Assembly: GCA_000165425.1 (NCBI GenBank)
Contig: CT868025.1
Coordinates: forward strand, 62,001 to 126,000
Direction of reading: 5' to 3'
DNA length: 64,000 nt
Source of the DNA: Paramecium tetraurelia
Lineage: Eukaryota
Shown here: positions 1-64,000 of the stretch, piece after piece
Layout of the letters: each line of letters opens with the position of its first letter
Numbering within the stretch: the stretch's first letter is position 1
The notes under the pieces: model-generated
What the model was told of the DNA's origin: nothing
The model's input: only the letters and a program-made list of their open reading frames with translations
The model's database searches: none
Program-made: the position numbers and the translations under genes

Positions 1-301
1 AATTTTACATCAATTAGGAATTCCCAAACAAAAATGATGGAAACAATTGGGGAATGATTAAATTTAAATCTCTATTTCAGTCCATAGCAAAAAATGATTA
101 GTTTATATGATATAATTATCCTAAAAATTCACGTTAAACATTTAATTATTAAAACAACCACTTTATACCTAAAATAAACATTTAATTTAAATTTTGTTAC
201 TCAAATTCTCTGAATACTTTTCTTAATTGATATAAAACTGAATTGTAATTATCATAAGAAGCTAAGGAAACTATATTTCTAAAATGAACTTAATTAATGA
301 G

Positions 302-1847
302 ATGTTTTTAATAATAATTATTTAATATGTATTTACTAATACTATTCGTCATTTGTAATGCATTTCATCATAAAGGAAGTTTGCAAACAAATACTACTTT
401 AAACTTAGCGTTAAATTTTACTGATTAAGCTCCTAGTATTATAATTAAGTTTTTTTTGCCAATAGCTAGATAAAATTAATAAATTGTTGGTTGCTTTGTA
501 TCATTCGAAAATTTAACACTATATACCTTTGAATTAGATTAACTTTAGTTAAAAGTCAATTCTAATATAGATTACGATGTTCACAGCATATAATCAAATA
601 GTGACACATAATTAGTTCAATATCCTTACTATTCGATGATTTATTTACTTTGCTAATCCGATTAGAATATCATTATTGATTATGAATTAACATACCTAGA
701 AGATTATTTGAATCCATTTTGCATAAATAATTGTAAGGGTTATAATGATACACGGAATGGAAATAGTTCCTATTGTTTAAATAATTATTGTGAATGTTCA
801 CTAGATAAATTAGGAGAATTTTGTTAACTTGATTCATCATATTTAATAAATAGTAATTGGGTCCGAGTAAACTTAGATTCATATCAATGGAAATATTTCT
901 ATTATTAAATAAGAAATACTAATATTGAACTTCAGTCCAACCTTGATTAGAGTGACCAAAATATAAGTAAAAATAGTTTTATTAATAAAGTATATAGTTT
1001 AACTTTAAGACAACATCCGTGGATCTCGATTCCGAATAGAAAATTTAGTTACTTTTTAACTAATTGTTCATCATTATCTGATACCCTATAAGATTTAATT
1101 AGTGAAGAAACTACCGAAACTATATTATATATAGGATTATACAATAACAATAGCATTCAAGTTAAATTTAATTTAAGTGTTGTAACAACTTCGTCAGATG
1201 ATGATGATGAAGTTTAAAGAAATAAATTGATCCTTATTATAGTGGGATCGGTTGTTGGAGTCCTTTTATTATTGTCTTTTTTTTTAAGTATTTTCAATAA
1301 CTAAAGAATGAATTAAAATGCATAACATGAAGAAAATATTGAATAGAATTTAGAGATATAATAAATTGCATTTAAATCTCCTTCAGGTATTAGATAATTC
1401 TATTAAGGTTTTACTAAGCAGTTTATTAAGGATTATTTTGATCCCATTAATGTTTAAGAGGTAATGAAATCTTATCCTGGGCTTTCATAATTTGAAGATT
1501 GTGTGATTTGTCTAGAAACTTTAAAAAATGGCATTAGCTTAGAAATGAAGCTTTGTTCGGTTACTCCATGTTTTCATATATTTCATTTTTAATGTCTAAG
1601 TTCTTGGTTGCAGAAGTAGCGAAATTGTCCGTTCTGTCGAAATGAATTTAATAGAATCTAAATTTAAAATATATATCCATGGGTAGAATTGAATAAAGAA
1701 AAAAGAAAAAGTGAGTCAGAGTAAGAATCTTAATATCTACAACGATTGAAGCATAATTAAAACACAGATTTATCACAAGACATTCAATTGAATGACAGCT
1801 AGCAAGATTTTGTGCATGGAAAAAATAGACCAACAGTTGAAGGTTGA
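302..1847 (+). CDS. Type I membrane RING-H2 E3 ligase with an extracellular EGF-like domain
   Basis: Code 6 translation gives a hydrophobic N-terminus (MFLIIIIQYVF), an EGF-like CINNC..C..YCEC..GEFC at ~720-825, a TM helix LIILIIVGSVVGVLLLLSFFLSIF at ~1225-1295, and RING-H2 CVIC..CFHIFHFQCLSSWLQKQRNCPFC at 1500-1637. TGA at 1845-1847. The ATG 302 frame needs a frameshift or intron near 330-420 to join the main frame, so the start is uncertain. Confidence 0.8.
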
Positions 1848-2366
1848 AAATTAACTTATATCATGTTTTATTTTAATTAGGATTTGATGAATTATTAAGA
1901 TACTCAAATAGTGTTTATTTTAATTCTAAAAGTTGATATATATTTAAAAAATTAAAGATCTTTATCTTTCTGAGTTGAGATCAAAATATAAAGTGAAAAA
2001 ATCAACATAATTTATTAGAATTTTTTTTATTTAATATATTTTGTAATTTATTATAAAACCATCATTCAAATATGACAATCATCTTTTCAATTAAATTTCA
2101 TTCTCATTTGCAAATTATTAGATATTTCAAGAGCTTAGCATTTTAAGTAAGATTTCTTTAAGATTCATCTGAGATAATAATTATTCAATATTTTATATAT
2201 TTTTCTTAATCAAATTTCACAAAAATAACATTATATAAATGAATAAACGATGTGCTTGTATAGAATTTGCATTATTTTTTTATACTCTTAAGAAAGTGGA
2301 TTGAAGTATAATCCTTATAAAATAAAAATTATGAAATTATATTAATATTTTATTCTCTAAATTTAA

Positions 2367-5300
2367 TCAATCTTGTGGGGCCTCGATGGGTTATTAATCT
2401 GTAATGTTTGCTTTAAAGAACTCGTTGTCTACTTTTTGATTTCTAGCAGCCATAAGCTTAGCCAATTTAAGTTTCTTATAATAAAGGAGGGCGGCAATTA
2501 TCAATGAAACTCCGACAACAGAACAAACAACAGCTACAACGATGGTGACTGTTGCAGAACTATTTTCAGATCTCTTGATAGATTTCTAGATAGTTCCTGG
2601 ATTGGTAGAATTGTTATTTCCATTATTTGAGGTATCTTGTTGATTTACTCCTTCGTCAGTAACTAGTACAATATCATCGTCATTATTTGAGGAGTTACCA
2701 TTACCATTGTTATTGTTATTGTTATTATTGCCATTATTGTTATTGTTATTGTTATTACCACTATTGCTTCCTTATCCATTGTTATTGTTTGTATTGCCTC
2801 CTGGAACTAAAATGATTTCTAAAAGATATGAATTATAATATTACCTGATGTTTATTCAGTGCTCTTGAAATTAAGTTCTGAAATTGAAGAAATACTAGAG
2901 GATTCATGTTTGAGACCAACAACTCCTAATTGTTACAACTCTTCTGAAACTCCCAAGGATTCTAATTTGCTAGCCATTTCAGCAAGTCTTGATTAGGATT
3001 ATTTGCCATCAGTAGTACCAATATCAGCAGAATCTGCAATACCCCAATCAATAACAACCGATGAAGTTGTGGATTCGTCTAAAAATCTTCTTCTGTATTT
3101 CTTGGTTCCAATGATGAAATAGTTGTAAGGATCTCCTCCCAATTGTGCTCTTGCATATTATAGGAACTTATCTCCAAAGAATTCTGATGTTGTTATTTCA
3201 AGTCTTGTTGAAACTTAAAGAGTATTCTTCAATGCTATTCTAATCTTGCAATCCAATTTGCCTGTCAACACAAAATGAATAGTTCTATTTTCAAAGAAGT
3301 AATTATTGGCTCCACATTGATTAGTCATTGTCATGAGATCATGATGCTTATTATTAGTTGTAAGTCCAGGTTACACAACTTTATTATTGACCATGACTTA
3401 GATAATTTATGGAACAGAGAATTGCCATTTCAAGATGACCCAATCTTCTGGACTACCTGCCTCTGATCTCTTTGATAACCAATACTCAGAAGTGGTTGGG
3501 TTCATACCAGCATTTGTCATATTGATCACTGTATTCACTGACACTAAACTGACAAATTTGGATTCCCTCAAGTTTAATGGTTCAGGACCATCCCAATTCC
3601 ACTCTGCAAAACTGTTAATTTCATTAAAGAACAATCCGTCGGTCAATTTGATTGGTGAATACAATCTCTTGTTATAGTCTGCAGCAGTACTCATAAACAT
3701 CAAAATAGTAGCCTATCTGCCTGGACACCAATATCCATTCCAAGATTCTTGTCTTGAACAATAAGTGACATTTGGTCCAAAGTATGTGTTATTACCAATA
3801 CCTTGTCCGATTTATCCAAAGAAGTGGCCAGTTTAATCTTCTATCAAAAAGTTGATTTATCCTGTGCATAAAAATGATCCACACCCTCCAAACCATCCTA
3901 ATTTACCTGCATCTGGATTTCTAGATTTGTACAATAGAGCATTAAATTCACAATTAGTGCATGGAGAGTTTACTAAGTAATGTTGTCCTGTCATATCATG
4001 TGCAGCATGGTGTTATCTGAATGCAGCATTATTCTAGCATCTTGGGATGTTATCATAGGTTAATCTAAAGTTATGGAATTCAACATTTGTTAAGTAAACC
4101 TTGAGATCAACTCTTTAGACTGTACAAATTGTATCAAATGCTGAAGATGGTTTACCTGAAATAGGAGGGAAAGCTGATGAAGATAGAGAACCCATTTGAA
4201 TACCCATACTTCCCTAGCAGTTAGGATTAAGAGAAGCTGAATAGCATTTGACACAATCGGGTCTAGCCAAGGCTGAAATGAATATATTATTTAGCTTCAT
4301 CTTATTCTCTTATATGCTGTTAGGAGCAGGCTTCAAAGCTATTCCTCTGTCATTCTCCACCACAATTGATTTCTCAAGTTAAATCTATTCACTGACAACT
4401 GCATACATAATACCAACTTCACTGTGATGAGCGTATAATCCTTATATGTATGTGCACTTTCCTTCTGGGTCTTATCTGACACCAAAGCAAGCTAGTATTG
4501 TTCCTGAACAATGATTATTATAGAAGGATGATTAATATGCATCTGAACATTTACTTGCCATCACGAAGAAACCTGTATCTTATGATCCTTATCCGACATT
4601 TCCAGATACATCAACAATATCTCTTGTCATTTAAGTTGGTGATAATTCATCCATGTAAACAAAGTTACCAAATACTGCCCAATTAGCAAGGCCACCTTCG
4701 TTTAATATTCTCTTTTTAACATAGATCAATGCATTATTTTAGAATTTCACATATTAACTGTTATTAATCTAAACCAAAGCCTTGATACCAGTAAAGAATA
4801 TGTTATTCTTGATTGTAATGTATTAAGAATTTTAGATTGTCATCAACATACCTGTAGTATCATGGAATGAGCAACCAATAACTTCACTTGGAGTCTTAAT
4901 GATCTCACTATTAAGATTTCTAAAATCTAACCCACTTCTTTATGTATCATATTGACCACAATTGTTAAATTCTACACCATGTAAAACAGTGTATCCTCTT
5001 CTTGGGAATCCTAAATTAGCTTCAGGTTCTTCGAATTGATAAATCAAGACTCTACATCCTAAACCATGAACACTAGGTCCTCCTTCAATCTTAATCTTTC
5101 TAGTTAAATGTCCAACAACTGCTCTCATATCTAATTGTCCAATTCCAGGTTTATCAATAGTTACTGATGGAGCTCCATAGTGATCAAATTCAAGGGCTTG
5201 ATTTAATGTTATAACACATCCAGAAATGGCTGCTATTGATCTCTTTTCTCTTTATTCAGGGTCACTACCTGATGGACCAAATACTATTTCATCACCAACA

Positions 5301-8300
5301 GCCCAATCAGCACATTCAGCTACAGTAATAGTGGTTGCACCAGCATCAGCATATGCAGCTAATCTAGTCCATACTGTTCCAGGTGGCTTTGAGTATAATT
5401 CCATAGCTCTTGTGACAGCAAGTACTTTATTACCAACATCTAGATTAGCATCAATTACTAATGGATTATCTCCAAATTCTCCATTCAATACAATGTTAAT
5501 CTTTCCAGGGAATGGATTAGTTGAATTACCAGCCAATAATTTTCCTGATCTAACCCAGATTCTCTCTGCTTCCAATTTAGTTGATGCTCTTCTCTCATCA
5601 AAAATTAAAGATCCCAAAATAGTTAAATTAACAAGTTTAGGAGGATCTACATCCAAGATAACTTGATATGCTCCTTATACAATGGGACTATCTCCTTCAA
5701 CTGGTACTTTATTATCTATCCAAGTAGCAGGATCACTCCAATATCTATATCCATCTTCTTATGGTACATCTCCTAAACTATCGCATTCTTCTCTGCAAAT
5801 AACTCCTCTGACTTCAACATATTCATATTACTTCTTATTCTTACCAGACAAACAAAGGAAGAACAATTTGTTTGTTCTATCATTAAACCAATCACCTTAA
5901 TTACAAGTCTTAGTATTTGGAATCTATTCCAATTTTGTGTAATTTACTGGGAATTATCCTCCAATGTTTCTCATGATATCAAATGTTTCCCTATTGGCAG
6001 AGTAGTTAAATCTAAGAATAACAGCATCATCATTTTAATTGAAGTATGGAGATCCAAAGATACCCATGCTTAATGGATCACTTGCTCCAAATTTGAAATG
6101 GACATTATAAGTGAAACCAGTTGCAAATACACTTGCAAAAGAGAATTTAACGTCTTTACTCTTCTTTATAATTTTCATTGTTTCTCCTTCTATGTATTTG
6201 CTCTCGTCAATATTAGCATCCATTTTGAGTGCAATATTAGTACTGTCCAATCTATATAATTTCATATCAACTCCTGAGAAATCTTAATCTGGGGTAGGAT
6301 TATTAACCAAAACATCTCTTATTGTGACTTAATTCATAGCACAAATGATAGAATTATCCCAAAAATCTTCTGGATGGTTAACACATCCTGGAATTCCATC
6401 AATATGCTTCTTATATGGGATAATATAGGCACCTCCTGACACTCCTGAAATTGAACCATCTTAATCCCAGAAGATTTCTCTTCTATGTTTCTACCAAAAG
6501 ATACGATTAGCTGTATCAGAATGATATGCTTTGACATTAAAGAATTAGGTATTCTTACCTCCCTATACCCATAATTTCATATTCCAACATACAGAGCATG
6601 ATTCAATTAAAGCAGGTATTACTTCCATAATTATAAATTCTGATATTTTTAGCTAAAAATCCATTTGTTCTTGGAACTACCATTGCTCTTGATCCATCAT
6701 AGTAAGTATCATCTGGATTTGCATTATGATTTGATTTACCAATGATTACTGCATTATCCAAGACTGCTCCTTCAGTTGAGAAGTTACCTTTATGAGCCTA
6801 GAAACCTGCAAATTTGGAATCAGCAATCATAATGTCCTTGAAGTAGATGTTACCCAATTCTTCTCCTAAAACACCACATTCATTATTTTTCCATGTATAG
6901 AATTTTTCGAAAACTGCTTAAATACTTGGGTTATCTAAGTATGGCTAATCATTTGACCAATTAGCTGGATCGTTACAAGGGAACTTTCTTGGGGCCAATT
7001 AGAAGATACGAAGACCAAATCTACCATTTGAATGTGAAAAATTGTCCTTAAACTCAAGTATATTTAATCCTGGAGGACAAATATCTGAAGTAGCTGATGG
7101 ACCATCTGGATTGGTTTTAATTTCATACCAAAATCCATACCATTCTGAACCTCCTGATCTATTTCTTCTTACAATATTCTATGGATTTGTAACCCAAAAA
7201 GTAGCCACTGTAATATCAGTTTATAACATGATCCAACTTTATTTGGTGCTTGCAACAAGATTATCTTCAACGACATTGTTTGTTTCAATACCATCTTCAA
7301 AGAATATGGCATGTCCAAAAGTATTATAGCATACATTCTTCTAAACTTTCAAATAATGAACACCATGAATAGTCAAACAACGAGCATAACAATCATGAAT
7401 AGCATTACCAACAACATATGATTCATCTACTTCTCCATTCAAGTGGAAATGAACTGGATATCTACCAATAATTCTTGGTTAACCACCATATCTGAATTCT
7501 GCATATGATATTTTACCAACGGCTCCTTTCTCAGCTCTTCCATGAATCATCAAATGATAACCATATTTCAATTCTGATTATTCACCTTGAATAACAATAT
7601 TTCTAGTCAATAAACCAACTTCAACTTTCATAGGGAATGAATCGGTTTCAAAAGTTTCAACATCTGAATAATGTTGATAAGTAAGTGGTTAATCAAGAGT
7701 TAAAGTCTTTTTATCAGCACTAACTGCTGTAATGTATCTTTTTTCACTTTGCATGTGTTCAACTTCACTGGAAGTAATAACAATTTATTCTCCAACTTAC
7801 CAGTCTACTGCATCATCTACTGTAATTTGAGTTGCTCCAACTGATGCTGTACTTGATAATAATGTCCAAGTTGGAGTTCTTTCTTTACCATGAATAGTTA
7901 ATTAACATTGATGGCATCCCAAAACTTTGTTACCCATAGCAGGCATTTAAGTATCTTCTTCAACTCCATATAGGGTAATCTATACATTGTGTTAATGAGC
8001 CACTAATTCTGTTCCTATATTGAATTTTCCTTCTCTAATAACAATAAAATGAGCATCCAAAGATGTATCTACTTCATCAGAGAATGTAAGTGTTCCTTCA
8101 ACTAAGACTTGCATCATCTTAGGAGTTTTAACATCAACAATCAAAGTTTATCCAGCATTAACAATAACTGAATCTCCATCTCCTGGATATTCATATCCAC
8201 CCCCAAGTATTGATATCTGACCATTTGGTTGCATAAATGAATTATTTGTTATTAACTGCTAAATTTCCATTAACTCTAACTTAAAATACTCCATTTAATT

Positions 8301-11300
8301 GAGTTTATTCTAGATCTTTGACTCCAGTTTTACAGACAATTTAGGTTGTTGAAACACTCTAAATTGCACATGTGACTCCATCTATAGTTACTGTAGTTTA
8401 TCCATTTACAAATCCAGTACCAGTAATTGTAATAACTGCTTCTTCTGTAAATCTGCCTGTAGCTGGACTGACAGCATTAACAATAGGAACACTAGATGAG
8501 GAGTAACTAACAGCATTTGATACTGTACCAAGAGATTATCCATTTACTGAGATTTCTGCATTACATGAAGTTGGAACTGAATATGCATTATTACTATTTG
8601 ACAATATCCAACCTTTCAATTCAATTTCAGCTAATTAGCATGATGATCCAGTTGATCCTCTTGAATCAAACAATCTGACTGCTTTGATTCCTGAGATATC
8701 AGTTTAAGGAACATAAATGTTCCAACCTGTATGCACTGTTTAATCAACAGTTAACAAAGTCTACCAATTAGTGCCATCAGTTGTATATTAGAATACTGCA
8801 TCTTTCAATAAAATTGCTTATTTGTCAATTCTTGGCATGTATCTTAATTAATGTAATTTCAAAACTCTACTTGATCCAAAGTCAACTTAGACATAACAAT
8901 TTGAAGCAGCACTAGAAGTATAATAAGTTGATTAGAGTAAATCAAAGAATTTAGAAACTGAGGTTGTTGAATCAGCTAATAATGTGACTTCTGATGGTTT
9001 AATATATCTTGCAGGTTCTGATAAAGCAGTATATTAACTTAAAACTGAAGATGTCAATAATTTTGGAGTTTCACATGATAGTGTTGTGTATGTTGCACTT
9101 GTAATTGGGCAATCAAATCCACACAGTTTGACTGAATTTTATTCATTTACTGTATCGAAACCAGTTCCTGTAAATGTAACAGTAGCACCACCAGCATAGG
9201 ATACTTATGGATTAGTAGAAGTTGGTGCAGCAGCACTAACAATTAATTTTTATTTAGTAACATCACTGATGTATGCATATTTATTATCAACTAACAAATT
9301 AATTGAATAAACTCCTGCAGCTAAATTTGAAAAGGTAGTTGTTACTGAGGTATCAGATAAAGCTGAAGATGTTCCAGCTATCTTATGACCCATATGTTCT
9401 AATGTGACTACAATTGTAGTGCCAGTAAGTCTGCTACCAGCAAATACAAGAACAACATTTCCTGCTGTAGCTAAGTAAGCCTTTTGGGTAGAGTCATAGG
9501 AGGCACCAGTAATTGCTGTGAATAATGGAGAGCTAGTAGATGGGCTTATAGTCAAAGTAAATGTTGCTGTAATAGGAACTGCTGAATTATTTTCAGAAGG
9601 TAATTGTGAGAGTGTCACTGCTGCAGATGTGGCTGATTGTCTAGCCAGTCTACATTTAATTTAAACAGTTGAGACTACTTATAGTTCAGTACAGTCTGTT
9701 GTTCCTACTTTTACACTTGCAGATTAATCCGCATTAAATCCAACTCCGTTAATTGTCAATACTTATCCACCAATAACAGCAGTATCAATAGATGTGATTT
9801 TTAGTCCAATTACAGTAACCCAAATCTTATCTGCATAACCATTCTTAGTTAAAACATAAGTTTTAAATTATCCTTAAGGTAAATTTGGAATTGTGTAAGT
9901 GAATGATGATCCAGAAATTGTTGCAGTTACTTTTTAGGTAACTGGACCTTTGAAAACAATAAAAACTGTATCTGTTAATCCTGTTCCAGATAATGTTTCT
10001 GTATCTCCTGGGGCATAGGTCTTTTATTAACTTAAAACTAAATCAGCAGATGATAACATATCTCTTCTTGGTGATTTACCAAGGTTCAAAATATGATTGT
10101 GGCCTTATTTCTTTGATTCCTCTGTCCATAAAAATCTCTTTCTCTAGACTAATTTTTAATAATCTGGTTTTTAATGATCAGACTCTGTCAAAATTCTTGA
10201 TCCTGTGTATTAAGTGCTGGATGCTGGATAGTTTTCAATTGTTGGAGTTAATGTATTATCATAAGTAAATAAGCAATTATTTGTGGTATCAAGACATGTT
10301 GATTCAAGAGTTACTTGTACTGTTACAACAACTAACTAAGCTTATTAGTTATAGTATTCAAATTTTGGTGGAACGGTGCAATAAATGACTTCAGATGTAA
10401 ATCTAGTTTCATCAATTTCACAGAACCAATTAATAGCCTGACCAACAAATACAATGGTTTCTCCCAAAACAAAGTTGGATCCTGTTATTTTAATAACTGT
10501 TCCTCCTGCCTCTGATCCTTTTGCTTAGCTAGTACCATCTTCCAAGGTAACACTAGTGACTGGAATGATGTATTTAAATAAGTTATCATTCGAATTGGCA
10601 TATGAATTACCATAATTTTTTCTAGTAATAGTAACTCTATAGTCACCAGGCATTCCTCCTCTTAAATATACTTGAATTGAAGTATCTGTTACAGAAATAA
10701 CTTTAGCATTATAAGATTTAGATCCAACTAAGGTAACTTTGATATCATCAACAACAGTTCCGAAATTGGTTCCTGTGATTGTCATTTCACCTTTGAATAC
10801 TGGAGTTTTTGAATTGAATTCTAAGGATTACACTTAGATTCTTAAAGCATCATCGTATGAAAATAAGCTACTAGTGACTGTTTTTTCATTGAATGATAAG
10901 GAAATTGCTCCAGTTCCCCCACTTGCTTTCTTTGGTGTAACAAAAATAATCTAGGTATTAGTAATTGATAATGGATGAACATCTTAGCCATCAATTTAGA
11001 ATGTAAAATCTCTATTTAGATTTTTAGGGAATCCAGTACCAGTAATAGTAATAGTTGTGCCTCCATCTGGTGATCCTGTTGCTGGTAAAATTGAAGATAT
11101 AACCAAACCAATATTTTCTCCAGTTACTCCTGCTTCAATTTTAGAGAAACCAATTGCTTTATGATGTACAGCTGGCACTTAATTATCACCAGCTTCCTTA
11201 ATGTTTTATGAATTCAATTATTCTAAAGTACAAGTGATTGAGTAAGGTGATGTGAAGGTGGAGAATTGAATATTTGTGCAATCAGCTCCTTCAAATGAAA

Positions 11301-13881
11301 TATCTAAGTCTGTCTTAGTTATTGATAAACCAGCTCCTTGTGCTAGAGTTAATGATAATTGAGATCCGGTTACAGAGTAAGCCGTTAAGCTTTGGTGTCT
11401 TTTCATCACTTAAAGTGAAATCACATGCGTCAAATTATTCGCAACCAGCTAAAATTTATTCTGTTTCTACAACATTATTTACTTTTTATTGATATTCAAC
11501 TTCAACTTAAACTTAAGGATGTTAACTATAAGTAAAGAGTAATTTCATTGGGTATAGGTTCAAATAATAAATTAGTACTATCTGGTATGGGTTTAGTAAC
11601 AGCAGCAGTTACATCTCCATTTCCTGAAACAAGAACATGGGTTGAAACTGAAAAGTCAGTTAATTAATCGACGTTAGATCTTAAAACAATGAACCATTTC
11701 CATCCATCTTATGCTCTTCCAACTGTCCAAACAAATGGTCTTTCTCCAGTAATTCTTTCAACATTATCAGCAATTAATGATGTTGATGCATCAAAAGGTA
11801 AATCATAAACATTAGCAGACACTTAGAATAAATTGTCAATTCCATTAATAGTCATTGTTAATTAGAATGTTCCACTGATTGGATCAAGTGGTTCTTGAGT
11901 TCTTACAATATCTTTAACAGGAGTTCCTCCATTTAAAGAGGGTGATACAAACGTTGGAAGTGCTCTATAATTAGTAGAACCTCTATGAGAATCAAATGTA
12001 ATTGTATATTTATATCCAGCAAATGTTGTGGCAGCATCATCTAAAGCAGCTCCAGTATTATCTAACTTAGTAGCTATAACAGTTACTAAATAACCTGCTC
12101 CACAATTTTAGATTGCATTTTTAATAGCATTTGCATTGGCATTTGGTACAATATCTCCAGTAGTGTATGAGTAATATAAAGTAGTTTGTGGTTTAGTCTT
12201 AGTACCATAAGTGAATTAAAGTTAATACTTACCTGCTAATAAAGTATTTCCAACAGAATTATATAAAGTGATTTCAATCACTTCTTTAACTGGTGTGTAA
12301 GATGTTGAAATTTAATAGACACTATTTAATGAGTTCGATTTTCTAGTGGCACTCTCAACTTCCATAGAAAGTGTAAGATATCCAGTTGATCCTCCATTAA
12401 GATGATAAGCTTCAATATAATAAAATTCTCCTTATTATAAAGCAACAGTTTCAGATATAGATTTGATGTTATAGGAATAAGTCAAATATTCATACCAATA
12501 GTTTCTATAAGGATTCCATCCACTTGCAGCTGTTGCTGTATCTGGTCTAATTGGTTATTTAACTTAAGTTGTTTAAATAAAGAATTAAGCACAGTCATCT
12601 GAAGCAACATAGAATCTATAATTTCCAGTAAATGGTGCTTTTAAGAAACCTCTAAAGTATTATCCATAATATTCTCCAAATTAATTTTAGACATCAGGTT
12701 CTGGATAAATACCATCAAATTAAATTCTACTGTTTAATTAAGCTTTGTTAGTAATGATTTATGTTCTAAATGAAGCACAATTCAAATTTAATCCAGAAAC
12801 ATCCCATCTGGTATAATGTAATCCACTTCCTTAGATGAAAACAGAACTCTCAGTAGCATCAGCAAGAGCTGGTAAATTAGTTAGTTTTGGTATTTTGGCT
12901 TTGATTGTAGTTGGAGTTGATGATAACACTTAAATAGTTTCAGATTAGCCTGAAATTTTAACTGTGTTCTCAGATGGAATTGGACTAAATCCATATCCAG
13001 ATATTTCGATAATTTATCCTTCTGGTGATGCGAAATTTGTATTAATCTCTGTAATAATTGGAAGAACTCTGAAAAATATTAATTATATAAATACTTTGAG
13101 TCGTATGTTCTGTCAGATTAAACTCTTTTTTATTTAACTCCTACGTCATTAGTTTGATATCCACTTTATGATTTAATAGTATAATCATAGTAACCAGCTT
13201 TGATTTCAGCTGAAACTTAGCATACAACTTGATCATCCCAGAAATTGATCTCATCTGGATACTGATCTTGAACTGTGAATCTGTCACATCTGTTAGCTCC
13301 CATGAATTGTCCCTCTAGTAATTAAACAACTGAGCTAGATACTGCCCACTGGGCTCTCCAATAACTTAATGTTCTTGGATAATTTGATCTTGGAGTCACA
13401 TAAAATAATTTTGGTGTATAGTATTAAGAGTAAGTATAAAGGCATTTTGAAGCACATATTGAGTCTGGTTTATCCAATACCTTAACAACTATTTATAAGC
13501 TAGATAAGTTATTGTCATCTGGATCAGGCTTTGTTGTTTTGCAGTTCATAAACAATCCATTTACTCCCTTATCGGAGATTATGCATGGGTATTTACCAAT
13601 ATATACTGCATTATTGCTAGCAGTCTGATCTAATCCTTGAACCTAGTGGAATATTTTTTTTTCTTACTTTCATATAAATTGTTGTTCCTCCCATTACAGA
13701 ACCTTAAAGGCTCGAATTTTCTTATCCTAAAACAGTTGAGGCAGCTAAAATCACGATTGAATCAGAAGTTGAATCTGTTGAAGAATCCATCATCATGGCT
13801 ACATTAATATTTGATTTGATTACCATCAACATTATTGCTAAGTAGCAAAAGTAACATATTCGTAAAAGCAATGATAAACAT
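2367..13881 (-). CDS. Giant fibrocystin-L/PKHD1L1-like type I membrane protein, copy A (signal peptide, IPT/TIG repeats, PA14-like, discoidin-like, 2x G8, PbH1 beta-helix, Asn-rich linker, TM)
   Basis: Starts MFIIAFTNMLLLLL. Contains IPT motifs (GSPDGGTTITITGTGF), PA14-like YFRGFLKAPFTGNYRFYVASDD, G8 motifs (PKLVNLTILGSLIF, VGNKVLAV) and GRYPVHFH, then TM VTIVVAVVCSVVGVSLIIAALLYY and TGA at 2367-2369. Tiny introns lie near 13800-13825, 13645-13670, 13069-13094 and 2820-2845. Several apparent +1 insertions interrupt the frame. Confidence 0.9.
2690..2792 (-). repeat. AAT/AAC trinucleotide low-complexity tract encoding an Asn/Gly-rich juxtamembrane linker
   Basis: (ttg/tta)n runs on the + strand, in frame within copy A. 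The counterpart in copy B (~49140-49260) is Asn/Gly/Ser-rich but not alignable. Confidence 0.85.
4440..13432 (-). repeat. Left arm of a ~9-kb near-identical inverted repeat (partner 38515-47520)
   Basis: The reverse complement matches 38515-47520 almost base for base in every block compared by eye. The ORF track shows twin peptides, e.g. 4940-5128(-) equals 46827-47015(+), and 5226-5666 matches 46289-46729. Confidence 0.95.
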
Positions 13882-13922
13882 GTTAATGTTTTATAAAAAA
13901 TAATGATCTTCTACAAAACTTT

Positions 13923-13950
13923 AGAGCACTTTAATACCCCTTAATATCTA
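13923..13950 (-). promoter_or_regulatory. Candidate proximal promoter element shared by both fibrocystin-like genes
   Basis: The reverse complement TAGATATTAAGGGGTATTAAAGTGCTCT ends 41 nt before the ATG. It resembles TAGATATTTTCTGGGGGTAATAAAGGCTCT at 37980-38009, although the surrounding upstream DNA does not align. Confidence 0.5.
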
Positions 13951-15096
13951 GATTAATCTCAGTTTTAATTTATAACATACCCTAATAATTTACTGTATCT
14001 TGTCGATATATTAGGAGGAAAACAAGATTAATTGCTTATAACAGCGATTTTCTCCTTATTAGAGTTGACTTGATACTATTACAAAATTTTTAAGAAACAT
14101 AATTTAGCCCTTTTTCAATATTTGTGTCTAAAACCTTTTTTTTCTTTTTTATTAGGTTTACTAGCATACAGATGATAATCAAAGCCTGATTTAAGCAATT
14201 AAAAAAAGGAAGAGCATGGAAAAATAGTATGAGATTAATTGGAAATGTGGTGAATTTCTTATCAGAAAAATCATGTTAAATACAGCTACACATTTATATG
14301 ACTCATAGTATTTGTGCTCTTTCACTAATGAAATAAGCTAAGAAATTTCTGGAATAATAAAAGTATATAATGTAAACAAAATTCTTCATTTTTTTCCATT
14401 TTTAGGCTGAATAAATTTAGTCAGCTTCTCTGCAGTAAGAATAGGTGTTCAACCCGTTTTTCAAGTTATGAATGATTTGGAAATTTTTTTTTGTTATTTA
14501 CTAATCATATACAATTAATCAAATTTCTTTTAATGAACGAATGGAAAATGCAGCACCTGATGAAGATTAGAACTTTTGGGTTAATCAAGGTAGCTTTTAA
14601 TACTTAAGGATTTAAGGTTTAAAATTGATTATTGATATGATGAAATGATACTTTGAATATTTTAGCTATTATTGCTAGTTAAAATTTAATATATAGTAAA
14701 GAGATTTGAAACCATAATATAGTCTCATTTGTGATGATATATTAGGAATACTTAAATAAATACTAAATATTTATTAGAAGTTGATATTAGAAGGAATATC
14801 TTATTTCTCAAGTTAGATATATAAATATCATATTATTAATAAAGCTTAGATACATTTTTAGTGTTATAATTTTTCTCCCTTCAAATGGTCACCAGGAGCA
14901 CTAAAATTGGTTATCCTCAACATTTGCAAACCGATTCCCCATTTTTATCGATTATATTAAAAAGTAATTTTGAATTAATTTATTTTAATAAATAAAATCT
15001 TAGACATATATATCAACAACCTTTTCTTAATAAAGAATGAATATAATTATACAATAGTTCCTTTAATTTAAATAAATATTGTAAACAATATATTTT

Positions 15097-16491
15097 TCAT
15101 TATCTTCTATTTACTTCTTTTATCTATTCAGCAATATCTAATAATTCCTTTCTAATTTAGGCTTTTTATTTAAAATCTGATTCTTTTTAGGCTTATCTTA
15201 TTAGTTATTCATATTTATCATTTAATTACTTCAGTTTGTTTTCGATTTCACTATTTCGAACTGTTAAGGGAGGGGATAATAACTTTTTTTTAGAATGCTA
15301 CTATTGGTGATGTTATTCTTAAGGTATTATGTTGTGCTGATCTGATTTAAATGGAGTAGTTTATTTCATATCCTCTAAACAATCCTTAATGGCTTATTTT
15401 AAAACACTTGATTTGACAAAACTTTGTTCAAATCTTGGACTTGTTATTTGTGGTGATAAGAAATCTAAATTAAGTTTTGATACTTTATTATTATTATTTG
15501 GTTGCTAATTATTGTTTTAATATTAATTATTGATAAGCATTTCAAATTCAGGATCATCTGATTAGGAAATGTTCCTCATTCGTTTTTTATTTTGTTGATT
15601 ATTTTTTTCTTCATATTCTAATCTTAATTTCAATTATTAATATTTTAGAGTAATATCTTTTAATTCAATTGTTAATTGATGAATAGTGGATTAATATTCA
15701 TTACTTTTATTCAATAATTCTTAAATTCTTTTGGTTAATTAATCTTCTGTCTATTAACGTTGCATCTATAATTCTTCCATCATCCTCAAGTAGGCTTTCT
15801 CTTTTTCTTCGAGCTATGATCTATAGATTTGAATTTGCTTTTCGTACTCCTATAACTTAAATACTGGACATCGCTCCTTGTAATCTAGAATTTCGGCTTC
15901 CAGTTAGTGTTTTTCAGTTTACAATTTTTCATATTTCTTTTCTAACTTTTTTGCATATTATTCGCCTGATTCTACTCTTTATCTCAATTCCATGATTTGC
16001 TCTTATTATTTTGAGTTTTCCTCCTATTTTTGCTAATCAACCTTTTACATTAAGCCTCTTTCATTAGCTTTATAAGCCTATAATTATCTTTGCAAATATT
16101 CAATCTAATTTTGTTAATCCTGCCTATCCTTTTTTCCATCTTCAATCTTTTTTATTAAATCTGTCACTCTATCTTAGTATTCCTTTAGGTGAATTAATCT
16201 TTCTTATTGCAATTAGTCAATTTAAAGAATGTAATTATTGATGTTTTCTTTTTCATTTTGCTATCTTTGCAATTACATGGTTAATGTTTCATTCTAATTT
16301 CTCAACTCAGATATTTACTATAACAAATAATCCTCATCGTTAGATTTTGTTTTCGTTGGCAACAATGTGTCAGTTCTTTAAGTTTCCATAACCTTTATTT
16401 TCTCTTAAAGTGCTTTCATTGCCATTACATAAGCATTTGAAGAATTTCTATATCCAGAATTTGTTGTATTTCTTTATTCTCGTTAAAACAT
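15097..16491 (-). CDS. Coiled-coil protein, CEP57/translokin-like
   Basis: In-frame ATG to TGA span of 465 codons in code 6. N-terminal YVMAMKALQEKIKVME recalls the CEP57 ALKxLQEKI motif. A C-terminal helical block (IENKLKQLNDKYEQLIRQAQKESD..RKELLDIAEQIKE) resembles the CEP57 microtubule-binding region. The family call rests on motif memory only. Confidence 0.65.
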
Positions 16492-16507
16492 AGTTTATTT
16501 TACAATA

Positions 16508-17095
16508 ATGATTAAATTTATTGCCAGAAAAATTGACCGGTCCTCTTCATTCAACAGAGAAGAGTGCAAAAATGAGGAGGAATATTAAATGGAATACCCT
16601 GTCAATATTCAAAAGCGCATCAACATATCAGATTAAGAATACAATGATGATTATTAATTATTGAAATAAAATCCTCCAGGAGTGAGCTTGAAACTGAATA
16701 TCGGAACACCAAAAATTGAAACACCATCGAAGTTGCCCTATGTCGTAGATGAAAGTCATCAAAGGCATTCTTATTATATTAATATATAAGGCAAAAAGGA
16801 AGAATGAAATTCTATGATGATGCCAAGAAATATGGATTCTTAGTTCTTGATGAAGATGGAACAGATGTATTCGTTCATTATGATGATCTTTAAGCCGCAG
16901 GAATTAATATTGAAAAAATGAAGCTATATAAGATTGTGCACTAGTATTGATTTTTCTAAGATTAGGAATAATCCTCAATATGTGAAATTTACAAAAAATG
17001 GAGGTCCTTATTTTGAATTCACACTTATGAACTATATGGGGAAATATAATAAGAGTAGAAAAGCCATAGATCTTTAATTATTGAATTAAATTTGA
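16508..17095 (+). CDS. Cold-shock domain protein
   Basis: KGRMKFYDDAKKYGFLVLDEDGTDVFVHYDDL (RNP1/RNP2-like) at ~16795-16890 and C-terminal KAIDLQL. Two tiny introns, the first apparently GC-AG (16765-16790). Alternative start at Met 16589. Confidence 0.85.
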
Positions 17096-17241
17096 TATCA
17101 AAAAAATTTTATCTTGTATATTTATACTCTTAATTATATTACATATATCGTACTTTTATTAAATTTTGGAAAAAAATAATGCAAATAAACTGAATCATCA
17201 TTCTATTTATTCACATCCATAAAATCATTATTTTTTTCAAC

Positions 17242-17475
17242 ATGGGTTGTAAGGTTACCAAAAATAACAGATAATTAAAGGATGTAGATCATTTTATGAA
17301 CATTCTTGAAAAGAACACCACTGAGGATGAAACAAAGATTTCAGAGAAAAATAAATTATTTTAAATTAAAAAGAATCCTATATTTCAAAGGAGACTATCT
17401 TAAAAAAAAGAGAACACTCTCACCAAATAAACCTACTCTTATTTGGAAAGAAACAATTAGACTTAGAGTGGTTGA
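17242..17475 (+). CDS. Small MGC-start protein (77 aa), putatively N-myristoylated/palmitoylated
   Basis: MGCKVTKNNRQLKDVDHFMN...FQIKKNPIFQRRLSQKK...SG* is open in code 6. Confidence 0.65.
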
Positions 17476-18407
17476 CAATAGTTCTGATTCTATATATTTT
17501 GTGTTGATTATATTACGCTATTTATACACTTAATCTCCTAAGCTCTTCTCCAAAGAGAAATAGTATACCATTACAAAAAATGATAGTTAATAAACTAAAT
17601 ATCATAAAATTTTGTATCCTAGCATTTCAGGATATAATATAATAAACGTATATTGAGGTTAGCTTTTCTTAAATTCCTTAAATTGATGGTCTAAGTCTTA
17701 AATCTTAAGTTACATTCCAATGTTGTAAAATTTATATTAGTAATTTATGCTAATTATCTATTTTTATAAAATAGAGGTTTATTTGTTTCAAAATTAAATT
17801 GTTTTATATAATTTATTTTTAGTTAATGATTAATGTTTTAGCAAATGATTAAAGTTTTCTACTAAATTTGCATTAACCAAACACATCCATCCAAGAACAA
17901 GCTTCTACTTACCTTCTTTTAATAGTAACCCTTAAATTATAAATTTTTATAAAAATATTAAAAGTTTGATCAAAAAAGCAAATGTACCAATAAAAGTCAT
18001 TATTACATAAATAAAAATTAATAGCAGACAACATTGATAAAGAAATTATCGATAAAAAATTGTTGGTATAAAGTCTATTATCTGGTAATGTACTAATGTC
18101 TTCAAATTTAGTTCAATTTTAGATATCAATATAAATATTAGTTATTGGATTTTTAATTTAATAAATTATTGCATTATATTCTTGATTATCTCTATTTTAT
18201 TGTACTTCATAATAAATGGATTAAATTTTCAAGTAAATTCTGCAATTTAGTTGTTTATCTTGATTCTATTAATTTTCAATCTTAGAATATATCACAGTTG
18301 CTTTAGATTAATGTATTTTTAAACGATCATCAGAAACTGAATAAACTGAATAATTCATCAATTTATGATTACAACATTAATATATAATAACAATAAAAAA
18401 AATAAAA

Positions 18408-18629
18408 ATGGGATGCGCATAAATTAAGTAAAGTTAGAAAGGAGCTGCGATTTAATATGAAATTTATGAAAGAGCAGAACCTTCTGCAATATAAGCGTAG
18501 AAAAGATATGATATTCAAAAAAATCCTATAGTTTAACGAAGAGTTAAAAGTCATTCATAAACCCCTGACTTATAAAATAGAACTAAATAGTATTCTGATT
18601 TACTTCCAAGTTCCAAACCCTAATTTTGA
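18408..18629 (+). CDS. Small MGC-start protein (73 aa), related to 17242-17475
   Basis: MGCAQIKQSQKG...RYDIQKNPIVQRRVKS...KPQF*; shares the MGC start and the IxKNPIxQRR motif. Confidence 0.65.
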
Positions 18630-19716
18630 AAAGCCTTTATCAAAAGATAGAGTTATAAACTTTGAATCTATAAATCTATATTTCCAAATCTAAAAACAAC
18701 TTTCTCAACAAAAAGGTCTTTAGTATTTATGTATTTCAAATCTTTTTTTTATTACTCTCATATTCTTCCTAACATTACGTCAGATTTTATTTTGATCAAC
18801 AAAAATGAAGGGAATAAAAACATTTCTGACACCATCAACAATTTTAATAGATTTTATAACAATACAAAGTACAGAGACACTATTCAGCTAATTTTACTCT
18901 TTTTTGGTTGGATCAAATTTGATTATAATAAACATTAAGAATGAAAAAAATACGGTGAATGCAATAAAGGTTGTTAATGAATTGAAGAACTTTTGCATTT
19001 CCTTCCAAGCTTTACATCAATATACTAATCAACACCATATTGTTCAGCTAACAAATATTTCAATTTATTCAAACTCATAGCAGATTTATTACTAGATTAC
19101 TATGAAATCTTTTACAAAACCTTACTCCATCTCAAGGAATGAGGTGTTGTAGTCAATAATTATTTAGCTCATTATATTTAATGTCATAAATTAACTGATT
19201 CACAAAATTAATTCTGATGGTTGGAAGGTAAAATAGAAAATAAAAGAATCAGAAAATGTAATGATTGAATAATCATGTAATCAAACAAATTTCACGGTCC
19301 AAACTCTGCCTTATTTGATTTAGTAGATAAAATATTCTTGCAAATCATATATTTACGATGTCAATCATTAAAGGTGGTAAAAGGATTGCTATAATTTATG
19401 AGGTTTTTTGAATATTAATCAATAGGTTTTATGAAAAAATTACTACTGAAACTACTGAACAAGATGGGCTCAAATTTACATTAATTGAATTAGATTTTCA
19501 ACATACAAATGTACAAGTTTTGGAAATCAAAAATGATTTTATTGATAAATTAGATTAAAATACTTGTATAATTTAATTTAATAATAATAAATATATATTA
19601 TAAATATCAATTTATATATTTATTAATATTAAATTTTCATTGGATGAATAAAGTGGAATTAGAATATATATAGTAATTCAATTTTGGGGAGGGCGGGATG
19701 AAGAAATAATTAATAA

Positions 19717-21576
19717 ATGGATTTTGAATTCCCTCAATTGTTAAACCCAACTGACAACGAACCTTATATTCTAGTTACTGATGAGAAGGACGTTTTGAAA
19801 AGCAAATTATTGACAGCTCGTCAATTTAGTTAAGGAGCTGGTGGAAAAGCAGACCTAGTTGTAATAAAGGACTTTTTATAGTATTAAATCTCGGTTATCA
19901 TTTAAGAGACTTAACAAAAAAGTCCCCATTAGCTTATACTCCAGATGCAGAGTCTGGAGAACTGGTTAATAATTTTAATTCCCAACATAAAGCCTACAAA
20001 AACAAGGTGCAATCCTAGGTAGACTCATTTAAGCAACTTAATAAAAAATTGTAAGAAGGATATGATCATGCCTGCAACAATGTGGTTTCCCAATTAGTCG
20101 AAGGTGTTAAAGGTGAGACCTAAAATGTGGAAAAAGCATTTGAGTCTTTACAACAAGTTCTAAAGAGTGATCCTGAATAGGAGGCTTCAATCCCAAAACC
20201 AAAAGAAATTGTTAATAAAGTATTATTATTCAAATATTTCAAAGATATCCGACCTAAGAGCAGCTCCAGAATTGCCTGAGTATCTATTTTCAACCACAAA
20301 GAAATTGAGAGCTTGGAGATAGGCTCCAAATGAATTGTGTGTTTGGAACAAAACCAAGGAGCAATTTTATAGAAATAATCTAGAATCAACTCTTAATTAA
20401 GAACTCTAAGATAGATCTGAATTGGCTCTCAAATTTTGGAACCAATAAATCAAAAGTTTGGGAGATTAGTTCTTAAATATTTTATCCGAAGACTCTTCAT
20501 TACAATAATAGAATTTCGTTAGCTTAAACATTGAAACAGCAGAGGCCTTTGCCTTACTATTAAATACAATGATAACCCCTGAAACTAGGATAGTGTTACA
20601 CATAGGAGATTTCAATTAAGCTGATTCTAAATCCATTGCTGAGTCAATTTCAAGATTGACAAGTATTGTGAATCTATCAATTAAATGGAATGTCACTAAT
20701 AAGGCTTAAGGTTTGTCTCACATAGCCCAAGGTAATAGTGCTAATAATAATTAAAGCTATCGGACAAGCTGAACAATTGAAAGTATTGACTTTTGAATTC
20801 TCATCTAATGTGCAAGCTAATTAAGCAAAGGATTTTTTCGCTGAATTTAAAGAGGTCAAATTACCAAATTTGGAAGAGGTCAATGTAGTTGCTGAACAAT
20901 CAAATATAAACTCAGCAGTATAACACGTTGCAAAGGCATTAAAGTCAGTTGGTGGAGCTTAGGTCTCAAGAGTCTCTTTGAACTTCAGGTACTTTATAAT
21001 CATTCATATTATTTCTAGTTAGTCTCAAGTAGATAATAAATCAGCATAATAACTTGGCGATGCTTTGAGTACTTATAAAGGAGTGAAGAAATTATCCTTA
21101 AATTTTTCAGGATTTTCATTAAATTCCAATAATATTAAGGATGATGGATTCATCGGTTTGATTCAACATGTTCCAAATTTCTCGTCTACTTTAATTGAAT
21201 TAAATATCAATGTTGGAAGAAATCAATTAACTGATGGTTCTTTAGCAGCTTTGAATAAGCAATTCTAGAGTGTCAAATGGAGTGCTTTAAAGGCTGTGAA
21301 TATAAGTGCACATTACAATAAAATAACTGAAGAAGGGGCTAGAAAATTAGGAAAAGTAAAAATAGAAATATATCATTTTAGTTCCTTCATGGTCTCCCAA
21401 TTTTAGTAAATTTGTAATTGAATTTGAACTCAACTGAAATCAATCAAAAGGGATTGAGTTTTATTATTAATTAATTGGGTCCCCAAGTTAGTGCATCAAT
21501 TCAAGCAAAATAAACTCACGTGACTAAGGAGGAGGCAGCAGAATTGCAAGATAAGGTCGCATCATTGAGCATTTGA
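19717..21576 (+). CDS. Leucine-rich-repeat (RNI-like) protein with an unassigned N-terminal domain
   Basis: Starts MDFEFPQLLNP. LRR-like units include LSLNF..LNSNNIKDDG, LIELNINVGRNQLTDGSL, VNISAHYNKITEEG and LNLNSTEINQKG. Several GT-AG tiny introns; TGA at 21574-21576. Confidence 0.8.
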
Positions 21577-21624
21577 TATGATTAATTAATTGATTGCATT
21601 ATCAAAGAAATATATAGAAGTCTA

Positions 21625-23279
21625 TCACTAGTTTGGTTTCTTTTTTAAATTGATTTAAGGAGATTCATTTCTTCTATAAACTTCGACTTCAGGAGAACTG
21701 TTTTCTTTTTGTTCTAAAAAGGAACTCTGCTCTTTCCTAAGATATTTAAAGTAATAATTACTTTCTGGTTAAGAGTTCATCATATTTCTATAGCTTTTCA
21801 GAGATAAATGTAAGTTCATGAACATATTCCTTCATCCTTGTGTTGTAGAGGTCTTTCATGGCTTCAAAGCACAATTAGGCTTCCTCTACGCTTTTAATAT
21901 CTAATTAAGAAAGGCGTTCATTTAAATAGAGTTCTACCTTTTCTGAGACTTCCTTTTGATTCAAAGACTATCCATTAGACAGAGGCAACATTTATTATTA
22001 AGTTTACAATTTCTTATTGTTCGAATTGACATTGCCACCTCTTTGATATTATTCTAATTCTCTAATAAGGAGGAGTTTTTCCTATTCCAACCTTTTGACT
22101 ACTGCCTCTAAATCCACTTTTTCGTTTCTTCTTATCTTTAATAATAATGAAATTCATAATACCTCATTTTCTAATTAACCAACTCTTTAACTAAATCTTA
22201 ATGTTGACAAGGTCTCTTCAATGTTATCATTTTCAGAACTAATTGTTGAAATCATGACTGTTTTACAATTGCCTCCCAGAGAATCTTTGAGGAGAGTAGT
22301 CATTAATGAATTCCTGTATGGTATATGTTATCTATTGGCACCCTTCATCCTTTCGTTTAGGGCTATTATGACTTATTCTAAGTAGGTTAATGAAAGATTG
22401 ATATATTTTGCTTCATTTAGGAGATTGCCTTCAACTTAAGATTTGCTGATTCTTTCAGATCCAGCCAAATCGACCAAGTGCAGTTTGCTTACGAAACATG
22501 TTTCACTAGTTGTGTCACAACCTTCAAGAGTCACAGTGAATATGCAATGGGATCTTGAACTTGATTGATTCATTGGAGTGGAACTAACTTGCCTAATAAA
22601 ATTGCCCATCATGAGTAGATCTATTCCTTCTTGCTCGTTATTACACTAATGAATTGACAAGTTTTTGAGGTGAATGTTATTTTGATCGTCCTCATATAGT
22701 GCAATCTAATAGGCTAACAGAAAGTTAATACTTTGTTCCATTACTCTAAAGGGGTTTCAAGATGTCTCTTTTCTAATAAATCGTAGGCATTTTCATTATA
22801 AATTTCCATGAAGGAGATGTAGATTTTATATTGGAACTTGGTTCGTTTATCGATTTCATCAAAAATATAGGAGAGTGCTCTTGGGATCACTCCACGTAAT
22901 TGCCAAGTTTCAGCACCACTCATGGTGTATGTTTTACCTGATCCAGTTTAACCATAAGCAAAAATGGTAGCATTATAGCCATCTAGGAAACTAAGTAAGA
23001 TTGAACAAAGTTCTTTACCTGTTAATGACTGGGATGGTGACAGTACTGAATATTTATTCTTAGGTAGACTTTTGATCGAACACATGAGTGAAATTGAATT
23101 CTAGATTATCTCTGCTATTATTGACTAATCCGAATTTGACATGTCTGGGCAATAGGACTTATAATCGCTTATTATGATACAATTGATATTGCATGGCATT
23201 TTAAGATTGACTGCTTAAATTACAATAATTACTTATTGGATGGCTTTAATCTCAAGTATACTTCAAATTGAGATTTCAT
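21625..23279 (-). CDS. KIF6: Kinesin motor protein, kinesin-9 (KIF6-like)
   Basis: P-loop [15 protein letters not shown], switch [10 protein letters not shown], switch [14 protein letters not shown], and the kinesin-9-type [16 protein letters not shown] and [22 protein letters not shown]. The kinesin call is firm; the KIF6 subfamily call is less so. Confidence 0.9.
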
Positions 23280-23327
23280 ATGCAGTTAAAAATTATATAT
23301 ATTTATATATATATACATATTTAAGTA

Positions 23328-24671
23328 TCAACTAGATATTCTCGTTTTAGAGATGACTCTTTTGAGAATGCTCAAATCTTTGTCTGAAATTTCATAGATC
23401 TCCTTGATGTTTTACCTACATAAAAAGCATTCCTTATTCTTCTAGGCCATTTAAATCGCACACTAATAGCAGATTCCTCCATGACCACAAGTCATGAGGA
23501 CAGCATTTGGAGGTCTTTCGCAACAAATGATGCATTTGCAATCAGATTGTTGTTGAGGGTCTTAAGATTTTAAAACGATTTTATTATTATTCGTATTTCG
23601 TTCAGTATCAATTTCATTTTGATTAGTACATTTTAATATGACTATTTCAGGATCTTTGATCTATTTGAAATAGGCTGATGAAAATTTCTGTAAGAATATC
23701 TATGTTTTGGTTGGTTCTTTTTTGATCCTCTAATCCTGACATGGAGTATTGGGTGATGAATCTCGAGATTCCAATTGATTTAATGACAATGCAAATTCTA
23801 CGATGTCTTTAAAAAGGTATTTGGAGATTGCACTAAACATCACAATGTTAAAAGAAATCAGTATGTACATAATGCAATCTCCAATCTTCAGATCCAAGTC
23901 AACGTCTAAAATATTGAGAGTGTTGATTATCCAAGTCCCAGCGATTAGACTACTTAGAATGCTAGTGTATAGGGTCCATATCAATGTTTTAACTTGGTTT
24001 AAAATCAAACATACCTTCACTTTTATAATTGAGAATTTCTTAGCGATTATAAATGCTGAATAGTTTTGAGATGAGGATCAATAGAATTGTGATGGTCGTT
24101 CCAACTAGGCCGCTTAGAAACATCCAGTACCACCAGAAGGTTTGTGCCCATGACCAATTCACGTAGGAACTCAATTTCAAGGTGATACACAATACGGAGA
24201 CTATTAAGCAAAAGCGATAAAATATGATCGTCTAAGTTTATGCGTTTTCTAACATACCAATCTAATTATTGTGGAGTGTTCATATTAGTCTTCTGAAGTC
24301 TTGTTGCATCCTATATTAACTATGAAGGATAGAATCAAAAAGGTGTTGCAGAAGATGTAATAATTTAGCCCTAAATAATATATGGTTATGACGTAGATCT
24401 AAAAGAAGTTGATGGTTATGGGTTACTTGAAGCAGGATGTGAAATAGATGATCGAATTTCTTTTGTGTCTTTCCTTCAGTGCATTTCAACAGCATCACCA
24501 ATTCATACAGTATTGTCAATAACAGGGGCAGTGCCATGGGAGCACTTTGATACTGGAATAGAGTGAACAGAAGAACAAATATGTTGTAGTAGAGGTATTT
24601 GAAACAAAAGCACTTTAAAGTGAATTCCACAACATCTCTTTATAGGTATAAATCATTGTTTACTTTTACAT
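23328..24671 (-). CDS. Multi-pass membrane protein with a C-terminal RING-HC (C3HC4) domain
   Basis: Several hydrophobic helices at 23770-24600 and CIICCERPPNAVLMTCGHGGICYQCA..ECFLCR at ~23415-23535. The start MQKDVVEF needs a 26-nt intron just after the ATG. Confidence 0.85.
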
Positions 24672-24707
24672 ATTTTCACTATTGTTAATTAATTTAAATT
24701 ATCAAAC

Positions 24708-25541
24708 ATGAATTAATATGTGCGCATCAAACCTGTGTTTGCAACATTCTATCCAGACCAATGCAGGAATCATTCGAAGGAAAATAGGGTGAGTTCCGGA
24801 TATGCTCAAAGCAGAATGGAAGAGAAATCATAATCAGTCGATAAATTTAAAAATCAAGTGATCCAATTGCAAACTTAACAGAACGATTTGAACGAGCATA
24901 TGCAAATGCAAATTGGCAAACTAATGGAGAGGATGAATAATGCAGAACAACATATTGCAAGGATCTATGAGAGTGGATGGATGGATGCCATCAATATAGT
25001 TTAGGAGGACATGCACAAATTGCAAATGCAACTCCAGAGCGTCTAATAAATGATCGTTGTTGAAGAAGAGAAGTCACAGCAATTCTACCTAGAACAAATC
25101 AATCAAATGAAATACACAGTATTAGATTAAATTAATAGTATGGATTCAGAAATCAATGTCAAGATGGAAGATCTAAGAATTAAATTGGAGGAATACAACC
25201 AAGAATTCAAATTGAAATTGGTTGAAAACAATGACATTGACAAATACTAACGATTCAATGAAGAAATGTCAATATATCTAAAAAATAATAATAACTAAAA
25301 TCTCACTCTCTCACCCAAATACAAAAGCAGATCATAAAAACTATCCTTACCCTAAATAAACGAATTAGATGACTCCTAATAACTCCAATCCTTTTAATTT
25401 TTGCAGTCTCAATCCCTCCAATATTAATTAGACAATGAAGGTTACTTGTTACTAAATGGAGAATACATATACGATAGTGTTGGAAATAAACAATAGTTGT
25501 CAAATGATTAAATAAAATATCTAAATTTAATACCAAAATGA
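24708..25541 (+). CDS. Hypothetical coiled-coil protein
   Basis: Intronless 278-codon ORF in code 6; Q/E/K-rich middle and C-terminal YQLDNEGYLLLNGEYIYDSVG. Confidence 0.75.
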
Positions 25542-25557
25542 TGCATATTAAATATAT

Positions 25558-28500
25558 TCATATCTTTTATGAACTCATCTTTTATAGACTCCCCCCCTCG
25601 ACTTTACTTCTTTAACTAGTATGCAAACGCATTGTTGACTTCCTCCTTAATCTACTCGTCAGAGTATCATCCATCTTATCTGTCTTGATCTCATCTTCCC
25701 TGAAAAGATGAATCTTTTGACATATGCTCTCAGGTATAAATTTGAATAGCAATGAAAAAACTATTCCAAATACTCCAAATCCGAAACACAGTAGATGCTA
25801 AGACGATGTCAGATGTGACACCTTCACATATCTACCACCATATTGAATTAGTAATATCTAAACTATCACTGTAATTGTTTAAACGATCCAAAACAATGGG
25901 TTATTACAAAAATTTGAAAAGGGGTTTTTTGTATGATAATCTAATTGTCTGCATGAAATCGAATTGAACACTTGCATCAAAACAAACGCTTAGAAAAATA
26001 TGCTCATTTGCACTACATTCGAAGGGTACTTATGATAAATGAGCAATTCTTACTTTCAAACCAACAAGTTCTGGTGGCATAGAACAATCTACGTAGTTTG
26101 GTAACAAGAATAGAATAAAGGAAAGTATAGTTATTTAATAGACACTAGCTCCTACGATGGTTCTGTACATAGTTGGGGAAACTATTTGATCTGTTCTTCT
26201 ATACGGTAGTCTTGACAACACTGTTATTGATGGAGGTTCTGTAGCCAAAGCCAAGGATGCAAAGGTGTCCATAATTAAATTGACCCATAGCATTTCGATT
26301 GCATTTAAGGGAGATTACTTTAATATCACAGCACCTGTAAATGACATGAATAGTGCCACCAAATTGACAGTTAATTAAAATTAAATAAACTTCCTTATGC
26401 AATCATAGATGTTTCTACCCCATATCATAGCTAATTACACTCATTAATAAATATACCTGTAAGAATTGAATTGAAGTTATCATCAATAAGGATGATATCT
26501 GCAGCATCCTTGGCAACATCAGATCCAGTAATTCCCATAGCAAATCCGACATCAGCTTTCTTTAAAGCAGGTGCATCATTAGTACCATCTCCTGTAACAG
26601 CCACAACATTGCCTTCCTCAATTAACCCAGTAACTAATAGGTATTTATCTTCCGGGGATGCTCTTGCCATAACCCTCATTTCTCTACTGATTTTGGAGAA
26701 GATCTGCATATTTTTAATTTTCTTAATTTCCTTACCTTCATCATCCTTAACAGTCATCAACCCTCCAACCAATTCTCTAAATTTTTTGCCTTCAATTACC
26801 TCAAATTCCTATTGAGCTCTGCCTTACTCCAAAATGCCACACTCCTTGGCTATGGATTATGCAGTAATGATATTATCTCCTGTAACCATTCTCACAACCA
26901 CTCCAGATTAATTGCATAATTTGATTGCATTTGGAACATCTGCTCTAATGGGATCCTTTATACCACAAATAGCAATTAATGTTAAATCCTTATCTAAATC
27001 ATCTTCTGGAATTTGATGAATATGTGCCTTCATATTTACTGTAGAACCTTTAAAACTAGAACTCTGAGGTTCAAAATCTCTGTAAGCTATGGCTATTGTT
27101 CTTAAACATTGAGAAGCATATTGTTCAATTACATTGTGTAGAATGTCATCCTTTTTTGCTTTATCAAGTAACATTTCATTTCCCCCTTTTGAAACATATT
27201 TGAAACATTATGCCAATATGATTTCTGAAGCCCCTTTTGTAAATATTCTAACAGTCTAATTCTTTTAATTGAGAACAGCAGTGCTCATCTTCTTTCTTTT
27301 GCTACTGAAAGGTATTTACCTGAGTATCTTGTCATTTTGTCTATAATTGGCATACTTGAACCCAAAGAGATCAGCTAATTCAATCAAGGCACACTCTGTT
27401 TTATTTCCAATTTGTATCCATCTATTGCTATTTTTATCTTTGGTTGGATTTGCATTCGAATTATAGCAAATAGATTCAGCCATTATTTCTACTGTTTGTT
27501 TTGATAGCAAATTATTATTCGAAGTCAATTAGTCCTTAAGAATGAAACTATTTTCACTCCAAATAGTAGTGACTGACATGACATTTTAAGTTAGTGTCCC
27601 TGTCTTATCACTACAAATATTATTGGCTCCTCCCATAGTTTCACAAGATGCAAGATTCTTTACTAGATTTTATTCATCCTTCATCTTTCCTACTGAATAG
27701 GCCAAAGCTATAGTCACAGCAAGTGGCAATCCTTCAGGCACTGCAACTACTATGATGGTTACTCCAATCATAAATGCATCGATGATAAATGAGAATGTTT
27801 TCAAGGTCAAGAAATCATGTTTATGTAATACAAAGACATCATAGATTAGATGTCCCATCAATGCTATAAATGTTAGGATGGCTACCAATGTTCCCAATTT
27901 ACCAATATCTTCAGCCACCCCCTCCAATTTTTGTTGGAGTGGTGTTGGAGGATTATCTTAGTTTAACAATAATTTCAACTGTCCTTAAACTGTATTTTAT
28001 CCAACCTACAATACTAGCATGTAACCATTCCCATCTAGACATTTAGTACCACTGATCAAAAAGGGACTACAATGATGACTGTCTAATGGTAATTTTGATT
28101 GTTGAATCATCTCACTAAAGGGTAACTTTTTTATCTCATCAGACTCGCCGGTCATTGCAGATTCATCCACTTTCACTGAAGATCCCTGGATCATTAATCC
28201 TTTAGTTATTGTTATTGTTCATACCATCCACTGCGAACATGTCTCCGATCCCAAATTAGAGAACATCGCCTACTACTATGTCCTTTATTGATATCTCCAC
28301 TATTCCTCCTCTTACTACTTATACTATTCCCTCATCCAACCTTCTACGCAATTACTAAAATTGTCTTTCTTTTAAATAATTATTACCAGCTGTTATTGAA
28401 ACTATCAAAAACACAGCAAAAAATATTGTTGCACTAAATAACTATTAACCAATTTTACATACCCCTCTGTCCATCCAGTTGCCACGCCTTCATTTACCAT

Positions 28501-28873
28501 TCCAATTATCGTACTCACAAAAGCTGCCAACAATAAAATTTAAAGCATTGTATCTCCGAAGCACTCCAAAATTAAATCACATAAGGATTCCGACTCCTTC
28601 TCAATCGGGTCATTGTTACCGTATTTCTCCCGGTTCTCTATCACTTAGGCTTCCGAATCAATCCCTTTCTGTCTTTATTAATCAATTGCGTATACCAACT
28701 AATTGGATTTCAATTGTTTTGCCAAACCTTGGTCTCCTCCCCATTTCTACACCCTCTGCAGACTGGATCCATCATTTATTGATGTCAACTAGAACTAAGT
28801 CCTTGAAGTCTTCAATCCCACGCATTTATTCGTAATCCTGGGAGTCCTACTATTTTGAATATTGGTGTTTCAT
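25558..28873 (-). CDS. PMCA: Plasma-membrane Ca2+-transporting P-type ATPase (type IIB)
   Basis: [34 protein letters not shown], phosphorylation site [46 protein letters not shown] and [17 protein letters not shown]. Confidence 0.97.
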
Positions 28874-28912
28874 ATAATAATAATAATATATTAACGAATT
28901 TTCAAATTACTC

Positions 28913-30943
28913 ATGGACTTATCATAAAAGAATCCTCCCATCCGAGAAGTCAACTCGAACAGTGCATCCAAAGGGTACTCCAGCAATAAGTCTTAATTCC
29001 AATCCACCTTCAAATATCAATATCCAATCGAGAGTTAGTATTATCCGATATATTCGAAGAAAAGAATGAGCATGAATAATCAATCAATTCTGAGCAATCT
29101 CTCTCCTCCATCCAAGAAGTAAACCCCAGAAATGATAGATCCCAATATGACGAAGAATCTTAAATGTTCAATTACAACTATGATTAGATCGTCAATCAAA
29201 ATCAAAGATTAGAAAGTCAAAATATTAGTCTTTAAGCTCCCATCAATCAACAATAGATCGATCTACAAACCATTCAAGACTAAGAACCCATCTAAAAGGG
29301 CCCAAGCCCAATCAAACAACAATAACAATAATAATAACTTTAGCCATCTCGCTCACAATCACAAGTCTTCTAGCCTTTCCAACCCTATCAACAACAACAA
29401 ATATCAGCCTCCAAAAGCAGAATAGACAGATCATTCGATGGAATCTCCGTCTTTACTAATGTCTCCAAATAGCGAACAACTCCCAATAGTCGCAATAAGG
29501 CCAATACCTTTTACTATGATAGAATAGGGAATCAAGTCAGCGAAATTATGCCCCCCATGATTGACAACTATTTAACGTATGTTCTCCTTCAAACAGCACT
29601 ACCTTTATTAATAGTGTTCATTCTATATGTCATAAATTAGTATGAGTTATCTTTAAATCAAGCTTCTTACAGCGAGCAATCGACCAATTTTGCTACCTAC
29701 CAGAATAGTATTGCACTTGCAATGGTTTCGGAGCTAAACTATGGTCCTGGGCTCGACAACTCATAGTAATTTAAATCAATATCAAATTAGATGTGGAAAT
29801 TAGGTTTGATCGTATATCGAAAGTAGTTCTTATGCAGATTGGCTATGGGCTCAAGCAATTTGAAACATAAAGAACCAGTTACAGAATACATTTTCTTGTT
29901 TTTGTTCACAATTATCTTTGATTTCATTCTCGTTATCTGGATAGAAAATAATTAGGACTATGTTTATGTGATATTAGTTTATTGCATAGGAGTTGTAGTC
30001 TTATTGAATACATTTAGAGTAAAAGATTGGGATATAGTTTTTAAAAAAGGGGCAGGAGTGTTTTTATATGACTTTGCTTTACTCATTCTAATGGTGTTCA
30101 TTTATTATGCTATTCCTAATGTTGTGGAATCACTCCAAGATCGCTAGGGTAGAATATCGGGAATGCAGAGTTTCCTATACCTTTATCCCTTATTCGATTG
30201 GATTATGGAAATGTTCATGGATTACATTTACAACTAGAGTTAGTTTGCTGAATTGTATATCTATCAACTCCAATTAATTATTCTTGGCATGAAAATAGGG
30301 TATTTTGTATAGTTTATAATAGAATTTTAAACATTGTGGATATTTGGACATTTGAGTTTTGGTACAATATTTTATTGCTTGGAATTATGAGGGCTAACAA
30401 TTCCTCCATGTTTCTTACAGTTTTTCTTAGAAGATGGGTTTTCTACTTAATTCCAGATTTACAATTCATTACTAAAATGAGTGAAACCAAGAAATCCTTG
30501 AAGGGAAAACATGGTGCTTATTTAGAACATCTATTTTGGATTGTTTTCTATTACTTTTTCTATTTAACCAATTCTAGTGTGCCTTATGTTGCTAAGAAAA
30601 CGGTTTTTATAAGCAATTGTTAATTTGACAATGAGATTTGGAACTTCACGAGAGAGTATTATTAACCAATTGTTATTTGGGGTTTGTTGCTCATTGCTGA
30701 GATTGCTGGAATCATGTTGAATAAATAGAAGTATGAAATGTTGTTTTGATTTCTTTTAGAAAATATGATAACATTAAATATGAGGGTGGTTGTAAATTCA
30801 ATTTGATAGGAAATGTGTTCATACGATTGTCAGGTTATTACTTTTTTTAGATTGCTGTAATGATCCCATTCCTCTTTAAATCATTAAATGATATTAGTTA
30901 AATAAATTAGCATCTGGAAACAAAAGATACAGAATAGTATTGA
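28913..30943 (+). CDS. Hypothetical multi-pass membrane protein with a Q/S/P-rich N-terminus
   Basis: MDLSQKNPP start and low-complexity N-terminus to ~29550, then multiple hydrophobic segments; tiny introns; TGA at 30941-30943. Confidence 0.7.
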
Positions 30944-31692
30944 TTTTTATCGTATATATATAAGTGCCCAATTCATTTATTAAAACTAAATATTTATTTA
31001 AATAAGAATAAAAGATTAATAAAATATGGATGAAAAAATATCTTTCTGAGAGTGGAAAAGTCATATTAAAATTTGGATACATTTTGAGGGATTGTTATTT
31101 AGTATGCAACAACGAATAATAATATTTGTTGTAAATTTAAGAGAAGTTATTAGATTCATCTAATGATTGATCAATTCAAAGGGGGATTCTCGTTTTAATC
31201 GAGTGAGTTTGCGAAAGGCAAAAAAGGAATTTGTTTAAAGTTATTCGAATGGGGGGGAATGAACTTTCTGGGAGAGAAATCGTGGTTCATTACTCAAAAT
31301 AAAAATTTTTATTCTTTTATTAATTAGAAAAAACTAAAATTTATAATTTTTTATCTGTTATAAAATTTTTCAAAAATTTAAATCTCATAATCAAATAAAT
31401 GGGAAGGGCTGTGTTTCACTTAATAAAAATTAATACCCACACAGAGTACTAACCTTAAATATAGGGAATTATAATTTTTTATTGAAAATTAAAAAAATGA
31501 TAATTCATGATTATCATCAATGATCTTCTTATCATGCTTATCAATATTTATTATGTTGTATTGGGTAAAAATAGCCACCTCATCGATGCTATATGATCGC
31601 TTTTGATTTTTAAAATTCCGTGTTAATATCTAGTATGTGTTTTGAATAAATTTAATGTTATTAACAAAATTTTGTTTATTAGAGCGCCATCG

Positions 31693-32764
31693 ATGCAATA
31701 ACAAGTTATTAATTCCTTAATTTTCTAGACTCAGGAAAAATGCATTAGACAATTGTTCATTCCACACTGTGCAAGTAGAAGTGATCAAAAAAGTCAATCT
31801 GTATAAGATGACGGCTCTAAAAAAACTTTGTTAAGACTTGCAGACCAAGATGTACCGTCTTCAATAGGATTTGTGATGACAAATTTAAATAGACAGGATT
31901 CATGCTCATAGTCTTAGTTAGAATAATAAGAAAACGATTTCTAATAATAGAGTATTAACAAAAAGAAAGGTAAAAAATTTGCCATATTTTATTATTATTT
32001 CTGTAGAAAGAAAAAAACATCACAGCCTCAAATATTTAAGTCGCTAGGTTCACAGTCTTGTCGGATCGCAAAGAGAAACCACCTATAAACAGATGGCAGA
32101 CTTGCTTGCTTCAGAAATAAGTAAATCAAGTTTATCTGTAAATATATTAATTAAATTTTTATATTTTCTAGTCAGAAAGTAAAAACCTCAAACGCAGAGT
32201 TTATGATTCCATTAATGTAATGGTTGCTCTAGGAGTCCTAGAAAAGCAGAAAAAGATCATCACAAAAGGATCGATGTTTCAATAGAATCATATGACGAGT
32301 AGATACGCCAGAGATACCAGAGACAGATATGAAATTTTGAGAGTACACTTTATCAATATACATTAGCAATAACAATTTGATGAACTCAAGAGAAAGAAGA
32401 TCTTATTTTAAAAATTGACCGATTAGGCAAAAAGAATAAATGCCTTAATCGATCAAAACAAGTATCATACTTAAACAATATCCACATTAGACGTCTCTAA
32501 AAAGACGAGTCAGACTTCCTACAAGGTCAATAACTTAAAATATATCAATTCCCGATTATGATATTCAAGTTACCTTAAAATGCAAAAGTATTAGAATTAA
32601 TTATACAATAGCTTAATATCATACCTACAGAAGGGAAATCTTAGGTCTAAATTTTGTCAGATCATGAAATTAAAATTGTTGGGGATTATGATATTTTGCC
32701 TTTAATCAAAAGAATTGAAGAAGCAAAAGATAACATAATTCCTGGACCAATGTTGAATTTATGA
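31693..32764 (+). CDS. E2F/DP-family winged-helix transcription factor (DP-like)
   Basis: SLKYLSRQVHSLV..TTYKQMADLL and the DEF box KNLKRRVYDSINVMVALGVLEK at ~32180-32245, followed by a coiled coil and FPIMIF. Start approximate. Confidence 0.88.
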
Positions 32765-33265
32765 TAAACTAATAAAGAAAATTTTGCCATCATTTTCTTA
32801 CTAAAACCATAATTGTCCATTTATTAGGACTATTAGCACAACTATATGTTTTTTTTTTAAATTTTAATTAAGCGGGAAAATTTTATTTTAAAAAAAAGTG
32901 CAATAATTATTATTAATCAATCATTATGTTACATATTAGGTAGTTCTTTAATGAATTCATTATAGAGATAGACCTCTTGAATTATTTTCAATATCTTTAA
33001 TCTATTGATCAAATAGAATAGAAAAACAACCCCTTTCATAATAACTTAAGCAAAACAGTGATTCCAATATTATTTCAAGTATATAAACTTCAATCAAATT
33101 TTTAAATACTTTCTATTAAATAATAAAATTTCGTTTATATTTTCTTAATGTTTTTCAATATAACTTAAAGCATTTAATTCTTTTCAGGTCTCTCTTAAGG
33201 TCTTTATTTTTTATATAAATGAATTTGAGGAGATTTTGTGATATTAATTTTTATATAATAATCAC

Positions 33266-34851
33266 ATGTAAAAATAATTTGAAGGATAAAATGACATAGA
33301 AGATTACTTCATAGAAATTGAACAGGTTTAAAGCGATGTAAATTTTAATAATAAAATGCATCAGAATGTCAATCCATACGACATTAAATGTCCAATTTGT
33401 TTAAATGTATATTTGGATCCAATATCATGTGACTCGTGTATGAATCATTTTTGCAAGAGATGCCACTAATAGAAATAAGTAAGTATATAATGATAATGAG
33501 AAAGAGTATGAAATGCCCTTTATGCAATCGGCAAGTTGAAACAAGAAAAGCATTTCCTCTATTGAGATAATTGTTGAGTTAGTTAAAAATTAAATGTCAT
33601 CATTTTGAATAAGGTTAGATATTAATTCTGATTTTAGGTTGTCGAGAAATAACTGATTATGATTCTTATGATAAGCATGTGAAATAGTGTGATTTTAGTG
33701 AGGAAATTTGTGGATTGATGGATGGTAAATTATAATGTAATGTGGTCAAATTTAAGAAGGATATATAAAGACATAGAATTTATGAATGTAGTTATCGATA
33801 ATGTGAATGTTGTCACTGCCATAAATTAGTAATTTATACATATTAAGAATTCTATTAGTTTAGCAATTTTAAATTATAGACACATGAGCTCAAATGTGAT
33901 GAGGCTCTTACCAGATGTCCAAAATGTCATATATAAATTAAGATAAAGGATCAATCTAGCCATCTTCAGATATGTGATCAGAACATAGATAATTGCACTC
34001 ATTGCAGAGGAGAATATTCATTATAGCAATTGTTAATACACTAAAATGAATGTCCATTAAGACCAATTTGTTGTGTTGGATGTTCATAAAGTTTTACTCT
34101 CAGTGTTTACTACATTCATTAAACAAAATGTCCAAAATTTCCATAAATATGTCCTAATTGTAATAAAAAAATTATCAGGGAACAATTTTAGAATCACACA
34201 TTCAATGATTGTTTGATCTACATCAAAACATCGCATGAGAAAGATATATAAAATCTAATTAAAAAGCAATAAATGCTCGAAATTGAATTAACCAAAAATG
34301 ATAAAATAATAAAGTAAAGAAAAATTGGATTTTAGGTTCTCCAATCGATTTAAAGATCCGGAAATCTTTCTAAATTTAAATAAGACAGTTGCTTTTGTTA
34401 AGAACATAGCAACTAAAAAGAGAGATAGATTTGTTCTATTTAAAAATCCCATTTCAGAATTAAGAAAACAATGGAAATTCAAGTATTTATTTAATTTATA
34501 GCTAGATGCAAACAAGTCAAAAGTTCATGGTATGCTGTCGGTATAACAGAATTATCCACTTTGCATTCTCTAAAAAGATATTAAGATATAGGACATGGAT
34601 CCTATCTAGTGTCTTCAAATGGAACAATGTATAATAATCACAAGGATGATCAGAATTCAAAAGAAAGTGATTTTTCAATCAATACAAATGATATTATTGT
34701 TATAAATGTCGATTTCGAGGCAGGTCTATTGGAAATAATTAATACAACTTAAAATTTATCACTTGAAATAGAGGCAGATTTTGAAGGAAAAGAATTTTTT
34801 GGATGTGCTTGTTTAAGAACTGCAGGAGATGAGATTTAAATAATTTAATGA
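33266..34851 (+). CDS. RING finger + TRAF-type zinc fingers + C-terminal SPRY-like domain protein
   Basis: CPICLNVYLDPISCDSCMNHFCKRC..CPLC, repeated C..C..H..C units, and a C-terminal GSYLVSSNG..DIIVINVDFEAG..FFGCACL. Confidence 0.85.
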
Positions 34852-34912
34852 TTTTATATTATAGAATTAAGCTAAAATTTTAGTCAGAATAGTTAAAACA
34901 ATTATAATTTAA

Positions 34913-36020
34913 ATGAATCCATTAAGAAATAACTAAATTGATGTAGGTTCAAAGCCAATAAAATTCGAGATAATCTAGGAAGAGAATTTTTGATTCTCCC
35001 ATTTCAGAATCAGTATCCTTATCAAGAAATCAATCTACTAATTTTACTCCTGTGCAATTTGATGAAAATGAAAGAATACTAATCAAAACATCACAATTTT
35101 TTACGATCACTCCAGTTGATTAATCAATCCAAGAAGCATAGTTTTAGTAGCCAATTTAAGCAGAAATTGCTTTTACAATATAAAATACTCCTTAATTTTT
35201 TAAGCAAAACAAATTTATTAGAAGAGAACTAGGAAAATATATAAATGAAAGTGGGTAATTAAAAATTGATGAGGGATAGTCAGAGGACATGTAATCAAGT
35301 GAAGAAAGCCTAAACTCCTTTCCTTAAAAATTTATTAGTAAATTCGAAAAAAATGACAGTATAAAATAATAGTCCTTAGTTACAAATCATTAGAACTAAT
35401 AGGATTACTCATTAAAAATTTCAGATTTAAAGTCAGAACAAATTTTAAAAGATATTTAGATACAAGAAAATCAACTAGATAGTAATAATAACTCATAAAG
35501 GATGACACAAGTTATTTTTAGTATTTAAAAATCCTAAATAGATTAGCAGAGCGCAAAATCAATAGAATCTGTAAAAAATGAAAACTAAGACTCAATTATA
35601 TCTAATGCTTAATTAAGCTAATAATTTAATTAACAATAATCTTTTGATTAATCAAATATTAGTTAATGGTCAGTTGAGTAAATCGAAATTTTAATTTAAG
35701 GAATTTAAGTTACAAAATATAGTCGCAAAACATTATTTGGTAAAAAGAGAAGAATATTGTAAGTTTCTCCAGATCTAAAATTATTAATCTTTAGAAATTT
35801 AGAACATAAAATTACAAAAACATACTCGATTAACAAAATTACTAAAATAGAAAAAGGAGCAAATACAGAAACATTCAGATTGTATAAACCAAAATCCGAT
35901 ATTTTATGGTTATGCTTTTCAATATTTCTTGATGAACGAACAGTTGATCTAAGTGTAAAAACATAAGAATAATTAAGATAAATTTTAGATTGCCTTTATG
36001 GATTAATCTAAAAGAATTGA
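34913..36020 (+). CDS. Protein with a C-terminal PH domain (PLC/Mcp5-type PH-like)
   Basis: GIQVTKYSRK..KRRILQVSPDLK..INKITKIEKG..CFSIFLDERTVDL at ~35700-35960 after a low-complexity N-terminus. A T-run at 34987-34991 creates an early TGA unless one T is an error. Confidence 0.7.
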
Positions 36021-36583
36021 ATACATATATATATATAATTATATCCTTAAAATTAATTGTTATTACGAGTATGAATTTATAAAGTAAATTAAAGTTTCAA
36101 AATAGAATATAAGAAGGTATTATATGAATATCCAAAAATAATATGTATTTTTTAAATATTTCATACTCCTTTTATAGAGACTTAACATTTTTGTTAAATT
36201 TATTCCTGAAATGTAATTGAACTATTGGGGTAAATATTTCATGAGAAAATCCAAATTCAAATAATTAAAATTATTACACAAATCTATTATATTAATACTT
36301 CTAAGATTATTTTTAAACTTCATCAAAACAATTATATGATTTATTTTTAGATTATATAAAAATAAAATTATTCATATTTTTTAATTCTTTTATACTTAGG
36401 ACAGTCTTTTAAAAAGTTTATTAATATTAGGAAATTCTAGAATTTTTAATGAGTATTTGACCAACTTTAGCTAAACCAAAATGATTACCATTAACAAATG
36501 CTTAGATTTAAGAGTTAAGATTTGATATAAAAAGAACAAAGAATTTTTATAATGTATTAATTATCTATTCTAATTTAATAAAA

Positions 36584-37357
36584 ATGATAGTAGGCAAATA
36601 ACAACTTCTCAATTAGTAAAATCCTTAATTTCAACACTCAGAAGGAACATGTCTTTGTGGTGTTTGCTTATGTGGAAATTGTTTATGTAAAGCATAACCA
36701 ATAAAACAAACTTACCTTAATAAATTAAAGAGTGTTTATGAAACTGATTTCTAATAAAGATACTCTGTCCTACCTAAAGCCAGACCTATTATAATAGAAG
36801 AGCCAAAGAGAAGAAGGGCTTTCTCATAAAATTCAGTTTATGATGAGGACTTTACACCAAAATAAATATCTCAAGGCCATGCTGATGAAAGACAGCATTT
36901 ACCTTAATTAAAAATTCCTTTTGCAGGCTGTAATTCATATGCTTTATAATATCCTAACAAATGTACAGATCCTCCTTAATAGCTAAGACCAGTGAATCAA
37001 ATATAATTGCTTCCTGCAAAAATGGATAATATTTCTTAATATTAAAGAGAATATAAATTACGACAAAAATAAAGAGAGCATGAATTCTCAAACTTCTCGA
37101 AAATTATGAATAAAAGATTGCACATCAATAGTAAGGACAAATTAGTCTACTCAAATTCGAGTTATTAGGAGTAATTTAAGGCAAGATAATCTATCCCTCT
37201 AATAAAATTACCTATACAATAATCAAGTTTACCATTTGGAATAAGCAACATAGGAATTAATCCATTTGTAAGTCAATCCAAATTCGAATTTGCTTCAAAA
37301 CCTTAGGAATAATGCGAAGCTAATAGAAGAATCCAAGAAATCTGCAGCAAGAGTTGA
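36584..37357 (+). CDS. SAXO/STOP-like microtubule-associated protein
   Basis: N-terminal Cys cluster CLCGVCLCGNCLCK, then spaced motifs SVYETDF, SVYDEDF, SYALQY, SQYQREY and SSYQEQF resembling the Mn motifs of SAXO proteins. Intronless ORF. Confidence 0.7.
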
Positions 37358-37979
37358 AAAATTACAATTTATTTTTATAAGAAGAATATCATATCATATA
37401 TTTAATACACTATAAATAATTCTTACTAGAGTATATCAAAAACAATAAATGATTCATGAATGAAGGTAATTCATAAATATTTATGGAAATATTGACATAC
37501 TAACTTAAATTAATGTAAACATTTCAGTTATTATGCTAGATATAGAATTTTTTTATAATGCAGTTAGAAAACTTAAAGTGTATTTTAAAATGATTTATTA
37601 ATAAATATTTTTTATTTTATAAAAATTAATATAAATTAATATAAATTTATTTAACCGCAATTTTTCTATTTTATACTACAATGGGATAATTATTACAAAA
37701 ATATTAAAATTTTCCATGCTTAGATGATTTAAAATATGGATATTATATGCTCTAGTTTTCTCTTTGAAAGAATGGAACAGCAATTATTGATTTCTAGAAA
37801 ATTTAGGGTGGATTAAAAATGGGTACATCAAAAATAATTTAGTAATGATATAACAGTAAAGAAGTGTTACGATGAGCTGATAATTGAATCAAAATTAGCC
37901 TAGCATTATTTAATTTTACACCTACCTTCAAACTGTTATTAATTTATATTTATACTTTAAATTTTTGATATTTTTAATT

Positions 37980-38009
37980 TAGATATTTTCTGGGGGTAAT
38001 AAAGGCTCT
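37980..38009 (+). promoter_or_regulatory. Candidate proximal promoter element shared by both fibrocystin-like genes
   Basis: TAGATATTTTCTGGGGGTAATAAAGGCTCT ends 49 nt before ATG 38059; counterpart at 13923-13950 (minus). Confidence 0.5.
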
Positions 38010-38058
38010 TTAGATATTATGAAAAAGACTTAATAATTTTATTTCCAAAAAAAAAAAT

Positions 38059-41000
38059 ATGTTTATCAGCACTCTATCGACTATGCTATTAATGCTTTTG
38101 ACCAATTCATCAGAAGGTTAAAAATGAGTAGTATATTTTAGCAATGATGGATGCAACAATGGATTCAACAACCGATGCAGTTGTAATTCTTGCTGTTTCT
38201 ACAGTTTTAGGTAAAGAAAACTCTACTCCTACAGGTTCCATAGTGGGAGGCACAACATTATACATGAAAGTAATAATATCATATAAGAATTATAGGTTTA
38301 AGGATTAGATTAAACAGCTAGTAACAATGCTGTATATATTGGAAAGTATCCTTGTATTATTTCCGATAAGGGAGTCAACGGATTGTTCATGAACTGTAAA
38401 ACAACAAAACCAGATCCAGATGACAATAACTTATCTAGCTTAGAAATTGTTGTTAAGGTATCAGGTAAACCAGACTCTGTTTGTACATTTAGTGGTCCAT
38501 AATGTCATTTCACATACTCTTAATACTATACACCAAAATTATTTTATGTGACTCCAAGGATCAAATTATCCAAGAACATTAAGTTATTGGAGGAGCCCAA
38601 GTGGGCTGTATCTAGCTCAGTTGTTTAATTACTAGAGGGACAATTCATGGGAGCTAACAGATGTGACAGATTCACAGTTCAAGATCAAGTATCCAGATGA
38701 GATCAATTTCTGGGATGATCAAGTTGTATGTCAGGTTTCAGCTGAAATCAAAGCTGGTTACTATGATTATACTATTAAATCATAAAGTGGATATCAAACT
38801 AATGACGTAGGAGTTAAATAAAAAAGAGTTTAATCTGACAGAACATACGACTCAAAGTATTTATATAATTAATATTTTTCAGAGTTCTTCCAATTATTAC
38901 AGAGATTAATACAAATTTCGCATCGCCAGAAGGATAAATTATCGAAATATCTGGATATGGATTTAGTCCAATCCCATCTGAGAACACAGTTAAAATTTCA
39001 GGCTAAGCTGAAACTATTTAAGTGTTATCATCAACCCCAACTACAATCAATGCCAAAATACCAAAACTAACTAATTTACCTACTCTTGCTGATGCTACTG
39101 AGAGTTCTGTTTTCATCTAAGGAAGTGGATTACATTATACTAGATGGGATGTTTCTGGATTAAATTTGAATTGTGCTTCATTTAGAACATAAATCATTAC
39201 TAACAAAGCTTAATTAAACAGTAGAATTTAATTTGATGGTATTTATCCAGAACCTGATGTCTAAAATTAATTTGGAGAATATTATGGATAATACTTTAGA
39301 GGTTTCTTAAAAGCACCATTCACTGGAAATTATAGATTCTATGTTGCTTCAGATGACTGTGCTTAATTCTTTATTTAAACAGCTTAAGTTAAATAACCAA
39401 TTAGACCAGATACTGCAACAGCTGCAAGTGGATGGAATCCTTATAGAAACTATTGGTATGAATATTTGACTTATTCCTATAACATCAAATCTATATCTGA
39501 AACTGTTGCTTTATAATAAGGAGAATTTTATTACATTGAAGCTTATGATCTCAAATGGAGCATCAGGCGGATATCTTACACTTTCTATGGAAGTTGAGAG
39601 TGCTACTAGAAAATCGAACTCACTAAATAGTGTCTATGAAATTTCAACATCTTACACACCAGTTAAAGAAGTGATTGAAATCACTTTATATAATTCTGTT
39701 GGAAATACTTTATTAGCAGGTAAGTATTAACTTTAATTCACTTATGGCACTAAGACTACACCACAAACTACTTTATTTTACTCATACACTACTGGAGATA
39801 TTGTACCAAATGCCAATGCAAATGCTATTAAGAATGCAATCTAAAATTGTGGAGCAGGTTATTTAGTAACTGTTATAGCTACTAAGTTAGATAATACTGG
39901 AGTTGCTTTAGATGACACTGCAACAACGTTTGCTGGATATAAATATACAATTACATTTGATTCTCATAGAGGTACGACCAATTATAGAGCACTTCCAAAG
40001 TTTGTATCATTCTCTTTAAATGGAGGAACTCCTGTTAAAGATATTGTAAGAACTCAAGAACCACTTGATCCAATCAGTGGAACATTCTAGTTAACAATGA
40101 CTATTAATGGAATTGACAATTTATTCTAAGTGTCTGCTAATGTTTATGATTTACCTTTTGATGCATCAACATCATTGATTGCTGATAATGTTGAAAGAAT
40201 TACTGGAGAAAGACCATTTGTTTGGACAGTTGGAAGAGCATAAGATGGATGGAAATGGTTCGTTGTTTTAAGATCTAATGTTGATTAATTAACTGATTTT
40301 TCAGTTTCAACCAATGTTCTTGTTTCAGGAAATGGAGATGTAACTGCTGCTGTTACTAAACCCATACCAGATAGTACTAATTTATTATTTGAACCTATAC
40401 CAAATGAAATACTCTTTACTTATAGTTAACACCCTTAAGTTTAAGTTGAAGTTTAATACCAAATAAAAGAAAATAATGTTGTTGTAGAAACAGAATAAAT
40501 TTTAGCTGGTTGCGAATAATTTGAAGCATGTGATTTCACTTTAAGTGATGAAAAGACACCAACATTAACAGCTTACTCTGTTAGCGGATCTCAATTATCA
40601 TTAACTCTAGCACAAGGAGCTGGTTTATCAATAACTAAGACAGACTTAGATATTTCATTTGAAGGAGCTGATTGCACAAATATTCAATTCTCCACCTTCA
40701 CATCACCTTACTCAATCACTTGTACTTTAGAATAATTGAATTCATAAAACATTAAGGAAACTGGTGATAATTAAGTGCCAGCTATACATCATAAAGCTAT
40801 TGGTTTCTCTAAAGTTGAAGCAGGAGTAACTGGAGAAAATGTTGGTTTGGTTATATCTTCAATTTTACCAGCAACAGGTTCACCAGATGGAGGTACAACT
40901 ATTACTATTACTGGTACTGGATTCCCTAAAAATCTAAATAGAGATTTTACATTCTAAATTGATGGCTAAGATGTTCATCCATTATCAATTACTAATACCT

Positions 41001-44000
41001 AGATTATTTTTGTTACACCAAAGAAAGCAAGTGGGGGAACTGGAGCAATTTCTTTCTCATACAATTAAAAAACAGTCACTAGTAGCTTATTTTCATACGA
41101 TGATGCTTTAAGAATCTAAGTGTAATCCTTAGAATTCAATTCAAAAACTCCAGTATTCAAAGGTGAAATGACAATCACAGGAACCAATTTCGGAACTGTT
41201 GTTGATGATATCAAAGTTACTTTAGTTGGATCTAAATCTTATAATGCTAAAGTTATTTCTGTGACAGATACTTCAATTCAAGTATATTTAAGAGGAGGAA
41301 TGCCCTGGTGACTATAGAAGTTACTATTACTAGAAAAAATTATGGTAATTCATATGCCAATTCGAATGATAACTTATTTAAATATATCATTCCAGTCACT
41401 AGTGTTACCTTGGAAGATGGCACTAGCTAAGCAAAAGGATCAGAGGCAGGAGGAACAGTTATTAAAATAACAGGATCTAACTTTGTTTTGGGAGAAACTA
41501 TTGTATTTGTTGGTTAAGCTGTTAATTGGATCTGTGAAATTGATGAAACTAGATTCACAAGTGAAGTCATTTATTGCTCTGTTCCACCAAAATGTGAATA
41601 CTATAACTAATAAGCTTAGTTAGTTGTTGTAACAGTACAAGTAACTCTTGAATCAACATGTCTTGATACCACAAATAATTGCTTATTTACTTATGATAAT
41701 ACATTAAATCCAACAATTGAAAACTATCCAGAATCCAGCACTTAATATACAGGATCAAGAATTTTGACAGAGTCTGATCATTAAAAACCAGATTATTAAA
41801 AATTAGTCTAAAGAAAGAGATTTTTATGGACAGATGAATCAAAGAAATAAGGCATCAATCACATTTTAAACCTTGGTAAATCACCAAGAAGAGATATGTT
41901 GTCATCTGCTGATTTAGTTTTAAGTTAATAAAAGACTTATGCCCCAGGAGATACAGAAACCTTAACTGGAACAGGATTAACAGATACAGTTTTTATTGTT
42001 TTCAAAGGTCCAGTTACCTAAAAAGTAACTGCAACAATTTCTGGATCATCATTCACTTACACAATTCCAAATTTACCTTAGGGCTAATATAAAACTTATG
42101 TTTTAACTAAGAATGGTTATGCAGATAAGATTTGGGTTACTGTAATTGGATTAAGCATAACATCCATTGATACTGCTGTTATTGGTGGATAAATATTGAC
42201 AATTAACGGAGTTGGATTTAATGCGGATTAATCTGCAAGTGTAAAAGTAGGAACAACAGACTGTACTGAACTATAAGTAGTCTCAACTGTTTAAATTAAA
42301 TGTAGACTGGCTAGACAATCAGCCACATCTGCAGCAGTAACACTCTCACAATTACCTTCTGAAAATAATTCAGCAGTTCCTATTACAGCAACATTTACTT
42401 TGACTATAAGCCCATCTACTAGCTCTCCATTATTCACAGCAATTACCGGTGCCTCCTATGACTCTACCCAAAAGGCTTACTTAGCTACAGCAGGAAATGT
42501 TGTTCTTGTATTCGCTGGTAGTAGACTTACCGGCACTACACTTGTAGTCACATTAGAACATATGGGTCATAAGATAGCTGGAACTTCTTCAGCTTTATCT
42601 GATACCTCAGTAACAGCTACCTTTTCAAATTTAGCTGCAGGAGTTTATTCAATTAATTTATTAGTTGATAATAAATATGCATACATCAGTGATGTTACTA
42701 AATAAAAATTAATTGTTAGTGCTGCTGCACCAACTTCTACTAATCCATAAGTATCCTATGCTGGTGGTGCAACTGTTACATTTACAGGAACCGGTTTCGA
42801 TACAGTAAATGAATAAAATTCAGTCAAACTGTGCGGATTTGATTGCCCAATTACAAGTGCAACATACACAACACTTTCATGCGAAACTCCAAAATTATTG
42901 ACATCATCAGTTTTAAGTTAATATACTGCTTTATCAGAACCTGCAAGATATATTAAACCATCAGAAGTCACATTATTAGCTGATTCAACAACCTCAGTTT
43001 CTAAATTCTTTGATTTACTCTAATCAACTTATTATACTTCTAGTGCTGCTTCAAATTGTTATGTCTAAGTTGACTTTGGATCAAGTAGAATTTTGAAATT
43101 ACATTAATTAAGATACATGCCAAGAATAGACAAATAAGCAATTTTATTGAAAGATGCAGTGTTCTAATATACAACTGATGGCACTAATTGGTAGACTTTG
43201 TTAACTGTTGATTAAACAGTGCATACAGGTTGGAACATTTACGTTCCTTAAACTGATATCTCAGGAATCAAAGCAGTTAGATTGTTTGATTCAAGAGGAT
43301 CAACTGGATCATCATGCTAATTAGCTGAAATTGAATTGAAAGGTTGGATATTGTCAAATAGTAATAATGCATACTCAGTTCCAACTTCATGTAATGCAGA
43401 AATCTCAGTAAATGGTTAATCTCTTGGTACAGTATCAAATGCTGTTAGTTACTCCTCATCTAGTGTTCCTATTGTTAATGCTGTCAGTCCAGCTACAGGT
43501 AGATTTACAGAAGAAGCAGTTATTACAATTACTGGTACTGGATTTGTAAATGGATAAACTAACAGTAACCATAGATGGAGTCACATGTGCAATTTAGAGT
43601 GTTTCAACAACCTAAATTGTCTGTAAAACTGGAGTCAAAGATCTAGAATAAACTCAATTAAATGGAGTATTTTAAGTTAGAGTTAATGGAAATTTAGCAG
43701 TTAATAACAAATAATTCATTTATGCAACCAAATGGTCAGATATCAATACTTGGGGTGGGTATGAATATCCAGGTGATGGAGATTCAGTTATTGTTAATGC
43801 TGGATAAACTTTGATTGTTGATGTTAAAACTCCTAAGATGATGCAAGTCTTAGTTGAAGGAACACTTACATTCTCTGATGAAGTAGATACATCTTTGGAT
43901 GCTCATTTTATTGTTATTAGAGAAGGAAAATTCAATATAGGAACAGAATTAGTGGCTCATTAACACAATGTATAGATTACCCTATATGGAGTTGAAGAAG

Positions 44001-47000
44001 ATACTTAAATGCCTGCTATGGGTAACAAAGTTTTGGGATGCCATCAATGTTAATTAACTATTCATGGTAAAGAAAGAACTCCAACTTGGACATTATTATC
44101 AAGTACAGCATCAGTTGGAGCAACTCAAATTACAGTAGATGATGCAGTAGACTGGTAAGTTGGAGAATAAATTGTTATTACTTCCAGTGAAGTTGAACAC
44201 ATGCAAAGTGAAAAAAGATACATTACAGCAGTTAGTGCTGATAAAAAGACTTTAACTCTTGATTAACCACTTACTTATAAACATTATTCAGATGTTGAAA
44301 CATTTGAAACAGATTCATTCCCTATGAAGGTTGAAGTTGGTTTATTGACTAGAAATATTGTTATTCAAGGTGAATAATCAGAATTGAAATATGGTTATCA
44401 TTTGATGATTCATGGAAGAGCTGAGAAAGGATCAGTTGGTAAAATATCATATGCAGAATTCAGATATGGTGGTTAACCAAGAATTATTGGTAGATATCCT
44501 GTCCATTTCCACTTGAATGGAGAAGTAGATGAATCATATGTTGTTGGTAATGCTATTCATGATTGTTATGCTCGTTGTTTGACTATTCATGGTGTTCATT
44601 ATTTGAAGGTTTAGAAGAATGTATGCTATAATACTTTTGGACATGCCATATTTCTTTGAAGATGGTATTGAAACAAATAATGTTGTTGAAGATAATCTTG
44701 TTGCAAGTACCAAATAAAGTTGGATCATGTTACAAACAGATATTACTGTGGCTACTTATTGGGTTACAAATCCATAAAATATTTTAAGAAGAAATAGATC
44801 TGGAGGTTCAGAATGGTATGGATTTTGGTATGAAATTAAAACCAATCCAGATGGTCCATCAGCTACTTCAGATATTTGTCCTCCAGGATTAAACATCCTT
44901 GAGTTTAAGGATAATTGGTCACATTCAAATGGTAGATTTGGTCTTCGTATCTTCTAAATGGCACCAAGAAAGTTCCCTTGTAACGATCCTGCTAATTGGG
45001 TCAATGATTAACCATACATTGATAATCCAAGTCTTTAAGCCGTTTTTGAAAAATTCTATACATGGAAAAATAATGAATGTGGTATTTTAGGGGAAGAATT
45101 GGGTAACATCTACTTCAAGGACATTATGATTGCTGATTCCAAATTTGCCGGTTTCTAAGCTCATAAAGGTAACTTCTCAACTGAAGGAGCAGTCTTGGAT
45201 AATGCAGTAATCATTGGTAAATCAAATCATAATGCAAATCCAGATGATACTTACTATGATGGATCAAGAGCAATGGTAGTTCCAAGAACAAATGGATTTT
45301 TAGCTAAAAATATCAGAATTTATAATTATGGAAGTAATACTGCTTTAATTGAATCATGCTCTGTATGTTGGAATGTTAAATTATGGGTATAAGGAGGCAA
45401 AAATACATAATTCTTTAATGTCAAAGCATATCATTCTGATACAGCTAATCGTATCTTTTGGTAGAAACATAGAAGAGAAATCTTCTGGGATTAAGATGGT
45501 TCAATTTCAGGAGTGTCAGGAGGTGCCTATATTATCCCATATAAGAAGCATATTGATGGAATTCCAGGATGTGTTAATCATCCAGAAGATTTTTGGGATA
45601 ATTCTATCATTTGTGCTATGAATTAAGTCACAATAAGAGATGTTTTGGTTAATAATCCTACTCCAGAACAAGATTTCACAGGAGTTGATATGAAATTATA
45701 TAGATTGGACAGTACTAATATTGCACTCAAAATGGATGCTAATATTGACGAGAGCAAATTCATAGAAGGAGAAACAATGAAAATTATAAAGAAAAGTCAT
45801 GATGTTAAATAATCATTTGCAAGTATATTTGCAACTGGTTTCACTTATAATGTCCATTTCAAATTTGGAGCAAGTGATCCATTAAGCATGGGTATCTTTG
45901 CGTCTCCATACTTCAACTAAAATGATGATGCTGTTATTCTTAGATTTAATTACTCTGCCAATAGGGAAACATTTGATATCATGAGAAACATTGGAGGAAA
46001 ATTCCCAGTAAATTACACAAAATTGGAATAGATTCCAAATACTAAGACTTGTAATTAAGGTGATTGGTTTAATGATAGAACAAACAAACTATTCTTCCTT
46101 TGCTTGTCTGGTAAGAATAAGAAGTAATATGAATATGTTGAAGTCAGAGGAGTTATTTGCAGAGAAGAATGCGATAGTTTAGGAGATGTACCATAAGAAG
46201 ATGGATATAGATATTGGAGTGATCCTGCTACTTGGATAGATAACAAAGTACCAGTTGAAGGAGATAGTCCAATTGTATAAGCAGCATATTAAGTTATCTT
46301 AGATGTTGATCCTCCTAAACTTGTTAATTTAACTATTTTGGGATCTTTAATTTTTGATGAGAAAAGAGCATCAACTAAGTTAGAAGCAGAGAGAATCTGG
46401 GTTAGATCAGGAAAATTATTGGCTGGTAATTCAACTAATCCATTCCCTGGAAAGATTAACATTGTATTGAATGGAGAATTTGGAGATAATCCATTAGTAA
46501 TTGATGCTAATCTTGATGTTGGTAATAAAGTACTTGCTGTAACAAGAGCTATGGAATTATACTCAAAGCCACCTGGAACAGTATGGACTAGATTAGCTGC
46601 ATATGCTGATGCTGGTGCAACCACTATTACTGTAGCTGAATGTGCTGATTGGGCCGTTGGTGATGAAATAGTATTTGGTCCATCAGGTAGTGACCCTGAA
46701 TAAAGAGAGAAGAGATCAATAGCAGCCATTTCTGGATGTGTTATAACATTAAATCAAGCCCTTGAATTTGATCACTATGGAGCTCCATCAGTAACTATTG
46801 ATAAACCTGGAATTGGACAATTAGATATGAGAGCAGTTGTTGGACATTTAACTAGAAAGATTAAGATTGAAGGAGGACCTAGTGTTCATGGTTTAGGATG
46901 TAGAGTCTTGATTTATCAATTCGAAGAACCAGAAGCTAATTTAGGATTCCCAAGAAGAGGATACACTGTTTTACATGGTGTAGAATTTAACAATTGTGGT

Positions 47001-49572
47001 CAATATGATACTTAAAGAAGTGGGTTAGATTTTAGAAATCTTAATAGTGAGATCATTAAGACTCCAAGTGAAGTTATTGGTTGCTCATTCCATGATACTA
47101 CAGGTATGTTGATGACAATCTAAAATTCTTAATACATTACAATCAAGAATAACATATTCTTTACTGGTATCAAGGCTTTGGTTTAGATCAATAACAGTTA
47201 ATATGTGAAATTCTAAAATAATGCTTTGATTTATGTCAAAAAGAGAATATTAAACGAAGGAGGTATTGCAAATTGGGCAGTATTTGGTAACTTTGTTTAC
47301 ATGGATGAATTAGTACCAACTTAAATGACAAGAGATGTTGTTGATGTATCTGGAAATGTCGGATAAGGATCATAAGATACAGGTTTCTTCGTGATGGCAA
47401 GTAGATGTTCAGATGCATATTAATCATCATTCTATAATAATCATTGTTCAGGATCTGTGTTGGCTTGTTTTGGAGTCAGATAAGACCCAGAAGGAAAGTG
47501 CACATACATATAAGGATTATCTGCATATCATAGTGGAGTAGGTATAATGTACGCAGTTTTTGCAGAGGAATTACGTTTGGAGAAAGCATTGGCTGCTGAA
47601 AACGACGTAGGTATTGTCTTAAGAGGTGCTCCTTAAAGCATTTAAGACAATTAGATGAAGTTTTCAAATAGTTTTGTGAGTGCATTTGTGAGACCAGAAT
47701 GTCCTAAGTGTTATTCTGCAACTTTGAATCCTTATTGCAGTAATGTCTATGGAGTTAAGATGGGTACATTATCTTCAACTGCTTTCCCTCCTATTTCGAC
47801 TAAACCTTCAGACAATTTTGATTCTCTTTGCACCATTCAAAGAGTTGATCTAAGAGTTTATGTCAATAATGTAGAATTCAATAATTTCAGATTATCTCAT
47901 GACTCTGCTCCTAGATGTGGTAAAAATGCAGTATTCAAGACAAATCACAAGGCACATGATTCTACAGGATAGCACTATTTGGTTAATTCACCTTGTACCA
48001 ACTGTGAATTTGATTCCATTCTTTATTAGATGAGAGATTCTGATTGGTCTAAATTAGGATGGTTCGGAGGATGTGGTTCATTTGAATGCACAGGTCAGAA
48101 AAATGTCTTGGTTGAAGATCAAACAGGTCACTTCTTTGGACAAATTGGGTAGGCCATAACCAATAATACATACTTTGGACCAAACGTAACTCATTGTATT
48201 AGAAAGAACACTTGGAATGGATATTGGTGCCCTGATAGAAAGATTACAGTTTTGAGTTTTATGAGTGTCGCAGCTGATTACAACAAGAGACTGTATTCTC
48301 CAATCAAGTTGACTGATGGATTATTCTTCAATGAGATTAATAGTTTCTTTGAATGGAATTGGGATGGACCGGAACCTTTGAATTTGAGAGAATCTAAATT
48401 CGTAGCCTTGGTGTCAGCCAATACAGTTATTAATATGAGCAATGCAGGTATGAACCCAACTGCATCTGAATATTGGCTATCAAAAAGAAGTGAGGCTGGA
48501 AGTCCTGAAGATTACGTAATTTTGAAATGGCAGTTTTCAGTGCCTTAAATTGTTCAGGTATAGGTTGGCAATAAAGTCATATTGCCTGGATTGACCACAA
48601 ATTCTAAACATCATGATTTATTGACTATGACTGACTAATGTGGAGCCAATAACTACTTCTTTGAAAATAGAACTATTCATTTTGTAGTCAATGCAAAACT
48701 TGGATGCAAAGTTAAGATTTCACTTAAGAATACACTCCAAGTTTCAACAAGACTAGAAATAACAACAGATGAATTCTTTGGTGATAAATTCTTGCAATAC
48801 GCAAAAGCTCAATTAGGCGGAGATCCTTATAATTACTTTATTATTGGAACCAAGAAATCAACTAGAAGATTTTTGGATGAAAGCGTCAGCTAATAAGTTA
48901 CCGTTGATTGGGGAATAGTTGATAGTGCTGAAATTGGAACAGAAGCATCCTCTAATTCTTAGTAGGTTCTTTCAGAATTAGCCAGCAAATTAGAATCCTT
49001 CAATCCTCCCCCTGAAATTGGTACAGTGTTAGAACAATCAACCACAATCACTGCTATTAACAAATTAAACTTCGCAAGCACTGAAGTTACATCATGTATT
49101 TTTATTAATCATAATTTTATTAGTGACTCCAACCTCTCCTAGTGATGGTACCAATACAAACAATGGAAGCAATAATAATAATGGAAATAGTGACAATAGC
49201 AACAACAATGGTAACACTGGATCAACAGGTGGAAATACTAACAATAACTCCACTTAATCTGATAATACAGAAATTGTATTGACTACTGATGAAGGTGTTA
49301 ATCAATAGGATCTTAGCGATAATATCGATAGCAATACATCAGGAACAATTCAAAAAGCTATCAAAAAGACTGAATCATCATCTTCCACAGTGATCATTGT
49401 TGTTTCAGTAATCTGTTCAGTAATTGGCGTTTCACTCCTTATCTCAGGATTGTTATATTACAAGAAGGTTAAATTAGCCAAATTGATGGCTGCTAGAGCC
49501 CAAAAGGTAGATAATGAATTCTTCAAAGTGAACATCACTGAACAATAACTACAACACTAACAACAAGAATGA
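38059..49572 (+). CDS. Giant fibrocystin-L/PKHD1L1-like type I membrane protein, copy B
   Basis: Starts MFISTLSTMLLMLL. Same architecture and apparently the same four intron positions as copy A (~38118-38142, ~38270-38295, 38857-38882, ~49096-49123). TM VIIVVSVICSVIGVSLLISGLLYY; TGA at 49570-49572. Several apparent +1 insertions. Confidence 0.9.
38515..47520 (+). repeat. Right arm of the ~9-kb near-identical inverted repeat (partner 4440-13432)
   Basis: Direct comparison with the reverse complement of 4440-13432. Confidence 0.95.
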
Positions 49573-49661
49573 GGAATGATAAAATATGTTTAGAAAATAT
49601 TAAAATTTAATTTATAAAATCATAAATACTAATTTATTTGGTTTTTCTTTAATATATAATT

Positions 49662-52600
49662 TCATTTTGCGTGTTTATTACACCAAGGACATGTAGGATA
49701 TGCTTGTAAATATGTATTCCATGCATCTTTGAGTGCTCCTTTTCCACAGGATTAACAATTAATTGTTTAATTCTTAAGAAGTGGCATACCAGTTATAATG
49801 CAAGGTTCCCATGTTTACTTACATTTGAAACATCTAAAATATTATAACTATATATCCTTACCTCAATGAAGCATCATAGATTTAATATCCACAATCACAT
49901 TGTCTAGTTGGAAGTACTGGATCTTAATTTTGATTTACACTTAATTAGAGTAACCAGTCCCTTATTTCTTCTTTCTCTTTGTCATTTATCAAATTCTTTT
50001 CTGGCATTGGTACATCATAAGGTGAGGGTAAATCACTATTTTAGAATTCAGCTCCATCTCCTAATCCATTATTGTTATCAGGATCTTCAATAACTTCGTA
50101 TATATCCAAATATCTATTCAATAGAACAAATGCTAATCCTAACTAATTGATCTTCTTAGCAACTCTTCCAGCATCCAAATACAATTAATCAATTCTAACT
50201 AAATCACAGTATCTCAACAATGAAATGCAAGTTTGAGCATGCAATTTGACAATACCATCCTAAGCATATTAATTTCTTAGATTGAGTAAATGAGCAACAA
50301 TGCCAAATTTTAAAAATTTCTTACCAGTTTCACTTTTAATTTCATGAGCAGCTTCCAATCCTTAGATAAATCCAAACAAAGCTTATCTAAGTAATTTCAA
50401 CTCTTTAGGATCACATTCAACAAAGATTTCTATTGCGAGATTCTCATAGATTGGATAATTTTATTAAATAATTGGCATTCCATAAGTCGCCAATGATTGA
50501 ATAGTTTCACTGAATCTTCCTTATTACATAGTGATTTTAACATATCTCATCAGATATTTGTTTAAGTATTCAACTCCATGTTTATCTGCTAATTGTAAGC
50601 ATTGTCCCCAATCATTTTTTTAAGCTAGCATTTCCATGGCAGCTGCAACATCTCCAGTTTCAATCATTACATTGGCTTATCCTGTTGATGCTCCGTATTT
50701 ACGTTACTCTTTGGTGATGTAATCCATCAATTTAGTATTCAATTCTTTATTATTAATCATTTGTGCAACTTACTTTGCTTTTTCAAATTCTCTACCTTAA
50801 ACATACGTAGTAACTGCTTCTTAATATTATCCAACTTATTCATAAAGAAATGCTGCTGTCTCTAATTTCTTGATTTCGATTAATCTCTTGCAAACTATCT
50901 ATACAATTCTTGGATACTTATCTTTATCATAATTGGCAGCTATTTGAATAGCTCTCTCCCATGCTCTTGTCATCACATCTTCACTTTAAGTATTTTAAGG
51001 GGTGACTTCCAAGTAGATCTCAATAGCCTTTAAGTAATCTCTTTGTTCTTCCCAAGTCTAAGCACTTTAATATAAGTCCTCTCCTGTCATGTTATAAGTA
51101 TTGGCTACATTGCCATATTTGTTATTTAATTCTGCAACCATATGAGGAGCATGACTCTTAGCAATTTTCAAAGCCAAGGGGTAATTGCCTTAATCAACAT
51201 ACATTTTAATTGCCAATTCTGGCCTCTTACCTTGAATATAAGCTTGTTCTGCTTTTTGAAGATCTTTCTTCTCAATGTAGAACTTGGCTTAGCTAATTAA
51301 GATTTAAGTGACAGATTATGGTTCATATTGACGAGCAATTCTTATAGCATGCACTGGTATAATCTCCAAGATGCTCGTACATGTTTATTGCTTCAGATGC
51401 TTTACCTGCTTTAATGAAGTTCTCTTCAGCTTCTTTGTATCTTCTTTCATCTTCCAAATGACAAGCATATTTGAAATGAACATCTTATAATTTATGTTTA
51501 GCATGCAAATTAGCCAATTTGAATGCTTCTTCAAATTCATGTCTGTCTGATTGATATTCAATCAAAGCATCAACCAGATTTAATCTTTGAAGCATCTTCA
51601 ATCCAGCATCTGGACCTAGAGATTCTGCCCATAATTTAGCCTATTAACATGTCTCTTTCTCAGATCCATACATTTTACAACATCTTATTGCTTCTTCCCA
51701 TTGATTATGAGTCTTGTACATCTACATAGCTAAATGCCATGAACCAGCTTCAATATAGTGTTGTTCAGCTCTCTTGAGGACATTTTCTCTTTCTAATTTC
51801 TTTGCAATTCCCAAATGAATGTCTTTTAATTTTTAAGGAGTGAATTTGCTAGCAATTCTTATAACACTCTCATATTATGATAGGTTTTGGTACATCAAAA
51901 TAGCAGTGTCATATTCTTAGACTGTTAAATATAACTTTTCAGCCTCTTTGTATTTACCAGCTTATTCAAATTTCTTACCCTAATTTAAATATAATTAAAC
52001 GATTTCTTCAGGTAAATATTCTCTAGCTATTGAGAGAGCTTTATCCCATTTGCTAGCCTTTACATACATCTCGAAGGCCTCAATAGGAGAATTAGCCTTA
52101 ATATAGTATTTTTCAGCAAAATCATATTATCTAACATCCTCGTAATGTTTAGCCACTTGTCTGTAATAGGGTCTTGAAACCTCAGCTGATTAATTTTATA
52201 ATAATTAAATGGCCTTAGTCCAAGATCTACTGTAGACTGCTGCTTCAATAGCCTTCTAAAACTTGCCTGCCTCGACATAATGGTTAATGGCACTTTCTGT
52301 TTCTTTGTTTTCAACTAAATAATTAGCCCAACTTTCCTCCAATTGCTTGACCAATTTAGGATCTTTTCTTTTAGCCAATTCGACTGCCTTTTTGAATACA
52401 TTACCTTTAATGTAACAATTCAAGGCTTGTTGATCGTCTTCCATCTATTCATAGAATTCTCCACCTTTCTCATACATACCACTTTAGGCTAAAGATGAGG
52501 CAATCTTTTCTAATAAGTCTTATGGGAAAGACATATTGCAATTAAATACAATATTGGCAGCTTTGGCTGGTAATCCACCTTACAAATAAAGATTAATAGC

Positions 52601-54950
52601 ATTAATAAAATCGCCTTCATTTTCCTTTAATTCAGCAGCCTTGGATTCTTATCCAGTTTCAATTAACCATTAATAGTAATTATCTTTGAGCACTTTAACT
52701 TATTCATGACCTCTCTTTTCAGCAATTTTAATAGCTTCATCCCATTTATGTAAGTCTTAATACATTCCCATAGCCTCATTCACTTCATTATGATTAAGCA
52801 ACAATTCTTCAGCCTTAGTAAACTATTTATCTAAGATAGCCAATTTAGACTAGACTTTGTAATATGATATTCCATCCTTCTTACCAGTCTCTTCATAATA
52901 TTTAGAAATGAGTCTATTAATACCTCTCAAATAAGATGCTCTAGCAACATCTCCCAAAGCAGCATAACAGTGTTCAGATACTGATAAATTTTACTCTTCC
53001 AAAGATAACTATGCTAACACTTTCCAATTGGCTTCAGTATCAGATGTCAATTCTAATTTATCTAAGATTGAAGCTGCCTTTTCAAGGTCTCTTCCTTCAA
53101 TTGCAAATCCAAATTCAATTAAGGCTTAATCCAATTTATAAGCAACTTTATTTTAACCTTCACTCACAATGACAGAGGTAGAACCAGCTTAAGTAGGTGT
53201 ACTAGAAATTCTTTCGATTTCTTCAACATCGCCTTTAATTGTATAAAGTGTAACTTTGTCAGGGTTTTCAATTGAATACCAAACACACAAATTGTTTCTG
53301 TTTTAAGCAACAATAACTTCACTTTCAGGAACCCATTATGCATAATTACAAAATGATAGAAGAGTGTGTTTGAAGGCATTTTTAATTGAATATAAATACA
53401 ATTATCTTCTCTTATCTCTAAATATTAATCTGTTGGCATGAGAATTCAATTCTAAGAAATCAATCTTAGTATCATGTGCAATTGTAGCAATAATACTCTT
53501 AGTGGTTAAATCTTATATCTATAAGGTTTGTAGATCCAATAAAAAGGCAATCACTTTAGTCTTGTTCTACCCAGTATAACTAACCTTAGCACTGATAAGT
53601 GAATTCTTCATATGTTCAGTTCTGCAAGTACCCAAAATACGATCACTTCCATATTCAATCAAAGTCAATTCTCCTGCATTGAATACCATACAAATATTTT
53701 CATTTGTAAAATCAAACTTTTCGTTTCCACTTCCTCTCCAACTGACTTCTGATGTCTTCCCTGTAGCCAAATCTCCCACAATCAAAGTCTCATGTGTTTT
53801 AGCAACTACAAATCTCTCTTTCTTTATATCAATCTTTGATATTTCAGCCTATGATGATCTAATGACTGCTTATTAATTAGTCGATAACACTTAAATGACA
53901 ATTTATGATGGACCAATATAATTCAAATCATATTTCCCCTTAAATCTAATCTTTTTCATAGAAATATCCCATGCATCTACTGATCCACATAGAGATCCAG
54001 TAATCAATTTTGATGAGTCATTCTTCCAACACCAATGCTGTAATTGTGTAATAATTCTCAATATGTTTTACTCCTATTTCTTCCCATTGAGATCTCTTTT
54101 GATTGTATGTGTAAAGATAAAATCTATTAAAATTACCCAATACTATGATATCTCCATTAGGACTACAAGCTCCAACTGAGAAATCCTTGCATCTTTCATC
54201 TTAAGTGTAATCAAATCTTTGAACCAGATTACCATAATTATCATAGAATGAGACCTTTTGATCATTACCAGCTGCTGCCACATGTTATCCATAAGCCAAA
54301 GCATAAGGTATTGAATGATGAACTACTAACTTCTATGATTATTGGGTGTCTAAGTTGTAACTGTACACTGATCCATCAAGATGGCCGGATACAACCACAT
54401 CTCCATCCCTATTGGTTGCCATACTTACTACGTAGGATTCTGTTGTGAATGCTATTTGAGACTAATAACATTGGTAAACTTGATTACTTTATTATTTTTC
54501 AAAAATCCAATCTTTACCTTTCCTTCTGCCAATCCGAATATGATATCATTCTCTCGTTATGCTGGCCATATCAATGTTGTAATTGAGGAAGAGGCTGGGA
54601 ATTTATTACAGATTGTCTTTTTCTCTTTAAATTTTGCTCCAATCTTATATACATACACTATATTATCAGATTGAGCAACAGCTATCTTGGTTGAATCTGG
54701 AGAAAATTCAACTGCCCTCACTACATATGATTTCTATTATGTCTTGTCTGAAGGCTTGGTTGGGAAATTGTCCTCCTTACCCAATTGATCATTAAATAAT
54801 AATATTTTCTAATTATACATCAACATCTCTTACCCTATCAGCCGTACAAACCCCGAAGTCTTTTAGACCGTTGTATGACCATGCTAGCCCACTCACTTTT
54901 TGCATGCCATCCAATGCTGGCATAATATTAGAGGAATACTTAAGTTGCAT
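49662..54950 (-). CDS. IFT172: Intraflagellar transport protein 172
   Basis: Starts [25 protein letters not shown]. Contains [79 protein letters not shown] and [14 protein letters not shown]40 then TPR-like architecture with a C-terminal Cys cluster. Confidence 0.97.
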
Positions 54951-55160
54951 AATTTTTAAAATATTAATGTTACTAATATCAAATCAATTATCGATTTAAA
55001 AATATTCAATCACCCTTATATTAACACTATTTCAAATTTAAATATATTTAAGCATATTCATGAATTATTATTCTTTCAAACTTTCATATCTCAATGTTAT
55101 AAAGATGAGAACAAAAGTAAGTTAGATAGAATAAATATATGTATATAAAGTAATAATATA

Positions 55161-55674
55161 TCAATATCTTCTTGCAGGGGAAAAAGAAATTCTTTAAGAA
55201 AAGTTCATTCTCTAAGGTGACATCAAGTATATTCTTGCTTCTCTTTGTAAACTGTATCTTAAAATCTATGGCGGTCTTCCAGAGGAATAAACTCTCATTT
55301 ATTCTAGGCGAGGTTGCTTCTTAATTGAACTCCTGATTAGTGGATCAAATTTTAATGGACCTATCTGGAACCTTAAAAAGGGGCTTTAGTTTTTTGAATT
55401 GATGACATTAGTTTGATACTTATTTATTTTTATCAACAAAATTCAATTATGAAAATGCTAATTATCATGTTATGATACACTTTTCTTCATTTTCATGAGA
55501 TACTTTTTAAGGAGATTGCTCATCTTCCTAAGTCCTAAAATGCGCAGTACTATTTGATTCCTAGATATCTGCATGATAGTTGCTTAAGTCTTAAGATAAG
55601 GATAACAATTTATCTTTAATTTTAAAAATCTGTTCTCTTAATGATTATTGCTCGTTTGCATACAAAAGGGACAT
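55161..55674 (-). CDS. Hypothetical protein
   Basis: MSLLYANEQQSLREQIFKIKDKL start and ..SPQRMNFSQRISFSPARRY* end. The two halves do not join cleanly near 55440-55480 (intron or indel unresolved). Confidence 0.45.
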
Positions 55675-57338
55675 TAACGAATAATTTTATTTATAATATT
55701 AAATATTTTAACTAAATTTGTTATTTCAGAAAATAGATAAACTCCAACTTCTCAATTTAATATTGCGCTATGCCCTTTTACATATATCAAATTTTGATTA
55801 AACTCAACAAATTAGATAATTAATTAGTCTTTATAGAATGTCAATTGTAATTTGAATTTAAAGCTGTAAAATTGAAAATTACTATATTTATGCTTAAATA
55901 ACATCAATTAAATTAAGACTTTCTTTTCAAATTAATCTATAGATAATGGTATTCAAACAGCTAACTTATTATTTTATCTTTTAAAGAGTTCAGAATATTA
56001 AAGATAATATGTAATTTATGAGTATCAACAGGAATATTGATTTGAAACATTATTTTCTCTTTATTCTGCACTCAAATGCCATTCAATGAGAGGAGATATC
56101 AAAATCCCATATTCATTAGAAAATAGAATGAATCACTTCAATAGGTTAAAAATATTTTACAAACAATTAAAAAAAGTTCTTAAATATTTTTAATTACTAC
56201 TTTTATTATTTATTACAATCTAAAATCAAGGACATATTTATAGCTGATTTATTTACCCAAATTCAAATAATTTAAATCTGTGGTGGTGGTCATAAGAATT
56301 AGGTAAAATCAATAGATTAGTTTATTATGAAATTATTTATGAATTCATAGTCTAGAGCATTATTACTGTATTTTTGAATACACAAGCTCATATTATTCTA
56401 TCATAATCGTAATTGGATAGACCTAAAGAATCTTAATAAATATATTCCTTTATCCTATCATACGCCTGCTCTCTTAATAATCAGCTTGCCATCAATTTAC
56501 CATTATATTATTACCAAACTTTTATATTATTTATCAATTCTTTTTGTTTAATATATGAAAGCGATTAATATTATTAAAATATATTAACAAAAAATTGAGT
56601 ATATTTTTAACCTTGCAATAATTACTATTATTATTCTAATAAATTGTTTATAACAATCTCAATTCACTAATTCGATATCTGTTGTTTAATTTATGGTCTT
56701 TAAAATATCTCCAATGTTATCTTATTTCATCCCAATTCATTAATCGTTTCTTTTTATAATTTTATATTAATTATTTAAATTTCAGTGTAAGGATACTTTT
56801 AGATATTAGTCTACAATAACCAATCAATCTTGTTCGAAATTTTTTTACAATCAAATTCATCTATCCCTTTTATGATTCATTTAATATTATCGTTCAAATA
56901 ATTGCAATGAGCTTATATAGATAAATAATTATTAAATGATATCTTGAGATATTAATTGAGATATAATACAGATATTTCTTATCTCAAAAAATAGTAATAA
57001 TTTGATAATTTAAAAATTTTATGCCTGTTATATAATTTAAGCAAGCAAACATTCTCAAAATTTCGAGATTGATTGAACAAAATATTAATGAATTTATGAA
57101 TAAAGGGGATTCAAGGAATAAATTAATACGATTGAGATCAAATGTTAATTGGAATAGGATTGAGATGCTAAATTAAAGAGGATGAGAATTGACGAGAAAG
57201 TTCTGGTAGGATTTGAAGTGGAGAACAACAATAATGCATTGGTAGAAAAGGAATTTAATAGGAAATGTAAGTTGTGAAAAATTTGAAAATAAATTTACTA
57301 ACAAAATTTATATTTTTCATTCAAATTAATACAATTAC

Positions 57339-59216
57339 ATGAAATAGAAGCATTGTGTGGAGGAGTGTTGCGACAAAGGTATAATGATTGATGACAAGTG
57401 TAAGTGCGACATAGGATCGTTTGGAGATGATTGTTTTCTAAATTTGTAGGACATTTATATTGCCCCTTATTATACTTTTGTTGGGATCTATTGCGTCGCA
57501 TTCTTTTTGATATTCTTCATAACTATAAGACAATTTTAAACTTCTTTAAAGACTCAAAGAATTCCATCTTATTATACGTAATCTGATGTATGATATTTTA
57601 GTTGCTATTAATATGCATCTGCGTTGATTGGGTCCCCTCAGAATTACATCCTTGTGTTGACGATGGTGCTATCAACATGCAAACTGATCTGGTTGATTCT
57701 GGATCCTTTCGAAGTCTATGTAACTAAATTTAGTCATAAGACAAATAGAAAGGGAATACAACAGTCATTGAAAGACTATTAGCTGAAATCGTCTACACGA
57801 TACTGTTCTATATCTACGGTTGCCTATTGATTGTGTGGTATACGATGTATGATGAGATTTCCTTTAACATCTATCAAGGAGAATTAAAGAAGGAGAGGAA
57901 ATGGATTTTTACATACTACAAGGAGGCGCTGAAGATGCGATTGTTTATAGTGCTTTTGGTGTAGATAACCGTAAGCACGTTAAATGGTAAATTAGATAAT
58001 AATGAAAGGTTTGAGGAAAGGAGTGTAGTATCCAATCTTCTTAATGATATGTTACATATTTTTGATGGCCAACTTCTTTTTGTTCATAATCGAATTCATA
58101 ATCTACGGATCTTCATTGCAGACTTGCATAAAGGACTAGATCCTTATATGTCGATAGTAGTTTCGAATGCAATTGCAAGGATTGGATCAAGCTATGCCAT
58201 AACATGTGTAAAAGGATGAGAGCTTAAGTAAGTCTCCCGAGTCGGTTCAAAGAATTGTGAGAATGTCTAAGTAGGTGAGTATTGAAGAACAAAAGAATGA
58301 AATATAGGATGAAGTGAAATAGTTGGAGGAACCTAAATTAAAGATAGGGCAAACAAAAATAAAGTCAGTGTCGTTTGCACGTACATTTGTCAAAGGAATC
58401 AGGGGATCTTCGTTTTTCAGATAGGAGAGTTAGAAATAATTGAAATCCAACAAATCCAATAAGCCCAATCAATAGAATCAGGATTCAAATAGTGATTAAT
58501 CTGCAAAGGATTTGGATAATTAGTTTAATGAGGAGCCTGCTGATGCCGAAATTAATAGTTGTTGTTTGAATGAGAATTAGACCAATTCTATAATTTGGGA
58601 GAATAAGGAGGATAGACAAGCGTATCAGGAGACAGTGAAAATGTAAATCAAGGCAGTTAAGGAGACCAAGGATTCAGCTGATAAAAGAAGGGAAGCTTTA
58701 CAATAATAATATCATTTTTAAAGATAAAAAGAACGACATGATCAAAAAAAGTTGAGTTACTTAGGTAGTGGTAGTCAATTGGATTACAGAACATCAATTT
58801 ATTAGTAATCTGATGAGGATTAGGAGAAGTTTAATTTGAAATCAACTAATTTAGCCATTGATAGAAAAATATTGTATAAGATTTAGTTGCTGGTTTACTT
58901 TGGCATATTGTTGGAAATTCTATTTGGGGGGTTGAGTATAGCTGTGTTGATCACAGACTTAATTCGAGATCCCATTGGAGTGTTGGGTTACTTGTATGCA
59001 TCATCAACTTTGTAGTTCTTTTCCTTGATTACTGTGTTGAAATTGTTTGGAGACATCAAGAACCAAGAAATCAAGAATTTAATTTGGATTCAGAAGGTGG
59101 GAAATCAGAAGAACAAAATCAATTAGCAATATGTGTTTTCAATTCCTTAGGAGTAGAAGGATGATGCACAGAAACTGAAATTCGAACAAAGAATTAATAT
59201 GAATACTTTATATTGA
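57339..59216 (+). CDS. EGF-like plus multi-TM receptor-like protein (THH1/TOM1/GPR137-like) with a long cytoplasmic loop
   Basis: CVEECCDKG..KCKCDIGSFGDDC, about five TM helices (e.g. LLAEIVYTILFYIYGCLLIVW), a Q/E/K/S-rich loop at ~58130-58860, then two more TM helices. TGA at 59214-59216. Confidence 0.75.
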
Positions 59217-59223
59217 TATTATT

Positions 59224-59883
59224 ATGAAATAAGTGTATCTCTCATCTGATCAAATCATTTAACTTTTTTTTTGGGTCTGGAACACTGAAATACACAGAAG
59301 AAAATGAAGAGACCGAATCTGAGAGTGTAGTTCTGAGTAAGTTGCTGTTTTTCATTACATTTTTAGTCTCTTAATAAGAATACTAAATGTTACAAAAGCA
59401 ATTAGAAAGGAAAGTGGATATGAAAGAGCATTACAATGAGTAGATAAGCAATTTGAATGGGGAAATGCAAAAAGTATAGGAGGAAATGGATTTAATGAAT
59501 CAGTAAAGAGAATTGAGAATTTCTAGAGATTGTATGAGTTGATTAAATTAAAAGCTGTAATTCACAGTTTGAGATAACAGTTGCAAGAAGCCAATCAAGG
59601 AGAACACAGAACGATATTGGAATTGCCTAAATAAAATGAGTAGCAATTGTAATTAAAATAATAATTTCATTTCATATAGGAACAATCTAATGATCTAAAG
59701 AAGCTAAGCAAATTTGAATTAGACAAAAAAGATAAATAGATCGAATAACTTAAATAATCCATATATTTGTTGAATGTGGAAAATGATAAAATTAAACAAA
59801 ATAGGCTTGTTAAAAAAGAGATTACTTAAATATCATTGAAAAGTAATTGCAACGTCGTACTTAGAAAAAGAATTAATTAATGA
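59224..59883 (+). CDS. Hypothetical coiled-coil protein
   Basis: E/Q/K-rich heptads across three tiny introns; TGA at 59881-59883. The start requires a one-base correction in the T-run at 59264-59272. Confidence 0.55.
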
Positions 59884-59895
59884 TTACATAATTTA

Positions 59896-62800
59896 TCAAT
59901 GTTTAGAATCATTTATGTCCTAATTTGCTTTAGAAGGCCTCAAAAGATAAGAAAATCCAAACGATTACCTATATATAAAAAAAAGCACATTACTTATTCA
60001 CTCCAGAAGCACTAAAACGTAGATCAGTCTAAAGACGAGTTCTTCTTCGTTCTGAGCTTCTTTCAGTCTAAATAAGTTATATTATTTCCTCTTTCTTAGT
60101 TTCATCAAACAAAAAGAATGAACAAACACTTTCTGTTTAATAGGTATATGTCTAATTGATAAATGGAAATAGCAAAGGACCCTATATACCATCATTACAA
60201 TTAATATCAAATTAATCTTCATCCATTCTGATTTTCTTTTCCTATTTCACATCTGTCAGTCTTCCTTACAAAAGAATGCCTGCTTAAAAGGATACACTAG
60301 TATAGGATTAATACTTCTTGAATACAACAAAGGTTAGGATATTTTCAATGATCTCCCTATCAACAAGTGAGAATATCTGTAACTCTTTTGGATAGAACCT
60401 ACTTAAACTGAAAATGCTATCCCTCCATACAAAATCTTGCATGTACAGACTCTGTTTATAGAGAGATACCATCAGTTCAATTTCTATTTGAATAACTTCA
60501 ACCAAAGATGCTGCAACTACTGAGGAGATATACAAAGTTGATTCTAACACTATGTGATGGCATGATAGTAATTAACTGATATCTTTAGAAATTATATAGG
60601 TATTGCTTTGTGAACTTGTTTCGTTTACTCTACCTCTTGTTATGATATAGAAATATCTAGCCAAATCACCTTCTCTAAAGATGCATTCATCTTTATCAAA
60701 CAGGAGTTCTTTTGATTGTAATGCTAATTATTTAAGCAAGTCATCGTTAAATTCACTAAATAATGGGAGAACTTTTAGTTTACTATGAATGGATATTTAT
60801 GGCCAAATTGGTCTTACGTCTTCAACGTTACACACAAAATTATTTAATTGCAACTTCAGTTTCTAATATTACTGGAACTAAGAATATTAAGTATTTATTT
60901 CATTACATCTAACTCTCCCAATTCATATTTTCTCAATAGATACTTCCCTTAACTTGCCAGACACCCTTGGGCTGAGTTCTTGGTTTGAATCAATTTGATG
61001 ATTTCTGGAAAACTAACGTAAAAATATCCTTCTATAAAATTTTCAGCATTTACTCTATTTTCTTTGGATTCTTTGGACAATTTCTACTTCAAAACGGCAT
61101 TAATTGGAAATTCCTCTATCATATTTTCCATTTCTATTCTAATAGTTTAAAATTTACCTTCATGTGCTCTAGCATATGTCGAAATGACCTCATATCCAAT
61201 GGCAACCCAATCAAATAATAGATCACCAGAGAAGCTGCGAATAATTGGGAACTTGTTCAAATTATACAAGAATCTCATGTAGATGGGTGAATAGAAGACA
61301 TTATAAATGAAATCCCAAGAACACATCCTACCTTCAACAGTATCTAAATCCCATCGGACAGATTCAATTAATAAATTGTAAGCTTTACCTCCACATTAGT
61401 TTTATGAATACAGATCCCAATAGGTCTGTTTCAATGCCATCAAGAATCTATCCCTTGTTTCAATAATATCATCAGCATCAACATCATCGTCATTGAGGTT
61501 ATCGTGCAACCCTTTGCTCTTGAGTAACTTTTAAAAGCGTCCAATGATACTGGATTCCTTCTCTTTTTTATGCTTACTTTCTTCATCTAATTGTTTCTTA
61601 CTGAGTTTATCATCTTTTTATTGAATTTAAGCATCGGTTTCTGCTAATCCTGAAAAGTATTCCACCTTATTCCAATCTATGTTTTTATATTTATAATCCT
61701 CCTTCATCTGAGTTAATTTGAATTCGATCTACTCCTTCATCTCCTATAAAAAGTTCAATCTCACTTTGGCTCTATACTAAGCAGTAGTGCACAACCCAGT
61801 AAACTTGATGTACAACGGTATGGTTGAACCATTGATCAACATAGTTAGTATTACAATAAAAGTAGTATGAAATAGAAAAATGTCACTCCATTAATCACTG
61901 AAGGACGGTTCTTTGACTACGAGCAACGCTAACATCAATTGCACAGCACCTCTAGTACCACTATATGAAAATAGAATAGCCTCACTCATTTTGACTTATT
62001 ATCCATATAAATTGATAGTAGGTAAGAGTAGCAACACACTTATGAATTTGGATAAGAGTATGTATAAGTAAAGCAGGAGAGTATTAATGTAATCTTGTCT
62101 TCTTATATATGGACTGTTTTGATCGAATATCCTATATCCACAAGTTACTCCTGTAATGATAAAGATGATGGTCTCATTTGCAAATTGAGTGTATTACCAG
62201 AAGATTTGCAATGGATGTTCTACTTCTGTTCTTATTCTGATTTTTGAAAACGCAGACATAAACAACCCTAAGGATATGACTGCAACCAATCCATTTTTTT
62301 TAAATCCCAAATCTACAGATTCAGCCACAAAGTATGTTACATAGGCTGATACTATTGTGAGATTGATAGTTAATATAGAATTGTGGTTCACTCTTCTTAT
62401 CCACCAAACAGTAAAGAGTCCAAACATGACACCAACAAATGCTCCCCCCAATAGTAAAGATAACCCATATGACAATTCTACTGTAAGCAAATCACAATCG
62501 CCACTTGCACAATTCACTGCAATCAACATCAATACCATGGAGGCACAATTGTTGATTAGACTCTCACCCTGAACCAAAGATATGAATCTTTTTGGAGCTT
62601 CAGCGTTACTTAATAGTTTTACTACCTGAAGTGTGTCAGTGCATGTTACCACCACTCCAAATACAAATGCAAATCCCCAACTGTAGTATTCATCACTATA
62701 ATCCAGGAGCAATTTCAATCCCAAGCAAATTAGAGATGCTGAGATGAGGAGAGTGGGAATTGAGAGCATCAAGATTTGCATAATCTATTGCTTCATGATA

Positions 62801-63084
62801 TAAATATCTGCATTGAAGGCACTGCTGAACACTAAGGCTGGCAGCAACAATGCCATGTTAGAATTAGCATCTATATCAAAGGCTGCTTGAACAGTCCTAT
62901 GCAGTAAATGATTCTCTATTGAATTAAATTGAGATCCAATCAATATACCCACCACAAATACTGCAGCAGGATATGGAATCATAATCTTCTTTGTTATCTC
63001 ACTCACCAATCCTCCTATTGTTAAGGCGACGAAGATGAAAAAAATAACTATTGCTATCTATGCCACTTCCAAATGTTCTGACAT
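59896..63084 (-). CDS. CPA1 Na+/H+ exchanger, SOS1/NHX7-like, with C-terminal cyclic-nucleotide-binding-like domain(s)
   Basis: LLPALVFSSAF, TDTLQVVKLL, VQGESLINN, YSGTRGAVQLMLAL and TNMLINGST. CNBD-like IFREGDLARYFYIITRGRV at ~60630-60690. Confidence 0.92.
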
Positions 63085-63131
63085 CTAATTTTAAGAAATA
63101 TTATTGTTTAAATTTAATATACACATTTATA

Positions 63132-64000
63132 TCAGTTTTATTAATTAATTAATTTCAAACGCCATCCAAAAAGAATCACTATTAATGACCCCGCAGCTAC
63201 ATTTGCAATCCCCTTACAATTCTCCATAACCCACATTTCAATTCCTTATATCATGCTATTCGCAAATTCCCAATAATTCACATCCAAAAACTATTCAATT
63301 CCATTTTGATCTATCTGCCTATATACGTTAACCCAAAAATCGATTATTTAAACTTAAACAATTGCAGGCACTATCGGAATTAACGAATAAGTATTAATTG
63401 ACATCTCAAATATTTCTCTAGACCTCGTTCTATTCATATTAACCCCCTAACCCAAAGCGTACATCAATCCTAAATTAAAGTACACATGACCCTTCATTGC
63501 ATCTAACAATTAGCCATCCAATGCTTTTTTGTAATGCCGAAATGACTTTATGAAATCCACATCCTCATATTTTCCAATGTAATAATAATCACCAAGCTTC
63601 ATATGACAAATTGCTTCCCTCTCTTTAGCGCATTGTGTAAGGAACCTATATTATAATGCTCCATTTAATTAAAAACTATCTAGTTGTAATAAATCATAAA
63701 GAGTGGAGTAACTCACAAACTGTAAATAATCCGAATACAAATATTCAAATGCATCCTTGTTAGCAACACCTCTAATTTAATAAACAGGATCTTTATCGAG
63801 TCTACTTTGAACTTCACTAAAGTGTAGAGTATCATAATAAAAGGCATCATTCTATTCCATCACAACAGCTGCATTCTCTAAAAAGTATTAATTTGCATTT
63901 ACATATAGCCACATTAAATCCACTATATCCAGCTTCAAAATATTTAGACAATGATTAAACATATTATTCCTGTTAGAACAGATAGTTAGCTGTTTTTAGA
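63132..64000 (-). CDS. SEL1-repeat protein with a C-terminal TM anchor (SEL1L/Hrd3-like), 5' end outside the window
   Basis: MKLGDYYYIG..DFIKSFRHYKKA and HVYFNLGLMYALGQGVNMN, then TM IANVAAGSLIVILFGW; TGA at 63132-63134. Confidence 0.8.

Follow-up and report, generated by a model that had tools for sequence, protein, structure and literature searches.

Two giant surface-protein genes on opposite strands of the Paramecium tetraurelia macronuclear genome, here called A and B, share a middle part of ~9 kb whose ancestry is discordant with that of their ends. The reading that we favor, with a probability of about 0.88, is that of an ancient inverted pair in which rare germline, non-crossover gene conversion between the arms overwrote this middle part at least twice. 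The inverted duplication would be older than the recent Paramecium whole-genome duplication, and non-allelic recombination between the arms would have taken place in the germline and been resolved without crossover. An earlier round of conversion would be recorded in related genes of other species, and the latest one would have occurred in the P. tetraurelia lineage, with a mean age that we estimate at ~1.5 billion cell divisions. Conversion would stop at ~aa 134 and ~aa 3120, leaving two old end types, and its product would be two giant single-pass surface proteins that have a near-common outer part but differ in their promoters, in the domains next to the membrane and in their tails, and which may act as a glycan-binding coat or as receptors.

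Two divergently transcribed fibrocystin-L-like genes face a 24-kb spacer

The window, that is the whole stretch of 64,000 nucleotides that was analyzed, contains two fibrocystin-L-like genes transcribed divergently, their 5' ends facing each other across a spacer of 24,177 bp (Table 1), which agrees with the earlier description of two outward-pointing, head-to-head paralogs. By self-BLAST of the window, we found a single inverted match between the genes (2955-13956 vs 49000-37974, 92.5% over 11,056 columns), with an additional match at 67% between the last exons of A and B. The 25 longest inverted repeats listed included no further long one. The C-terminal pieces of A and B are present in the database as P0037 (CAK63318) and P0036 (CAK63336, 100% identical), respectively, the public gene models at the locus being broken by probable draft errors.

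Table 1. Features of the locus and gene orders of the related loci
Feature	Position	Strand	Description
Gene A	2367..13881	-	3,802 aa (genetic code 6), 4 introns; fibrocystin-L-like single-pass surface protein (gene model and Pfam)
Gene B	38059..49572	+	3,799 aa, 4 introns; paralog of gene A (gene model and Pfam)
Homogenized core of A	4440..13432	-	aa ~135-3120; 97.1% identical to core of B; dS 0.079; quartet sites 103/11/8
Homogenized core of B	38515..47520	+	alignment, dS, quartet sites; flank contigs end 30 bases inside
A-type 5' end	13433..13881	-	hydrophobic N-terminus, first ~134 aa; introns 13799-13823 and 13643-13667
B-type 5' end	38059..38514	+	introns 38117-38141 and 38270-38295
A-type 3' end	2367..4439	-	distal half of second beta-helix, membrane-proximal domains, Asn-rich stalk, TM helix, tail
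Intron of A-type 3' end	2819-2844	-	gene model
B-type 3' end	47521..49572	+	intron 49096-49123; boundary at B aa 3126, within second beta-helix
Core intron, gene A	13069..13094	-	26 nt, same sequence as B 38857-38882
Core intron, gene B	38857..38882	+	26 nt, same sequence as A 13069-13094
Most diverged 500 bp of core	6798..7298	-	32 differences; B ~44658-45158
Longest identical run	7677..8180	-	504 bp; B 43775-44278; permutation p 0.02 on synonymous codons
Spacer	13882..38058	.	24.2 kb, unrelated single-copy genes: kinesin motor, RING, P-type ATPase, E2F/DP, TRAF-SPRY, others (Pfam)
IFT172 gene	49665..54950	-	outside flank, orientation anchor (cluster look-up, tblastn)
P. octaurelia gene order			CAD8177606, 613, 620, then 622 (IFT172); accession order
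P. pentaurelia gene order			CAD8172502, 516, 530, then 534 (IFT172); accession order
P. primaurelia gene order			CAD8107657, 643, 629, then 623 (IFT172); accession order

In proteins of the fibrocystin-L/PKHD1L1 type, several TIG domains precede two G8 domains, both of which have a beta-helix of the CEMIP type, and a PA14 domain is also expected. A and B have this architecture of TIG, two G8 and CEMIP-type beta-helix, as seen by comparison with P0009, and their Pfam set is the same as that of an Aplysia protein named fibrocystin-L. They differ from the animal proteins by a low identity (23-24% to the animal matches), fewer TIG matches (6 vs 14) and an additional weak F5/8 type C match. PA14 reached 20.6 bits in B, below the cut-off of 24, and passed it only in the more distant paralog P0017. 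Mean hydropathy over 19 residues was 1.47 and 1.04 at the N-terminus and 2.97 and 2.86 near aa 3740 (peak at aa 3745 in gene A), which points to a signal peptide and one C-terminal TM helix with a short tail. A and B are thus of a fibrocystin-L-like single-pass type and not classical Paramecium surface antigens: the cysteine-periodic repeats of PF01508 had no match in 12 ORF pieces of A and B, nor in the related proteins P0047 and P0044.

Silent sites and one intron are homogenized in the core but not in the ends

The cores aligned over 9,005 columns, 8,746 of them identical (97.1%), with 243 substitutions and 16 gap columns. Core dS was 0.079 (2,986 codons), compared to 1.13 at the 5' end (132 codons) and a saturated 2.57 at the 3' end (674 codons), values obtained with a gene model in which ~12 codons were out of frame and which was corrected in the final version. 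One of the four introns, the one in the core, is identical between A and B, and the other three occupy the same positions with different sequences. Thus, silent sites and introns are far closer in one segment, as expected for concerted evolution, and the contrast drawn in the earlier note (nearly identical cores with an identical intron, ends diverged at synonymous sites, outer introns that differ) holds, even though the cores are not strictly identical. Strong purifying selection alone, keeping the middle of old paralogs alike, would fit the presence of conserved G8 and beta-helix domains in the core, but silent sites and an intron are homogenized too, and identity of the core to the rest of the family does not exceed 84-88%; the silent-site contrast between core and ends refutes this explanation, to which we give next to no weight. 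In contrast, 4-fold GC was 9% in the core and 17-19% in the ends, and since Paramecium ohnologs were reported with raised GC after conversion (PMC4199370), the lower core value counts against conversion.

Core and ends have discordant ancestries

To sort informative sites, we used a quartet made of A, B, P0047 (P. octaurelia, A-type) and P0044 (P. sonneborni, B-type), with sites counted as joining A to B, A to P0047 or A to P0044. The counts were 2/10/2 at the N-end, 103/11/8 in the core and 0/123/2 at the C-end. For the core, AU tests on protein sequences of six taxa rejected the type trees (p ~1e-64 at most); for the ends, they rejected the A+B tree (C-end, 1.6e-51; N-end, 0.015). In the core, A thus pairs with B, while at the C-terminal ends genes of one ancient type come together whatever the species, and this opposition of trees bears out an old duplication with a homogenized middle.

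Pairwise identities followed the same pattern. The A-type 5' end is 86% identical to P0047 vs 75% to B, the A-type 3' end 92% to P0047 and 69.5% to B, and the B-type 3' end 88% to P0044. Given that same-type pairs have similar identities in the core and at the C-end (88% vs 92% and 87% vs 88%), the C-end is not faster evolving. Identity between P0044 and P0047 drops from 86% over the core to 68% at the C-end, the switch being at aa 3101-3125 as in A vs B, so that an earlier homogenization round ended at the same 3' boundary. In a structure model of B aa 2686-3650, for which the TMEM2 ectodomain was the best match (E 4e-24, TM-score 0.56), this boundary falls at model residue 441, inside a continuous run of predicted strands. 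Whether it was kept by selection on two C-terminal types or by a divergence too great for exchange stands at about even odds.

On another P. tetraurelia scaffold, an A-type gene (CAK78475/74) has a second IFT172 gene (CAK78484) nearby, and IFT172 copies are likewise close to P0047 and P0044, accession order being read as gene order. These positions indicate that the A type predates the genome duplication. The outside genes compared were two of A-type and one of B-type; the IFT172 copies (98-99.7% alike) are too similar to place the P. sonneborni gene, and so the B-type one, in a subgenome. A third paralog (P0001/P0038) joined the B type with 89-96% bootstrap, a position that the AU test does not separate from a basal one, and this paralog is therefore left out of the argument. 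Protein searches returned 13 proteins, 7 proteins and 4 distant ones, with no true sister-species ortholog of A or B, a representative protein search gave no close full-length relative among the 150 listed, and exact look-up of guessed ORFs found 5/7, 0/7 and 2/10 of them; the comparison hence bears on related genes rather than on homogenization within each sister species. A gene model for B probably exists in P. octaurelia, where the accession numbers of the last spacer gene and of IFT172 leave room for one more between them.

Fine structure of the core and read data argue for real, recurrent exchange

Synonymous differences were evenly distributed along the core (chi-square p 0.19), a pattern that one long event and many short tracts would equally give. 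Core edges are fairly sharp in the alignment, with patchy differences from ~A4730 preceding the 3' boundary. Within the most diverged 500 bp, which belong to the first CEMIP beta-helix, 5 residues are type-specific (aa 2202-2311); the scan gave p 0.002 for differences and p 0.009 for the residue cluster, with a window size picked after viewing, and type-specific core sites overall were not in excess (11 vs 8 control sites). The 504-bp identical run is either a tract of more recent date or a place where the draft was collapsed. Core residues matching outgroups numbered 21 in A and 18 in B, a split that does not single out either copy as the donor.

A single recent event that copied 9 kb onto the other gene, with no recurrence, would fit both the even synonymous spread and the fairly sharp edges. 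Against it, the diverged island together with the long identical run suggests tracts of different age, and the P0047/P0044 pair, with its same boundary, requires an earlier event, so that we consider one segmental replacement unlikely. Still less credible is an assembly artefact in which the consensus of one copy would have been contaminated by reads from the other. All 12 frame-shifting indels (13 extra bases) are in the core and none in the diverged coding ends, compared to 2.6 expected from the genome-wide insertion error count; this excess indicates that the draft is poorer there, the 13 bases look like draft-assembly errors, and the long identical run could be collapsed. However, the core dN/dS of 0.16 indicates real substitutions under purifying selection, and a B-unique 5' contig from two independent DNA runs, with 0 differences, stops at 38544, 30 bases into shared sequence. 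Moreover, letters of both copies occur at about half depth at some sites and summed depth goes up over the core. As independent DNA contigs and RNA reads carry the letters of both copies, cross-contamination is largely refuted. Among the alternative letters checked in reads and contigs, 38/39 were copy A's letter, and RNA reads indicate that both copies are expressed. One DNA run also had loose contig ends at 38786, 45147 and 48343, considered as candidate germline-limited insertions, and a small-RNA run had 3 reads on the window, too few to be informative.

The spacer keeps one orientation in four assemblies

The earlier note had further proposed that the middle is still being homogenized and that the spacer could invert to give up to four receptor forms, and neither claim is supported. 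The core dS is ~13 times the 4-fold diversity of the species (0.006; PMC9206413), which argues against ongoing homogenization at a meaningful rate and indicates that exchange is rare. An invertible switch, in which core crossovers in the germline or the developing macronucleus would give A-5'/B-3' and B-5'/A-3' genes beside the parental forms, finds a permissive geometry here: inverted repeats flank the segment, with 9 kb at 97% identity including the perfect run, and meiotic recombination is very high in P. tetraurelia (420 cM/Mb; PMC13085455). In RNA, B letters were also less frequent in the 5' half of the core than in its 3' half, as chimeras of A promoter and B end predict (best 40 of 300 rows, depth <20). 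Yet the spacer genes and then IFT172 follow in one order in P. tetraurelia and three other species (4/4 scaffolds by accession order, related and non-independent loci; Table 1), with no second orientation among them. In addition, N and C types are coupled in relatives, A-type at both ends in P0047 and B-type at both ends in P0044, and no recombinase family appeared among the 46 of 143 listed ORFs that were scanned. A flip would swap little protein, mainly promoters, because the copy-specific N-terminus is only ~134 aa. Altogether, we hold such a switch to be improbable.

An equally doubtful version is that somatic crossovers in the 9-kb arms flip the spacer on some copies in the polyploid macronucleus, so that each C-terminal type comes under the promoter of the other gene. 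Such flipping would be compatible with a conserved germline orientation and slow germline conversion. Short reads do not allow phasing over the core, whose 9 kb were spanned by no contig or read, the longest piece listed inside it being 1,438 bases. If true, this would amount to a somatic switch that needs no recombinase and sets the ratio of two surface-protein isoforms, the germline retaining a single orientation.

Comparison with known systems

Gene conversion is a known process, of which the A/B locus is a new and unusually large example. By title or abstract opening, nothing on the locus was listed, although supplement lists of PMC4199370 may include it. No paper contained both Paramecium and PKHD1L1, nor any of four gene numbers, in a search that left subscription papers, ParameciumDB and supplementary tables outside. 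Rare, non-crossover conversion between A and B would provide a clean, datable case of long-range intrachromosomal conversion in a ciliate, with 9 kb homogenized long after ohnolog conversion is thought to have largely ended and with the same 3' boundary over two rounds. The locus could hence be used to test what sets conversion borders, selection or loss of homology. It also points to a little-studied fibrocystin-L-like surface protein having two old functional types, whose differences are confined to the promoters and the part close to the membrane. In practice, A and B are indistinguishable by RNAi or short-read mapping directed at the core.

RHD and RHCE lie in opposite orientation. Like A and B, this pair and the human red/green opsin genes are nearby old duplicates in which conversion erases differences, including those in introns, while one region stays distinct and groups by ortholog (review PMC3924837). 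The diverged region there is small and selected, whereas in A and B it covers both ends (~134 and 680 aa), for which selection is only a possibility. A case from the same species and by the same process is conversion between paralogs of the Paramecium whole-genome duplications, which are closer than their age predicts (McGrath et al. 2014, PMC4199370). Those ohnologs are on different chromosomes and converted mostly soon after duplication, with a median longest identical stretch of 108 bp. A and B are instead intrachromosomal and older than the recent duplication, were homogenized over 9 kb long after it, and have lower silent GC.

Tetrahymena MTA/MTB mating-type pairs are likewise ciliate head-to-head membrane-protein genes whose segments can be joined by recombination (PMC3608545). 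That locus, however, undergoes programmed joining and deletion among several incomplete pairs, while A and B are two complete genes, separated by 24 kb of unrelated ones, that show no evidence of rearrangement in the soma. Finally, the variable surface antigens of Paramecium resemble A and B in their large size and in having intrachromosomal duplicates, and conversion was proposed for these duplicates (PMC4235209); A and B differ from them by the absence of PF01508 and by other domain content, and their conserved part is the middle.

Two outward-facing fibrocystin-L-like genes share a nearly identical core

The ciliate code fits the window, and the end of gene B was 100% identical to a recorded P. 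tetraurelia protein on a 261,594-bp scaffold. Genes A and B face away from a 24,177-bp spacer, and their open frames require four introns each and the removal of 13 single extra bases.

Positions of the features discussed in the text
Feature	Position	Strand	Remarks
Gene A	13881 to 2367	-	3,802 aa open frame, 4 introns, after removing extra bases
Gene B	38059-49572	+	3,799 aa open frame, 4 introns, after removing extra bases
Core of A	4440-13432	-
Core of B	38515-47520	+
Spacer	13882-38058
13 single extra bases	38558-44651 and 6616-11542		nearly all extend a short run; break the frames of both genes
IFT172 gene	49665-54950	-	two recorded pieces (1,180 + 504 aa) vs 1,723-1,733 aa in relatives
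RING-finger gene	327-1847	+	membrane protein, intronless
Exchanger gene	59909-63237	-	sodium/proton exchanger, then cyclic-nucleotide-binding domain

Pfam detected TIG repeats, two G8 domains and CEMIP beta-helices in A and B, with only weak matches to PA14 and F5/8 type C, while hydropathy indicated a hydrophobic N-terminus and a single membrane helix near the C-terminus. For B aa 2686-3650, the predicted structure (mean pLDDT 80) best matched the TMEM2 ectodomain, followed by polysaccharide-binding beta-helix enzymes. A and B are fibrocystin-L-like proteins, which may act as a glycan-binding coat or receptor.

The inverted pair with a homogenised core described in the earlier note is real: 8,746 of the 9,005 core alignment columns are identical and the ends are strongly diverged, as dS between A and B rises from 0.079 in the core (dN/dS = 0.16) to 1.13 at the 5' end and about 2.6 at the 3' end. 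As that note also had it, the copies have the core intron in common but not the outer ones (1/4 introns at shared positions identical). Synonymous differences are spread evenly along the core (28 bins, p 0.19), which also holds one long identical run (p 0.02). Type-specific core sites show no overall excess (11 vs 8 control). Five of these 11 residues cluster in aa 2202-2311, coinciding with the most diverged 500 bp of the core (p 0.009 for residues and p 0.002 for differences, the window having been picked post hoc); the cluster hints at selection on the core, although the changes are conservative.

Gene conversion probably homogenised the core more than once

Cluster look-ups found an A-type gene in P. 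octaurelia (P0047), the counterpart of P0047 on another P. tetraurelia scaffold (P0048/P0049), and a B-type gene in P. sonneborni (P0044); protein searches did not find true orthologs of A and B at this locus in sister species. C-end identity is 92% for A and P0047 and 88% for B and P0044, vs 69.5% for A and B. Core identity between A and B reaches 97.6%, and each is equally far (87-88%) from P0047 and P0044. Core residues agree with outgroups 21 times in A and 18 times in B, which favours neither copy as donor. Quartet sites grouping A+B, A+P0047 and A+P0044 numbered 103/11/8 for the core, against 2/10/2 for the N-end and 0/123/2 for the C-end, and AU tests rejected the opposite tree in every segment. 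The proposal that gene conversion homogenised the middle is thus well supported by opposite trees in core and ends.

Taking accession order as gene order, A-type genes lie close to second IFT172 copies, so the A-type outside genes would be genome-duplication partners of A, and both end types older than that duplication. In P. octaurelia and P. pentaurelia, a third family member (P0001/P0038) shares its scaffold with the second IFT172 copy, at a distance of 170-180 accession numbers; it is 74% identical in the core and B-like at the far C-end. At window 48050-48685, RNA reads and a contig have unaligned ends that are similar, but not identical, to the 3' end of copy A, which suggests that the second A-type gene of P. 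tetraurelia retains and expresses a C-terminal part that the protein searches did not return. Among the IFT172 proteins (P0207/P0217 and relatives), the two P. sonneborni copies share 99.7% identity and form one group, which suggests that these paralogs, too, have undergone conversion.

Between P0047 and P0044, identity is 86% in the core but 68% in the C-end, with the drop at aa 3101-3125, the same place as that between A and B, and the C-end evolves no faster within a type. Together, these comparisons point to an earlier round of homogenisation that ended at the same 3' boundary, conversion having presumably acted more than once. This edge lies inside the second beta-helix and not between domains; the 5' edge is looser, P0044 being A-like at about aa 119-133 and B not. 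Contigs of one sequencing run (X15) end at 38786, 48343, 37947 and 49486 and leave 75-255 or more letters unaligned; the end at 38786, which lies in the core directly after a TA, might mark a germline-limited insertion.

Exchange is rare, and silent GC is low in the core

Homogenisation had been read as ongoing, but core dS exceeds the species' diversity at 4-fold sites (0.006, PMC9206413) by a factor of 13, and exchange between A and B is a rarity in evolution. Converted by the rate and calendar given in PMC4199370, whose scale is uncertain, this dS amounts to some 1.5 billion divisions, or around 15 million years. Over aa 135-1700, A and B differ by 2.9%, vs 8.0% for the sister-species pair P0047/P0048 and only 3.2% between tetraurelia and octaurelia in another family member; on these distances the last round would date from about the time of the tetraurelia-octaurelia split or later.

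GC at 4-fold sites is 9% in the core, vs 17-19% in the ends of the same genes (stratified p 4e-5 and 4e-4), and lower than in all eight other window genes checked (13-37%). The core is nearer than the ends to the mutational equilibrium of 3-7% given in PMC11334263. Converted ohnologs are reported with raised GC (PMC4199370), whereas GC in the core is lowered, opposite to GC-biased conversion.

An assembly artefact is very unlikely, and an invertible spacer is not supported across species

We compared data from 4 of 24 runs over 37400-50200. B-unique contigs showed no difference from the window in two DNA runs, each from a separate study, and in both the B-unique 5' contig ends 30 bases into shared sequence. 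Among the best 40 of 300 rows (one outside gene B dropped), 38 of 39 alternative letters over gene B were copy A's, as were 37/37 within the core. Both copies' letters in independent DNA and the difference-free B-unique contigs largely rule out the core's likeness as an assembly artefact. Each of B's 9 extra bases was absent from contigs of at least one DNA run; no insertion of any of A's 4 was seen in the best 40 of 300 rows. Since independent contigs lack extra bases and the draft has a known excess of insertions (10,339 of 1-2 bases vs 929 deletions, PMC3464196), the 13 frameshifts, about 5 times denser than the draft average, are probably draft-assembly errors that split the public gene models. 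Sense transcripts in a poly-A run covered both the core and the end specific to B, copy A's letters being the more frequent; both genes are therefore expressed.

The earlier note further proposed that core crossovers flip the 24-kb spacer and make A/B chimeras. Such a crossover would bring the opposite end of the spacer beside IFT172 and break the coupling of N- and C-types. B letters do become commoner towards the 3' end in the RNA rows among the best 40 of 300, as chimeras would give, yet row selection and low depth fit equally. Against inversion, the arrangement of three spacer genes and IFT172 in the window recurs in P. octaurelia, P. pentaurelia and P. primaurelia, and P0047 is A-type and P0044 B-type at both ends. 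Because the loci are related and short-read scaffolding over repeats can mislead, this is moderate evidence that spacer orientation is fixed across these four species; on the evolutionary scale, an invertible segment is not supported.

Comparison with known systems and other genes of the window

Our literature search returned nothing on this locus. In opsin and RH gene pairs, conversion has likewise made most of two neighbouring genes alike and left a part of them different (PMC3924837). Conversion already known in Paramecium is described between ohnologs, with identical stretches near 100 bp (PMC4199370); A and B are instead old neighbours with a 9-kb core, a recurrent case that adds size, age and a repeated boundary. 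The Tetrahymena mating-type locus is described as a programmed switch, a role that the present evidence does not support for A/B.

In IFT172, a frame change near 51350-51444 is probably another draft error, and window 49993 reads G for A in 19/37 RNA reads and one DNA run, from a strain difference or second-copy reads. No other protein falls in the 90% cluster of the RING-finger gene, which sets this gene apart from most of the neighbours tested; it may be fast evolving. The exchanger gene is presumably one SOS1-like gene.
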